A stretch of DNA of 42,072 nt, from positions 72,095-114,166 of IMG/VR virus record IMGVR_UViG_3300022555_000023. One strand, given 5' to 3'. The position numbers were made by a program, and so were the translations under genes. The notes beneath the pieces were generated by a model. The model saw only the letters and a program-made list of their open reading frames with translations. It did no database searches and was not told the origin of the DNA. Below are positions 1-42,072 of this stretch, piece by piece; within the stretch, counting starts at the first letter, position 1, and each line of letters opens with the position of its first letter. The stretch comes from a virus (lineage: Duplodnaviria > Heunggongvirae > Uroviricota > Caudoviricetes).

Positions 1-395
1 CAATAGCCTGCGGCGTACAGATCGCCGAGAGACTTGAGCATGTAGCCTCGTTCTTTCCATGCATCACGTTCGGCCTCAGCCATCGCGGCGTCACGTTCAG
101 CTCGAATATACTCGTGATGTGCATCGATTCGTTCGGAGTCTGTCGTGAGACGAGCATCGATCTGAGCCTCCGTAACACGTCCACCCTCGGCGGTCAGTTC
201 CTCGCGGATAGCAAGGGCACGTTCGGCTGCGACCACCTTCATTCTGTCCTTCGCAAAATCACGCACCGAGGCGAGCCTCGCAGCTTCCTGGCCGGCATTC
301 AGTGATTTCTCCGGCTGCTCGCAGACCTCGCGATCCAGGGCGTGCTTGTCGATGCGAAGGTTGCTTCGCGTTGTCGTTCGTTCGTTGGTTGGCAT
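1..395 (-). CDS. Helical protein, possibly UvsY-like recombination mediator (3' end runs off the window)
   Basis: Not in the ORF track because it is truncated. I translated it from ATG 395 (SD GAGGAG): MPTNERTTTRSNLRIDKHALDREVCEQP...VTEAQIDARL...EAERDAWKERGYMLKSLGDLYAAGY. The UvsY resemblance is from memory. Confidence 0.55.
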   Translation of the reverse strand, partial: MPTNERTTTRSNLRIDKHALDREVCEQPEKSLNAGQEAARLASVRDFAKDRMKVVAAERALAIREELTAEGGRVTEAQIDARLTTDSERIDAHHEYIRAERDAAMAEAERDAWKERGYMLKSLGDLYAAGY

Positions 396-416
396 AACCG
401 TTCTCCTCTGCCTACA

Positions 417-1316
417 CTAGACACGTTGAATTTTTCTTCGGGGTCGATAAACCAAAATCACCTCTACCTTATCATTGTTGCCCTGCGTGCGACTCGTTTG
501 CTGATTCCAATTCCACAACCCACGAGGGTACAACTCATCCACTAATGAACACGTGTTGATTCGTACCACCACGCGTGCGTTCTGGAACCGCGTCAGGATT
601 TGGGCCAGCCGCGTATGATGTTCTCGCGTGAACTTGTGCCTATACACATCACCATCTTCGGGCCACGGCGGGTCGCAGTAGATGGCGTGCTCGGGATCAT
701 CCTCGCAGGTCTCTAGAAACTCGAAGCAGTCCATACACGTGAAGTTACATCGCTGGATGACCTTCCGCCACGCAGCCAGGCTCTCGACGGCGGAGCGATA
801 CCGCGTATTAGAATCACCACCGTTCGCGTTCCACCGCACCGACAGGTTGCCCGTGAACTCCCTGTCGCCGCCAGCATTCCCACTGCGGCCCATCCAACAG
901 GCGATGAAGTACTGCCTCGCAGCCTCGTAGTTCAGCGCGCGGGCACCCATAGGAATCAACTGATCATTGTCCGTGTCAGCCGAGGTAGCCTGAGCGTGTG
1001 CCAGCGTCTCCGGATGGAACAGTTCGTCCCGCAGACTTTCGATCATGGCCGGTCCCAGCGTCGCGTCCTTCAGCACCTGGGCGAGGTTGATCATGTGCCG
1101 GTGCATATCATTGCAGACGATGGATCGGGCCTGGATGTACAGCACCTCCGACAATCCGCCGCAGAACGGTATACCCACCCACTTGAAGCCGGTCAGATGC
1201 TCACCGATGCGTTCGGCAACCGTTCTCGCGGATCCGAACCAAGGCACGACGGTCTTAATCTTTGGAAGGCTCACGCTGGGTCTGCCGTTGGTTAATAGTG
1301 ATATTCGGTGCGGCAA
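417..1316 (-). CDS. D12-class (Dam-like) N6-adenine DNA methyltransferase
   Basis: N-terminal VPWFGS and PFCGGLS (motif X/I) and catalytic YCDPPW (DPPY-type motif IV). Exact start uncertain. Confidence 0.85.
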   Translation of the reverse strand: MPHRISLLTNGRPSVSLPKIKTVVPWFGSARTVAERIGEHLTGFKWVGIPFCGGLSEVLYIQARSIVCNDMHRHMINLAQVLKDATLGPAMIESLRDELFHPETLAHAQATSADTDNDQLIPMGARALNYEAARQYFIACWMGRSGNAGGDREFTGNLSVRWNANGGDSNTRYRSAVESLAAWRKVIQRCNFTCMDCFEFLETCEDDPEHAIYCDPPWPEDGDVYRHKFTREHHTRLAQILTRFQNARVVVRINTCSLVDELYPRGLWNWNQQTSRTQGNNDKVEVILVYRPRRKIQRV

Positions 1317-1698
1317 TCTTCATGGCATCAATGCGTCGGGACAACGGTGATGTTGGCTGACCGTCATCCCCGTAATTCACATCGCACTTCAACCCAGCAC
1401 GAGCCAGAGCCTGAGCGATCACCTCAACGACAGTCGACTTCCCCGACATCGCGGGGCCAGTCACGGTAATGTATAAGTGCTTCGGCACAGGTTTCTCCTT
1501 GGGAGGTTCGGGCTTCACGCACCACATACGCACAGCGTCCAGCATGATGCTATCGGTCACCATGTTCGTGTTCCGGCTACCAGCCTTCAAACCACGTGCC
1601 GCCCGGTACAAGGCGTTTGGTGTAATCTCATCCGGGCGTTTGTCCCGGCAGAACGCCCGCACGCGAGTCCATTCGATAGCAGTAAGGCTGTTGATCAT
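1255..1698 (-). CDS. Small protein with a Walker A (P-loop) motif
   Basis: Start reassigned to ATG 1698 (ATGA overlap with the upstream stop). Contains ITVTGPAMSGKSTVVEVI. Confidence 0.6.
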   Translation of the reverse strand: MINSLTAIEWTRVRAFCRDKRPDEITPNALYRAARGLKAGSRNTNMVTDSIMLDAVRMWCVKPEPPKEKPVPKHLYITVTGPAMSGKSTVVEVIAQALARAGLKCDVNYGDDGQPTSPLSRRIDAMKIAAPNITINQRQTQREPSKD

Positions 1699-2717
1699 TT
1701 CAGCAGTACGCGGGCCAGCATGACGTACAGTTCGGCATGTTTGTTGGCAGAGTAAAGCGGCCCCGGCAGGAAGCAGTCCATCACCTCGATGGCCGCACCA
1801 GCCGCGGCTGGGTTCTTGGCGTTGCGGACGATGGACGCGAAGTACTGCACGATCTGGATGCGGATGCCCTCGGGGTCGAGGTTGCTCAGGCCGCCTAGCA
1901 CCTTCATGGCCTTCTCCCAGGAGATTCCGCCCTTGCTCATGGCAAGGCATAGCTCTCGCAGGTCGGGGTTCTCATACGCACCCTGCAACAGCACCGCTGC
2001 CTCGCGGCGATCCTCGGCAGTTCGACACTTGTCGAGATTCGTTAAGGCCATACGCGGACTGCCGTCCGACTCGTGGGCAATAAGATCAAGGATATCGTCG
2101 TCGAGGTTCAGCTTCTGCTCTTCGTTCACGATTTGCAGCAGGACGAACAGGGTCTTGGCATCCAGCGGTTCGAGATTGTAGCTCGCTCCGCGGGTCATGA
2201 TGGTGGCCGGCACCTTGCCACTGACCGTGGTGCAGAAGATCCAGTACCCGTAGGGTGGCGGCTCCTCGGCTGACTTCAGCAGGCACTGCCAGGCCTGCCC
2301 CGACAAAGCATGTGCCTCGTCCACGCAGATCAGCTTCTTGCCGCCGGCGATCATGGGCTTGTACCGCATCCACTCGACCAGTTCGCGGGCCTTCTCGGCA
2401 CTGCTGTAGACCGGGCCGTCGACCTCCTTGTAGTCCATGAGCAGGTCGTTGCCGCCGCACACATAATTCCTGATAGCGCGGGAGAACGTGGTCTTGCCCA
2501 GGCCGCTCGGCCCGGTGAACACGAAGCATCGTTTGCTTCGTGAATCCAGAACTGCCTTGACGCTGGTACTGATAGACTCGTGGCCGAGGATATCATCGAA
2601 CGTGCCGGGACGGTAGATGTTACAAAAGTCCGCTTCGGGCGATGGTGCAGGCTTCTCAGCCTTGGCCGGTATCAACGATTCCTGCGTGTTGCGTGTCAGT
2701 TTGCGGCGTTCCGCCAT
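1695..2717 (-). CDS. dnaX: DNA polymerase III gamma/tau-like clamp loader (AAA+)
   Basis: YRPGTFDDILGH, GPSGLGKTT, DEAHALS..AWQCLLKSAEEPP. SD AAGGAG precedes ATG 2717. Confidence 0.85.
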   Translation of the reverse strand: MAERRKLTRNTQESLIPAKAEKPAPSPEADFCNIYRPGTFDDILGHESISTSVKAVLDSRSKRCFVFTGPSGLGKTTFSRAIRNYVCGGNDLLMDYKEVDGPVYSSAEKARELVEWMRYKPMIAGGKKLICVDEAHALSGQAWQCLLKSAEEPPPYGYWIFCTTVSGKVPATIMTRGASYNLEPLDAKTLFVLLQIVNEEQKLNLDDDILDLIAHESDGSPRMALTNLDKCRTAEDRREAAVLLQGAYENPDLRELCLAMSKGGISWEKAMKVLGGLSNLDPEGIRIQIVQYFASIVRNAKNPAAAGAAIEVMDCFLPGPLYSANKHAELYVMLARVLLK

Positions 2718-2916
2718 TGGGTATCTCCTTAAGTTCAGCGACAACGGTTACATGCCGCAATTGCCCGTATTGGTCTCTGCTGTATACGTGGACGACATCG
2801 GCCACGAGGTAGTTTCTTTTATCACCGTCTATCTGGACACCTTCACCGATCCGCGGCGGGGAGTCCTGATTCACGCTGTCGGTACGGTCATCGGAATATC
2901 CTAAGATAACTTTCAT
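2656..2916 (-). CDS. Hypothetical protein
   Basis: 86-aa ORF with ATGA coupling to the upstream ORF; overlaps the dnaX start. Confidence 0.5.
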   Translation of the reverse strand: MKVILGYSDDRTDSVNQDSPPRIGEGVQIDGDKRNYLVADVVHVYSRDQYGQLRHVTVVAELKEIPNGGTPQTDTQHAGIVDTGQG

Positions 2917-3248
2917 TTGAACTTTGCCTCCATGATCTTCCAGTCAGCCAGGACTACGGTTGATCTCCGGCGGCTCTCCTCCACATGACTGGCTGCACGC
3001 ATAAACTCAAGCTGATTGGCAAGGCGGCGGGCCTGGTCGCGTTCGGCCTTCACAGCGTTGTAATCGCTGCGTGCCTGTTTGCACGTGTGCTCGATAGACC
3101 GTACACGATCCGACCAGTACGGCGGCGGATCGTTCGGGCCTAGCTCGTTCAGCATCTCCGATACTTTCGACCGCTGCGACACGGTCATCGGAACCTCGCA
3201 CAGGAAGTCGACCAAATCGCGGAATCTATTTGTGGCGTCAATCATCAT
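2913..3248 (-). CDS. Hypothetical protein (coiled-coil C-terminus)
   Basis: 111-aa ORF coupled by ATGA overlaps on both sides. Confidence 0.6.
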   Translation of the reverse strand: MMIDATNRFRDLVDFLCEVPMTVSQRSKVSEMLNELGPNDPPPYWSDRVRSIEHTCKQARSDYNAVKAERDQARRLANQLEFMRAASHVEESRRRSTVVLADWKIMEAKFK

Positions 3249-3946
3249 AACTCCTCGTCAATCATTCCCATGCTGAGTGCCTGCCTGTGCCAGTACGCGT
3301 TGAATGCTTCACCCTCGGCGTCAACCTCACCGATGGCCTCGGCCATCAGGTCGACACCGCTGGCCTCCAAGGCATCCCGCAGTCGTATCAGCTTATCCGC
3401 CGTGGGATCCTTGGAACAGAACAGGTCGGTGGCAGCCTCGGCGATCTTGTACAGGTGATACTTACGAATGACCTTGCCCTTGCGGGCACGTTCAGATTCG
3501 GGCAGGTTGTATTCGCCGCGGGGCAACTTACCGGGGTGCAGGAGAAGATCGCGGGGCAGGCCCAGGCGTAGCCTGTGGTTCGCTGCACTGCGGCTAATGC
3601 CGGTCTCGGCCATGATATCGCTGGCCGTCAGGGCGGGCGGCTCGGGATCGCTGATGGGGATACCGGGGTATCGCTTCTCCCACTCGGCCTCGATTTCCCG
3701 CTGTCGCTGCTGAACCGTGTCGTGATCTTCGCAGTTGCCGTTATGCCGCAGTTGCTGGTCGTTGTCTTCCCACGCCTGAATAAGGTCGGCGTCGGCCAAA
3801 TCCACCAGGGCCGGTTCGGCGTCGAGCAAGTCCACGAGGCTGCCCTTGCGTAGCTCACGCCTCATGGAACGGGGACGGTAGGTCGTGCTACACGCACGTG
3901 AATCGTACCTCGGTGGCCGAATTGGGCGGGTTCGCTGATAGTTCAT
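3245..3946 (-). CDS. Hypothetical protein with a possible HTH
   Basis: LTASDIMAETGISRSAANHRLRLG resembles an HTH. SD GGGAG precedes ATG 3946. Confidence 0.6.
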   Translation of the reverse strand: MNYQRTRPIRPPRYDSRACSTTYRPRSMRRELRKGSLVDLLDAEPALVDLADADLIQAWEDNDQQLRHNGNCEDHDTVQQRQREIEAEWEKRYPGIPISDPEPPALTASDIMAETGISRSAANHRLRLGLPRDLLLHPGKLPRGEYNLPESERARKGKVIRKYHLYKIAEAATDLFCSKDPTADKLIRLRDALEASGVDLMAEAIGEVDAEGEAFNAYWHRQALSMGMIDEEL

Positions 3947-3993
3947 GGTTGTTACTCCCATGCCTATCTAGACACGGCTACGGAATATCATGT

Positions 3994-6633
3994 TCAGGCT
4001 TCGTCGCTATACCACGTCCCGATAGCCTTCTGATTCGACCAGTTGGAACCGATAGAAACCTCCACGCCCAGCGGGCATGCCTTGATGTCCCAGTTCTCGT
4101 AACCGGGGTGCAACATGGTTTCAACCATTTCGGCCATCACGTCGTCGGCGGCCTCCTTCTTGGCGAAGGTCGTCAGGTCGTCGTGAATATTCATATTCAT
4201 CACCAGGGCCATGTTATTGTCCCGCAGGCCCTTCTGAGCCAGCCGATTGCCGGCGTCCACCACAAGGTCGCTGGCACTGCCCTGAATAGGCGTATTAGCG
4301 ATCTGGTTGATCGACAGCGGCCCGCGGCGGCGACGCCCGTTCATGCAGGTGACATAGCCGTTCTTCTCGTAGTCCGACATCAGCTTGTTCTGCCATGCCT
4401 TGACATCACGATACTCAATCCAGAATTCCTTTTCGATGTCCTCGCAGGTTCTCTCCACCTTCTTGCGGACGCTTTCGGCCCTGTCGCGGTCGAACTGTGA
4501 CATGCTGGCCAGAACGTTGCGGGAGGCAGTCGTATGGATGGCACCGTACAGAAACGGGAAGGTGATCAGGCTCTTGATCGCCGAGCGTGCCTTCTTGATA
4601 TCACCGTGACCGACCAGTTCCAAATACAACGGCACGCCCTCGCTGAGCATGATCGCGTACTTCATGTGAATGTCGGCCCGTTCGCGGACAGCCTTCAGCA
4701 ACCGCTTGTCGCCCGACATTTGGGCCGCCACGCAGACTTCCAGTTGCTTCATATCGGCGGATACAATGAGCCAGCCTTCAGGGGCCGATACCATCTTCCG
4801 CACCTCGGCGTGTTCACGCTTGGGAAAGTTCTGCATATTCGGGCCGTCAGACGACAGCCGCCCGGTATCGGTGAACGTCCCATTGAAGTTGGCATGCAGA
4901 TTGCCGTCCTCGTAAACCAAGCTACCCGCACCGGCACGCATGGGCAGAAGATAAGTATCGCGTATCTTCGTCCACTCGCGGAACTCGCTGATACTGTGGG
5001 CCAGTGGCGAATCAATAGTGCTGAATACGCTGCTATCGGTCGTGAAAACTTCCTCGCCGTTGGCGTCCTTGCGGTACAGGGCTTCGATGTGCCCGAACAC
5101 CTTCTCCAGGCATTCGCGGCTGCCCTTACCGTTGATGATGAACGGCGTGCCCCATGTATTGCGATACTGATGAGCCTCGGGCGTATCAAGGGCGGATTGC
5201 GTTACCAACCTGATCTTGGTGTTAGTGTCTGTCAGCAGTTCCTCGACCACCGGCTGGCTGACGGGAACGCCCTTGTGCTGCATCAAGACGAGGAACGGTA
5301 CGCGACGAACATGATCGAGATACGTGTTCAGCATACCCGTCGCTTTCAGTGCCCGGTTCTGCTCTTCGTACAGAAGCCTATGGCACTTAGCATCAAGGGC
5401 GTTGTACCGCAGGAGCTTCCCGATCTCGGCCACCTCACCACGCTTGGCATCGACGTCGCTGTACTTCTTCAGCCGCGTGCCCAAGCGTTCCAGGCACAGG
5501 CTATCGAGGCTTTGCATCCTGTCCTCTTTGCGTTCGTCGAGGGTGTACGCTTGGTTCTGCGTGCAACCCCACGTATTCCACAGATCATCCTTCAGGATTT
5601 GCACGCCGTAGAACCGCAGCAGCCACTCCATATCGAAGCTGGCGTTGTGGACAACCTTCATCATCTTGGTTAGCAGGAATCCTCGGATGGCACTCGTCAG
5701 TACGATCTCGTCCTCTGCCGACCACCACGCATCACTGTGGCCTATCGGGAATGCAAACGCCGTCTTGGGCGTGCTGATGGCCATGCTCAGAATTCGGGAT
5801 CCGCTGGCGTAGGGACGCACGCGGTTGGTTTCCAGGTCGAGGCCGCAGATCTTCGCCTTCGCGGCGTCCTCTAGCATCTTCACCACCCACTTGACGCCGA
5901 GCTTGGGCGTCGCCAGTTCCACGCCATCCTCCAGAGCATCGATGTTCCAGGGCAGGTCACCCAGGTCGATACCCTTCTTGGTCTCGGCGAAACACCGCTT
6001 GATATCGTGCTTGAACATGACGGCATGCTGGCGAGCCTCGCGGTCGGGTCCACCCTTGTCACCGCCCTGCCGTATGATAAAGGACGGATGCATCACCGGA
6101 TACATCCAGCACCGATGACTCCCTACCTGCACGGGCAGGCGACGCCCACGCCACGTTGTGATTCGTGGCTCACCGCCGATGAACCAACTCAGGGCAGTTG
6201 CTCCGCAGGCAAGGATTGCCGCAGGCTTGGTGCGTTCGATATCAGCCACGAGGTGCTGTCGGCATGACTCCACCTCGGACATCGTCGGCACACGGTTGTT
6301 CTCGGGCCGTGCTCGCACCGGGTTGTTGAATCTACAGATACTGATATCGGGCAGATGGCGGCGTAGCTCTTGGCCCGCCTTGCCAACAAACGGTTCACCC
6401 GCTTCAGCCTCATCTTTGCCTGGGGCTTCGCCCAGAACGTAGATGAGGGGCCGCGACGTTCCCGATGGCTTCACCTGGGAATCCTCGATTCCACCGCAGG
6501 TATCGACCAGCGGGCATGCGTCGCAGCCCCTCTCGTTATAGTACGCCTCGTCGCGGCCAGTCGTCCGCGGCTTGACCCTCCCCGTTGTCGGGGCCTTCAG
6601 GTCTATTCTGGTGAAAAACTTACCGTCGCCCAT
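3994..6633 (-). CDS. polA: Family A DNA polymerase with N-terminal family-4 uracil-DNA glycosylase domain and 3'-5' exonuclease (SPO1 gp31-like architecture)
   Basis: UDG: CDACPL, GEAPG..E...GEPFVGKAG, HPSF. Exonuclease: DLETN, HNASFD, YNALDA. Polymerase: TGRLSS..PNMQNFP, ADMKQLE, KSLITFPFLYG, NTPIQG, IHDD. SD AGGAGG. Confidence 0.93.
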   Translation of the reverse strand: MGDGKFFTRIDLKAPTTGRVKPRTTGRDEAYYNERGCDACPLVDTCGGIEDSQVKPSGTSRPLIYVLGEAPGKDEAEAGEPFVGKAGQELRRHLPDISICRFNNPVRARPENNRVPTMSEVESCRQHLVADIERTKPAAILACGATALSWFIGGEPRITTWRGRRLPVQVGSHRCWMYPVMHPSFIIRQGGDKGGPDREARQHAVMFKHDIKRCFAETKKGIDLGDLPWNIDALEDGVELATPKLGVKWVVKMLEDAAKAKICGLDLETNRVRPYASGSRILSMAISTPKTAFAFPIGHSDAWWSAEDEIVLTSAIRGFLLTKMMKVVHNASFDMEWLLRFYGVQILKDDLWNTWGCTQNQAYTLDERKEDRMQSLDSLCLERLGTRLKKYSDVDAKRGEVAEIGKLLRYNALDAKCHRLLYEEQNRALKATGMLNTYLDHVRRVPFLVLMQHKGVPVSQPVVEELLTDTNTKIRLVTQSALDTPEAHQYRNTWGTPFIINGKGSRECLEKVFGHIEALYRKDANGEEVFTTDSSVFSTIDSPLAHSISEFREWTKIRDTYLLPMRAGAGSLVYEDGNLHANFNGTFTDTGRLSSDGPNMQNFPKREHAEVRKMVSAPEGWLIVSADMKQLEVCVAAQMSGDKRLLKAVRERADIHMKYAIMLSEGVPLYLELVGHGDIKKARSAIKSLITFPFLYGAIHTTASRNVLASMSQFDRDRAESVRKKVERTCEDIEKEFWIEYRDVKAWQNKLMSDYEKNGYVTCMNGRRRRGPLSINQIANTPIQGSASDLVVDAGNRLAQKGLRDNNMALVMNMNIHDDLTTFAKKEAADDVMAEMVETMLHPGYENWDIKACPLGVEVSIGSNWSNQKAIGTWYSDEA

Positions 6634-6696
6634 TGTTACTTTCCTCCTGTAGTCTCCACCAGACACGGCAAGCCCGCAGGCTTGCCACTGAACGCG

Positions 6697-7140
6697 TCAC
6701 GTTGCCTCGCCGGCGGGCTTCTCTGCGGCGGGCGGCTGTTCTTGCGAGCAATCGCAGCCCGCCGCACACGCGGCTTCCTGCGGTCCGGTCTGGCCGGTAG
6801 CCTCAACGGACGTTGGGTCTTTGGCTCGCTTGCGGCGGTCGGCCTCGGCCATCGCCTTCTCCAGCATAGCCTGTTTCTCACGCTGGCTCTTGCCCAGGCG
6901 TTCAAACGCTGCCGTCACGGTCTGGTGGGCCTGCTCAGCCAGGCCGGTCGCGACGTCGTTCGACCAAGACCTGTGGGCCTTGATGCGTTCGCTGAAACCT
7001 AACTGAATGCAGGCAAAGTACAGGCTCACGAACTGGTCGTTCATGATCCGCTCCGCCTGCTGCTGAAGGCTCTGGTTGAGCATCTCCTTCACTTCGTCGG
7101 CGGAATACACTGTTCGCTCTTCGCCCAAAATGGGAATCAT
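6697..7140 (-). CDS. Hypothetical protein
   Basis: 147-aa ORF with ATGA coupling to the clamp gene. Confidence 0.6.
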   Translation of the reverse strand: MIPILGEERTVYSADEVKEMLNQSLQQQAERIMNDQFVSLYFACIQLGFSERIKAHRSWSNDVATGLAEQAHQTVTAAFERLGKSQREKQAMLEKAMAEADRRKRAKDPTSVEATGQTGPQEAACAAGCDCSQEQPPAAEKPAGEAT

Positions 7141-8210
7141 GATTGCGTTTCTTCCTCTTGTGGTGCTGGGGTTGCCGTGGCATCCGTCACGGTGGCCTGA
7201 ACGTACATGAAACCATCACCGCTGCGTAGGCCGACGCAGTTCGCGCTGATGGCTATCTCGTTGGACACCGACGCCGCCTTCCGCAACACAGCGGCTTTCA
7301 CCTTAATGGGTCCGCCCTCACCAGGGAAGTCCAATTCGTCGTCGACGGTGCCAAAGTCCTCGTCGGTATGCAGACGCATCTTGCCGTTGGCTACGGTGAT
7401 CTCCGTGATCGTATCGCGGCCACCGGCTGCCTCCACGCGATCCAGAGTCGGTGCGAGCCCTGCGGGCACGGCCACCCACTCCAGACCATCGATAATGGCG
7501 GCGATGATCTCGTCGTATCGTTCGGGCTTGGCCTCGGACGGGAAGCTGCCGTACAGGTGTGCTGCACTATCACCTTCGCCGAACACGGCGTGCAGATACT
7601 CGTCGGCAAACTGAATCGCCGAGCATGGTTGGCTGCCGACCACCCGCTGCACCGCCCACATGAACCGGGACGGTATGATCAGGGCACTGCCGACCAGAAC
7701 GTCGTCGCTGGCTCCCGGCACAATGCTGCGGGTGATACCCATGCCAATTGTGCTGTAGAAGACCATCGCGTTCTCGACCGCGCTCATGGTGATGCCCGCG
7801 AGGTCAGGTCGCTGTGGGTCATCGCTCATCGACCACGAAGCTCGCTCCAGTGCCTCGGTCCACGCCCGTCGCCAGTCGACGGTCACGCCCGCGAGTTCGG
7901 GCATCTCCTTGGAAGTGATCTCCAGCTTCCGCATCGTGACGTTGGTGCGTCCGCAGGTGATGCGAACGGAATCGCCGACGTTCGTGAACTCCACATCGGT
8001 GCCGTTGCACTTCGACAGGAGGGACGTCAGCTTGTCGCCCGGCAGGGCCGTCTCGATGCCGATGTCCATGTTGGCCCATAGGCCGAACACGCCGTTGTGG
8101 GTTGATACCCGCCCATCTCGGAACACGAACTGCCCCGTGTCATCGTTGGCGTCTCCGCTCAACCCCAGGCCGACCATCTTCAATCGAGCCACTGCATCCA
8201 CTAACCGCAT
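7137..8210 (-). CDS. dnaN: DNA polymerase III beta-like sliding clamp
   Basis: 357 aa (beta-clamp size), beta-rich repeated domains, ASWSMSDDPQRPDLAGI resembling the clamp 'S.D.sRp.L.Gv' segment. SD AAGGAG. Confidence 0.7.
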   Translation of the reverse strand: MRLVDAVARLKMVGLGLSGDANDDTGQFVFRDGRVSTHNGVFGLWANMDIGIETALPGDKLTSLLSKCNGTDVEFTNVGDSVRITCGRTNVTMRKLEITSKEMPELAGVTVDWRRAWTEALERASWSMSDDPQRPDLAGITMSAVENAMVFYSTIGMGITRSIVPGASDDVLVGSALIIPSRFMWAVQRVVGSQPCSAIQFADEYLHAVFGEGDSAAHLYGSFPSEAKPERYDEIIAAIIDGLEWVAVPAGLAPTLDRVEAAGGRDTITEITVANGKMRLHTDEDFGTVDDELDFPGEGGPIKVKAAVLRKAASVSNEIAISANCVGLRSGDGFMYVQATVTDATATPAPQEEETQS

Positions 8211-8242
8211 GATCTATCTCCTTGATTGTTATTGATTCTAAA

Positions 8243-8318
8243 GAACGGGCCAGCAGGGACTTTCACCCCGCACCTCCAGCTTTTGACCGGCGACTTGCTG
8301 TTTGCCCACAGCCCGTCC
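8243..8318 (-). ncRNA. Candidate tRNA-like cloverleaf RNA (non-canonical)
   Basis: 76-nt intergenic segment with a 10-bp closing stem and three internal hairpins, paired by eye (see findings). Confidence 0.4.
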
Positions 8319-8325
8319 GGAGAAG

Positions 8326-9606
8326 CTACACCTTTGGTTTTGCGTGACCGGCGTCGGTGCTGATAGGCGCGCCGGCCTTACATAACGGACACTCCTCGGC
8401 GGAATAACTTACAGCATCGAGGGATGCTATGGTCTCCAGGCTCACCATCTCCACGCCACCGCGGTTCAATACGGCTCGCTTGACCTGTACCAGCCCACCT
8501 GCGTCGCTACTGCCACGAACCAGACGATTCACCTCGGCGACTACCTTGTCCAGACTGCCGCCCGTGGTCAGGACATCCTCGACGATGAGAACCTCCTTCC
8601 ACTTATCGCTCCATGACTGGAACCAGAATCCATCGGTCGTCTTCTCCGCACCAACCCACGGCTGACCCATGATATCGCCAATCGCGCGAGCGAGCTTTGC
8701 ACCGCCCGTCTCCGGGCCGACCACCACATCGAAGCGGTAGCCGTCAGGAAGACTGTCGACGATCATCTGGCCCACCTGACGTACAGCATCGGCATCGTTG
8801 AGCAACACGTCCTTGTTAAAGTACTGCGGCCCGTGCCGACCAGACTTGTAGACGTAGTGCCCGTTCAGCAGCCCACCCAGTTCCTTCAGTGCAGATAGCA
8901 ACCAGAACTCGTCGTGAACCCGCTGTAGGGCTCGCCACCGCAAGATGCCGTTGGGCGGGGAAAGTATCGGCCTGCCTACCACGATGCCGTCAGCACCCGC
9001 CACAGCGGCCTCGGCGGGCGTCGTGACGCGTTTCTGGTCGCCCTTGTCCGAAGCCCAATCCGGGCGAATGCCGGGCGTCAGCTTCAGCAGGTCGGGGCTT
9101 ACCTGCACAGCCAGATCGGCTGCCGAACAGATCAGCCCCTGCACACCGGCCTCGGCAGCCAGCTTGGCGAACGTTTCGACTGCGTAGCCCGTAGATATCA
9201 CGCCGTAGCTGATGCCAGCCTCTTGTTCGGACAGGCTGGTCAGCACAGTGACGGCGAAGACCGCCGATTCACCGCGATTCTCAACGGCGGCCTTCATCAT
9301 ACGAACGCCACCGCTGGCATGCACGTTGAAGATCGTGGGATGAAACCGCCGAAGGGCACGAGATGCTCCTCCCACGGTATTGGGGATGTCCTTGAACTTC
9401 AGGTCGATGAACATCGGCCTGTTGCGGACGATGCTGACCACGTGCGGCAGCCCCAGTGCGGTCACCACCTCCAGGCCGACTTTGACACCGAACGGTCGAT
9501 TGGCCCTGTCCAATTCGTGCAGGGCTTCGATCATCGCATCGGAGTCGGGAACGTCTATCGCCACCCACACTTCAGCACGGGTAGCATCAAACATACGCTT
9601 CGACAT
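8326..9606 (-). CDS. pyrF-pyrE: Bifunctional OMP decarboxylase / orotate phosphoribosyltransferase (PyrF-PyrE fusion, UMP synthase)
   Basis: PyrF: VAID, GVKVG, FIDLKFKDIPNTV, NVHASGG, TVLTS, TPGIRP, DQKRVTTP, VVGRPI. PyrE: GHYVYKSGRH..YFNK, VGPETGG, VLIVEDVLTTGGS. SD AAGGAG precedes ATG 9606. Confidence 0.92.
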   Translation of the reverse strand: MSKRMFDATRAEVWVAIDVPDSDAMIEALHELDRANRPFGVKVGLEVVTALGLPHVVSIVRNRPMFIDLKFKDIPNTVGGASRALRRFHPTIFNVHASGGVRMMKAAVENRGESAVFAVTVLTSLSEQEAGISYGVISTGYAVETFAKLAAEAGVQGLICSAADLAVQVSPDLLKLTPGIRPDWASDKGDQKRVTTPAEAAVAGADGIVVGRPILSPPNGILRWRALQRVHDEFWLLSALKELGGLLNGHYVYKSGRHGPQYFNKDVLLNDADAVRQVGQMIVDSLPDGYRFDVVVGPETGGAKLARAIGDIMGQPWVGAEKTTDGFWFQSWSDKWKEVLIVEDVLTTGGSLDKVVAEVNRLVRGSSDAGGLVQVKRAVLNRGGVEMVSLETIASLDAVSYSAEECPLCKAGAPISTDAGHAKPKV

Positions 9607-9695
9607 GATTGTCTCCTTGCGATTAGCGGAACGCGAACGGGCCGAGAGGCACCGCATATTCGGCTGCGACACCTCCCGGCCAGAAACACGTTTCG

Positions 9696-10349
9696 TCAGA
9701 CGCTGACCTTGGCCTTGAGCTTGCCCAGGTCGGAGAGCAGGCGGATGGTCGACTTGACGTCGTAGTACGTCGCGTTGAAGGTGATATCGCTGATCTTGTA
9801 ACCTTCCTCGTCGAGCTTCGCCTTCAGGGCGGGCTGCTCCAAGGTCGGGTCTTCGCAGATCAGCTCACGCATGCGACGGGATCCGCCACGCTTCTCGCCG
9901 TCCGCGGCGGGAGCCTTCTCGGCCTTCTTCGGCTTCTCGGCCTTGGCCGGTTTCTCGGCCTTGGTGACGGCTGACTTATCAGCCTTGGCGGGCTTGGCCT
10001 TGGCGGGCGCGGGAGCTTCTTCGGCTGCGGCCTCCTCGGCGGCGTCGGTCTCGTCACCTTCGACCTCATCGCCCTCGGCTTCGGCCTCGGCAGGATCGGC
10101 GTCGGCGGGTGCGGCGTCGGCGGGTGCGGCCTTGCCGCCGAATCCCGGAATCGGACGCTTGCTGTCGTAGGATTCGGACGCGACGTTCATCCACTCCTGA
10201 GCCTCGACCGACAGCTTCTTCCAGTCGTCGTCGCCCAGGTTGTTGGACTCCAGAGCAATGCGGGTCAAGTACGTCTGCTCCGCTTCCTTTGACCCTCGCA
10301 CCTTTTGGCCTGTGGCCTTCAGCAGTTCACTTTCAATCGACATGATCAA
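9696..10349 (-). CDS. Two-domain protein with an Ala/Pro/Lys-rich histone-like linker
   Basis: N-domain is paralogous to 13665-14072 and 14600-14839; C-domain is paralogous to 21390-21602; KPAKAEKPKK repeats in the linker. Confidence 0.75.
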   Translation of the reverse strand: MIMSIESELLKATGQKVRGSKEAEQTYLTRIALESNNLGDDDWKKLSVEAQEWMNVASESYDSKRPIPGFGGKAAPADAAPADADPAEAEAEGDEVEGDETDAAEEAAAEEAPAPAKAKPAKADKSAVTKAEKPAKAEKPKKAEKAPAADGEKRGGSRRMRELICEDPTLEQPALKAKLDEEGYKISDITFNATYYDVKSTIRLLSDLGKLKAKVSV

Positions 10350-10543
10350 ACTTCTCCTTGGTTGGTTGCTCCCGCATCGGCGGGTGCTTCGGTTAAATTT
10401 TCAGGTTCCACGCGGCGAACCGATACGTCACCGGCAGCCTCGACTCCGAGCTTGACGCGGCAATCGGTCGACTCTAAAACCGTAACGGTAATTCGGTCGT
10501 CGATCACTATGCTTTCGCCCGGTTTGCGTTTCACTACATACAC
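10346..10543 (-). CDS. csrA: CsrA/RsmA-family translational regulator (copy 1)
   Basis: MYVVKRKPGESIVIDDRITVTVL...VKLGVEA..DVSVRRVE matches the CsrA pattern, with the R44-equivalent Arg kept. Confidence 0.8.
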   Translation of the reverse strand: MYVVKRKPGESIVIDDRITVTVLESTDCRVKLGVEAAGDVSVRRVEPENLTEAPADAGATNQGEV

Positions 10544-10545
10544 GG

Positions 10546-11070
10546 CTACTCGTCCTCAATGCCCATATAGGCAAGGGCTATGGCCATCACCTTCTCGTCA
10601 CCCCCGACCACGCGTCGCAGGTAATTCAAAGGCGGTTCGTTTCGCTTCTGGCGAATCGCTATGAAACGCCGCCCGCGATACCACTGGTTGCCGTCCACGC
10701 CAATGCGGGCCTTCAACCACCGTATCACCTCTGGCTCATCATCCAGACACACCTCGTCGTGATGTTTGTCCAGAACTTCTCGATCATGTTCGCCGAGCCA
10801 GAACCCACCGCATCCGCGGCGGGCTGCCGACTTCATATCGCGTTCCAGCGACCAGAAGCGGTTGAACAAGCACCTCTTGTAGATGCCCATGAAATGGCGT
10901 TCGCTTTTGACGAGTTCGCCGTACTTAGCCACGGCCTTGTCGAACACCAGGAACGCCTCTTGCATAAGGTCGTCCACATCATATTGCCCGGCCAGTTGAC
11001 GGGCATACGCAGCACACTTTCGTTGGGCGTAACCAGCAATTTCACCCAACCATCGACGGTACTCCCTCAT
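10546..11070 (-). CDS. Sigma70 region-2-like (ECF-type) phage sigma factor
   Basis: DVDDLMQEAFLVFDKAVAKY...FMGIYKRCLFNRFWS resembles sigma region 2. No clear region 4. Confidence 0.6.
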   Translation of the reverse strand: MREYRRWLGEIAGYAQRKCAAYARQLAGQYDVDDLMQEAFLVFDKAVAKYGELVKSERHFMGIYKRCLFNRFWSLERDMKSAARRGCGGFWLGEHDREVLDKHHDEVCLDDEPEVIRWLKARIGVDGNQWYRGRRFIAIRQKRNEPPLNYLRRVVGGDEKVMAIALAYMGIEDE

Positions 11071-11115
11071 AGAGCTATCCTTTCTGACAAACAGTGAATT
11101 AGCGAGGCATCGTAC

Positions 11116-11143
11116 ATCTTACCCCGAAGCCGATCCGCGTCAA
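11116..11143 (-). promoter_or_regulatory. Sigma70-like promoter upstream of the sigma-like gene
   Basis: TTGACG-N16-TAAGAT in an intergenic region. Confidence 0.45.
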
Positions 11144-11173
11144 GGCCGGTTTCGGATTCGTTATCGGATTTTT

Positions 11174-11353
11174 TCAGGGTAGGATTCGCGGCTGTTTTGG
11201 GCCGCTGTTTGGCGGTGCATTCACGCTCCGCTGGCGGGCCTTAGTAGCCCTCCGTTTCATATCATATTCTGGTGTTCGCCCTTCGCGGGCAGCCTGGTCA
11301 GCGTCGCGTTGAACCATCTGGCGAGCACAGTCTGCGGTACTGCGAATGGTCAT
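11174..11353 (-). CDS. Small hypothetical protein
   Basis: Start reassigned to ATG 11353 (ATGA overlap); 59 aa. Confidence 0.4.
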   Translation of the reverse strand: MTIRSTADCARQMVQRDADQAAREGRTPEYDMKRRATKARQRSVNAPPNSGPKQPRILP

Positions 11354-11727
11354 CGGTGCGTCCAATCGTGCGGGTTCAGCTTGGCGGCCTGCTCTTCCTT
11401 CGCCAGCTTCGCGTTGGCGTACCACTTGCAGACTGCGTCCCACTGCTTCAGCAGTTGTGCCCTGGGGGCCAGCCGCACCCGCTTGTAGCTCACGGTGCAG
11501 CTTTCGATAGCGGATCCACGAATTATGTTATAGGCCCACGTCTCGGAGAACTCGCGGGCCAGCTTCGGCGTCGTGCCGGCGGGCAGGATAACGCACTGCA
11601 CGTGGTCGCTGCCGCGACTGCTGACCAGCCTGAAGATCCACGCCTGTGGTTTGCCTCGCGGCTTCTTGGGCTTCTTGGCCTTCGCCGACTTGGCGGGGTT
11701 CGGGTTCTTCTTGGTGAACGTCTTCAT
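11350..11727 (-). CDS. Hypothetical protein with a basic N-terminus
   Basis: 125 aa, SD GAGGAGG, ATGA coupling. Confidence 0.65.
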   Translation of the reverse strand: MKTFTKKNPNPAKSAKAKKPKKPRGKPQAWIFRLVSSRGSDHVQCVILPAGTTPKLAREFSETWAYNIIRGSAIESCTVSYKRVRLAPRAQLLKQWDAVCKWYANAKLAKEEQAAKLNPHDWTHR

Positions 11728-12287
11728 AATGCTACCTCCTCGATTAGCTCACGCTCGCGGCGGGTCGCATCGACCAGCCAGTATTTCTTCGCGGCGTCGC
11801 AGATACGCATGGCGATATAGTTCTCACCGAATGCGATCAGACGAGCCATAGGCCCGTCGTCTTGGAACACCAAGTCGACTTGGCTACGGAGATCGCCCTT
11901 GCGGAATGTCAGACACAGCCTGCCGCACAAGGTCATACTATCGAGCAGGTCGTTGCGGCTATCGCATCCACCACCGTAGCGGGCTCGCAGACGTTCGACG
12001 GTCGCCGTGTAGGTACGAGCGAACTGGATGGCCTCCAGCAAAGAGTAGCTCACCTCGCCGGTCATGGCCTTCCGCATGAATTCCTCGCAGCCCAGTTCCA
12101 CGCCATTGCTGCGTTCCAGCCTGATCTTGTACGTCCGAATGGCCTCCCGCAGGTCTTCGATCATACTCCAGAATGTGTTCTGGCCGAGAGAAGGAAGGTT
12201 ATCGAACCACGCCTGCCAGCGGTCGTCGAATGTTGCCTGGGCGTTGCGGAGCGTTCGGGCGGCGGCGGTTAATAGCTCAGTGCTCAT
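11724..12287 (-). CDS. Hypothetical protein
   Basis: Start reassigned to ATG 12287 (ATGA overlap with the upstream stop). Confidence 0.6.
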   Translation of the reverse strand: MSTELLTAAARTLRNAQATFDDRWQAWFDNLPSLGQNTFWSMIEDLREAIRTYKIRLERSNGVELGCEEFMRKAMTGEVSYSLLEAIQFARTYTATVERLRARYGGGCDSRNDLLDSMTLCGRLCLTFRKGDLRSQVDLVFQDDGPMARLIAFGENYIAMRICDAAKKYWLVDATRRERELIEEVAL

Positions 12288-12598
12288 GACTTCGTGCCTT
12301 TCATTTGTTGCGGCTGTTTCGGGCAACTAATTCCGGGTTGCCCTTCCTTGCAGGTCAGGATGACCGGCTTGCTGGCCACCCGCAGGAAGATGTCGATCTC
12401 GTCCCGCATCTGCTTCAGTATCTTCAGGCTGGCCGCAGGAGTATCACCCTGCTCATACGCGTTGGGCAAGCTAGAAGTGATACGAGGCGTGTTGCCTGTG
12501 GACGTCCAGTCCGAATACGGAACCCATCGACTGAATCTTCCGACCCTAATGTAGTAACCGCCCGAACAGTAGTCGTAGGAAACCCTGATCTTCCTCAT
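12284..12598 (-). CDS. Hypothetical protein
   Basis: 104 aa, SD AAGGA. Confidence 0.55.
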   Translation of the reverse strand: MRKIRVSYDYCSGGYYIRVGRFSRWVPYSDWTSTGNTPRITSSLPNAYEQGDTPAASLKILKQMRDEIDIFLRVASKPVILTCKEGQPGISCPKQPQQMKGTKS

Positions 12599-12613
12599 GA
12601 TATTCCTTTCGGT

Positions 12614-13075
12614 TTACAGTTCACCGTTCACGCCGACGTTGGCGGCTGCTCGGTGAGCGGACATGGTCTCGCTCCGCATCCAGCCAAAGGGTGTGCGGGT
12701 CATACGGCCAGGATGCAGGAGGTTCACCACCCCCTCGTCGAACTTGTAGGTCTGACCGTTCGCCAACTTGGCGTGGATGGGCATCTTGCGGGCGCGGGGG
12801 TTGCATCCGCAAATGGTGAAGGTCTTGCCACCCTTCGTGAATGTCTTGCCGAAGTCCTCGGTCTCCAGACCGAACTGGCAGCAGCAGCGGTTGAATTCGT
12901 CTTGTCCAGGATTCGCCCCGTTTGCTGTGTTGACCACATCCAACTTGAAGGTGATCGAGTTGGCCATGAAACTGGCGTTGCCGAGCTTCAGGGTCAGGCC
13001 AAGTTCGGCGGCGATGCCGTTCAGCTTGGCTTGAAGTTGGTCGCGGGTCGCCTTGACGGTAGCCTTCGTGTACAT
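12614..13075 (-). CDS. Phage hypothetical protein
   Basis: 153 aa, SD AAGGA, directly downstream of the motif copy at 13133. Confidence 0.7.
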   Translation of the reverse strand: MYTKATVKATRDQLQAKLNGIAAELGLTLKLGNASFMANSITFKLDVVNTANGANPGQDEFNRCCCQFGLETEDFGKTFTKGGKTFTICGCNPRARKMPIHAKLANGQTYKFDEGVVNLLHPGRMTRTPFGWMRSETMSAHRAAANVGVNGEL

Positions 13076-13132
13076 GGTAGCTTTCCTTGCGGTGTTTCGT
13101 CGCGGGCCGGTCGGCCTCGCTATCGCAGGTCA

Positions 13133-13152
13133 TATCATGCAACCCGTGTGCC
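13133..13152 (-). promoter_or_regulatory. Sigma54-like GG-N10-GC motif, copy 1
   Basis: GGCACACGGGTTGCATGATA, intergenic. Confidence 0.7.
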
Positions 13153-13160
13153 GTTCGGAT

Positions 13161-13562
13161 TCATTTTCGGCGGCGGGCCAGACGCTGCTGTTTGCCCAGT
13201 TCGGTCTCCTCCTGCCAGACCCGGAAGCCGTGAAGCCGCCCATAGGTATTCCACAGGCGGGCGTACTGCGTTAAGGCCGTAGCGATGGTCAGGTGCTGGC
13301 CAATTCTGGTCTTGCGGCCCTCCTCGCCGAAATCGGTGAACGTCTCCACCGCAGCGTTCAGCAGGCTGCGTTCGCCGGTCGTCGCTGATGCCATATACTG
13401 GCGACGGGGCAGCTTCGCGGCGTGCTTCCGCAGTTGCTCGTTCTCGCGTTGCATGGCGGCGGTCAGCTTCAGGTGCTGCTCCCAGGCTCGGCGGCGGTCG
13501 TAGTCAGTACACCAGGGTGCCCAATCGTCGGGCATGGGAGCGAGGTCGGCTGTGCGGGGCAT
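13161..13562 (-). CDS. Hypothetical protein
   Basis: Start reassigned to ATG 13562 (SD GGAG). Confidence 0.55.
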   Translation of the reverse strand: MPRTADLAPMPDDWAPWCTDYDRRRAWEQHLKLTAAMQRENEQLRKHAAKLPRRQYMASATTGERSLLNAAVETFTDFGEEGRKTRIGQHLTIATALTQYARLWNTYGRLHGFRVWQEETELGKQQRLARRRK

Positions 13563-13664
13563 GATACGGTCTCCATTGTTTAAATACCCGTGCCGAGGTC
13601 GGCTGGCTTTCGCCAACCGTATGCCGCCCAAGGCATCTCGGCACGGGGAGCAGAAGTTCGTTGG

Positions 13665-14072
13665 TTACGGGGTTGTTGCTTCGACCTTGAAGGTCACGCT
13701 GCGTTCACCGCTGGTGATACCTACACCCACGTCGAAGTTCAGGTCGAGGTTGCGGAAGCGGTCGCTACTGGTCAAAAACTCGATGGCCACGCGGTCTAGT
13801 GCCTGCTGGATGGCCTCCTGAAGCATTTCGATGTGGGCCTCGCCAAACTTGCTCTTCGGCGTGACGGGCATCGGCGGTAACACGCCGTTTCCGTCCTGAG
13901 CCACAACCGAATCGTAAGACCACCTGCGAGCCTGTTCCGACATGCGGTTCCATACTGTCGGTGACAGATCGAACGTGGCTTGGCTGATTCGCTTCAGGTA
14001 ATCTTGCTCGTCCTCGGTCGGGCGGCGACCAACCTGGTTTGTCGCGGCCAGGATTTCACTTTCGACGCTCAT
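13665..14072 (-). CDS. Hypothetical protein, paralogue family A (copy 2)
   Basis: MSVESEILAATNQ...EDEQDYLKRI...VWNRMSEQARRW. Confidence 0.75.
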   Translation of the reverse strand: MSVESEILAATNQVGRRPTEDEQDYLKRISQATFDLSPTVWNRMSEQARRWSYDSVVAQDGNGVLPPMPVTPKSKFGEAHIEMLQEAIQQALDRVAIEFLTSSDRFRNLDLNFDVGVGITSGERSVTFKVEATTP

Positions 14073-14557
14073 GGTGATTCATCCTCGTCGGGCGTCAGCA
14101 CGAAGTCGTCATCGAGTATAGACTCGGTTGCGAAATGCTTCTCGCATACCTTGTGGATCATCGCGTCGAACGCCTTCTCCTGCTTCTCACCCCATCCATC
14201 GATGGCCTCGCGTACTGCCGGCAGGCCGCCTTGCTCGAAGATCGCAGGTATTTCTAGCTCAACAAAAATAGCCCAAGGGTAAGACAACAAGGCATGGTCG
14301 GGTAAGATCTGCTTCATCTTAAAACGAAGGCGGCGGAAGGCCCACCGATACCACCAACCCCTGCTCGTGGACTTCGTATACCACGCCGTGCGGTGCAGGG
14401 CCAGACTCGCAACCACATTGACTGCGTACAGGGCGAAGATCACAGCAACCAGCTTCGACCACCACGGGCCGCGAATGCAGACGAACATCAGATAGAGGTA
14501 GAACACCACCCCAACCACCGTCTGCACCCGCCCTGGCCACAACTTGAACTTGCTCAT
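14069..14557 (-). CDS. Putative membrane protein
   Basis: Two hydrophobic stretches near the N-terminus (VVGVVFYLYLMFVCI; LVAVIFALYAVNVVASLAL). Confidence 0.65.
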   Translation of the reverse strand: MSKFKLWPGRVQTVVGVVFYLYLMFVCIRGPWWSKLVAVIFALYAVNVVASLALHRTAWYTKSTSRGWWYRWAFRRLRFKMKQILPDHALLSYPWAIFVELEIPAIFEQGGLPAVREAIDGWGEKQEKAFDAMIHKVCEKHFATESILDDDFVLTPDEDESP

Positions 14558-14599
14558 GATCTTGCTCCATTTATCTTGCTGCCGAAGAATTCGCCCAAA

Positions 14600-14839
14600 T
14601 CATGATCCAACCGCGTCGAACGTCGGCAGAACGGCACCCGCCGGAATCTGCTTACACTCATCGTAAACATCGGACGCTGAATTGAACCAGTCCTTGGCAT
14701 CCTGTGACAAGGCATCCCACACCGACTCGGGCATGTCATCGACAGCCCATGCGATTCGATTCAAGTAGACCTGCTCGGTCTCTTCCGCACCACGTGGGTG
14801 TTGTCCAGTTGCCTGCAAAAGTTCAGTCTCGATATTCAT
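14600..14839 (-). CDS. Hypothetical protein, paralogue family A (copy 3)
   Basis: MNIETELLQATGQ...ETEQVYLNRI...VWDALSQDAKDW; SD AAGGAG. Confidence 0.75.
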   Translation of the reverse strand: MNIETELLQATGQHPRGAEETEQVYLNRIAWAVDDMPESVWDALSQDAKDWFNSASDVYDECKQIPAGAVLPTFDAVGS

Positions 14840-14898
14840 AACTTCTCCTTACAGATTCGCAATTAGAGTAAATGTAGTACGTTAAATCGTGCCAAGAC

Positions 14899-15579
14899 TT
14901 ACAGCGTAACTGCGGCGGTCGCGGCCTCGCTTTTGATGGTGGGAAACCGCAGAACGTCAACGAAGTCGTCGGGAACCGTTTTGACTACGCCCGGAATCCC
15001 GTCCGTGACGCTGCTGATGTAGTACCCTCGCTTGACTCGCGAGAAGACTAGCGGGTTGCCCGACTTCACCAAGAGCAGCCGCACCGGGTTGGCCCAAAGG
15101 CCCATCACCGCCAGCGGGCCGGTCGTTTGCTCCGCAGCCCACTTGGCTCGGTCGGCGAGGCTTCCAGGCCAGTGCTGGATGAGCTTGCCGAGGACTTCGC
15201 TATCGCACTCGGTCTGCAATTCCAGCTTGTACTGTGCCGCCAGTTCGCGGTAGTTATGCACCACACCGTTGTGGACGAGCCAGCCGCGACCCGCTTTGTG
15301 CGGATGGTTGTTCTCGTTAATCTGGACGTTACCGTGCGTCGCCCACCGAGCATGGGCTACAACCGCCAGTGCCCCGTCAACCTGATCGACGTCCGCACCG
15401 TTGTTGCTGGCGAATTCGCCCGGTCGCTTCCAGGCGTGAAGCTCACCCTGCTGATCGATCCAGGCCAGCCCTGCGGCGTGACCGCCACGGCGTGCTTCGC
15501 ACGCGAGAATGATCTTCTTCAGGGTTTCGATGTGCGGGCCGCGCCCGTCTTGACTGATAAAGCCACTGATTCCGCACAC
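14899..15579 (-). CDS. Class II (Ntn) glutamine amidotransferase
   Basis: N-terminal MCGISG nucleophile, HARWATHG, NNHPH, HNGVVHNY, DSEVL. Confidence 0.9.
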   Translation of the reverse strand: MCGISGFISQDGRGPHIETLKKIILACEARRGGHAAGLAWIDQQGELHAWKRPGEFASNNGADVDQVDGALAVVAHARWATHGNVQINENNHPHKAGRGWLVHNGVVHNYRELAAQYKLELQTECDSEVLGKLIQHWPGSLADRAKWAAEQTTGPLAVMGLWANPVRLLLVKSGNPLVFSRVKRGYYISSVTDGIPGVVKTVPDDFVDVLRFPTIKSEAATAAVTL

Positions 15580-15625
15580 AGTAATCTTCCTTTCAATATG
15601 GTGTATTGTTCTTTCCTGCTGGCTA

Positions 15626-15645
15626 TATCATGCACTTCGCGTGCC
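15626..15645 (-). promoter_or_regulatory. Sigma54-like motif, copy 2
   Basis: GGCACGCGAAGTGCATGATA; its TGA is the stop codon of the HNH gene. Confidence 0.7.
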
Positions 15646-16242
15646 ATAAGCCCTGGCCGGTTTTGTAATCGATTTTTCCACATCCCATCCGTGAGCAATC
15701 CGCATTCGCAGCGTACTTTCATTATCCAACACGCACCGTGCGTCCTGAAACCACTGACCCACCGTTTTCGTTTCGCCCCAGGCCGTGAACCACTCCACGT
15801 TCAAATTGTTGCGGACATTCTCAGCCTGCGTAACCCACCGGCAGTTGCCGGGAGTATAATTCTTCCTTCCGTCCTTGCGGTCGCATACCAGCCCGTCGCG
15901 GTAGCCGTTCGCCAGTGCCCAATCCCTGAAGTTCAGGTAGCGGTGCCATGATCGGCACATCCGTATCCCTTGGGCTCCGTAGTGCCGATAGCTGGTACTG
16001 TTACGGTTGTAGCAGCGGCCTCGTATCCCTTCCCAAATATCGTGCAGCCTTGTCCCGCTTTCTCCGTGGTTGTCGCGGGCCGGTATAGCCCGCCCTGCGG
16101 ACACCTCGACGTTCCAGGTCGTCTGGCCTAGTTGTACCAGCCTGCTCACTCTCGCGTAACACGGCGGGCACAGGCCCCGCGACAGGGCTTTGCAGCGGCA
16201 TCCCTCAGTCATACATTCGTCTGGCTGCGTTCGGCGTTTCAT
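15628..16242 (-). CDS. HNH-type homing endonuclease
   Basis: RLHDIWEGIRGRCYN...YRHYGAQGIRMC..W...DRKDGRKNYTPGNCRWVTQAENVRN. Confidence 0.85.
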   Translation of the reverse strand: MKRRTQPDECMTEGCRCKALSRGLCPPCYARVSRLVQLGQTTWNVEVSAGRAIPARDNHGESGTRLHDIWEGIRGRCYNRNSTSYRHYGAQGIRMCRSWHRYLNFRDWALANGYRDGLVCDRKDGRKNYTPGNCRWVTQAENVRNNLNVEWFTAWGETKTVGQWFQDARCVLDNESTLRMRIAHGWDVEKSITKPARAYGTRSA

Positions 16243-16259
16243 AACGTCCTCCTACAGCT

Positions 16260-16288
16260 ATTCTAGACGGGTGTCCGCGATTAGTCAA
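16260..16288 (-). promoter_or_regulatory. Sigma70-like promoter of the HNH gene
   Basis: TTGACT-N17-TAGAAT, then SD AGGAGG and ATG 16242. Confidence 0.7.
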
Positions 16289-16307
16289 CTAGCCATCACG
16301 GGCACAC

Positions 16308-16514
16308 TTACTTCAGCATATCTGGGCGATTCTGCTTTACCCAGTCGATCAGGTCTTGCAGATCGGCGGAATGCGTCACGCAGTCCGCGTTGGTTATTAC
16401 GACAACCAGTCGATCAGCATATTCGTCCGAAACTTCGTCCGAATAGTCTTCGACTGACATCACGCTAACTTCCAGACCCTCATCGTAACTGCGAATTTCC
16501 TGTTCTTCACACAT
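16308..16514 (-). CDS. Small acidic hypothetical protein
   Basis: 68 aa, SD AAGGA, downstream of motif copy 3. Confidence 0.6.
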   Translation of the reverse strand: MCEEQEIRSYDEGLEVSVMSVEDYSDEVSDEYADRLVVVITNADCVTHSADLQDLIDWVKQNRPDMLK

Positions 16515-16585
16515 GATACTCGTCCTTCTGCTCTATGGGTTTGGTTCGGTAAGGCCCGTGGGTGCGGGCGGGCTTCTCTAGACAC

Positions 16586-16605
16586 TACCATGCATCTGGT
16601 GTGCC
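16586..16605 (-). promoter_or_regulatory. Sigma54-like motif, copy 3
   Basis: GGCACACCAGATGCATGGTA, intergenic. Confidence 0.6.
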
Positions 16606-16611
16606 TTTGGT

Positions 16612-17487
16612 TTACAACTCGTCGCGGGCCTCGCTATCGTAGCGTTTGGCAAGGCGGCGAAACTCGGCCATGATCGTGTCGGCAGGAATCAGGTCGGGGG
16701 CGATCAAGCCGTACTTGTTTCCGCCGTGCCGCCGTGCATAGGCTTCAGCCCAGGCAAGGTAGCCGAGGAGACGCTCGCACTCACCCGCGCCCTCGCCCTT
16801 CTTCCGCCAGCCACCTTGCAGGGGCTTGGGCGACCAAGCTGGGCATCGCTTGCCGTTTTGGGCTCGCTCGACGATGCCCAGGCAAACCTGAATCCACCCG
16901 ACTATCTTCGTGGCAGAAATGCTGCCGCTGAAGATTCGGAACTCGACCGTCTGCTTGCCACCGGGCCGAATGTTGGCGAGGTTCAAAGCGTGGTAGCGGT
17001 CGGAGGTAGCGTGACGCTGCACCTGCGTTGGTCGCAGGTACTGCCGCACCGGCTTGCTGTAGCGTCCTCGCTCGCGAGCCTTCGTGCCCGTGATCGCGTA
17101 CAGTCCCTTCTCAAGGTATGCCACTATCGTGATGAGACGTTTCAGGCTTTCCGCGTTCACCTCGCTGCGGCTCTGGTCCCATCCGATATGGACGTGGACG
17201 CCGCAGGTCGTGTTGACGATATGACCTTTTTCCCGCAGGGCTTGGCAGGCGGCGACCACTTGGGCCATCCCCGCCGCACCGCGAAGAATCGGGCTGATCA
17301 CCTCGCAGGCGTTCTGGTTGCTGTTGTTGCAGCTAATGCTGCCGTCCCCCTTGCACCGCCATCCGTGCGGCAGGTAGGGAACCTGAACTGGCGACCCGTA
17401 AGCTCCGACCCGCAGGCCAGCGTTGCGGGCGTCTTGGCCCGCAAGGGTCTCGATCTCAACACCAAAGGTCAGCTCATTCGCGTTCAT
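16612..17487 (-). CDS. Putative amidoligase (COOH-NH2 ligase type 2, Amidoligase_2-like)
   Basis: TFGVEIET, KGDGSI, CEVISPIL, CGVHVHIG, RYHALNL, TVEFRIFSGS. Confidence 0.85.
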   Translation of the reverse strand: MNANELTFGVEIETLAGQDARNAGLRVGAYGSPVQVPYLPHGWRCKGDGSISCNNSNQNACEVISPILRGAAGMAQVVAACQALREKGHIVNTTCGVHVHIGWDQSRSEVNAESLKRLITIVAYLEKGLYAITGTKARERGRYSKPVRQYLRPTQVQRHATSDRYHALNLANIRPGGKQTVEFRIFSGSISATKIVGWIQVCLGIVERAQNGKRCPAWSPKPLQGGWRKKGEGAGECERLLGYLAWAEAYARRHGGNKYGLIAPDLIPADTIMAEFRRLAKRYDSEARDEL

Positions 17488-17556
17488 GTTTCTGCTCTCG
17501 GTTAGGCCCGCCCGCGTTTGGGTCTCGCGGGCGGGCGGGTTTGGTTTCTACCGTAG

Positions 17557-17576
17557 TATCATGCAACCGCCGTGCC
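17557..17576 (-). promoter_or_regulatory. Sigma54-like motif, copy 4
   Basis: (T)GGCACGGCGGTTGCATGATA, an exact TGGCACG-N4-TTGCA match. Confidence 0.8.
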
Positions 17577-17590
17577 AGTCGCATTCAATT

Positions 17591-17920
17591 CTACAGTTCG
17601 CCGTCTGCGTCGGGCGGGGTGACCTCGTCCTCGACCTCGCCGAGGTTGTCGTTCACCATCGGCTGCTCGTAATGGGCCGAGACGGGGGCGGGCTCCAGGT
17701 TGCCGATTCGCTCGACCAACCCGTAGGTTTCACGCTGGCCGTTGCTACGGCGAACCAAATCGGGGTGGGCCGCGACCACTTCGCGGATCCACTCGGCGGG
17801 ACGGCAAGTCTTCGCCACAAGGGCATCGACGCTGCGGAACATAAAGGCTTGGTTGTCCAAGGCCAGGAACAAGGCGTACTCAGGCGTATCCTCGTCGGTG
17901 ATCACTTCGCGCCAGGGCAT
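17591..17920 (-). CDS. Hypothetical protein
   Basis: Probable start ATG 17920 (MPWREVITD). Confidence 0.55.
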   Translation of the reverse strand: MPWREVITDEDTPEYALFLALDNQAFMFRSVDALVAKTCRPAEWIREVVAAHPDLVRRSNGQRETYGLVERIGNLEPAPVSAHYEQPMVNDNLGEVEDEVTPPDADGEL

Positions 17921-18118
17921 GGTATTCTTCCTTCTGCTTTCAGGGTTTACCCAGAGGTCTTTCTGCTCCCCACTTCGTTTCAGAAGTGCAACCCTCGCCG
18001 AGTTGTGCGGTTGGGGCCATACTATCCCCGATTGTAGGCAGCCTCGCGGCACCGCATTTGAAGGAGCAGGAAAACATCTGGGTTGTCGGGTTGTTTAGCC
18101 TCGCGGCTCTGTGGGTAG

Positions 18119-18138
18119 TATCATGCAACCGCCGTGCC
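18119..18138 (-). promoter_or_regulatory. Sigma54-like motif, copy 5
   Basis: (TT)GGCACGGCGGTTGCATGATA, identical to copy 4. Confidence 0.8.
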
Positions 18139-18165
18139 AATTGCCAAAATTTGAATTCGCGGATT

Positions 18166-18777
18166 TCAGTCGTATTCCACGATAGTCCTGCCAGCCTGGG
18201 CCTGCCCGCTGACCGTTAGCCTGCGGCGGGGCAATGGACCGCGAACGGTCGGGGCTGGCGGGGCGTTGTCGAGGGACTTGCGGGTCAGGGGGCGGCGGGC
18301 GATAGGTCGCCGAACCAAACCTGCCGACGCGTGCGACGGTATTGGGGGCAGTTCGGCGGGTTCGGGCGTCTTGGCCCGTTCTACCACCGTACCCACTGCC
18401 ACGCCACGGCGGGCCGCCTGTGCGGCCACGGCGGGCTTGTGGGCCTTGCTATTGGCCCGCGTATCGGCCACAGACGGTCGGGGCGGCTGCGGTACGAACT
18501 TGGGGGCATCGGGGTCGGGGCGAGAACCCGGCGATGGTACGATCCGCCATTCGGCGGCCACGCTCCCGTCAGGGTTCTTGCGGGTGACGTGGGCCTCCAT
18601 ATCATACTCGCCCTTGGGCTTGCCCTCGATCTTCACCTCTTCATAGGTAATGCCGGTGCCTGCTGTCGCAACGAAGCAGCTATGTGCCGCCCATCGCAGG
18701 TTGCTTCCAGTGCCGTAGCTGACCGGCCTCCAGGTCGTATCCTTTGGTGTCTTGAATAGTGCTGTGACGTGCATCAT
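18166..18777 (-). CDS. Hypothetical protein, Pro/Arg-rich C-terminal half
   Basis: 203 aa, SD AGGAGG. Confidence 0.65.
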   Translation of the reverse strand: MMHVTALFKTPKDTTWRPVSYGTGSNLRWAAHSCFVATAGTGITYEEVKIEGKPKGEYDMEAHVTRKNPDGSVAAEWRIVPSPGSRPDPDAPKFVPQPPRPSVADTRANSKAHKPAVAAQAARRGVAVGTVVERAKTPEPAELPPIPSHASAGLVRRPIARRPLTRKSLDNAPPAPTVRGPLPRRRLTVSGQAQAGRTIVEYD

Positions 18778-19181
18778 CGGCGGCCTCCTTTCTGCCGCCC
18801 GGTTTTGGCTTTGGCAACCAGGCCGCGGTGTAGAAGTTCACGGGCCAGTGCGGTTTCGCGGGCCGTCTCGCGGGTGATCGTCTTACGGTCAAGCTGTGTT
18901 GCCGTCAATGGGTTGTCGTCGGATGCCAATCGCACCTCATACGCCACACCCTCACCGTCCTCGGCCCTGTCTACAGGATACCGTTTCCCGCGATAGGTGA
19001 TCCAGAAGTATTCGCGGGATCGTAGCGGCTGGCGGGTACAGCCACGCCAAACCGGCCAGACTGTGGTCGCCCGGTTCACGACCATCGTACCTTCGTGTTC
19101 GATCTCGTTTGTCCCTTGATCGATACAAGGCGGCACAAACCGCCAAATCCGAACCAGGGCGACGAAGCGTTTTGCCTTCAT
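18774..19181 (-). CDS. Hypothetical protein
   Basis: Start reassigned to ATG 19181 (SD AGGAGG). Confidence 0.6.
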   Translation of the reverse strand: MKAKRFVALVRIWRFVPPCIDQGTNEIEHEGTMVVNRATTVWPVWRGCTRQPLRSREYFWITYRGKRYPVDRAEDGEGVAYEVRLASDDNPLTATQLDRKTITRETARETALARELLHRGLVAKAKTGRQKGGRR

Positions 19182-19223
19182 GGGAAATCCTCCTTTCCCA
19201 ACCAGACACGCGATCATACATCC

Positions 19224-19526
19224 TTAGCCTGGATTTTCCAGGCGACGGCTATTAACTGCGGCAACAGCCTCAGCCAGGATGTCGTTGAAACGTCGGGCGG
19301 CGGGGTAACTCAGTCCGCACAGGTTCAAACAGATATTACCGCTTCCCAAATGAGCCCCACAGTGCGGACAAATCCATTCGCTGAATGCATCTCCCATGCC
19401 AAGGGCCTTGACATAGCAGTTCGGATCATCGCATGGCGTTGCCGGCAGGCCGCTGATAATAGGCGTGATCATATCAGACGCCTCGTGTCGCATTCCGGCT
19501 GCGGTGGCGGGCGACGAGTTCATCAA
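19224..19526 (-). CDS. Hypothetical Cys-motif (possible Zn-binding) protein
   Basis: CDDPNC...CPHC...CLNLC. Confidence 0.5.
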   Translation of the reverse strand: MMNSSPATAAGMRHEASDMITPIISGLPATPCDDPNCYVKALGMGDAFSEWICPHCGAHLGSGNICLNLCGLSYPAARRFNDILAEAVAAVNSRRLENPG

Positions 19527-20175
19527 AGGTGGCCTGGTTCAGTATCTCATCCCCCTCGTCCACAGGCGGATTCTTCGCCGCGATCTGGGCCTTCATGCTG
19601 GCGATGAACACCTCGGACAGGTCGTTAGCCTGGGCGTCGGGGGCCACCGTCAACTGCCGAGGCGGCGGGGCAGCAACCGGGGGCTTGGCCGACAACAGCG
19701 GACTGTCCTCGACTTTGACGTACCCGGCGTCTTTGCGGCGTTTGCGCTTTGGCCTCGGCTTCGGCGTACCGTTCGTGAGCGCGCGGGTATCCTCGGTCAC
19801 GCCCACACCAGCCTTGCCCGCGTTAGCCCGGCACTTCGCGTTGGAATCAAACGCCTTCCTCTCCGATGACTGGGCTCGCAGCGAGTCAGACGCTACCACA
19901 GCCTTGGCTGAAGACGCTCCGACGTGGGTTGCGGTCTTGTACGGGTCGGACATCAGCTTCCTGCGTCCTCCGCGAACATGGCCCAGGGTGATTCTGATCA
20001 TCTTACCGTCGACCAGAAACATCTTGCCGTTGGGGTAAATGCGGGGTGGATTGGCATCGGGGTTATCAACCTCAAAGTGATCTTCAACCATCCGGTGAGT
20101 CGCATCGGGGTTGTTGATCAGCCAGCGGGCGACTACATCCGAGCCGCTTTCTCGTTTAGGTCGTCGGAAGGGCAT
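19474..20175 (-). CDS. Hypothetical basic protein
   Basis: Start reassigned to ATG 20175 (SD AGGAG). Confidence 0.6.
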   Translation of the reverse strand: MPFRRPKRESGSDVVARWLINNPDATHRMVEDHFEVDNPDANPPRIYPNGKMFLVDGKMIRITLGHVRGGRRKLMSDPYKTATHVGASSAKAVVASDSLRAQSSERKAFDSNAKCRANAGKAGVGVTEDTRALTNGTPKPRPKRKRRKDAGYVKVEDSPLLSAKPPVAAPPPRQLTVAPDAQANDLSEVFIASMKAQIAAKNPPVDEGDEILNQATFDELVARHRSRNATRGV

Positions 20176-20300
20176 CGTACTTCTCCTGTGGTTGCAAGTT
20201 CTAATACCTCGTGTCACTAGACACATGCACAAACAACTACAGGCTGGGCAGAAAGATGATTCTGTCCAGCCTGCACCAACCTAAATCGTTGGCGTATCGA

Positions 20301-20699
20301 TCAGCCGGTCAATCCGACTTCCGATAGCTTCCAGGTGCCGGGCTCGCCGCCTTTGGCGAAACGGGCCTTGTCACCCTTACGCTTGATCTCGTTTTGGATT
20401 GCGGCGACCAGGGTCTGCTTGGGCGTCTTGCCTTCCGGCTTCCAGCCCGCCTCCTGGCACGCAGTCAACAGATCGTTCGCGGACATCTCCTTGTTCTTAC
20501 GCCGGCGGAGAACCTTCACCGCCGCTGCCGTGCCCGACATGGGCTTCTCGGCCTTACCGTTCGACTCCGCTGCGGCCTTTGGCTTCTCGGCCTTGGCTGG
20601 CTTCGCCGCCTCAGTTGTCTGCGCCCGCCGCCGTGCAGGAGCAGCCGTGGCAGTTCCGCCCTCGGTGTCTTCGCTCTTCGATGCTTTTGCTTTTGCCAT
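20301..20699 (-). CDS. HARE-HTH (HB1/ASXL/restriction endonuclease) winged-helix protein with a Lys/Ala-rich N-tail
   Basis: AAVKVL...EMSANDL......W.PEGKTPKQTLVAAIQNEIKRKG.KARFAK..PGTWKL; SD GAGGAG. Confidence 0.75.
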   Translation of the reverse strand: MAKAKASKSEDTEGGTATAAPARRRAQTTEAAKPAKAEKPKAAAESNGKAEKPMSGTAAAVKVLRRRKNKEMSANDLLTACQEAGWKPEGKTPKQTLVAAIQNEIKRKGDKARFAKGGEPGTWKLSEVGLTG

Positions 20700-20782
20700 G
20701 ACATCTCCTCGGTTGGTCGTCCCTGTCGGCAAATCAGCAGGGGCGATGGGTTCGGGCCGAACGTCGGCCCATATCTAAATAC

Positions 20783-20810
20783 ACTCTAGTTAATTCTATG
20801 CTACCGTCAA
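20783..20810 (-). promoter_or_regulatory. Sigma70-like promoter
   Basis: TTGACG-N16-TAGAGT; same -35 and spacing as 11116-11143. Confidence 0.4.
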
Positions 20811-21090
20811 GCCCTTGGAATCCGTATTCTGGCAAATCGGTCATTTCATCCAGACACCATCATCACCGATAACTAAAATCATCCTTGACTAGCCAAGTCG
20901 CCGAGTCTATCTTGGTACTGACGCGAGGCAAGCGATCCTTTCTGACGCCGGCGGTGATCATTACGGTCACCGACCGGCTTCTTTACTTTGAGGACTTGCC
21001 CCCGAGGCTGTGCTTGACCTACACTTCCATAGTTGGAAGACTGGATAAAAAATACCGCCAGATCATCATGGTGGGATTAGTTAGATAGTA

Positions 21091-21130
21091 AGCCGACGCG
21101 ACCACTACCAGCGGTCACGTCGGCTTTTTT
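21091..21130 (+). terminator. Intrinsic terminator-like hairpin
   Basis: AGCCGACG(CGACC)...(GGTCA)CGTCGGCT followed by TTTTT. Confidence 0.65.
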
Positions 21131-21155
21131 CGTTTCCTCTAGCCGAAGGCGTATC

Positions 21156-21383
21156 ATGATGCGAGTTATGAACCGCAAGCCTAACGAATCAGTTATCATT
21201 GGCGGCAACGATGGCATCAGCCGCCGGATCAGCGTTCACGTGGTGGCCATCAACAACGGAACCGTGACGCTGGGTTTCGACTGCATAGACGTGCAGCGTA
21301 AGGAAATGTGGGACTCCATCCACATCGAAACCCGCCCGCGGCCTGCATACATGAACAAACCGCTAGAACTCGTCGCACGTTAG
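21156..21383 (+). CDS. csrA: CsrA/RsmA-family protein (copy 2)
   Basis: MMRVMNRKPNESVIIGG...ISVHVVAINNGTVTLGF..DVQRKEMW. Confidence 0.7.
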   Translation: MMRVMNRKPNESVIIGGNDGISRRISVHVVAINNGTVTLGFDCIDVQRKEMWDSIHIETRPRPAYMNKPLELVAR

Positions 21384-21389
21384 ACGGCG

Positions 21390-21602
21390 TTACTCGCTGC
21401 GTCCTATATTCCGCCATCCGATACTACGCAATTCGCGGATAGTATTGCGCACGTAACTTCGGCCAAATGAAATGGCTGGACGTTTCGGCTCGTAGCCCTC
21501 GTCTTCCAGCATTCGCATAACGTCGTCGACGGTCAGGTCGGGATCGCGGCAAAATAACTCACGAGCACGGGAGGTGACTGCTTTAGCTTGTAGTGCGGGC
21601 AT
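21390..21602 (-). CDS. Hypothetical protein, paralogue of the C-domain of 9696-10349
   Basis: SRARELFCRDPDL...LEDEGYE...VRNTIRELRSIG. Confidence 0.7.
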   Translation of the reverse strand: MPALQAKAVTSRARELFCRDPDLTVDDVMRMLEDEGYEPKRPAISFGRSYVRNTIRELRSIGWRNIGRSE

Positions 21603-21636
21603 GTTGTATTACCTTCTTTCTACATCACTGAACACA

Positions 21637-23187
21637 TCATATCTTCGCTCGCCCGCCAAGAAGTTCCTCCATCAGGTTCTTGCCGGCTCGAACTGCCGCC
21701 AGTATCTTCACGTCGATGGTGTTTCGCATCACGAGATCGTAATAGTGAACGCTCTCGGTCTGCCCGGCCCGGTGGCAGCGTTTCTCAGCCTGCTGCCTGA
21801 CGATGGGGCTCACGGGACACTCGTAGAATACGCAGTAGTTCGCGGCCTGGAGGTTCAGGCCCAACGCACCGGCCTGGTCGTTGAGGATCAGCACGCGGCA
21901 GTCGGGATCCGTCCGGAACCTGTCGATGCGTTTCGTCTTGTTGTTCGCCCCGCCCCACACCCGCTCATAGTTCATGCCAAGGATGAATCCCACAAGCCCT
22001 TCCAGAATCTCGCCCGTATGGACGTAGCTGTGGAATATCACCATCTTCTTGTTGGGCGGCAGAAGCTCCAGTAGTTCCTGTGCGGCGTCGAGCTTTGGAT
22101 TCGGCCTGAAGTCCGAATACACCTTATCGCCGGTCTCGTTGCGGCCCGTCATGAACCCAGAGGTAAGCTGCCGCATCAACACGAACACATTCTGCATCAC
22201 CGTGATATCGCCGGTGGCCTCGCGGAAATCGTGAACCACGCGTTCGTAATGGGTCAGCAAATCGGCAGGGGCCGGCACATGGATGGTCTGGAATATCTGC
22301 GCAGGCAGATCCATGCACTCCTTCTCGTCGTATCGCAGCGTACTGTGGTCGAGGAATCGGCGGATGTCCTTCTGGTGGCTTTTCTTCAGCGTCCACTCCG
22401 TGCCGCCGAAGTATCCCTGCTTGCCCGAGAAACACGCCTCACGCAGAAGGCCCAGGCTTTCGCCCAGGCTTTCACCGTAATCAATGACATAGTACTGCGA
22501 CCACAGGTCTTGCGGATCGCTGCCGAATGGTGTGCCGGTCAAGCAATACCGGAATCGGGCGTGCGTTCCAATCTTGCGGCACAGACGGAAGTACAGGCTG
22601 TCCTGTGACTTGATACTGGTACTTTCGTCGCAAACCAGGATATCGAACTGTTTGATGATTTTGTCGGCGTGCCTGCCGATCACCCACTTGTTCTTGCCCG
22701 GCTTCTTGGTGTTGCGTTCGGTCTTGCTGCACATAGCCAGGAACCCCTGGTACGTTACCACCACGACGTCCACGTCGGGCCGTGTGGCCTGCTCGATGCG
22801 GGCCTCGCGTCCTTCTGCATCGATCACCTGCACCCGCAGGTGCGGGGCGTGCAGGCGGGCCTCATCCTCCCACACGCCACAGACGGTGACGGTCGGCACA
22901 AGCACTAGAGCCTTCTTCGCCACGCCACACGACAGCTTATCGCAGATAATCATGTAGCTTGTATATGTCTTGCCCAGCCCCAGGCCGAACATTAGCATCA
23001 ACGCGTCGTATTTGGCCGCCGCCAGAAAGGCCACCTTCTGGTGGTGGCGGGGCGGCGTATGAAACACGGGCGACGGATCCAGGGCGGCGATGCGTCTATC
23101 GACTTCCGCCGGCGGGATGAGCTTCAGACGCGACACGCTCCGCAGCGGTCGGTCTAACCAATCGAGAATTGCGGTCTTTGCAATCAT
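21637..23187 (-). CDS. SNF2-family (superfamily 2) helicase/ATPase
   Basis: FGLGLGKT, ILVCDEST, LTGTP, GALGLNLQAAN, QAEKRCHRAGQ. Start ATG 23187 (ATGA overlap). Confidence 0.88.
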   Translation of the reverse strand: MIAKTAILDWLDRPLRSVSRLKLIPPAEVDRRIAALDPSPVFHTPPRHHQKVAFLAAAKYDALMLMFGLGLGKTYTSYMIICDKLSCGVAKKALVLVPTVTVCGVWEDEARLHAPHLRVQVIDAEGREARIEQATRPDVDVVVVTYQGFLAMCSKTERNTKKPGKNKWVIGRHADKIIKQFDILVCDESTSIKSQDSLYFRLCRKIGTHARFRYCLTGTPFGSDPQDLWSQYYVIDYGESLGESLGLLREACFSGKQGYFGGTEWTLKKSHQKDIRRFLDHSTLRYDEKECMDLPAQIFQTIHVPAPADLLTHYERVVHDFREATGDITVMQNVFVLMRQLTSGFMTGRNETGDKVYSDFRPNPKLDAAQELLELLPPNKKMVIFHSYVHTGEILEGLVGFILGMNYERVWGGANNKTKRIDRFRTDPDCRVLILNDQAGALGLNLQAANYCVFYECPVSPIVRQQAEKRCHRAGQTESVHYYDLVMRNTIDVKILAAVRAGKNLMEELLGGRAKI

Positions 23188-23756
23188 ATCTCGCCTGTGC
23201 TGGCCATGCGGCGACGCACGGGCGGCGTCACCGTGATCGATGGCTGCATGCACCGCTGATAGCTCTCGCTGTCCATCAAGTCCTGAAGCTGACGGCACTC
23301 AATGCTCTTCCTACCGTGCCGGTGGGCGACCGAGAAGAACCAGCCCACCTCGTAGTCGTGGTGCTTGCCGCAGAACAACGGGCGTTCATAGTCATCCCGC
23401 TTCACCGAACCGTCGCTGGCCAACTTCGGCACGAGGTGCGACAGTTCGTGGTCGATCAGAGCCGTGCGTTCCTCGGAGTCCATCTCCTCCCACGCCTCCC
23501 TGTCGATCTTCAGGTGGGTGTCCGCTTGGCCCAAGGCTCGTTCGTCGGGCTTTGTCTGGCGGATAATGGCGTAGGCTTTGTGCCCGTGAAATTTAAGGGC
23601 CGGGCCAGTCGGGTCGCCGTTCTGGTCGCGAGGCGGCATAGCCATCAGAATATCGACCGTGGTCTCCAGGGCCGATAGCCCACCGTGGTATAACCGCATG
23701 ACGCTGTTGACGAATTCCTTCACCGAATCGTCGGCGACCTCATAGGTTGTTGGCAT
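23184..23756 (-). CDS. Putative phage metallopeptidase
   Basis: IDREAWEEMDSEERTALIDHELSHL (HExxH)...HDYEVGWF. Confidence 0.75.
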   Translation of the reverse strand: MPTTYEVADDSVKEFVNSVMRLYHGGLSALETTVDILMAMPPRDQNGDPTGPALKFHGHKAYAIIRQTKPDERALGQADTHLKIDREAWEEMDSEERTALIDHELSHLVPKLASDGSVKRDDYERPLFCGKHHDYEVGWFFSVAHRHGRKSIECRQLQDLMDSESYQRCMQPSITVTPPVRRRMASTGEI

Positions 23757-23833
23757 AATATTTGGGTCCGATTGTTGGTGCTATACGCAACGAGGATACC
23801 ATCCACGTCGACTGGCAACAAGACCAGACACCG

Positions 23834-24754
23834 TCAAACTTGGATCATACTGAATGGATCGATGCGTTCCGTTACGGCGGCCCGCATCAGCTTATCCATC
23901 GCTCGGGCCTCCAACTGCCGAATGCGTTCTTTGCCGACGCCAAGGGCCTTGCCGACGTCCGTAAGAGTCATCGCGTCGCGATCAAGTCCGAATCGGCTGA
24001 CAATGATGAAATGCTCGCGTTCGTCAAGGTGCTGAAGCATCTTGGCGATTCCATGCTGCCGGGCCTGCATCACGTCAACACGATGCGGAAGGTCGCTTAA
24101 CGGGCTTTCCACGTTATCCAGCGGGTTCTCCTCGCCCGTGCGGAAACGTGCCAGTTGCCGAATCTCCACAGCGATGCTGCGTGAATAGTTCTTGATCAAT
24201 GCCCAGGTCGCATAGGTTGAAAACCTGAAGCCGCGGTCGTAATCGAACCTGTCCACAGCCCGCATCAGGGAGATATTGCCGTCGCTAATCAGGTCGAACA
24301 GTTCATCGCTGCTGTGTGCATACCGGCGGGCGATGTTCACCACCAGTCGCAAGTTGGCCGTGATGATCTCGTTGCGGACGGCCATAGCCTGGTCGGCTAA
24401 TTGCAGAATCTCATGCATGGCCCGCACGGATGGCCGGTGCGAATCAAGATCATCTCGCAGGCGGGACGTCTTGTATTTCAAGTAGTTCATCTTGCGGAAC
24501 AGGTGAGCCTCCTGTTCCCGCGTCAGCAGGGGCGTATCGTACAGTGCCCGCAGGTACGGAGGCAGGCCCGGTGTGGGTTTCACGGCCTTCACGGGCGGTC
24601 CTACCGGGCGATCCGCAAGGATGCGTGCCTCCTGTCGGGATTTGACGCGGCTAAATGATATGTTCGGAATATAAACCAAGTCCAGCTCACGCACCCGAAC
24701 AATCAGGCGGTGACGAACAGCGTCAATGGGTCTGCGGGCCACGGATGTGAGCAT
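23834..24754 (-). CDS. Sigma70-family (RpoD/RpoS-like) sigma factor
   Basis: YLRALYDTPLLTREQE, ANLRLVVNIARRY, LISDGNISLMRAVDRFDYDRGFRFSTYATWA, region 4 TLTDVGKALGVGKERIRQLEARAM. SD AGGAG. Confidence 0.92.
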   Translation of the reverse strand: MLTSVARRPIDAVRHRLIVRVRELDLVYIPNISFSRVKSRQEARILADRPVGPPVKAVKPTPGLPPYLRALYDTPLLTREQEAHLFRKMNYLKYKTSRLRDDLDSHRPSVRAMHEILQLADQAMAVRNEIITANLRLVVNIARRYAHSSDELFDLISDGNISLMRAVDRFDYDRGFRFSTYATWALIKNYSRSIAVEIRQLARFRTGEENPLDNVESPLSDLPHRVDVMQARQHGIAKMLQHLDEREHFIIVSRFGLDRDAMTLTDVGKALGVGKERIRQLEARAMDKLMRAAVTERIDPFSMIQV

Positions 24755-24801
24755 GTTATTTCTCCTAGCGAACCAGACACGCCTCATTATGACAGGTTCT
24801 A

Positions 24802-26352
24802 TCAAACGTGGCCACTTGCATTAGCACTTCCGCTATATGCCGCAAGAACCGGGTCCGGTCGGGCTCTTCCCTGAGCCCGACCTCGCGGCGGAGCGACGGC
24901 AGTCTCTCCGTCGTCCTCCGCTTCCCGTTCAGGCACTCGTTGCCGCCCACTTCGCGCGGTATTAGAATCGCGATCCGGCGATCCACGCGGCGGGTAACAA
25001 TCCTTGTCGATGTAAGCACAGTCCACGGCGAACGTATTCGTATCGTAGCACTGGCTGATGAGAAACTCGAAGCTGCTCTTGACGTTGCGGCCCAGCACGA
25101 ACAGGCGGGCGAGGTTGGCCTTCTTCTCGTCGTCGGTCTGGCTGTAGAAGATGCCCTTGTCAAACGTCATCACCTTGCCGAACGATTCAGCAACGTCGTG
25201 AGCCCGCACGTTCTTCTTGTGAGCCCCGTCGCGGTTCGTCTGGCTGGCCACCACCACGGCACACGCCATCTCACTGGCGATGCCGCGAAGCCCGACCAGA
25301 ATTTTGTCTAGCTGAATACGATAGTCGCGGTTGCTGGACTGGTCTTCCTTCATCAGGTCGGGATAATCAACCAGGAGCAGGTCGGGGACGTAGTTATGCA
25401 CGCTTTCCAAGGCCCGCAGCCACTTCCGCAGGGCCATCACCGAAAGCTGGCCGCTGGGGAACTCCTTAATCTTCAGGGGTAGCCTGCCCTTGAACTTCCG
25501 CAGGAACTTGTTGATGACTCGGTCGCCCTCGTCGGTGCCGAACCGGGCTGGGTTGGGAACCTCCGTGGTGCCGCAGTCGAGGAACTTGCCTTCCTCGTCC
25601 TTTTGAATCCACGGCCTGGTGATCGTATCTGCGTCGCCCATCGTCGTCATGGTTCGCACATAGCGATACATGATCTCCTCTTGCGACATCTCCAAGGTCA
25701 CGTGGCAGACCTTCTTGCGCTGGAGCATGGCCCGCTTGCCAAACTGTACCATCGCAAAGGTCTTGCCGTGCTTCGCTGGGGCGACGAACATCAGCATCTC
25801 TTTGCGGGCGGGCGTCACGCGATGCTTGTCGAGGATTTCGATGCCGGTCTCGAAGCTGTCGTTCTGCTCGCGGTGCTGCGGGCCAACGAACTTACCCAGA
25901 AGATTCAGGTCGAGGCCAGGGTCAAGGGCTGCGTCACGTTCGTCGGCGGCCTTCACCATCGCGTGCATCGCGGCCTCGTCATCGCCGGCGTTGTGCAGTT
26001 CGATGATCCTTCGCAGTGCCAGGCTCATGTTCTGCGTTCGCATGAACCGCCGCAGCTTGGGGACGGTGTAGTCCTCGTTGACGGTCGTCTTGGCGTCGAG
26101 AATCGACCGCTGAATGTGATCGTAAGTATCCTCGTCGTCGGGGTAGCGTTCCCGCAGTTCCTCGATCATGTTGATGAACAGATCTTTGGGCGGGCAGTGA
26201 TGCTCGTCGATATAGGCGTACAGCTTATCGGCGAGGTTGCGTACCTCGGCGGGTTCGTACAGGGTCGTGGGACAGATAGCTGAGATTGTTTTGCCGCCGC
26301 GGTCGCGGTAACAGCAAATGGTGAGCAGGTCTATCTGCTCAAGGTAATTCAT
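24802..26352 (-). CDS. dnaB: DnaB-like replicative helicase
   Basis: APAKHGKT, VTLEMS, LLLVDYPDLM, VVVASQTNR, VAESFGKV. Confidence 0.85.
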   Translation of the reverse strand: MNYLEQIDLLTICCYRDRGGKTISAICPTTLYEPAEVRNLADKLYAYIDEHHCPPKDLFINMIEELRERYPDDEDTYDHIQRSILDAKTTVNEDYTVPKLRRFMRTQNMSLALRRIIELHNAGDDEAAMHAMVKAADERDAALDPGLDLNLLGKFVGPQHREQNDSFETGIEILDKHRVTPARKEMLMFVAPAKHGKTFAMVQFGKRAMLQRKKVCHVTLEMSQEEIMYRYVRTMTTMGDADTITRPWIQKDEEGKFLDCGTTEVPNPARFGTDEGDRVINKFLRKFKGRLPLKIKEFPSGQLSVMALRKWLRALESVHNYVPDLLLVDYPDLMKEDQSSNRDYRIQLDKILVGLRGIASEMACAVVVASQTNRDGAHKKNVRAHDVAESFGKVMTFDKGIFYSQTDDEKKANLARLFVLGRNVKSSFEFLISQCYDTNTFAVDCAYIDKDCYPPRGSPDRDSNTARSGRQRVPEREAEDDGETAVAPPRGRAQGRARPDPVLAAYSGSANASGHV

Positions 26353-26360
26353 GCTCACAA

Positions 26361-27434
26361 TTAAATGACTCCGTCCGGTTTGGGCCGGTTGCATCGCACG
26401 TCGGCCCAAGATTCCTCTTCGGGTGCTTCTTCCATATCAAACGTGATCTCCACGGGATGGGCAACGTAACGCTTGATCATTACGAGCAGGCGGGATGCGA
26501 TGTAGTCTTCGGTTCGCATTTCCACGTCTTCCATCCGGCGACGTTCGTCCTGAAGTCGCTGCAGCATACGGACACAGGTGGCTGATCCCAACCTGAAGTA
26601 ATGGCTGCGTGCCCCACGCAGGCCGATGGACGTCATTTCGCTGATACGCTGCCAGTCGCTACGCGACGGATGCAGGGCGTTGCTGATCTCGTCTGCCATG
26701 ATTGCTGAGAGACGACTGTTGCTGGTTCGGTTGTTATATGATATTGGTCGCACAGGGCGAGCAGGTACTTGTCGACTTGGCACTGTATGATCTCCTTCTG
26801 GTGTACTGTGCTGGGTTACGATATTTTCATGATCTTGCAGGACGGTTGTCTCATCCTCGACAGGCCGTATTGGACGTCTTCGCTGGAAGCGTCGCGTTGA
26901 TGATCCAGGGGTGGATGATCTATTGGTGTCTTCCCTGCCAACAACTGGCGGCTGCTGTCGTCGCCGCTTTGCGGCGGCAACGTACTCGTTGCTTCTGTTT
27001 AGGTGTTCTGTTTCATGGTCGGACAGCTTTTGTCCGATTAACCGGACAAGAGTTGTCCGATTCACTTCGTCACAACCGGCTGTATGATCTGCTGTATGAT
27101 CTGCGGGACGTGTATCATCAACAGCAGCGGTATCTTCTGTGACTGCATTGGTTTCTGCGGTTTCCAACCACGGGAGAAACTCGTATCGTCGCCCCTTGAT
27201 GATCTTGATGATACCGGCATCGATCAGTTCCCTGCGGCGGCGATATTCCTCCCTCGCACACCAACCAAGGGTCTCGGCGGTTTCGCCTGGGCTCATATAG
27301 AACCGGCATGATTTCCAGTGTGCCCGCTGCCTGCAAAACTCGTACAGCAGCATGCCACGCTTGCTGATATGATCCAGGCGGCGGAGGCGGGTAGCCTCAC
27401 GGCTTCGGTATTCTGATTCGTGTAATCTAGCCAT
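26361..27434 (-). CDS. Putative replication initiator-like protein (N-terminal winged helix, low-complexity middle)
   Basis: N-terminal wHTH-like segment, position directly upstream of the helicase, internal repeats. Confidence 0.55.
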   Translation of the reverse strand: MARLHESEYRSREATRLRRLDHISKRGMLLYEFCRQRAHWKSCRFYMSPGETAETLGWCAREEYRRRRELIDAGIIKIIKGRRYEFLPWLETAETNAVTEDTAAVDDTRPADHTADHTAGCDEVNRTTLVRLIGQKLSDHETEHLNRSNEYVAAAKRRRQQPPVVGREDTNRSSTPGSSTRRFQRRRPIRPVEDETTVLQDHENIVTQHSTPEGDHTVPSRQVPARPVRPISYNNRTSNSRLSAIMADEISNALHPSRSDWQRISEMTSIGLRGARSHYFRLGSATCVRMLQRLQDERRRMEDVEMRTEDYIASRLLVMIKRYVAHPVEITFDMEEAPEEESWADVRCNRPKPDGVI

Positions 27435-27436
27435 GC

Positions 27437-27943
27437 CTACAATTCCCCGTTGCGAGAACGCGGACTGACGCGTTTCCGTGTTTTATTTAATTCGACTACC
27501 AGTTCGCTGTAGTATTCACGGTCGGGTAGGAACTCCCACCGACACCCTGTTCTACACATGATGATAAAGCGACGCTCAAGCTCCCAGATGTGGTGTAGAG
27601 TCTCCTGGTGGCTCCATCGAAACCGCTGCATGACGTCCCGATTACGCATCGGGAACCGGCACGTATCTTTGTCCGTGTGATAAAAGCACTCCAGCATGAG
27701 CAGAAGGTCACGCTTGCTAAGATCGTCGAGTAGCTGCTGATCGATGGCTAGAATAAGCCGTCGTGTAGATTCCGAGATAGTACGATGTGGCCCTTGACCG
27801 TCCTGTATGATCGTGTTAGGATGAGGAGTAGGCACTAGCAACCTCCGATTGCTGCAAGCCATGAACAGGCGACCGTCGCGGGTCGCCTGTTCCTCGTTTA
27901 TCGGTATTTCGTTAGCAACTTCCCAACATAGCGAGGTTGCCAC
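27437..27943 (-). CDS. Winged-helix-like protein paralogous to the N-terminus of 26361-27434
   Basis: LDDLSKRDLLL...CRFPM...W...E...ELERRFII..TGCRWEFLP. Confidence 0.6.
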   Translation of the reverse strand: MATSLCWEVANEIPINEEQATRDGRLFMACSNRRLLVPTPHPNTIIQDGQGPHRTISESTRRLILAIDQQLLDDLSKRDLLLMLECFYHTDKDTCRFPMRNRDVMQRFRWSHQETLHHIWELERRFIIMCRTGCRWEFLPDREYYSELVVELNKTRKRVSPRSRNGEL

Positions 27944-28123
27944 CTCCCGTCAACGCGAGGTTATCAAACGCCCGGCCCGCGGCTGCCCACGTCCGCTATG
28001 GGCGGGCGTCGCCGCCGCGGTGTGGCGTCGGATCCGAAGATCCGCCCCTGGCACTATTACTGGCCACCGCAGGCCGAGCTAACGACTAGACACGATGAGC
28101 TTTGCCGTGTCTATTTGTGGTAC

Positions 28124-28247
28124 GGGGCATGCCGCACGCGGCGCGGATGCTGAATAGTTACGCAGGGCGGCGGTCGCTACCGCGCAATGGAGGCGACCGA
28201 CTCGCAGCGTAGCCATTCGCCTGCGGGTTCGATCCCCGTATGCTCCA
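28124..28247 (+). ncRNA. Candidate tRNA-like RNA with an alanine acceptor stem, a T-arm and an extended rod replacing the anticodon arm
   Basis: GGGGCAT/ATGCTCC-A acceptor (G3:U70), GCGGG-TTCGATC-CCCGT T-arm, nested helices. Confidence 0.65.
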
Positions 28248-28259
28248 CATGAGGTGATC

Positions 28260-29201
28260 ATGAACGTTAAAGAAATCCTCGACCGCTTCCGTATTAAGTA
28301 CGTCACGGACGGCAAGAACACGAAGCGAGGCTGCGTAAGCATCCACTGCCCGATGTGTGGCGAAGCCGACCGCAGCGAACACGGTAATATCAGTTTGCGT
28401 GACGGCGGTTACTTCTGCTGGCGTAACAAAAACCACGGCATGAGTTTCCAACGGATCATCTCACTGCTCGCCGGCCACGAGGCGGCCCGCAGTATCGGCG
28501 AAGATGAAGGTCCGCCGCTGGAAGGTTACGAAGCCGCGGTCGCCGCGTTCATGGCCAAGGAGCATCCCGTAAAGAAATCGGTCAAGGTGATCAATTGGCC
28601 GCAGGAAGCCCGCATAATACACCCTGAAGGCGTCACGCGGGACTATTGGGATTACATGCGTTATGACCGCAAGATACCCAACCGCGATATCGCCTGGGCC
28701 TGCGACGAGTATGACCTGAAGTGTGCCGTAACCGGCAAACATGCCAATCGCATCCTGTTCCCGATTCACGACTGGGCCGGAAACATGATCGCGTTCTACG
28801 GCAGGGCGATCACCAAGTCCCGACTGCGGTACAAAGCCGAGCCCGCCGGCCCGCAGCCAAAGTGGGGCATCTTCGGACTGCCGCAGGCCAAACACGGCGG
28901 ACGAAAGCTCATCGTGAACGAAGGCCCGTTCGATGCCCTGAACCTGAACGTCTACGCTCCTCGCGGATGCTACGCGGTATCGGTGCAAACCACATCGATC
29001 ACGCCGCAGCAGAAGGTCATCCTCAACAAGCTGTCGGAGCGTTTCGATGAGGTGGTGATTCTCCTCGACCAGGCGGCGGAGGAGCAGGCTCTGGTCCTGG
29101 CCGGTCAGCTTATCCACGAGAACCGCACGGCTCTGGTTCCGGAACACCGCAAGGATCCCGGCGAGATGAACGCCGCCGAGGCGGCTACCATCTGGAAGTA
29201 G
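28260..29201 (+). CDS. dnaG: DNA primase (Zn-binding domain plus TOPRIM)
   Basis: CPMC...YFCW, RILFPIHD..G.MIAFYGRAI, IVNEGPFDAL, VVILLD. SD GAGGTG. Confidence 0.85.
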   Translation: MNVKEILDRFRIKYVTDGKNTKRGCVSIHCPMCGEADRSEHGNISLRDGGYFCWRNKNHGMSFQRIISLLAGHEAARSIGEDEGPPLEGYEAAVAAFMAKEHPVKKSVKVINWPQEARIIHPEGVTRDYWDYMRYDRKIPNRDIAWACDEYDLKCAVTGKHANRILFPIHDWAGNMIAFYGRAITKSRLRYKAEPAGPQPKWGIFGLPQAKHGGRKLIVNEGPFDALNLNVYAPRGCYAVSVQTTSITPQQKVILNKLSERFDEVVILLDQAAEEQALVLAGQLIHENRTALVPEHRKDPGEMNAAEAATIWK

Positions 29202-29274
29202 AAAAGGCCGACGAGGTGTTTGCCGAGACATCTTCGTTCATGGTAGATGTAGTCCCGGCGTGCAGTCGGCCTAG

Positions 29275-29650
29275 TGGAGGCGGCGGGGATCGAACCCGCG
29301 TCCCGCGACATTTCCGATCAAGCGTCTACGTGTGTAGTCGATCCTATTTGCAAGCTGTCGTCTCGCGATCCCCGGATCAACAGGGTTGTCGTTCGACCAG
29401 CCGGTAGCATTTTTAATCCACGGCGTGACCAGCAGCGACCGTGAACGATCCGAGTTTACAGCCGGCTTTTGAACCTCTCGGATGGGTTCGCAGTCGGCTC
29501 GTGGTTATTAGGCCACGAGGGCGAAGGCCGGAGCCTTCTCGAACTTGTTTTTGGCAAGTAAGTTTTTGGTCGGCTATTAACGTGGCCTGCTGACCAACCA
29601 CGACACGCAACTCAATCTTCTAGCTGCCCGGTCGAATCCAATTCGCCCCC
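29275..29650 (-). ncRNA. ssrA: tmRNA (one-piece); tag peptide (A)AKNKFEKAPAFALVA
   Basis: 5' GGGGGCGAATTGGATTCGAC and 3' GACGCGGGTTCGATCCCCGCCGCCTCCA (G3:U70; CCA not encoded). Tag ORF 29555-29511 ends in TAATAA. Confidence 0.95.
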
Positions 29651-29728
29651 GGTTGCCGACAATCTGCTGCCGTCCCGCACGCTGTCGGCGTTCGTGCGGG
29701 CGACCTAACCTAGCCTGATGGCTACGAG

Positions 29729-29802
29729 TGGCGGAGACAGGATTTGAACCTGCGACCTTGAGATTATGAATCTCATGAGCTACCGGACTGCTCCACTCCG
29801 CG
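29729..29802 (-). tRNA. tRNA-Met (CAT) with an initiator-like body
   Basis: CGCGGAG TGGAGCAGTCCGGTAGCTC A TGAGA TTCATAA TCTCA AGGTC GCAGG TTCAAAT CCTGT CTCCGCC A; anticodon at 29766-29768. Confidence 0.93.
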
Positions 29803-29824
29803 TCATACTTACCAGACTCGGGCA

Positions 29825-29855
29825 CGGGAGTGGAGGTTCATCACCTCCACTCCCG
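29825..29855. repeat. Perfect 12-bp inverted repeat (hairpin) upstream of the tRNA
   Basis: CGGGAGTGGAGG-ttcatca-CCTCCACTCCCG. Confidence 0.7.
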
Positions 29856-29990
29856 CGTTTCTATCCACCACCTCGGTAACATCCCTCGGTGATGCTCCCG
29901 TCCCTATTATTTGAAGCCCAACGTGTACTAAGCACGCGGCTGAACCGCAGCATAGTACACGTTGGGCCTTGTGTCAACGATGACCCTTCG

Positions 29991-30488
29991 TCAGTTATCC
30001 TCGTCTTCGATATCGTCAGCCCGCGGCTTGGGCTCGCTCTTGGCCCGCTGTGCGGCTTCGGTGCGGTCGTGCCGCTGCTGGCGATACTGCTGGGTCACGT
30101 CGCCGCTGGCGAGGCCCAGGTTCAGCATTGCCAGGTCCATGATTTCGTCGGCGGTCGCTGGCGGCGGAAGATCAGCATCGTCGTGACGGATCCACGCGTC
30201 GTAGGGCAGGGCGCAGTAGTTCATGCTGTGGTGCGTGCGACGGTTGATGAGCATGAACTCGATGGGTCGCTCGCCCTCGGAGTCGGGCTTGCACTTGGCT
30301 TCGATCAGCAGTCGGATGATCTCCTCCAGCTTCGTGACGTCGTCGTTCGTGATCTTGGCCCAGCCTCCAGCCTCACTCTTCCGCCGGTGCTGAAGGAATT
30401 CGTCGATCTTCGTGCGTAGTTTTGTGTTCATATATCGTAGACCCAGGCGGGCCGTGCGTTGCTTGGTCGGCAGGCTCAGCACCGTCAA
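29991..30488 (-). CDS. Hypothetical protein
   Basis: 165-aa ORF; start uncertain. Confidence 0.6.
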   Translation of the reverse strand: MTVLSLPTKQRTARLGLRYMNTKLRTKIDEFLQHRRKSEAGGWAKITNDDVTKLEEIIRLLIEAKCKPDSEGERPIEFMLINRRTHHSMNYCALPYDAWIRHDDADLPPPATADEIMDLAMLNLGLASGDVTQQYRQQRHDRTEAAQRAKSEPKPRADDIEDEDN

Positions 30489-30535
30489 CTCGGTTTGACC
30501 CGATTACGCTCGGATGCTGAGCCCACCGTTCAGGA

Positions 30536-31138
30536 TTACAGTTCGCCGACCTCCTCGTCGGTGCGGGTCGGCTTGCTGGTGATGTCGATCACCTGCGGGG
30601 CGGGAGGCAACACCTGCGGGTCGCTCTCCGTACCCAGGGCCGGTGCTTGGCTCGGGGCGGCGACGGGAAGGTTGTGGTCGCGGTGCAGGCCACCCGCGAC
30701 AAAAATACCGTTCTCGCCGCGAAGGCGGGCGAAGCTGCGGGGGAAGACCTTCTTGAACAAGGTCATGGCCTTGACCATCGGCTCGACTCCGTCGAACGTG
30801 CCTCGCTGTACGTCCTCAAAGGCCACGCTCATGAAGTACAGGAACAGATACGTCACCACCGAGAGCTTACCATTGATCTCGATGGCGTTCATTTCCGGGT
30901 TGAAGCGGCTCTCCCCACTGTTGGTCTCGACATCGTCGATGTCGATCATCAGGGCCGGGCCGCTGCCGCCGCAAATGGCGTCGTGAAACTCGCGGAACTT
31001 GGCGATACGCAGGTCGAGGTCGCCCTTCCACGGCTTGCTGCGGGCGAAGTTCTGAGCGGCCTCCAAGAGGTCTTGGCTGAACTCGATGGACTCGTTGACC
31101 AGTTCGGTCGGGGCGGGCATAGGTCGGTTTTCGGGCAT
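30536..31138 (-). CDS. Hypothetical protein
   Basis: 200 aa, SD AAGGAG. Confidence 0.7.
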   Translation of the reverse strand: MPENRPMPAPTELVNESIEFSQDLLEAAQNFARSKPWKGDLDLRIAKFREFHDAICGGSGPALMIDIDDVETNSGESRFNPEMNAIEINGKLSVVTYLFLYFMSVAFEDVQRGTFDGVEPMVKAMTLFKKVFPRSFARLRGENGIFVAGGLHRDHNLPVAAPSQAPALGTESDPQVLPPAPQVIDITSKPTRTDEEVGEL

Positions 31139-31219
31139 GGTGGAACTCCTTAGTTCTTCAGGTTGCTATCATACTGGACACGGTGACCGCCGCGTTGGCG
31201 GTTGTTTTTCCGTTGGGCA

Positions 31220-31239
31220 TATCATGCACTTGACGTGCC
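31220..31239 (-). promoter_or_regulatory. Sigma54-like motif, copy 6
   Basis: GGCACGTCAAGTGCATGATA; its TGA is the stop codon of ORF 31222-31410. Confidence 0.7.
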
Positions 31240-31410
31240 GTTTACTACTTTTTCAGTTTCGTACAACTCGATGGATGACATCAGGATGGTCGGCTGATCG
31301 GCATCGTGCTTGTTCAGAATCGCCAAGACGTCGGCGGCAAATTTCAGGGCTGCCGCGAAGTCTTGCTGGTACGAACACTTGCTGATCAGCTTTCTGGTTA
31401 GGTCATCCAT
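31222..31410 (-). CDS. Small hypothetical protein
   Basis: 62 aa, starts 3 nt after the upstream stop. Confidence 0.55.
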   Translation of the reverse strand: MDDLTRKLISKCSYQQDFAAALKFAADVLAILNKHDADQPTILMSSIELYETEKVVNGTSSA

Positions 31411-31413
31411 AGT

Positions 31414-32040
31414 TTAGCTCAAAAGGGAAAGCTGTACGTTGGGCGTGTTGTAGGTCGGAATGCCCGCCCGCACAAGGGCTTTTTGGGCAGCGGCTGTAGG
31501 TTCTACACCCAGAGCGTTCAGCACGCCCCGCTGCTCTGCCGTAAGGTCGATATCCTCGTCAGCCGCGTGTACGGCGGCGACCGCAAGGCCCAAGCCTCGC
31601 TTCGCGGCACACTCAGGCCCGATGCCCAGCTCGATGCTGGCCGGGGTGGTCAGGCGGCGACCGCAGCAGCCGCACCGTCCTTCGTGGTGCAGGCTGAAAC
31701 CAGCCGCTTCGATCTGCTCGCTGCGGCCTTCCCAAATCGCCTTCATGGTTCGGGCGAACAGCCGCAGGGGGTGGCAGGTCTCGGGCAGGGCCTTCTTGCC
31801 GCGAATGAAAATTCCGGTCGCGGCGTCGAGCATCCCCTGGTACTGATAGTCGTTGGTGTTATCAGGGCCGGTCAGCAGGGCCACGAACCACTTCTCGTTT
31901 GGGTACTGCGGGGTCGGGGCCTTGTGCGTGACCTTGTAGGTATAGTGCGGCTTGGCACTCGCGTTGGCTGCTTGGAAGGCCGGCGAAACCTCAAGGGTGA
32001 AGATGGCCTTGCCGCCGAGGATGAATGTTTTGTCTAGCAT
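31414..32040 (-). CDS. DUF6011-like domain protein
   Basis: HEGRCGCCGRRLTTPASIELGIGPECA. Confidence 0.75.
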   Translation of the reverse strand: MLDKTFILGGKAIFTLEVSPAFQAANASAKPHYTYKVTHKAPTPQYPNEKWFVALLTGPDNTNDYQYQGMLDAATGIFIRGKKALPETCHPLRLFARTMKAIWEGRSEQIEAAGFSLHHEGRCGCCGRRLTTPASIELGIGPECAAKRGLGLAVAAVHAADEDIDLTAEQRGVLNALGVEPTAAAQKALVRAGIPTYNTPNVQLSLLS

Positions 32041-32142
32041 GGTCGTTTCAGGGGTTTGTGGTTTATAGAACCGAGGCGGGTGAACCGTAAGCGTTTATTA
32101 CTATCGGTTAGCCTACCTATTTCAGAAGAATTAACATGCGAA

Positions 32143-32640
32143 TCACGTGCCGGTCTGAATCCGAATTCGGTTTATCTTAGCGTTCGCCCCTCGAATGGCT
32201 GTAGCCGCCTGGTTGTACGCGATGGCGGCTTCCCTTGCCGTAGGAAAACACCCCACGTATTGTAGTAACCCGTTACAGCGAATTTGGGCTAAGTAGTACT
32301 TTCCAAGATGGAGACTTACACCCCTGTACAGTACGGTATGATTCGTTGTCCTTCGGTTAAGCTGCTGATCACTTCGCGTAGCCCACCTTACGTTCTTCAC
32401 CCACTCATTCTCCCGGCACTGGTCGCATTCACCACAGGTGTAGCTACCCTCGTTATCTTCGCGGTCAAGAGTGTAGCCTTCTGGTCGTGGGCCTAGAACC
32501 TGGGTGAACTTAGTAAAATCTTGTAAACCCAAGCAGACCGTAATTCCACGACCACCATAGTTAAAATAGGCTTGGTGGCTTGAATTAAAACAGCGGTACT
32601 TCATGTCCCGCCACGCCGTACCAACTGGATTACGCGACAT
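32143..32640 (-). CDS. HNH homing endonuclease with a C-terminal AP2 DNA-binding domain
   Basis: AWRDMKYRC...YGGRGITVC...TLDREDNEG.Y...NVRWATRSDQQLNRR, then YRGVS...YLAQIRCNG..YVGCFPTAREAAIAYN. Visibly AT-richer than its flanks. Confidence 0.88.
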   Translation of the reverse strand: MSRNPVGTAWRDMKYRCFNSSHQAYFNYGGRGITVCLGLQDFTKFTQVLGPRPEGYTLDREDNEGSYTCGECDQCRENEWVKNVRWATRSDQQLNRRTTNHTVLYRGVSLHLGKYYLAQIRCNGLLQYVGCFPTAREAAIAYNQAATAIRGANAKINRIRIQTGT

Positions 32641-32844
32641 AATATAACTCCGAAATGACGCCAACCCGCCCCACGTTTGACCTCACAAGTCACGCAGGAC
32701 GGGTTGGTTAGTCATGATTCGTTTGTCGGCCAAGTTGTGAGGTCAACCGACTGCCCTTATTCTAGTCGGTTTACCTGCGGCGTCAACGGGACGCCGCACT
32801 TTGGGCCGTCACCCGACTCGGTCGTGTTTGCTTTCTGCCTACCC

Positions 32845-32864
32845 TATCATGCGAAGGCTGTGCC
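32845..32864 (-). promoter_or_regulatory. Sigma54-like motif, copy 7
   Basis: (T)GGCACAGCCTTCGCATGATA. Confidence 0.7.
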
Positions 32865-32968
32865 ATTCGCTGTGAATCCACCGAACTGCTCTTGGGGCCG
32901 CAGGAACCCGTGGGCTCACGCGCGAGTGTTGCCCAGCCATGATTTTCGAGCCAGTTCGGTTTCTGAGG

Positions 32969-33048
32969 TGATCCCTGCGGAATCGAACCGCTGCGGTCTT
33001 ACTCCCGTAAGACCTGACCCGCAGGTTTTACCCCGCGTTCTAAGGACC
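32969..33048 (-). ncRNA. Candidate tRNA-like domain within a ~300-nt structured RNA
   Basis: GGTCCTT/AGGGATC-A acceptor-like stem, GCGG-TTCGATT-CCGC T-arm, 8-bp GGGA-capped hairpin in the anticodon position. Confidence 0.5.
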
Positions 33049-33174
33049 GTTCGCTCCTGCGGCCTCGTGCCCTCGATCTTGGCGTCGGGGGACGGAGCCG
33101 GTATTGCTTGTACTTCGCACCTCGCTTGTCGGGCCTTCACCTCACTCAGGCAAGGGCCGCAGGAACGGTAAGCA

Positions 33175-33194
33175 TATCATGCGAATGCCGTGCC
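33175..33194 (-). promoter_or_regulatory. Sigma54-like motif, copy 8
   Basis: (TT)GGCACGGCATTCGCATGATA. Confidence 0.75.
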
Positions 33195-33222
33195 AATAAA
33201 TCCGAATTCGACGGTCTACGTC

Positions 33223-33579
33223 TCATTGGGTGAAATCTGGCCATTGGGTCGCGGCCCGATGCGACCGTTCGGCCCCTGTTTCAGCCTGGTAGCCCGTTGT
33301 AGGCCCATTGGCTGGCCCAGGAGGAATACATACAAGTCGCAGTTCCAAAGCCTTCAGGATTAGGGCTACGGTGCGGACGCCCAGCGGAGCGTCGAGACGC
33401 AGGGCTGGCGCGGGGCCATAGGGATCGAGGATGTGGCCCACTTCAAACTCGCGTCCGCAGTCCACCTTCAGGCACTCGATCTTCAGGCCCTGCTCCAGCC
33501 ATTCCTTTTTGTCGGGCGTGAGGGTGATCCTCACGCCAGCTTCTTCGCTGCTGAGAATTGTTGGTTCGTTTGCGTTCAT
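33223..33579 (-). CDS. Hypothetical protein
   Basis: 118 aa, ATGA coupling. Confidence 0.55.
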   Translation of the reverse strand: MNANEPTILSSEEAGVRITLTPDKKEWLEQGLKIECLKVDCGREFEVGHILDPYGPAPALRLDAPLGVRTVALILKALELRLVCIPPGPANGPTTGYQAETGAERSHRAATQWPDFTQ

Positions 33580-33839
33580 CGTCGAACTCCTTGATCAAGT
33601 TGTCTCCGCGAAGCGATGCTCTGACGCTCGGCAATACGGCAAACTTCAACGAAGTCGGTATTACGCAGTCGGCCCTCTGCGATGTGGCAATCCACACGGT
33701 CGCGGGGCAGGTTGAACTCGGCCATCAGAGTCAGAGCCAGTTGCTCGTATCGCTCCTTGCGGTGCTGACGCAACTGCCGTTTGATGGCCGCGACCTCGGT
33801 TTGGTCGGCGGCGACCAGATCTTTCAGTGCCTGTATCAC
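33576..33839 (-). CDS. Hypothetical protein
   Basis: 87 aa, SD AAGGA. Confidence 0.55.
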   Translation of the reverse strand: MIQALKDLVAADQTEVAAIKRQLRQHRKERYEQLALTLMAEFNLPRDRVDCHIAEGRLRNTDFVEVCRIAERQSIASRRQLDQGVRR

Positions 33840-33850
33840 GTTCAGGTTCC

Positions 33851-33964
33851 TTAGTTCTTATGCTCTTTGAGATGCAGCTTGCGAACCTTGGCCTTCACCA
33901 ACCGCAGCGACTTCTTCACTGGGTTGTTCCTGCTGCTCTTTTTGATGGCTCGTTTACCGTTCAT
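33851..33964 (-). CDS. Small highly basic protein (37 aa)
   Basis: Below the ORF-track cutoff. MNGKRAIKKSSRNNPVKKSLRLVKAKVRKLHLKEHKN; SD AGGTG. Confidence 0.5.
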   Translation of the reverse strand: MNGKRAIKKSSRNNPVKKSLRLVKAKVRKLHLKEHKN

Positions 33965-34202
33965 GGTTCACCTGCTATGCTTAGGAGGTTGGTGGGCGAG
34001 GAGCTACGAGCCCTCGCCCACCTAACCCGTCCGAAGAAAAGACCCCACAAAGCCTCGCTAGGGCTTACCGCCGTGGGTTCAGCGGTTTCCGACCGGCCAG
34101 CGACGAGTCCTGCTAGGTGCTGGCTTAACGGCGGTCGGTGGGTTGCACCAAGGCCCGCGACGATTCTTTGCGGGCTTACCGGCAGGGTGCTATCGGCTGG
34201 CA

Positions 34203-34222
34203 TATCATGCGAATGGCGTGCC
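34203..34222 (-). promoter_or_regulatory. Sigma54-like motif, copy 9
   Basis: (T)GGCACGCCATTCGCATGATA. Confidence 0.75.
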
Positions 34223-34235
34223 AGCCGAATCTGCT

Positions 34236-34541
34236 TTATGCTATGTACAGGCAATACGTGCGGCTGCCGACATCGACCGACCAGCAGTTCGACTCGCCCG
34301 TGCAAATGAACTCGACACCGGCCTCGGCGGCTTTTGCGACCTTGTTGTAGATCAGCTTGACCGTGCGGTCGCTGACGTCCTCGTCAGCCACCGCGTATCC
34401 GCAGCGTCGGGCCGCTTCGGCTCGGTGGGCCGAGGCTACGGTATGCTTGCCGCTGCATCCGCAGCAGCAGGCGTTCGCCCTGCCGCTGTAAACTTGGATC
34501 ACGTCAGCCAGGGCGGACAGTTGAATCGTTGTGGCGGTCAT
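34236..34541 (-). CDS. Cys-cluster hypothetical protein
   Basis: Start ATG 34541 (SD AAGGA); YSGRANACCCGCSG. Confidence 0.7.
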   Translation of the reverse strand: MTATTIQLSALADVIQVYSGRANACCCGCSGKHTVASAHRAEAARRCGYAVADEDVSDRTVKLIYNKVAKAAEAGVEFICTGESNCWSVDVGSRTYCLYIA

Positions 34542-34597
34542 GTTCGTTTCCTTGCTTGGGCGGGCGTTGGCCCGCGAGGTTGTATTTCTAGGAGGCA

Positions 34598-34617
34598 TAT
34601 CATGCGAACGCTGTGCC
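34598..34617 (-). promoter_or_regulatory. Sigma54-like motif, copy 10
   Basis: (TT)GGCACAGCGTTCGCATGATA. Confidence 0.75.
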
Positions 34618-34681
34618 AATTGAATCAAATACCGGAACTTGGTCACCGAGGTTGGTCACTGGCGACTGCCGAAGGGCCAGG

Positions 34682-34710
34682 TTGGTCACAGGGCTGGTTT
34701 GTGCTATTAT
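34682..34710 (+). promoter_or_regulatory. Sigma70-like promoter of the PD-(D/E)XK gene
   Basis: TTGGTC-N17-TATTAT. Confidence 0.4.
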
Positions 34711-34807
34711 GACTGCTGTTCGGCCATACCACCTAACAAACCAAACCTACCCGTCCCGCTGTGCGTCTCCAGTGGTATGGCCATGCACGGCGGGCGGGTG
34801 GAGTCTA

Positions 34808-35326
34808 ATGATGTTAGGCTACTGTGATTTCTGCGGAGGGCGGTACAGCGGCAACGCCAACCAGATGTTCTGCTCTCGATCTTGTGCATCAAACGCGGCT
34901 AGGCGATCAGTGCGGCGACGCATCGCTACTGCCGATCATATCTGGGATTGTTCTGGCACACGATTCCTCCGAACCACATCCGCAACGTCAAGCTGCAAGT
35001 GCAACAGCGATACGGGTGCGGCCCATGAGCTAATCGTTTCTGTCGATATGCTTCGACGTGGGTGGGACGTTTACCGTGCGATCTCGGCGGGGTGTGGGCA
35101 TGATCTCGTTGTGGGTATCGGCGACCGCCTGCTCACCGTACAGGTATCGACTGGCAAAATGTACAAGACCACGAGTCTTGTTCAGCACTGCAAAAACCGC
35201 CAGTTCCAGAACGGTAAGTGTGACGTTTTAGCCCTTGTCACCGGAGACATGATACTCTATGCCTTCAGGTCGCCCGAAGACGAGGTGCTATTTCGGAATC
35301 AGACTGTGGAAGCTCCGCCCGTGTAA
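34808..35326 (+). CDS. PD-(D/E)XK homing-endonuclease-like protein with an N-terminal Zn finger
   Basis: CDFC...FCSRSC, then GAAHELIVSVDMLRRGWDVY...HDLVV...LTVQVST. Start ATG 34808. Confidence 0.7.
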   Translation: MMLGYCDFCGGRYSGNANQMFCSRSCASNAARRSVRRRIATADHIWDCSGTRFLRTTSATSSCKCNSDTGAAHELIVSVDMLRRGWDVYRAISAGCGHDLVVGIGDRLLTVQVSTGKMYKTTSLVQHCKNRQFQNGKCDVLALVTGDMILYAFRSPEDEVLFRNQTVEAPPV

Positions 35327-35439
35327 GCCGCCTGTATAGGCCCGCTGTGCGGCAGGCGGCTCGGGTGGCCCGGTAGCCGCAGTCGGGAACACCTCGCCAC
35401 GTCTGGCCTACAGTGGCCCGCACGCGGCATAAAGTCGCC

Positions 35440-36234
35440 TCACAGCTCCCACGTCGGGCGTTCTTCCTCGATATGGCCACCAATTCGGCGTCGGCGGGGC
35501 TTGGGCACGACGGGCGGCGGGGCAACGCTGGCTGCGTAAACCGCCCCCTCGCGGAATGCCACCTCGGCGGTGTTGGTCTTGTGCAAGACGAGCATATCAT
35601 CGGTACGTCGCACCACGTATCCGTACCAGCGGTTTTTGAACCTCTTACTGCGGTCGGTCAGCAGGTCAGCCCCGAACTCAACCACGTCACCTATTTGCAA
35701 CGGTCGCAGCCTGTAGTAACCGTCGTCGCCGTCGCGCACCCGCATCATCCACGCTCGATCCAGGCCTCCCGGTGCGTTCGGGGCAAGCCGCACAGACGCC
35801 ATCCAGTTCCTGCTGCCGGGCGTCTTCTCATAGACCGGCACCCGCAGTAGCACGTCGCGGCACATCGGGAAATCAAAATCACCAGGCCGCAGGCCCAGAT
35901 TTGCTCGGCGAGTGTCCTCCTCCCATCGCATTCGTACCCATTCTCGTACAGCGTCCCGATAGACAACTAGGGCCTGCCTGACGTCGGGAACCCACGAGAA
36001 GTCCGCGATGGGTACAGTGATGCCGTCGCGTGTGATACCGCCTCGCATATCGAGGACAGCTTCGTCGCGGTCGAGGTCGGCCTGATCGACGACGGCGGCC
36101 CAATCATCCGGTGCGGTCGTTGCCCGGAACACCTCGATATCAAACTCGGCTGCCCCATTGCCGCCGGCGGTCACGTCGGCACGGCGACCGGCCTCGCTCA
36201 GCCTAACTCGGATGAAGACTCGCATGTGGGGCAA
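35440..36234 (-). CDS. Hypothetical protein
   Basis: 264-aa ORF, co-oriented with its neighbours. Confidence 0.7.
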   Translation of the reverse strand: MPHMRVFIRVRLSEAGRRADVTAGGNGAAEFDIEVFRATTAPDDWAAVVDQADLDRDEAVLDMRGGITRDGITVPIADFSWVPDVRQALVVYRDAVREWVRMRWEEDTRRANLGLRPGDFDFPMCRDVLLRVPVYEKTPGSRNWMASVRLAPNAPGGLDRAWMMRVRDGDDGYYRLRPLQIGDVVEFGADLLTDRSKRFKNRWYGYVVRRTDDMLVLHKTNTAEVAFREGAVYAASVAPPPVVPKPRRRRIGGHIEEERPTWEL

Positions 36235-36238
36235 TTGA

Positions 36239-36616
36239 CTAGTCCTCGATGATCATGGTTTTTCTGGTATTCCTGATAAGACCAGACACCGAATCACCGA
36301 AGAACGCGTCGATTTGCTTCGCGTATTTTGCAATAAGTTTCACGCTGAGCCTGCCGCCCTCGTGCAGTGTTTTCCACTCACTGTTGGCCCCGCCCAGCGG
36401 GCGTCCGCTGCCGTCTTCAGCATCGGTCATAAGCTGAGAATGATAGTAGTCGGTACATCCCCTGCCGGCCCAACCCGTGAAGCCCGGCATCCACCACAGT
36501 TCCTTCACGGGCTTTCCGCCCCGCACGAGCCTGACCAGCACCTTGCGAAAATTGCCCCACTCACATCCGCCCTCAACCTTGGGCCGCACGATCTGGTCTA
36601 CGATGGTGATCTTCAT
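36239..36616 (-). CDS. Hypothetical protein
   Basis: Start ATG 36616 (ATGA overlap). Confidence 0.65.
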   Translation of the reverse strand: MKITIVDQIVRPKVEGGCEWGNFRKVLVRLVRGGKPVKELWWMPGFTGWAGRGCTDYYHSQLMTDAEDGSGRPLGGANSEWKTLHEGGRLSVKLIAKYAKQIDAFFGDSVSGLIRNTRKTMIIED

Positions 36617-36915
36617 GATTGTGCTTGCTTCCTGTGCTGGTGGCAGTACCCGTTCGCCTTTGGCTTGCGACTGCACTTGCGAATGCCGAATAAATCGTGA
36701 TCGACGATGTTGGCCTGGCAGGTGATCTTGTCGCTGCCGTCATCGCGGCTCTTCTGCACTTTGACCGCCCCGGCGAACGTCATAAAGAAGGAGTGGCCCA
36801 GCGTGTCGCGGCGAATCGGATCCCGCCATAGCTCGACACCGCCCCTGTCCTGCCTCGCCCAGCCTTTGGCCTTCAGGTGTTTCCGCAGCGGATTAGCCCA
36901 GTCTTTGGATTTCAT
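36613..36915 (-). CDS. Hypothetical protein
   Basis: 100 aa; C-terminal CQA...CSRK...YCHQH. Confidence 0.6.
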   Translation of the reverse strand: MKSKDWANPLRKHLKAKGWARQDRGGVELWRDPIRRDTLGHSFFMTFAGAVKVQKSRDDGSDKITCQANIVDHDLFGIRKCSRKPKANGYCHQHRKQAQS

Positions 36916-36927
36916 AGGTACTTCCGA

Positions 36928-37119
36928 TCAAGATGACTTTCCGTTTCGTTCTACGGGTTGGAGGGTCAGGTCGCCCTTCACAAAGTAAATCTGGCATGTG
37001 TTCGATGATACGTCATCGAATAACAGTGCGTTACTCTTCGCACTCGATCCTGAGAACACCTTCACCTTCGGGTTCTGCGGGTCACGGCTGTTGTGCTCAA
37101 TTACTATGTATCGCATCAT
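36928..37119 (-). CDS. Small hypothetical protein
   Basis: 63 aa, SD GAGGA. Confidence 0.55.
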   Translation of the reverse strand: MMRYIVIEHNSRDPQNPKVKVFSGSSAKSNALLFDDVSSNTCQIYFVKGDLTLQPVERNGKSS

Positions 37120-37152
37120 ATCCTCAATCTGGTCTACTCGTTTCGTTTCACG

Positions 37153-37590
37153 CTAGTTGTCCAGATGCGAGTAACAGCTCAGAACATTATCGTAGGTAGT
37201 CATGGCTGTTTTATGCAGACTCGTGCTAAGAATCAAAACGTCCTGCTGGGGCGGCTGCTCTGGAAACGCATCCAGGCGATTTTGACGACACGCTCGGAAT
37301 ATTGCATTCCAGTCAACCCGTTTGTGAATGAACAGGATGCAGAATATATCTTTCTCTGGTACACCGTCATCTCCGTAAATCCCCACGGGGCACTCATACA
37401 GCACGGATCCATCGACGTCTCCGGTAAGATCGACGGCTGCACCGATAGCCTCCATGACCGACATCGCGTCCTCGCCATCAAATCCAATAGCCATCCACCA
37501 TTTGCGGGAATAGTACTTCGCACGAATTTCCTGGTACATCTCAGGATTGGTGCGGGGTACAGCTACATACTTAACGTCGCTGTCGTTCAT
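37153..37590 (-). CDS. Hypothetical protein
   Basis: 145 aa, SD AAGGAG. Confidence 0.65.
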   Translation of the reverse strand: MNDSDVKYVAVPRTNPEMYQEIRAKYYSRKWWMAIGFDGEDAMSVMEAIGAAVDLTGDVDGSVLYECPVGIYGDDGVPEKDIFCILFIHKRVDWNAIFRACRQNRLDAFPEQPPQQDVLILSTSLHKTAMTTYDNVLSCYSHLDN

Positions 37591-38495
37591 GGCTTGTCTC
37601 CTTGTTGATCATTAGACACGTCCACCGGCCCTTCCTCGCCGGTCGGCTGTTGAAGAACAGCCTCGCGGTGAATGATTGCTCCCTTGATCGGCACGATCTT
37701 GGCCACGGTACGGCCCTCGCCCGTCCACCGCAGGCCCAGGTGCGGGCGGCGATAGTGCGGCATCACCTCGACACGTTTGCCGATATCCCAACCCAACACG
37801 CCGCGACGTTCCGCCTTGGCAACGTACTTCTGGTCACCGCTGCGATCATAGTCGTTCCGGTCGGCGGCGAGGACGATGCGTTCGATCAATTCGGGATCAT
37901 CATCCAGTAGGGACAAGGTGAACACCAGACGCCACACATCTAGCATTAGTTCCTCGGGAATCTGGATGCCGTCCATCGCGGATTCCCGCTTCTTGCAACC
38001 GCCGAAGGTCTCCAGCAGCGGCTGGTCGGGCCGCAGCGGCACCCAGTTCGTTGATACCACGGGCAGGCCGCTTATCGTTTCTCCGTAGTCCTGTGCCGTG
38101 AAATAGGCCGGGTGACCTGCGGTTGTGCTGACCGGACCAACCAGCATCGACCGCAGAGTCACGCCGTCGCGGGTCAACGGGTTTCCTTCCTGCGGGAACC
38201 GCAGACACATGACCTGCTTGGGAGACTTCAGCATCTTGCCCGTGATCTGTGACAGGTCGAGGCGGGTCAGCATCGGGATGATCTTAGGCCACACGTTATA
38301 GAAGGGCCGGTTATGCTCCGCCCACCAGCCTTCCATGAACAGGTGAACGCCCAGCACTTCAGCCTCGGCGGATGTTCCGATGCAATGCATATCACGAAAG
38401 TGGTTCGCGTAGAACACCGCAGATGAGACGCCTCTGGGAACCATGCCCAGGCGTTTGGCCGAAACGTAGAACAGTGGGAACTCGTGGAAGTTCAT
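37587..38495 (-). CDS. Hypothetical protein
   Basis: 302 aa; C-terminal PHYRRPHLGLRWTGEGR segment. Confidence 0.7.
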   Translation of the reverse strand: MNFHEFPLFYVSAKRLGMVPRGVSSAVFYANHFRDMHCIGTSAEAEVLGVHLFMEGWWAEHNRPFYNVWPKIIPMLTRLDLSQITGKMLKSPKQVMCLRFPQEGNPLTRDGVTLRSMLVGPVSTTAGHPAYFTAQDYGETISGLPVVSTNWVPLRPDQPLLETFGGCKKRESAMDGIQIPEELMLDVWRLVFTLSLLDDDPELIERIVLAADRNDYDRSGDQKYVAKAERRGVLGWDIGKRVEVMPHYRRPHLGLRWTGEGRTVAKIVPIKGAIIHREAVLQQPTGEEGPVDVSNDQQGDKP

Positions 38496-38734
38496 CGAGC
38501 CTCCTCAAGGCAGCTTTCAACGAGCGTGCTGAGATTTCTATCGCTGCCTGGTGGGGCGGTAATGACTGGTATGTTGAACCGCTTCGCCAATTTGACCTCG
38601 CGTGCTGTTCCTTCGGCGGGCACGTCCCGCGGCGTCAGCACCACGATGACGTCGGCGTTCATGATCGCGGCATCGTTAATCCGCTGAAGCCCTTCGTTCC
38701 AGCGGCCCTGGATCGCTCGGTGTTGAAGGATCAT
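38492..38734 (-). CDS. C-terminal half of a split nucleoside 2-deoxyribosyltransferase-like protein
   Basis: HRAIQGRW...INDAAIMNADVIVVLTP...EGTAREVKLAKRFNIPVI; ATG overlaps the HNH stop. Confidence 0.7.
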   Translation of the reverse strand: MILQHRAIQGRWNEGLQRINDAAIMNADVIVVLTPRDVPAEGTAREVKLAKRFNIPVITAPPGSDRNLSTLVESCLEEAR

Positions 38735-39174
38735 GTAGTACTCCGTATGCGTCGCCGTTCCACGCCGTGAATAGCGTGATATACCATCTTGATCCAGGCT
38801 CGGAACTGAGCATCGGTCATATTCTGTTTTGCTACGTTACACTGCCCGCACACCACTTGGCAGCTAGGCGGGAATCCTGCGGCAATAAGCATCAGAAACC
38901 ACTGCCGCGTATCATATCCCCGCGTTTTGCGGCAACCGTCACCGTTAGTATGATCGAACTGCAAATTCGTCGTGCTGTGGCAGTAAACACACTCCCTGCC
39001 GTAAGCATCAAACATACGTTCCCGCAACTCCTTGCGGTAACGTTTACCGTTCCTTCGATTTAGGATTTGTGCCTTTTCCTTGTATCGTCCGTAGTGGCAC
39101 TGGCTACAAATGTAATTCCTGTTCCGTTTGTGGCCTTCAGGAACCTCTCGCTCGTTGCATACTCTGCATAGCAT
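38731..39174 (-). CDS. HNH endonuclease with Zn-finger motifs
   Basis: CRVC...CSQC...YGRECVYCHSTTNLQFDHTNGDG...CQVVCGQCNVAK; SD GGAGG. Confidence 0.85.
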   Translation of the reverse strand: MLCRVCNEREVPEGHKRNRNYICSQCHYGRYKEKAQILNRRNGKRYRKELRERMFDAYGRECVYCHSTTNLQFDHTNGDGCRKTRGYDTRQWFLMLIAAGFPPSCQVVCGQCNVAKQNMTDAQFRAWIKMVYHAIHGVERRRIRSTT

Positions 39175-39193
39175 ACTTACGCCCTCCAAACAT

Positions 39194-39222
39194 AGTATAG
39201 GCTATACAGGGCATAATGTCTA
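39194..39222 (-). promoter_or_regulatory. Sigma70-like promoter within the HNH cassette
   Basis: TAGACA-N17-TATACT; the -35 TAG is the stop codon of the N-terminal half. Confidence 0.65.
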
Positions 39223-39558
39223 GACCTGTGGCGAATAGACGGCGAATCCGGCCTTCACCAAGGCCACCCGCACTGCGTCCCGCCACTGCACGTATTCCTG
39301 ATGCCGCAGGCTATCCCACTGACCTTCCTGCCACCAGAACTTGATCGGGCCGGCGAGGACGATGATGGGCGGCTCGCGGTCGGGAGACTCGTCCACCTGA
39401 ATCGCACCATGACCTTCGATGGCCAGTCTATCGATCACGCGACCGCTGGCCGTCACAGGGAAGTGAACCCACGATCCTCTGTCGACTCCGGACGGAGCAC
39501 AGGATCCGCCGCAGGTCGGACAAACCGGGCCTTCGGGGTGCTTGTTGGGGCATGTCAT
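39220..39558 (-). CDS. N-terminal half of the split NDT-like protein (with a Cys-rich N-extension)
   Basis: Start ATG 39558 (ATGA overlap); IIVLAGPIKFWW...WRDAVRVALVKAGFAVYSP(QV*). Confidence 0.7.
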   Translation of the reverse strand: MTCPNKHPEGPVCPTCGGSCAPSGVDRGSWVHFPVTASGRVIDRLAIEGHGAIQVDESPDREPPIIVLAGPIKFWWQEGQWDSLRHQEYVQWRDAVRVALVKAGFAVYSPQV

Positions 39559-40013
39559 GACGCGGTCTCCTCGATGAACTCGACCGTCATCGGCACCCGC
39601 AGGTACGGGTGCAGTTCGTGACTGTCGATCTTGCAGTCGGGCTTGCCCTCGATCTCCCACGGCATGATCTGAAAGCTCTTGCCGAAGGGATGATACTTTT
39701 TCTGCTCGGGCTTGAAGGTGACGCAGTAGCCCGAAACGTACCAGTCCAGGCCCTCATACGACGGGAAGCAGACACGTTCACGGTTGAACACAGGCCGGTC
39801 GCCGAGCAGGTAGATGCGGCGGATGACGTACTTATCGCCCGCCTTGTGTTCACCTCGCTGCACGCCGTCCATGCCCTGCTGCCACTCGCGTTCCTCCTCG
39901 TAATAAGCACCCTCCCAGGTTTGGCCCTTGATGGTGACTCGGCACGGGCGAACGTTGCTAGTATTCGGCAGGCTGCGAATCCACTCGCAGACACTTGGGG
40001 TTCCGATAGTCAT
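39555..40013 (-). CDS. Hypothetical protein
   Basis: 152 aa, SD AAGGA, downstream of motif copy 11. Confidence 0.65.
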   Translation of the reverse strand: MTIGTPSVCEWIRSLPNTSNVRPCRVTIKGQTWEGAYYEEEREWQQGMDGVQRGEHKAGDKYVIRRIYLLGDRPVFNRERVCFPSYEGLDWYVSGYCVTFKPEQKKYHPFGKSFQIMPWEIEGKPDCKIDSHELHPYLRVPMTVEFIEETAS

Positions 40014-40372
40014 GATTCAGTTCCTTTCTGACCAGCGGTATCATGCGAATCGTATGCCGACTCGACAGCTTCGCAGCACTGGACAACCTTTTCAGCGGGC
40101 TGCGTCTGTGCCGCGACGGCCAGCAAGATGTTCGGCAGGGCCTGAGCCAGGGTCGCCCGACTGTTCTGGTACGCGGGTGTGGCAGAGCAGGTAGCCCACA
40201 GTTCAGCGGTGATGTCCTGACCCTCGCCCGGTACTGCACCGAGGTTCTCGTTGTAGCACTTGCGGCCCTCCCGCCACCAGCACCGGCCACACTTGGGTCG
40301 GGCCTCGCTGCCAAGAAACTTGAGGAATTCTTCGTGGTTCATATCACCATTCTCCGCTTCCAAATCTACCAC
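40010..40372 (-). CDS. Hypothetical protein with Cys motifs
   Basis: CGRCWW...CYN...CC; start uncertain. Confidence 0.55.
   Translation of the reverse strand: MVDLEAENGDMNHEEFLKFLGSEARPKCGRCWWREGRKCYNENLGAVPGEGQDITAELWATCSATPAYQNSRATLAQALPNILLAVAAQTQPAEKVVQCCEAVESAYDSHDTAGQKGTES
40039..40058 (-). promoter_or_regulatory. Sigma54-like motif, copy 11
   Basis: GGCATACGATTCGCATGATA, inside the 3' end of the upstream ORF. Confidence 0.55.
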
Positions 40373-40697
40373 CGTCGTAACTCCACTGCGAGTGCGGTGT
40401 CGTCAGGTGTGGGTTGCCCCGCTTGGGCACGTCGTTGGTCGGTCCGTTGTAATACTCCCGGACGAAACACTTCTCGCATAAAATCTCGCCGATCGCGCGA
40501 AACATCGTCTTGTTGTAAATACGGCCCTGCAACGTGATCACTGATCCAGACTCGGGATCGGTGTACATCACGGGCGGGTCTTGGTATCCGACCGCCCCGC
40601 AGGCATCGCACTTGTTACACCAGCCCTGCACCGTGGGCAGTTCCTCATGCAGGTACTGATCGGTCAGCTTCGTCTTGATCTTCCGAAGCTCCATCAC
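40344..40697 (-). CDS. Hypothetical Zn-finger-like protein
   Basis: CNKCDAC...CEKC; SD GAGGTG. Confidence 0.6.
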   Translation of the reverse strand: MMELRKIKTKLTDQYLHEELPTVQGWCNKCDACGAVGYQDPPVMYTDPESGSVITLQGRIYNKTMFRAIGEILCEKCFVREYYNGPTNDVPKRGNPHLTTPHSQWSYDGGRFGSGEW

Positions 40698-40745
40698 CTC
40701 CGCTAGGGATAACGAGGCGAATTACTTTTCATATTCGTTCATGGC

Positions 40746-40901
40746 TCATTCTCCCGCGTCGTCCTCGCGTTCCACAAGCGGGCAGCAGCACGCTTCGCAG
40801 TGCGGGTTGCCGCAGCAGCCGCACGAATCGCAAAGATTCTCGCCACACTCGCTGCACACCGGCGGGCACTCGTAATCGAGTTCGTCGATATCTTCGTCCA
40901 T
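40746..40901 (-). CDS. Small Cys-rich, metallothionein-like protein (51 aa)
   Basis: Below the ORF-track cutoff. MDEDIDELDYECPPVCSECGENLCDSCGCCGNPHCEACCCPLVEREDDAGE. Confidence 0.55.
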   Translation of the reverse strand: MDEDIDELDYECPPVCSECGENLCDSCGCCGNPHCEACCCPLVEREDDAGE

Positions 40902-40903
40902 GA

Positions 40904-41257
40904 CTATGCCCTTGGATTCAGGTTTCGGATGGCCGCAAGGAATGCGTCGCGGTTGTGGTAGTTCCGCTGATCGATCACGCCCGCCCGCGTTCGCACGGCC
41001 AGGGTGCCCTCTACATATCGCAGTATCATTCCGGTAAGCCCGCCTGGGCCAACACGGTCGAGGCCATGCCGCACGCGTTCGGCGGTCATCTCGTCGTCGC
41101 CCTGATCGCGGTACTGCTTCAGGACTTTGACCCGGATGCGGCGAGCGATCTGGCCGGTCGTGTAGATGCGGCCCGCCTTTTTCACCTGCTCGTGAATCTC
41201 GCTGACGAAGTCAAACCAGCCGCGGGCGTCGAGGGTCGGTTGCGTCGCTGTGGTCAT
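40904..41257 (-). CDS. Hypothetical protein
   Basis: 117 aa, ATGA coupling. Confidence 0.6.
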   Translation of the reverse strand: MTTATQPTLDARGWFDFVSEIHEQVKKAGRIYTTGQIARRIRVKVLKQYRDQGDDEMTAERVRHGLDRVGPGGLTGMILRYVEGTLAVRTRAGVIDQRNYHNRDAFLAAIRNLNPRA

Positions 41258-41517
41258 AATGGTTTGTCCAGTTCTTCACCAGTGATTTCAGGCGTCGTGT
41301 TCGTCCAGCCTTTCGGCTCATACTTCCAGACACGACCATTGTAAGAGATCATGTACTTCCGCTTGCCGTTCTGGCGTACCAGCCCGCCCTGCCAGTTGCC
41401 GTTCCCAAGGCTAAAGTAGCTGATGTATAGGCGAACGGTCTCGGATGCTTCGCGGAGGGTGGCGACCTCGGCGGTTCGGCCCTTCGCTCGTTCGTGTTTG
41501 AGTTCGACGGTTAGCAC
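41254..41517 (-). CDS. Hypothetical protein
   Basis: 87 aa, SD GGAG. Confidence 0.55.
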   Translation of the reverse strand: MLTVELKHERAKGRTAEVATLREASETVRLYISYFSLGNGNWQGGLVRQNGKRKYMISYNGRVWKYEPKGWTNTTPEITGEELDKPL

Positions 41518-41617
41518 GGTGCGTCTCCATCATCTTCGGGGCCGTTTTCGGGGCCGTGCAACTCGCGGGGAGGTGGCTCGCTGAATCGCTGCGACATTGC
41601 CTCGACAGCGAGGCGGG

Positions 41618-41806
41618 CTACCGGCGACGTGGGCGGCACAAGGTCTCGCCGCAGGGCCAGCACGGGCTGTTTCCCTGCACGGCGACGTAGCCGATACGGT
41701 CGGTCTTGCCCTTGTAGACGCGGTTCACCGCGAACTGGCCGTGTGGCAAGGGAACCAGAACAACGGATACGCCGCTGTCGGTCATTACTGTGGGTCGGTT
41801 CTTCAT
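41618..41806 (-). CDS. Small hypothetical protein
   Basis: 62 aa, SD AAGGT. Confidence 0.5.
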   Translation of the reverse strand: MKNRPTVMTDSGVSVVLVPLPHGQFAVNRVYKGKTDRIGYVAVQGNSPCWPCGETLCRPRRR

Positions 41807-41824
41807 GGTTGGTTACCTTTCGGT

Positions 41825-42043
41825 TCAGGCTGCTCGGGTGTGCTGGACGAGGCGGTCGAATCGGCCCGAAGCGGGTCGGCTGGCCATGCCTCGGCTCTTG
41901 CCCATTGAAGTACTGTGGACACCAATGCCCCGCGACGTCGCGGCGGCGGTGAAGTGGTGGTGAAACTCGCGGCGGCGGGCCGAACCCTCGCGGGCGGCTT
42001 GTTCGTCGATCTCGTTCCAGGCGTTTTTTTCTCGTTCAGACAT
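41825..42043 (-). CDS. Small hypothetical protein
   Basis: 72 aa, SD AAGGA upstream of ATG 42043. Confidence 0.5.
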   Translation of the reverse strand: MSEREKNAWNEIDEQAAREGSARRREFHHHFTAAATSRGIGVHSTSMGKSRGMASRPASGRFDRLVQHTRAA

Positions 42044-42072
42044 TCTAGCATTCCTTCGCTGCTGGTTTGAGC

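Follow-up and report, generated by a model that had tools for sequence, protein, structure and literature searches.

Results

The DNA analyzed here (the window) is a stretch of 42,072 nt from a large, uncultured phage, whose 112.5-kb record belongs to a circular ~192-kb genome. The window encodes two sigma-70-family factors, and its minus strand carries a repeated promoter-like motif, GGCAY-N7-GCATGRTA, which we designate class A. An earlier reading of the letters alone (the sequence-only reading) had reported eleven minus-strand copies, and all 11 proved exact. The first, GGCACACGGGTTGCATGATA at 13133..13152, has the next start codon 57 nt on, and the site at 15626..15645 lies 46 nt upstream of a glutamine-amidotransferase-like gene. 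The copy at 16586..16605 has a GGTA tail and directly abuts a second motif, the class B word (GTGTCTAG). Two copies, as had been noticed, are exact TGGCACG-N4-TTGCA, namely that at 17557..17576, followed after 69 nt by an amidoligase gene, and that at 18119..18138. About 40 nt beyond the site at 31220..31239 comes a class B word; the site at 32845..32864 precedes about 700 nt of non-coding DNA also holding a sigma-70-type site, and that at 33175..33194 precedes a roughly 300-nt non-coding segment. The top PWM score (34.3 bits) belongs to the site at 34203..34222, and a 101-aa ORF lies 56 nt downstream of the site at 34598..34617. The copy at 40039..40058, which has GGCAT, overlaps the end of the upstream ORF, with a start codon 25 nt on. 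A twelfth member, GGCACGTGATTCGCATGTTA at 32132..32151 (also minus strand), fell outside the pattern first used; a DUF6011 gene lies 91 nt downstream of it.

When 100 dinucleotide-preserving shuffles were searched for GGCAY-N7-GCATGRTA, no match was found (0 expected by chance). A PWM scan of the 112.5-kb record recovered 20 class A sites with scores of 22.9-34.3 bits and none between 12 and 22.9, and the reversed-sequence control gave 0 matches. Sixteen sites were on one strand and 4 on the other, with the divergence at about 14 kb. All 20 were co-oriented with the downstream gene; 18 were intergenic and 2 were at gene ends. A start codon was located 23-363 nt downstream of 18/20 sites (median about 70 nt), and the remaining two preceded at least 800 nt of non-coding DNA. 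The statement that every copy lies upstream of a start codon or a structured non-coding segment thus held as to position, and as to structure in part only: of the 12 predicted 70-nt leaders that were folded, one (that of the site at 17557..17576, with a hairpin at z -5.6) was significantly better than shuffles, and the others were within the shuffle range. Class A sites stand before genes and non-coding segments for which no further promoter can be recognized. The downstream genes encode nucleotide/DNA-modification enzymes, a DNA ligase and many small ORFs, and there are two putative non-coding transcripts. Moreover, in orthologous site pairs that could be aligned clearly, core and tail were 100% identical, compared with 62% for the spacer and 68% for the flanks. 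As judged from sequence, class A is a real, discrete promoter class: the family exists, and its placement and orientation are promoter-like, from which we infer that its members initiate transcription.

The class A core was compared with the sigma-54 consensus. GG and GC were exactly 10 nt apart in 20/20 own and 15/15 sister-phage sites, and GGCA (-25 to -22) and GCAT (-13 to -10) were invariant in all 35; -11 was A in every site (35/35). When position enrichment was computed on 33 independent sites against base composition, the secondary sigma-54 positions were also enriched (-26 T, 20/33; -20 G, 25/33; -15 T, 20/33; -14 T, 23/33; each P<=1e-6), and -14 was T in 15/15 sister sites. Class A carries both the GG/GC spacing and the extended consensus TGGCACG-N4-TTGCW, which it matches at 12 positions. 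The sigma-54-like architecture, claimed earlier from GG-N10-GC, is thereby strengthened to a 12-position match that is conserved in sister phages. In a table of 720 validated sigma-54 promoters (PMC12316311, table S2), no -24 form is commoner than TGGCACG, which occurs 146 times, and the -12 form TTGCA is also common, with 129 occurrences.

The nearest cellular homologues of the phage sigma, amidoligase and DNA ligase were found in Planctomycetota, at 47-59% identity. Because these three host-like genes all point there, Planctomycetes are probably the host of the phage. In five genomes of this clade, rpoN was present once per genome (5/5), and Sigma54_activat (the bEBP domain) gave 13-25 matches per genome, several of which sit on ORFs of <400 aa. 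By gene content, this likely host clade can supply the sigma-54 machinery. No RNA run is listed as containing the phage.

The ATGATA extension of class A had been described as lying outside the usual sigma-54 consensus, and the 720 validated promoters bear this out: TGCATGATA occurred 0 times and TGCATGAT twice, and the GATA tail at -9 to -6 was carried by none (PMC12316311, table S2). The tail was also found in none of the 61 TGGCAC-N5-TTGC sites of the host-clade genomes. Within the phage's own genome it is near-invariant, every class A member having at most one tail mismatch, and the record holds just two core-only matches without the tail, both inside genes (chance expectation, 2.1). By these counts, the GATA tail is required in this phage genome. 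The sister phages have a less constant tail, with T at -7 in 11/15 sites and A at -6 in 9/15, on a core that stays fixed. In the CATGAT frame, the -7 T is thus found in 20/20 own sites and is lost in 4/15 sister sites; such a loss would not be expected of a sigma-70-type -10 hexamer. Moreover, -12 is always C in class A and is T in every sigma-70-type promoter of the same phage. Both the sigma-54 and the CATGAT frames place the C of GC at -12, so that a start about 12 nt after GC and a start 7 nt after CATGAT are the same nucleotide. It had been proposed that a start about 7 nt after CATGAT would tell the readers apart; the position of the start cannot, however, separate sigma-54 from a phage sigma.

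Two candidate readers are encoded on the minus strand of the window. The first is a 306/323-aa sigma-70-family factor (23834..24754; hereafter the 323-aa sigma) with regions 1.2-2.4 and 4, region 3 being nearly absent. It represents a shortened version of a planctomycete sigma family of ~556 aa, and its ATG is preceded, at 18 nt, by a class B word. It retains a primary-like region 4.2 (KERIRQLE), but the residues that read -12 in E. coli sigma-70 are changed (Q437 to K, T440 to S and W434 to A). Its DNA-reading helices are common to its planctomycete homologues. In those planctomycete genomes the class A motif was not enriched (15 matches vs 14 in the control), and it was not found upstream of 47 host copies of the sigma gene. 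The second candidate is a small sigma of 174 aa (10546..11070), which has a weak region 2 match and belongs to a virus-only family. It is 64% identical between sister phages, compared with 86-88% for the neighbouring genes. A 159-aa region-4-only protein was also confirmed in the phage.

Sigma-70-type promoters were found at both sigma loci, again on the minus strand. TTGACG-N16-TAAGAT (11116..11143) lies 46 nt before the small sigma gene, and in the sister phage its hexamers are conserved and its spacer has diverged; TTGACG-N17-TATGTT (27925..27953) heads a primase-like/DnaB/sigma operon. This sigma-70-type early class gave 17 matches vs 6 in the control, 14/17 of them intergenic, and one such promoter is followed by a HARE-HTH ORF. 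Conserved sigma-70-type promoters can, by prediction, express both phage sigma factors, and class A therefore need not be host-read. The class B word, GTGTCTRG, is a single block that adjoins three class A sites, and the small sigma would be a more natural reader of this single-block word than of class A. At the would-be sigma-70 -35 position of class A there is a weak TTGAnT/GAATTC element. TTGAnT occurs 16-19 bp upstream, mostly 18-19 (3.4 of 6 matches vs a background of 2.6), and GAATT[CG] is located 9-19 nt before GGCAC in 7/19 sites. Class A does not have the -35 at 16-18 bp and free spacer of a sigma-70 -35/-10 promoter, and GGCAC would fall in that spacer.

The sequence-only reading found no bEBP gene in the window, and this was confirmed and extended to about 140 of the about 192 kb. 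Sigma54_activat, sigma-54 DBD or CBD, RpoN-box and the GAFTGA signature were all absent from the 112.5-kb record, and the precomputed Pfam annotation of a further ~28 kb of the phage held no bEBP or sigma-54 domains. At -260 to -30 of 19 of the 20 class A sites there was no shared upstream word or inverted repeat, and hence at these 19 sites no sign of the enhancer that sigma-54 promoters have about 70-200 bp upstream. Activators acting from solution need no enhancer. A T7-like RNAP (PF00940) gave no match in the 112.5-kb record, in a search that control genomes could not validate. T7-like promoters, read by a phage single-subunit RNAP, have about 23 bp of contiguous conservation (-17 to +6); class A is not of this type, its motif being split by a variable 7-nt spacer.

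Discussion

Tentatively, and with a probability that we would put near but below even, we favour host sigma-54 as the most likely reader of class A, with a phage-encoded reader next. In this account, which infers initiation, the identity of the reader and what the tail does, class A would serve as promoters for early or delayed-early phage genes. The host sigma-54 RNA polymerase holoenzyme would bind T-GGCAC-G (-26 to -20) and TT-GCA (-15 to -11) on one helix face, and transcription would start about 12 nt after GC. G-A-T-A at -9 to -6 would fall in the segment that must melt, where the tail may tune opening or may be read by an additional phage factor. Sigma-54 normally stays locked and depends on an ATPase activator for opening of the promoter complex; here the closed complex could be opened by a host bEBP from solution, by an unrecognized phage activator or by tail-assisted bypass. 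The fuller proposition, that a lytic Planctomycetes phage runs a 20-promoter early class on host sigma-54, opened without a conventional enhancer-bound bEBP (whether through the GATA tail, a host activator in solution or a non-homologous activator of the phage), seems to us unlikely. No phage gene class with demonstrated dependence on sigma-54 was found in the literature searched, and we know of no earlier sigma-54-run phage transcription programme.

Alternatively, class A may be a look-alike promoter read by a phage sigma-70-family factor (the 323-aa or the 174-aa protein, possibly with the 159-aa region-4-only protein), which we consider possible rather than probable. GCATGATA would then be an extended -10 (C at -12, A at -11, T at -7), the weak TTGAnT at ~-36 would be the -35, and an extra domain or partner would contact GGCAC. 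That the sigma genes stand on sister-conserved sigma-70-type promoters fits an ordinary cascade from host sigma A to phage sigmas to phage-specific classes. The changed -12-reading residues of the 323-aa sigma fit the invariant C at -12, and the -35-like element 17-19 bp upstream beats background. The 8-nt block also resembles the 8-nt sigma-28 -10 element GCCGATAA, and a discrete family with a near-invariant tail in its own genome is usual for phage-specific promoters. However, GGCAC is invariant although it would lie inside the spacer, and the would-be -35 is a weak element at no constant distance. GGCAC at -25 to -21 lies in a zone without known base-specific contact by sigma-70-family holoenzymes. 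The -7 T is missing in 4/15 sister sites, and the helices of the 323-aa sigma are shared with planctomycete homologues, yet the motif is neither enriched there nor present upstream of the 47 gene copies. The small sigma has diverged to 64% between sisters while the class A core is unchanged, and the 12-position sigma-54 match would have to be a coincidence. The sequence-only reading had named host sigma-54 (hijacked or activator-bypassing) or a phage sigma as reader; of this, the part supported is a class of promoters whose -24/-12 architecture is genuine, and either reader may serve it.

Appropriation of the host primary sigma, as at T4 middle promoters, would have that sigma read CATGAT as a weak -10, while an early phage protein, such as the region-4-only protein or the one with the HARE-HTH domain, binds TGGCAC and recruits polymerase, replacing the -35 contact. 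T4 middle promoters are interleaved with T4 early ones, and between 9 and 48 kb class A and sigma-70-type early promoters are likewise intermingled; candidate early HTH proteins are present (the HARE-HTH ORF and the 159-aa protein), and CATGAT has A at -11 and T at -7 in 20/20 own sites. We nevertheless regard this explanation as decidedly unlikely. The box centre, at about -23.5, is nearer the -10 than any activator box known to us (MotA, about -30), and the unvarying GC at -13/-12 contrasts with the T at -12 of every sigma-70-type promoter in this phage. Moreover, the -7 T is absent from some sister sites, and the exact sigma-54 spacing and secondary preferences are left unexplained.

Even with no activator present, closed complexes of the sigma-54 holoenzyme with consensus sites are stable (PMC4987338, PMC12316311). 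These complexes, the searches that found neither activator nor enhancer, and a class B word beside three sites that could be the real promoter would all suit sites that do not initiate but bind host sigma-54 holoenzyme or a phage repressor, as a sink for sigma-54/core polymerase, as roadblocks or as timing operators; this is very unlikely indeed, in that strict co-orientation, placement at 23-363 nt and the lack of another recognizable promoter fit initiation better, the motif is not palindromic, and conservation of the tail, where melting would occur, points to opening of the complex.

If class A sites are sigma-54 promoters, the phage must unlock sigma-54 on demand, which would be of interest for research on enhancer-dependent transcription and for the design of tight synthetic promoters; opening without an enhancer-bound bEBP would be a natural case of enhancer-independent sigma-54 initiation. 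Should the reader of class A be a phage sigma instead, it would be a sigma-70-family factor with -24/-12-like geometry, also unusual. Under either reading, the sigma-54 holoenzyme of an rpoN-positive host should bind class A consensus sites, and some interplay is therefore expected. The outcome is a three-class promoter map (sigma-70-type, class A and class B) and a probable host for a group of phages on which hardly any experimental data exist.

The known phage strategies for redirecting host RNA polymerase use strong sigma-70 promoters, sigma-appropriation factors, or sigma factors or polymerases of the phage's own. With sigma-54 (RpoN) -24/-12 promoters, class A shares the two blocks, the exact spacing, the core GGCAC and GCA, and the secondary preferences, and its likely host clade has rpoN and bEBPs. 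It differs in its -9 to -6 GATA tail, which validated sigma-54 promoters lack, in comprising 20 near-identical copies in a phage genome rather than the graded sites of a cellular regulon, and in having neither an enhancer-like upstream element nor a bEBP gene in ~140 kb. T4 middle promoters (MotA box at -30 plus a sigma-70 -10, AsiA/MotA) likewise combine a phage-specific box with a -10-like element and no good -35, and are also interleaved with host-type early promoters. The class A box, however, lies at about -24 and not -30, its GC is invariant at -13/-12, and its spacing and sequence match sigma-54 instead of MotA-type boxes. Like the promoter classes read by phage sigmas (T4 late TATAAATA/gp55; SPO1 gp28 and gp33/34; phiEco32 gp36), class A is discrete and highly conserved, and the large phage that carries it has genes for sigma-70-family proteins of its own but none for an RNA polymerase. 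Those classes consist of a single -10 block or of -35/-10 elements about 17 bp apart, whereas class A has two blocks 7 nt apart. A T4-type late promoter, a single ~8-bp block with no upstream element, has a closer analogue in the class B word GTGTCTRG than in the two blocks of class A. Finally, the early promoters of Streptomyces phage phiC31 reportedly form a highly conserved set resembling sigma-54 promoters. To our knowledge the phiC31 host has no sigma-54, so that the resemblance there would be a look-alike; the likely host clade of the present phage, in contrast, has rpoN.

Results

Class A is a discrete family

The pattern GGCAY-N7-GCATGRTA (class A; core blocks GGCA and GCAT, tail GATA at −9 to −6) had been read from the sequence alone as eleven sigma54-like promoters, and a pattern search of the window recovered all eleven, each in place and on the minus strand. 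In 100 dinucleotide-preserving shuffles of the window, the pattern had no match. When the pattern was relaxed, 19 copies were found in the 112,523-bp virus record, whose positions 17075-59146, read in reverse complement, make up the window. Fifteen copies occupied 14.0-46.0 kb of the gene strand and four occupied 8.9-14.0 kb of the opposite strand, forming two arms that diverge from a point near 14 kb. A PWM scan of the record yielded an extra copy (window 32132-32151(-), tail GTTA) and delineated a discrete family: 20 members scored 22.9-34.3 bits, the interval from 12 to 22.9 bits was empty, and a reversed-sequence control gave no class A match.

All 20 sites were co-directional with the downstream gene, 18 being intergenic and two at gene ends. 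The expectation that each copy precedes a start codon or a structured segment was borne out in its first part, with a start codon 23-363 nt downstream of 18 of the 20 sites, but only in part in its second, structure being significant in one of 12 predicted leaders; two sites precede at least 800 nt of non-coding DNA. Core matches without the tail numbered two, both inside genes (chance expectation, 2.1). Outside the record, ∼28 kb of flanking, densely arranged virion-type ORFs held no class A site. Four DNA runs from lakes and sediment yielded contigs that hardly differed from the window; among the variants listed, which leave out 202 further ones, none fell in a motif copy, and this comparison is therefore uninformative.

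Several features were observed in the vicinity of these sites. The palindrome GAATTC (once GAATTG) occurs 9-19 nt upstream of GGCAC at seven of 19 class A sites (for example, window 33204-33209 and 18153-18158), and the 112.5-kb record holds only 29 GAATTC in total; given its location at about −35 to −45, the palindrome may represent a −35 element, an UP-like element, or a site bound by protein. Class A was also found in tandem, within 60 nt, with class B (the single-block word GTGTCTRG, a separate promoter-like class of this genome) at three places, namely window 16578-16605(-), where the classes abut directly at 16586, window 31174-31239(-), and 13950-13991 of sequence G000. This arrangement suggests two promoters of different class serving one gene. 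Moreover, a metagenome contig from run X4 joins window 17589 to 34585, skipping 17 kb; both joint points adjoin class A copies (17557 and 34598), and one side of the joint comprises only 36 nt. The joint could be an assembly artefact or reflect recombination between promoter repeats.

The class A core matches sigma-54 promoters and is fixed among sister phages

In this genome, the class A logo reads T-GGCAC-G-N4-T-Y-GCATGATA. Class A was compared with sigma-54 promoters by substring counts in the 720 validated promoters of table S2 of PMC12316311. Among the −24-side words, TGGCAC occurred 236 times, TGGCACG 146 times, and TGGCAT 117 times; among the −12-side words, the counts for TTGCT, TTGCA, and TTGCAT were 247, 129, and 48, respectively. 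The extension ATGATA had been thought to lie outside the usual consensus, and the same table agrees, with TGCATGAT present only twice and TGCATGATA 0 times. Secondary bases of sigma-54 promoters were also enriched in class A (−26 T, 20/33; −20 G, 25/33; −15 T, 20/33; −14 T, 23/33; each P ≤ 1e-6). With spacing, core, and secondary bases all in agreement, the class A core matches sigma-54 promoters at 12 positions. The tail is an addition of the phage.

Fragments of related phages (sisters), whose proteins share 86-88% (amidoligase), 88% (ligase), and 74% (DUF6011 protein) identity with those of this phage, contributed 15 class A sites at orthologous or intergenic positions; 13 of the 15 differ from every site in this genome. 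Over the 35 own and sister sites, GGCA at −25 to −22 and GCAT at −13 to −10 were invariant (35/35), and −14 was T in every sister site. The sister tails had drifted, retaining G at −9 in 13/15, A at −8 in 11/15, T at −7 in 11/15, and A at −6 in 9/15. Six orthologous pairs could be aligned clearly; in these, identity was 100% for core and tail, compared with 62% for the spacer and 68% for the flanks, and both blocks are therefore under selection. Across the clade, fixation extends to the core only and not to the tail.

Other promoter classes and the phage sigma factors

Class B, as cGTGTCT[GA]G, occurred 27 times in intergenic DNA of the gene strand, from 28 to 105 kb, and most commonly lay 13-45 nt upstream of a start codon; one such word lies 18 nt upstream of the gene for a 323-aa sigma factor. 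Under strict criteria, sigma-70-type sites (TTGAC[GC]-N16/17-TA[GA][AG]AT) numbered 17 in the record versus 6 in the reversed control; intergenic DNA, which makes up 20% of the genome, contained 14 of the 17. Those in the window lie at 11116-11143, 16260-16288, 20783-20810, 27925-27953, 29949-29977, and 32759-32786 on the minus strand, and at 20885-20913 and 27794-27822 on the plus strand. Such sites were found 46 nt upstream of the gene for a 174-aa small sigma, at the head of the primase-like/DnaB/sigma operon, and ahead of the tRNA and tmRNA genes; tRNA-Met (29729-29802(-)) and the tmRNA (29272-29650(-); Rfam 166.6 bits, tag peptide AKNKFEKAPAFALVA) both have TTGACA-N17-TATGCT upstream. In the two sites that could be checked in a sister phage, the hexamers were kept (2/2) and the spacer had diverged. 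The phage thus possesses a host sigma-A early class capable of expressing both of its sigma factors, so class A need be neither the first class nor host-read. The 28 kb of virion module retrieved, with gene gaps mostly <30 nt, offered no definable third promoter class.

Three sigma-related proteins are encoded by the phage. In the 323-aa sigma (window 23834-24754(-)), region 4.2 is primary-like, region 2.4 is altered, and region 3 is nearly absent. This protein is host-derived, a truncated copy of a ∼556-aa sigma whose family is chromosomal and found widely among Planctomycetota. The form in the host carries an additional ∼250-aa N-terminal domain with an HTH-like stretch; common to both forms are the lack of most of region 3 and the unusual region 2.4 (WA[IL][MI]KN[FY]). 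The small sigma (10546-11070(-)) belongs to a virus-only family, and the third protein, of 159 aa and with region 4 only, is encoded elsewhere in the genome. Between this phage and a sister (L210:5862-6401), the small sigma is 64% identical, compared with 86-88% for neighbouring genes; it evolves much faster than its surroundings, and its sigma-70-type promoter hexamers are nonetheless conserved. An AlphaFold model built from the single sequence of the small sigma reached a pLDDT of 42 and could not be used. The DNA ahead of 47 host copies of the ∼556-aa sigma gene contains an ordinary TATACT −10 element and GGGCTGTTAAAA but neither the class A nor the class B word. In planctomycete copies such as L118 and L134, the conserved GGGCTGTTAAAA is followed ∼13 nt on by GTATACT, an arrangement resembling a standard primary-sigma promoter to which an unusual upstream box has been added.

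Genome, relatives, and probable host

The window holds a replication and nucleotide-metabolism module, with genes for a PolA-UDG fusion, clamp, clamp loader, DnaB, and SNF2 helicase, together with an OMP-decarboxylase/PRTase fusion, an amidoligase, and a glutamine amidotransferase. A protein identical to the phage's was found on a 192,532-bp contig. The way in which sequences L201 and L205 map to the record, taken with an offset of 141 bp in a k141 assembly, indicates a circular genome of ∼192.4 kb, of which the record represents 112.5 kb; the sequence surveyed comprised this record and ∼28 kb of flanking DNA.

No near match was found in the phage collection, and the best DNA polymerase matches shared 29% identity. 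In IMG/VR, a motif scan returned single matches only, at chance level; the DNA polymerase query had no match, and the amidoligase query retrieved contigs at ≤58% identity, all without the class A motif. No cultured phage is close to this one. Eighty metagenome loci retrieved with the 323-aa sigma were rejected as phage relatives; since that family is chromosomal in Planctomycetota, absence of the motif from these loci is uninformative on phage kin. At spots empty in this phage, its sisters have acquired or kept HNH endonuclease ORFs as well as inteins, the latter in DnaB, SNF2 helicase, and PolA (e.g., L194:3079-3915, L209:1291-2073, and a 58.7-kb sister contig); the lineages differ chiefly in mobile-element load.

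Planctomycetota MAGs carry homologues of the 323-aa sigma (47-54% identity) on chromosomal contigs as long as 3.3 Mb, and the nearest named cellular homologues of the amidoligase (window 16612-17487(-)) and DNA ligase (G000 11675-12697(-)) are also from Planctomycetota, at 57-60% and 55-59% identity, respectively. The three genes thus agree in their host-clade signal. No RNA run was among those listed for the phage, and the DNA runs containing it come from lake water and freshwater sediment. From this evidence, we infer a planctomycete host. Five host-clade genomes each had one rpoN and 13-25 Sigma54_activat matches. The full class A motif was not enriched in host-clade genomes (15 matches versus 14 in the control), and none of 61 TGGCAC-N5-TTGC sites in the five genomes continued with ATGATA.

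Discussion

Which factor reads class A

We tentatively favor host sigma-54 as the factor that would read class A, because the spacing, the eight invariant core bases, and four secondary preferences match its promoters, because this match persists in sisters while tail, spacer, and flanks change, and because the likely host has the machinery. Also counted for sigma-54 is that, to our knowledge, no base-specific contacts of a sigma-70-family holoenzyme occur at the position of the GGCAC block. Whichever factor transcribes, sigma-54 holoenzyme should occupy such consensus sites in an rpoN-positive host, and any other reader would need to compete with it at every promoter.

That a sigma-70-family factor of the phage itself reads class A is the next most likely reading. 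Such a reader would fit the usual cascade layout, in which phage sigmas are driven by host-type promoters, as well as the discreteness of the family and the near-invariance of its tail in this genome. The invariant C at −12 would also suit the changed residues of the 323-aa sigma that read −12 in E. coli sigma-70; however, the DNA-reading helices of this protein are common to host homologues, from genomes without the motif. The small sigma has diverged among sisters whose class A core is unchanged (64% identity), and its natural partner would rather be the single-block class B word. The searches for an activator and enhancer, being negative, also count toward a phage reader and weigh against a simple sigma-54 reading. 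The sequence-only reading had found no AAA+ enhancer-binding activator (bEBP) in the window, and this now extends to the whole 112.5-kb record and, by Pfam columns, to the additional ∼28 kb, where sigma-54 domains were likewise absent; the record also lacked any sigma-54 DNA-binding or core-binding domain, RpoN-box, or GAFTGA peptide. Class A sites shared no upstream activator element, their sole upstream feature being an A/T-rich TTGAnT / GAATT[CG] at about −36, weak and variably spaced; it sits at the sigma-70 −35 position, and this −35-like element is a further point for a phage reader. The transcription start, proposed earlier as a discriminator, does not separate host sigma-54 from a sigma-70-type reader: the sigma-54 and the CATGAT −10 frames alike place the C of GC at −12, and therefore a +1 12 nt after GC is the +1 7 nt after CATGAT.

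Appropriation of sigma in the manner of T4 middle promoters is unlikely at class A, and binding without initiation more unlikely still. A MerR-type spacer operator was rejected for lack of dyad symmetry, an ECF-type promoter because the conserved −10 block would sit in the spacer, and a T7-like promoter because the spacer varies and a search of the 112.5-kb record, run without a positive control, revealed no T7-type polymerase, nor did the Pfam columns of the additional ∼28 kb.

Comparison with known phage promoters

No phage transcription class run on sigma-54 was found in the literature searched. The early promoters of phage phiC31 have reportedly been described as sigma-54-like. Class A is a phage-specific promoter class, a kind of element already known, and it has a substantial chance of being the first phage class run on sigma-54.

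Follow-up and report, generated by a model that had tools for sequence, protein, structure and literature searches.

What is the 124-nt tRNA-like RNA gene that lies directly before the primase of an uncultured freshwater phage, at 28124-28247 on the plus strand of the 42,072-nucleotide stretch of phage DNA analysed here (the window)? A first-pass annotation had described it as an anticodon-less tRNA-like RNA with full alanine identity, and our analysis bears this out: the acceptor and A73 are invariant, the stems covary, and neither Rfam nor ARAGORN makes a call. Much of that description can be read directly in the sequence, namely the acceptor GGGGCAT/ATGCTCC with G1-C72, G2-C71, G3:U70 and A73, the T-arm GCGGG-TTCGATC-CCCGT, and a long helical rod at the position of the anticodon loop; a tag ORF and the tmRNA D-loop signature GGATTCGAC are both absent, as it had said. 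In what follows we call this element the window copy, and the homologous element of a second phage lineage the L009 copy.

The element runs from G1 to the discriminator A73. Our covariance model, R1, gives 142.8 bits on the window copy and 140.8 bits on the copy of the second lineage, and with it the element is found to be single-copy in the genome. All features of the element lie on the plus strand. The acceptor 5' strand GGGGCAU (28124-28130), whose G3 pairs with U70, has its partner at 28240-28246, all seven pairs being identical in both lineages; the acceptor 3' strand AUGCUCC and A73 together occupy 28240-28247, and CCA is not encoded (CAU comes next). The alanine identity set is complete, with G3:U70, A73, G2:C71 and G4:C69 in a 7-bp acceptor stacked on the T-arm, and it is the same in both lineages. 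The T-arm, GCGGG-UUCGAUC-CCCGU (28223-28239), has a canonical T-loop that is conserved at 7/7 positions. Could the element instead encode a protein? There is no ORF common to both lineages across the element on either strand, any reading frame being broken because single-nucleotide indels separate the two copies, and a protein-coding element was ruled out on these grounds.

The element sits in a 316-nt divergent intergenic region. On the minus-strand side is an operon of a DnaB-like helicase and two ORFs without significant Pfam match, and on the plus-strand side is the ORF of a DnaG-like primase (28260-29201 (+), 313 aa, with a weak Pfam DNAG_N match and homologues P0001-P0023). The motif GTGTCT lies 11 nt upstream of G1 (28107-28112 (+)), with the same 11-nt spacing in L009, and a divergent copy lies at 28088-28093 (-). 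This motif is strand-specific, with 23 occurrences in the window, most of which precede a start codon by 20-35 nt and point in the same direction as the gene; it is promoter-like, and probably serves as a promoter of the phage. An apparent inverted repeat ahead of the element consists of the two divergent GTGTCT copies, which stand back to back, 13 nt apart, and look like a bidirectional promoter for the helicase-side operon and for a unit made of element and primase. Farther upstream, the 13-mer CTGGCACTATTAC at 28048-28060 (+) is conserved in a lineage without the element (L129:2922-2934) and does not fit sigma-54 spacing. On the other side, A73 is followed after 4 nt by the Shine-Dalgarno-like GAGGUGA of the primase (28251-28257 (+)), and the distance from A73 to the primase ATG is 12 nt in the window copy, which includes this Shine-Dalgarno sequence, and 24 nt in the relative. 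Between element and primase we find no terminator and no convincing sigma-70 promoter.

Downstream of the primase, outside the element, lie a full-length one-piece tmRNA (29272-29650 (-), placed by ARAGORN at 29274-29650, tag AKNKFEKAPAFALVA, 166.6 bits with Rfam RF00023) and a tRNA-Met (about 29728-29802 (-), also found by ARAGORN). These two are all that ARAGORN reports in the window and in the whole 112.5-kb record, and Rfam concurs. At the same locus in two related lineages both genes are missing, and a Pro-kumamolisin-activation/S8-type peptidase gene is there instead.

How widely is the element distributed? An identical primase occurs on about 20 freshwater or lake metagenome contigs, one of them 192.5 kb long; the element is identical in all of them, and shows no differences among contigs from four DNA runs. 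A homologue, likewise 124 nt long to the nucleotide, is found at the corresponding position in a second lineage (L009, L137-L144; primase identity 65%), where the order is GTGTCT, 11 nt and the element, followed by 24 nt and the primase ATG. In a third lineage (L129-L136, L150; primase 71% identical) synteny is kept and the element is absent, GTGTCT being followed by 9 nt and then the primase ATG. There is a fourth arrangement, with an HNH endonuclease ORF immediately upstream of the primase; it is seen in a sub-lineage of the 71% primase cluster (L011:1-200, L145, L146, L151), where the end of an HNH_3 homing-endonuclease-like ORF overlaps the primase start and the intergenic region has been replaced. 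The element is present in two of the three lineages with a readable intergenic region. Since the sister lineage whose primase is 71% identical lives without it, the element is accessory and dispensable and, judging by the synteny, is an insert between the GTGTCT motif and the primase start.

Searches farther afield returned no further copies: R1 has no match in 80 IMG/VR loci of distant primase relatives (23-34% identical), pattern scans of IMG/VR and of GTDB genomes gave only ordinary or insert-bearing tRNA genes, and all 34 matches of a pattern scan of JGI metagenomes were rejected by R1. In the remaining members of the primase cluster the element is absent, or the contigs are too short or come without DNA. 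The neighbourhood also varies in other respects. In the L009 lineage, the gene divergent from the element encodes a HAD_SAK_2 protein (L009:2704-3165 (-) and L137:2354-2815 (-), 82 bits), the HAD domain of the 'Swiss-army-knife' RNA-repair proteins. This neighbour is specific to that lineage; an unrelated ORF takes its place in the window phage, and the gene is also missing in the element-less lineage. HAD_SAK_2 has no match in the 112-kb record, in a search whose control run matched no control genome either, so that this negative carries no weight. The DnaB-like helicase of the element-less lineage (L129:1-1759 (-), with equivalents in L130-L133) has 949-969 aa and contains an intein with a LAGLIDADG endonuclease domain, and the window helicase has 535 aa and is without an intein.

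A position between divergent replication genes, the DnaB-like helicase operon and the primase, might suggest that what is conserved here works as DNA, for instance as a replication origin or a priming signal, its likeness to a tRNA being incidental. We regard this as most improbable. The conserved G:U pairs, the strand-specific T-loop, G3:U70 and A73 make sense only as plus-strand RNA, R1 gives 39 bits on the minus strand versus 143 bits on the plus strand, and the sister lineage replicates without the element.

Comparison of the two element-bearing lineages is informative because they have diverged far: at four-fold degenerate sites of the primase they are 48% identical, so that neutral positions are near saturation. 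Against this background, the conservation of the element is a mosaic, in which some parts are invariant, others have changed with compensation, and the distal rod helix is drifting. Identity is complete in the acceptor stem and A73 (14/14 and 1/1), in the T-loop (7/7) and in two blocks of the rod, GGGCGG and GCAGCG (6/6 each), and close to complete in the D-loop (6/7) and the rod tip CCR-CGCAA-UGG (10/11). The T-stem is identical at 4/10 positions with all pairs kept, and the distal rod helix at 6/24. Such a mosaic is what one expects for a structured RNA.

The two copies can be folded together. RNAalifold returns a cloverleaf of 31 pairs, all 31 of which are paired in both copies. Double-sided changes are found in 6 of these pairs: one in the D-stem (a compensatory C-G to U-A change), one in rod stem 1 (where a wobble change is also seen), two in the T-stem (G-C to C-G and G-C to A-U), and two in the distal helix, these last being dependent on the alignment. 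Another 5 of the 31 consensus pairs show wobble changes. In a control in which the 3' partners were slid by 1-3 columns, pairing fell to 30-48% and double changes to 0-1. We consider the covariation supportive and not statistically decisive, because there are only two distinct sequences and the structure was derived from the same two. The minimum free energy of the window copy is -62.9 kcal/mol (z = -2.6), and the L009 copy has z = -2.15; taken alone, these predicted z-scores are modest and suggestive. Drawing on the divergence between lineages as well as on the fold, we conclude that 28124-28247 (+) does contain an RNA gene, and one that selection maintains.

Comparison also corrects the fold. 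The first-pass annotation had placed a hairpin GCCG-CACG-CGGC at the D position, which can be drawn in the window copy, but in the relative it has only 3 bp and no covariation. Similarly, the proposed helix GCGGATG/CATTCGC, with a 7-nt bulge CTGAATA, does occur in the minimum free energy fold of the window copy, but it cannot form in the second lineage. In the comparative fold, the D-arm (28132-28146, RNAalifold consensus) has a stem CCGC/GCGG, which is CCGU/ACGG in the relative, and a 7-nt loop ACGCGGC with A14- and G18G19-like bases (ACRCGGC across the two copies); a 2-nt linker and rod stem 1 follow. Rod stem 1 is GCUGAAU/AUUCGCC in the window and GCCGAAC/GUUCGGC in the relative, with a core pairing UGAAU/AUUCG that becomes CGAAC/GUUCG and can be extended to 7 bp with one C-C mismatch in the window copy. 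This revised stem frees GCGG to pair with CCGC as a 4-bp D-stem. In both copies the cloverleaf lies 3-5 kcal/mol above the minimum free energy; for tRNAs it is common that the true cloverleaf lies above that minimum.

The rod (28149-28221 in the comparative fold) is a 73-nt irregular helix in place of the anticodon arm. Stem 1 is followed by GUUACGC/GCGUAGC, by the conserved junction of GGGCGG and GCAGCG, and by a variable distal helix CGGUCGCU/GGCGACCG, which forms in both copies even though its sequence has largely changed. At the tip hairpin of the rod lies a block CGCAAUGGAG (28183-28192), which is 10/10 identical across the lineages while the flanking helix has diverged. This block occurs once in the genome, where it has no complementary target, and an antisense search with the rod as a whole gave chance 9-13-mers only.

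How close does this bring the element to a tRNA? When the part of the rod beyond stem 1 is exchanged for a 7-nt loop, ARAGORN at default stringency calls a tRNA in both lineages, the isotype reported mirroring only the arbitrary loop that we supplied. On the comparative fold, then, the molecule is a tRNA cloverleaf with an irregular helix of about 59 nt in place of the 7-nt anticodon loop. Its acceptor GGGGC.../...GCUCCA matches the first five pairs of bacterial tRNA-Ala (RF00005), and it has the 7-bp acceptor, GG-containing D-arm, 5-bp T-stem, T-loop UUCGAUC and cloverleaf geometry of a canonical tRNA. Unlike a canonical tRNA, it is without a 7-nt anticodon loop, U33 or an anticodon; the loop at the tip has 5 nt (CGCAA), and the sequence of the D-arm is unlike that of tRNA-Ala. 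The linkers differ too: acceptor and D-arm, usually joined by U8 plus N9, are separated by 1 nt in the window copy and directly adjoin (0 nt) in the relative, and 2 nt join D-arm to rod. Since the first of these is so short, the tertiary core may differ from that of a real tRNA. Ahead of the T-arm, the junction consists of a single U in the window copy and of CUU in the relative. The element, lacking an anticodon and carrying too long an arm, cannot take part in normal decoding.

An ordinary tRNA gene is also rejected by the gene finders. ARAGORN in default, intron and relaxed modes gives nothing credible at the element, RF00005 calls neither copy at gathering or at E ≤ 10, and the bases flanking the rod supply no shared anticodon. 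The likeness of the upper half to a tRNA, as seen by ARAGORN on the shortened copies, together with tRNA-Ala genes elsewhere that have inserts of about 50 nt (L207, L245, L248), leads one to consider a decaying tRNA-Ala pseudogene whose anticodon loop has been interrupted by an insertion, or else a tRNA whose insert is spliced out to leave a decoding molecule of about 67 nt. We hold both to be very unlikely. A degenerate pseudogene without covariation, the outcome that was to count against the original description, would not keep all its pairings by compensation while neutral sites have saturated, as the second-lineage copy does, and the insert is common to both lineages. As for splicing, the flanking bases (AUAGUU.. 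versus ACUGCU..) give no conserved 7-nt anticodon loop or anticodon, and the intron mode of ARAGORN finds nothing credible. A group I intron would need a far longer insert, and bacteria are not known to have any other tRNA splicing system.

The remaining comparison with a familiar molecule is with tmRNA, whose tRNA-like domain (TLD; RF00023) shares with the element the alanine identity, the T-arm and a helix at the position of the anticodon stem. The element differs from tmRNA in being without the mRNA-like domain, pseudoknots, resume codon, GGAUUCGAC-type unpaired D-loop and GGAC-type junction, and in having a true D-stem. The Rfam search that had been proposed along with the first description yields nothing but noise for either copy, whether at gathering or at E ≤ 10, and RF00023 in particular matches neither copy even at E ≤ 10, in a test whose positive controls were the phage tmRNA at 166.6 bits and the TLD-only gene of mycobacteriophage DS6A at 43.2 bits. 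The lack of an RF00023 match and of a tag ORF, together with a D-stem that is paired where tmRNA has the GGAUUCGAC-type loop, ruled out a recognisable tmRNA or TLD; once corrected, the fold comes nearer to a tRNA cloverleaf proper than to the TLD of tmRNA. The first-pass annotation had also called the T-arm nearly identical to that of the tmRNA 1 kb away. The window copy does have 16 consecutive bases of its T-arm in common with that tmRNA, but the likeness holds for the window lineage only: in the relative the T-stem is another one, and its contigs, of 8-11 kb, contain no tmRNA.

The same annotation had presented the element as belonging to a class that it did not recognise. This overlooked tag-less 'TLD-only' genes, which are documented for DS6A (PMC4131195, PMC11915505). 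Hudson, Lau and Williams list DS6A as a 'TLD only' tmRNA carrier, and report that a molecule similar to that of DS6A strongly inhibits tmRNA, perhaps through titration of SmpB (PMC4131195). A 2025 paper on the tmRNA database counts nine 'Standard, no CDS' forms and states that the DS6A form inhibits endogenous tmRNA in E. coli (PMC11915505). We located the DS6A TLD-only gene at L148:28478-28560 (+) in JN698994, as 83 nt between gp33 and the DNA pol III gene. It is unannotated in the GenBank record and lies about 120 nt upstream of the DNA pol III gene. In DS6A, an RtcB-like RNA ligase gene immediately precedes the primase gene.

The likeness between the two elements is considerable. Both are phage-encoded, combine a canonical T-arm with a 7-bp acceptor that has G3:U70 and A73, are without anticodon, tag frame or encoded CCA, and lie in the replication module just ahead of a gene for replication, which is that of DNA pol III in DS6A and of the primase here. 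They differ in length (83 nt in DS6A, 124 nt here) and in the D region, which is an unpaired tmRNA-type loop in DS6A and a paired stem with a GG loop in the element. The element also has the 73-nt rod and its invariant tip, and of the two RF00023 matches only the DS6A gene. R1 gives 23.7 bits on the DS6A gene because the alanine acceptor and T-arm are common to both, and nothing more. Since DS6A passes the tmRNA test and the element fails it, the element resembles the DS6A kind without being a detectable member of it.

Is the element nevertheless a highly diverged tag-less tmRNA, which titrates host SmpB to block trans-translation as reported for DS6A? Its layout of alanine acceptor, T-arm, helix for anticodon loop and no tag ORF fits, as do the DS6A precedent with its weak R1 match and, in the window lineage, the 16-nt T-arm identity to the phage tmRNA. 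We find this improbable all the same, given that neither copy is matched by the tmRNA model where the DS6A gene is, and given the real D-stem and the missing GGAC-type junction. Moreover, a general SmpB sponge would also inhibit the complete tmRNA of the window phage itself, the T-stem of the relative is unlike that of any nearby tmRNA, and smpB is among the candidate partner genes that we did not find in the 112-kb record, part of a 192-kb genome, the others being those for TROVE, the CCA-adding enzyme and RtcB.

Its placement raises a different possibility, that the element is a purely cis-acting leader, whose fold guides cuts by RNase P and 3' processing. These cuts would determine where the primase mRNA begins, how stable it is or how it is translated, and the excised RNA would be functionless. 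Plant mitochondrial t-elements, tRNA-like structures that define mRNA ends, provide a precedent (PMC1920247). As with t-elements, a tRNA-like fold flanks an mRNA and cutting by tRNA-processing enzymes is expected; here the fold abuts the primase mRNA with no terminator between, in both lineages. In both, the promoter-like motif stands on one side of the element and the primase start on the other, and where the element is absent the motif stands almost directly before the primase ATG, which also fits such a leader. However, placement alone does not discriminate, since phage tRNA genes are commonly embedded in mRNA operons, and an acceptor/T-arm minihelix would suffice for processing. T-elements are degenerate and have no need of aminoacylation identity, whereas the element keeps the full alanine set and a sequence-invariant tip. 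The invariant G3:U70, the full acceptor, the D-loop GG, the rod tip and the GGGCGG/GCAGCG junction would all be left unexplained, and we judge a purely cis-acting role unlikely.

A further family was compared for its architecture. In the bacterial YrlA (Y RNA-like) RNAs, a tRNA-like module is joined to a protein-binding stem, and the element likewise continues from a tRNA-like upper half into a long helix where the anticodon loop would be. The topology, however, is reversed, YrlA ending in the long stem with its acceptor closed. A Y RNA was rejected on this reversed topology together with the lack of a TROVE gene in the 112-kb record and of any Rfam match.

From the sequence, conserved structure, selection and genomic placement of the element, we infer its transcription, processing, charging and target as follows. 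The reading to which we give about even credence is that this phage gene is functional and encodes an alanine tRNA mimic that does not decode, is cotranscribed with the primase, is excised by the host and acts in trans. Transcription would start from the GTGTCT-type phage promoter, and the primase transcript would carry the element in its 5' portion. RNase P, the CCA-adding enzyme and EF-Tu all accept acceptor/T-arm minihelices as substrates, and host tRNA enzymes could excise the element by an RNase P cut at G1, 3' trimming after A73 and addition of CCA, which would leave the primase mRNA with a short leader containing the Shine-Dalgarno sequence. G3:U70 with A73 is the major determinant for AlaRS, and the released RNA would be recognised, and probably alanylated, by host AlaRS through these nucleotides. 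The mimic would most likely work in trans on a host factor that recognises the alanine acceptor and T-arm, either competing as a ligand or serving as a decoy, candidate targets being AlaRS, EF-Tu, the trans-translation machinery and tRNA-directed defence, and the invariant rod tip CGCAAUGGAG may provide a second, specific contact. A function beyond processing is indicated because the acceptor sequence with its wobble pair, the D-loop GG and the 10-nt tip are all kept, and RNase P alone needs none of them.

What does this mean more generally? Phage tRNA look-alikes that carry the marks for alanine charging without decoding are increasingly found, and the only role reported for such mimics is the inhibition of tmRNA by the DS6A form. 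Anticodon-less alanine tRNA mimics are thus a kind already known from a few phages, of which, on structural comparison, the element is a structurally different build: it shows that such mimics are not all stripped-down tmRNAs, with a full cloverleaf and a conserved extra arm that coexist with a complete phage tmRNA and are wired into the primase transcript. We suggest, tentatively and with more doubt than assurance, that it represents a new structural class, not derived from tmRNA, in which a complete alanine cloverleaf has its anticodon loop replaced by a conserved rod with a sequence-specific tip and is built into the 5' leader of the primase. In such a class, host processing, and possibly charging, would both release a trans-acting alanyl-RNA and mature the primase mRNA, while the rod tip would recruit a specific partner. 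Should the RNA be charged and act in trans, it would suggest a phage strategy directed against AlaRS, EF-Tu, ribosome rescue or tRNA-directed defence. A role confined to cis would instead make it a bacterial-virus counterpart of the organellar t-elements.

Enlarged tRNA-Ala-like genes turned up elsewhere in the course of the searches. A Parcubacteria MAG contig (CAJAQL010000022.1) has a 124-nt tRNA-Ala-like gene at L207:7744-7867 (+), with normal acceptor, D- and T-arms and an anticodon-arm insert of about 50 nt whose sequence is unrelated to the window rod (R1 26.9 bits). In the Brevibacillus MAG JAKFCU01, two 128-nt tRNA-Ala(UGC)-like genes (L245:2009-2136 (-) and L248:4303-4430 (+)) have a hairpin of about 55 nt at the position of the variable arm, and an R1 match of 27.1 bits at L245:5864-5974 (-) may be a further tRNA-Ala-like copy.

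Follow-up and report, generated by a model that had tools for sequence, protein, structure and literature searches.

Phage non-coding RNAs are poorly charted, and RNAs that are tRNA-shaped without being tRNAs, such as tmRNA and the Y RNAs, have each revealed unexpected biology. In the mascRNA-type modules of MALAT1 and MEN-beta, and in synthetic tRNA-spacer arrays, a tRNA-shaped element is part of a longer non-coding RNA, and its processing by RNase P and at the 3' side frees a small RNA and sets the ends of its neighbours. We know of no bacterial or phage family of such processing modules in Rfam. Within its tRNA cluster phage T4 encodes the stable RNAs C and D, small RNAs whose function is not known and which owe their maturation to the enzymes that process tRNAs. 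What defines YrlA is that it is linked to Ro60 and that its ends form a stem to which Ro binds (PMC4201824); in M. smegmatis it is cleaved by RNase P and receives CCA, and YrlA RNAs are in some cases encoded by phages (Chen et al. 2014, PMC4201824). Large surveys have listed many tRNA-like candidates in IMG/VR (PMC10690425).

The locus described here lies in a window (the whole stretch of DNA analysed, 42,072 nucleotides) that runs along the reverse strand of an IMG/VR virus record of 112,523 bp, which CheckV rates as complete. The minus strand of the window carries nearly all genes, and the gene content includes a family-A DNA polymerase that carries a fused UDG domain, a DnaB-like and an SNF2 helicase, and an amidoligase. 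Nucleotide and protein searches found no close relative in the phage collection, where the DNA polymerase identity was at most 30%. The 112.5-kb record encodes no Ro60, CCA-adding enzyme, sigma54, enhancer-binding protein or integrase, and no T7-type RNA polymerase was found in a search that was run without a positive control. The public DNA runs that carry the locus are freshwater, lake-water and freshwater-sediment metagenomes, and no RNA run containing it is listed among the public runs. On ENA contigs from the DNA of four runs the copies of the locus are identical, with no variation. The identical locus also lies on a 192,532-bp ENA contig (L002), to be set against the 112.5-kb record rated complete; possibly that record is a fragment, or else the contig is a concatemer or chimera. 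The RNA locus occupies a promoter-dense stretch upstream of the replication genes, and the features that concern us are as follows.

33175-33195, minus strand: promoter-like motif P1, TGGCACGGCATTCGCATGATA (TGGCAC-N5-TCGCATGATA), with sigma54 -24/-12 spacing
33052-33167, minus strand: module H, a 5' hairpin domain with a 13-bp closing helix (33155-33167 with 33052-33064; z = -3.69)
32966-33048, minus strand: module T, a tRNA-shaped four-way junction present in all four lineages
33048-33042 with 32976-32970, minus strand: 7-bp acceptor-like stem of T, GGTCCTT with AGGGATC
33037-33020, minus strand: D-like hairpin of T, 6 bp
33014-32995, minus strand: 8-bp arm of T with a GGGA tetraloop, in the place of the anticodon arm
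32991-32977, minus strand: T-arm of T, GCGG-TTCGATT-CCGC
32969-32966, minus strand: tail of T, A-C-C-U
32880-32960, minus strand: module M, an outer helix (32952-32960 with 32880-32888, arms CCGAACTG / CAGTTCGG) that encloses three small hairpins
32911-32935, minus strand: 5-bp hairpin of M
32895-32909, minus strand: third hairpin of M, GGGU-UCCUGCG-GCCC, which holds the 3' copy of a repeated 13-mer
32916-33140, minus strand: 74-aa ORF overlapping H, T and M, spurious
32845-32865, minus strand: promoter-like motif P2, which heads the leader of the HNH/DUF6011 genes
32143-32664, minus strand: HNH gene, downstream of the RNA locus
29729-29802: tRNA-Met, by the Rfam tRNA model and ARAGORN
29272-29650: one-piece tmRNA, by Rfam and ARAGORN, the only tmRNA, 3.3 kb from module T
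28124-28250, plus strand: second acceptor/T-arm RNA, a long rod standing where the anticodon arm would be (z = -2.5)
23834-24805: sigma70-family sigma factor encoded by the phage

The sequence-only reading of this DNA had seen a sigma54-like promoter in front of the segment, and the motif does agree with the sigma54 consensus TGGCAC-N5-TTGCW, its GG and GC blocks lying one helical turn apart at the exact -24/-12 spacing (phage form TGGCAC-N5-T(C/T)GCA); it also heads the homologous loci of the relatives described below (lineages B, C and D, the present phage being lineage A). As a 21-nt motif, TGGCAC-N5-T(C/T)GCATGATA, it occurs ~14 times in the 112.5-kb genome against 0 expected, and six of the copies fall in the window (at 17557, 18119, 32845, 33175, 34203 and 34598, in the form TGGCAC-N5-TYGCATGATA). 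The motif is often accompanied by GATTC ~10 nt upstream. The leader behind P2 is kept in lineage B at 78% identity. Neither Sigma54_DBD nor Sigma54_activat is encoded by the phage, despite its sigma70-family factor, so that sigma54-type transcription here would require host factors; sigma54-consensus promoters in a phage with neither sigma54 nor an activator are unusual in themselves. We infer transcription from P1, and a start 12 nt past the GC of the motif is an assumption. Since no intrinsic terminator was found on the minus strand between P1 and the genes or P2, a discrete RNA would need processing.

Judged by its reading frames, none of which is conserved, the locus does not code for protein. 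For the 74-aa ORF there is no match to a Pfam or PHROG family, gene callers do not call it on the public contigs, and in lineage B it is broken by several stops. A small ORF from an AUG in M was rejected, having no Shine-Dalgarno sequence and stopping after 4 codons in lineage C; other genes of the phage carry AAGGAG-type Shine-Dalgarno sites. The HNH gene is a mobile insertion. Its cassette sits in the loop of a conserved leader hairpin (window 32102-32789); in place of the 686-688 nt of that stretch lineage B has 10 nt, as has one contig of a public run, and lineage C has a homologous HNH gene at another site (L063:10298-10876). Being mobile, and missing from lineage B and the public contig, the HNH gene is unconnected to the RNA.

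Relatives of the locus were reached by walking through neighbouring proteins, and all came from ENA lake metagenomes. The proteins flanking T are ~59-74% identical across the four lineages. A covariance model built from 89 nt of lineage A matched T in the others at 46-78 bits overall, with E from 1e-10 to 1e-20. The lineages, with their order of modules (P, promoter motif; R, lineage-specific rod; M2, a second copy of M), are:

Lineage A, present phage: order P-H-T-M-P
Lineage B, L007 and L008: 264-aa protein 60% identical, DUF6011 protein 74%; T at L007:8052-8142 (46 bits, E 2e-10); order P-T-R-M-P-M2-P
Lineage C, L063, L064 and L066: 267-aa protein sharing 59% identity with A and 64% with B; T at L063:12110-12199 (77 bits); order P-M-T-R-P
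Lineage D, L070: 96-aa protein that matches the lineage C protein at 92% identity across the aligned part; T at L070:844-933 (78 bits); order P-H-T-R-P

The C and D sequences are identical within T, which leaves three distinct T sequences from one narrow clade. Over these three, 93% of cells pair and 10 of the 25 pairs are changed on both sides, i.e. are compensatory; partner-slid controls gave 40-51% pairing and 0-5 double-changed pairs. This alignment was fitted to the model. A second one, by MAFFT and RNAalifold, is independent of it and returned the same four helices with 10 compensatory pairs, and the compensatory changes across lineages fall in all four helices. A plain MAFFT alignment of A and B mis-registers the modules, such that B seems to be without T, which the covariance-model search finds there. 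The 85-nt centre alone folds as a cloverleaf (z = -3.62), and none of 200 shuffles was equally stable. On this comparative evidence T is a real, conserved and previously undescribed RNA family, a compact mimic of tRNA that covariation supports and Rfam lacks. The tRNA-like centre of the earlier reading thus proved genuine and anticodon-less, with compensatory changes, but its T stem has just 4 bp and its D-like hairpin, of 6 bp, has no GG in the loop.

The unpaired positions of T that are conserved comprise AC before G1, AGA past the acceptor strand, GGUC-AGG, the CGGGAG loop, CCGC, UCGA in the T-loop and a purine-C-C-U past the acceptor stem, this last forming an R-C-C-U (A/G-C-C-U) tail in every lineage. 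The 8-bp arm with its GGGA tetraloop is found in all lineages, and as a perfect GNRA-capped arm it is identical in A, C and D. The acceptor-like stem has 7 bp in A and B, and 5 bp plus 2 mismatches at the stem base in C and D. The T-loop is canonical (UUCGAUU) in A, C and D and reads AUCGAAG on a 3-bp stem in B, the stem having 3-4 bp overall, and the D-like loops (GUAAAA, GAGA and GUAACA) contain no GG. The 3' acceptor strand and tail (32964-32974) read GGAUCACCUC, which we take to equal the 3' end of 16S rRNA as far as the anti-Shine-Dalgarno core; since its place is taken by CCUCCU in lineage B and CCUUU in lineage C, the likeness is not conserved and is probably a coincidence. Pairing of the CCUC tail with GAGG motifs of the extra domains was set aside, as it fits lineages A and B and not C.

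The only exact 23-nt match to the T-arm and 3' acceptor strand among 185,579 species genomes lies in Sphingomonas sp. Leaf208 (L055:1714-1736; NZ_LMKH01000004.1), where it is followed by A, giving CCA, and adjoins an IS3-type element (ALIL pseudoknot); no other part of the cloverleaf is present there. An attP or integration site was considered and rejected, the phage having no integrase and the single Sphingomonas match being isolated. The three-sequence T model found nothing in 151 Sphingomonadaceae genomes, which also means that it does not cross-hit the tRNAs of these bacteria. Only lineage A is present in IMG/VR. Alignment of DUF6011 there gave 31 homologues at 33-48% identity (one short partial one at 72%), none of them with the promoter or T, and two other protein anchors gave no relative in IMG/VR. 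Exact and degenerate DNA patterns of T, M and the promoter found no relatives in IMG/VR and the JGI metagenomes, only 5 single chance matches to the promoter. The distant homologues of the anchor proteins (L048, L051, L057, L059 and L069) have neither the promoter motif nor T. In one of these, the DUF6011/amidoligase phage L057, two tandem ~190-nt, near-identical non-coding units (2500-3130) are intergenic, 0.9-1.5 kb upstream of the DUF6011 gene, with no sigma54-like motif used.

The minimum free energy fold of the 301 nt has three domains, namely a 5' hairpin, a four-way junction resembling a cloverleaf and a 3' domain (z = -2.63), and these correspond to separable modules. H, which holds the 5' copy of the 13-mer and its complement, is common to A and D (L070:738-846), with the same closing helix in both and compensatory changes at 4 interior pairs, and it is absent from B and C. 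In lineages A, B and C the score of M is ~100 bits, and 8 of its pairs are compensatory. Lineage B has a second, diverged copy, M2 (L007:8388-8481; 30 bits), with its own promoter (promoter and module together at L007:8360-8480), and it is a single long hairpin in which a 16-bp stem is followed by a U5 terminator (z = -4.0). M2 looks like a self-contained sRNA gene and, because it has its own promoter and terminator, M-type modules would seem able to exist as stand-alone genes. The rods R of B and C could not be aligned. T is the sole module in all four lineages, starting 16, 107, 114 or 126 nt behind the promoter motif by lineage and with neighbours that differ from one lineage to the next, as expected for a self-contained unit. 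The locus shows RNA modules shuffled like gene cassettes between related phages. The single ~300-nt RNA first proposed for the segment is not borne out, since H, T and M are separable, occur in differing order and combination in the relatives, and no terminator bounds a 300-nt species.

The interpretation that we favor, with slightly less than even confidence, is that the segment is a promoter-driven cluster of phage small RNAs in which T acts as a tRNA-like processing module and perhaps also as a mimic. The P1 transcript would consist of three independently folding modules in a row, H, T and M, and the host tRNA-maturation machinery would take T for a pre-tRNA. RNase P would cleave at its 5' side, at G1, and 3' trimming and the CCA-adding enzyme would complete R-C-C to R-CCA. 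T could in this manner punctuate the primary transcript, freeing a stable, tRNA-sized RNA of ~80 nt and setting the ends of H, M and R. The sequence determinants for RNase P and CCA addition are present in T, namely the coaxial stack of acceptor and T stems and R73-C74-C75. From these we infer both the processing by RNase P and CCA addition and a function in trans of the released RNAs. Against the processing reading stand the 11-bp stack, the degenerate T-loop in B, the acceptor mismatches in C and D, and a D-like loop without the elbow GG; also, the invariant CGGGAG loop is not obviously needed by a pure processing signal.

A doubtful but possible alternative is that T is mainly a tRNA mimic or decoy, the matured RNA binding and titrating a host factor that recognises the acceptor/T-arm half of tRNA, which may be a tRNA-targeting defence nuclease, a toxin that modifies the acceptor end or a tRNA-binding enzyme. 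In its favour, a very stable 8-bp helix with an invariant GGGA loop replaces the anticodon arm in all lineages, and with that arm replaced T would be immune to anticodon nucleases. The same phage also has a tRNA-Met, a tmRNA and the second acceptor/T-arm RNA with its rod (28124-28247), and the location of T, in the promoter-dense stretch upstream of the replication genes, is again consistent with a decoy. On the other hand, T has no known partner and no defence or counter-defence gene is linked to it, and the degenerate T-loop of B and the missing elbow contacts would not help a mimic. A decoy role is compatible with the processing model, and the two are not separable here. The two could be combined, T being an excised, CCA-completable mimic that serves as both processing handle and acceptor/T-half decoy in a tRNA-punctuated sRNA array behind the sigma54-type promoters of a freshwater-phage clade; we put this forward as a speculation that is rather unlikely to hold in full. 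Two further observations touch the tRNA-like content of these phages: the acceptor stem of the second RNA is GGGGCAU/AUGCUCC, and that RNA lies just upstream of a primase-like gene.

It is less likely still that the stretch is a cis-acting 5' leader or regulator of the downstream HNH, DUF6011 operon, controlling read-through, stability or translation. With no terminator between P1 and P2, P1 transcripts probably continue into the genes, neighbouring promoter copies also precede long structured leaders, and in A, B and C DUF6011 is encoded downstream of the locus. However, a second promoter always stands between the modules and the gene, the downstream gene in lineage D is a different one, with no DUF6011, the order of the modules is permuted, and no Rfam riboswitch family matches the locus.

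Very little credence can be given to the two-state switch of the sequence-only reading, in which a single ~300-nt ncRNA toggles between pairing of the 5' copy with the complement and of the complement with the 3' copy. The sequence features listed for it were all present when checked: the 13-mer GTTCCTGCGGCCC occurs at 33154-33166 and 32895-32907, exactly two copies in the whole 112.5-kb genome, and the complement GGCCGCAGGAGC lies between them (33053-33064), able to form 12 bp with either copy, one G-U included. These three elements are unique to the locus, and in A the loop of the M hairpin, UCCUGCG, is identical to the H strand. Yet the alternative helix, of complement with 3' copy, is confined to lineage A, the only one in which H and M coexist; of the two, D has only H, and B and C have only M, the M segment there making its own local hairpin with a loop of UCCGGAU. 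Even in A the forced pairing yields -119.4 against -126.3 kcal/mol, i.e. it is 6.9 kcal/mol less stable, with pair probabilities of ~1e-4. Moreover, the proposed RNase P site would part the complement from the 3' copy.

That T is a decaying tRNA gene or a functionless chance cloverleaf is disfavoured, and we think it highly improbable. The tRNA covariance model RF00005, which scored the tRNA-Met alone, gave no match on 32966-33048 even at E <= 10 (gathering threshold 29 bits), and likewise none in lineages B, C and D, and ARAGORN misses T at its defaults, finding it only at a threshold that gives ~200 false positives; tRNA genes of phages turn over fast, and lineage B does have a tRNA-Lys ~0.8 kb upstream of the locus. 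Decay or chance would not be expected to leave compensatory changes in all four helices, nor a perfect GNRA-capped arm identical in three lineages. In 300 dinucleotide-shuffled genomes, a TTCRANY T-arm abutting a 7-bp acceptor helix arose 0.10 times per genome, and the same combination with an NCC tail 0.007 times. An element acting as DNA, be it a recombination site or a set of repeats to which activators of the sigma54-type promoters bind, would account for three 12-mer copies inside 270 bp directly upstream of P2 and for the frequent recombination implied by the shuffled modules, but is scarcely credible, given that covarying stems and conserved loops are the signature of RNA rather than of protein-binding half-sites and that the 12-mer is not found beside other copies of the promoter.

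In comparison with described families, Rfam searches of lineages A-D at gathering and permissive thresholds returned only chance-level matches (PyrR205, nhaA-I, mir-133). By its architecture and model scores T is not a tRNA, a tmRNA or a YrlA/Y RNA. With tRNA it shares the cloverleaf four-way junction, a 7-bp stem formed from the 5' and 3' ends (7 bp in A and B), the UUCGAUU T-loop in three of the four lineages and a purine discriminator followed by CC, present in all as part of the R-C-C-U tail. Where tRNA has a 5-bp anticodon stem with a 7-nt loop, T has an 8-bp stem with a GGGA tetraloop; the junction linkers, 2 and 1 nt in tRNA, are 4 and 5-7 nt in T; the 5-bp T stem and the G18/G19 of the D-loop are replaced by a stem of 3-4 bp and a loop lacking G18/G19; and the stack of acceptor and T stems, canonically 12 bp, is 11 bp (7 + 4). 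T and tmRNA (RF00023) alike mimic tRNA without an anticodon, and both have an acceptor stem and a T-arm. T has none of the G3:U70 pair, pseudoknots and tag reading frame of tmRNA, its wobble pair being G2-U71, and it is self-contained, whereas the tRNA-like domain of tmRNA is built from distant ends.

The likeness to Y RNAs that had been suggested for the segment did not survive: no TROVE/Ro60 match was found in the 112.5 kb of the phage, in a search whose control found the family in Deinococcus and Bacteroides, nor was there an Rfam match. T and YrlA are both non-coding, with T- and D-like arms and an acceptor-like stem, but their topology is opposite, since YrlA has a stem-loop flanked by its T- and D-like arms at the acceptor position (PMC4201824), while T has an open acceptor end and a closed 'anticodon' arm. 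The T4 RNAs C and D are likened to T by description only. The mascRNA-type modules and tRNA-spacer arrays are eukaryotic or engineered, and T resembles them in being embedded in a longer transcript, its own processing being putative. Should RNase P process T, the module would represent a natural counterpart, in a bacterial virus, of these tRNA-based RNA-processing arrays, and a handle for finding the targets of the sRNA modules that accompany it.
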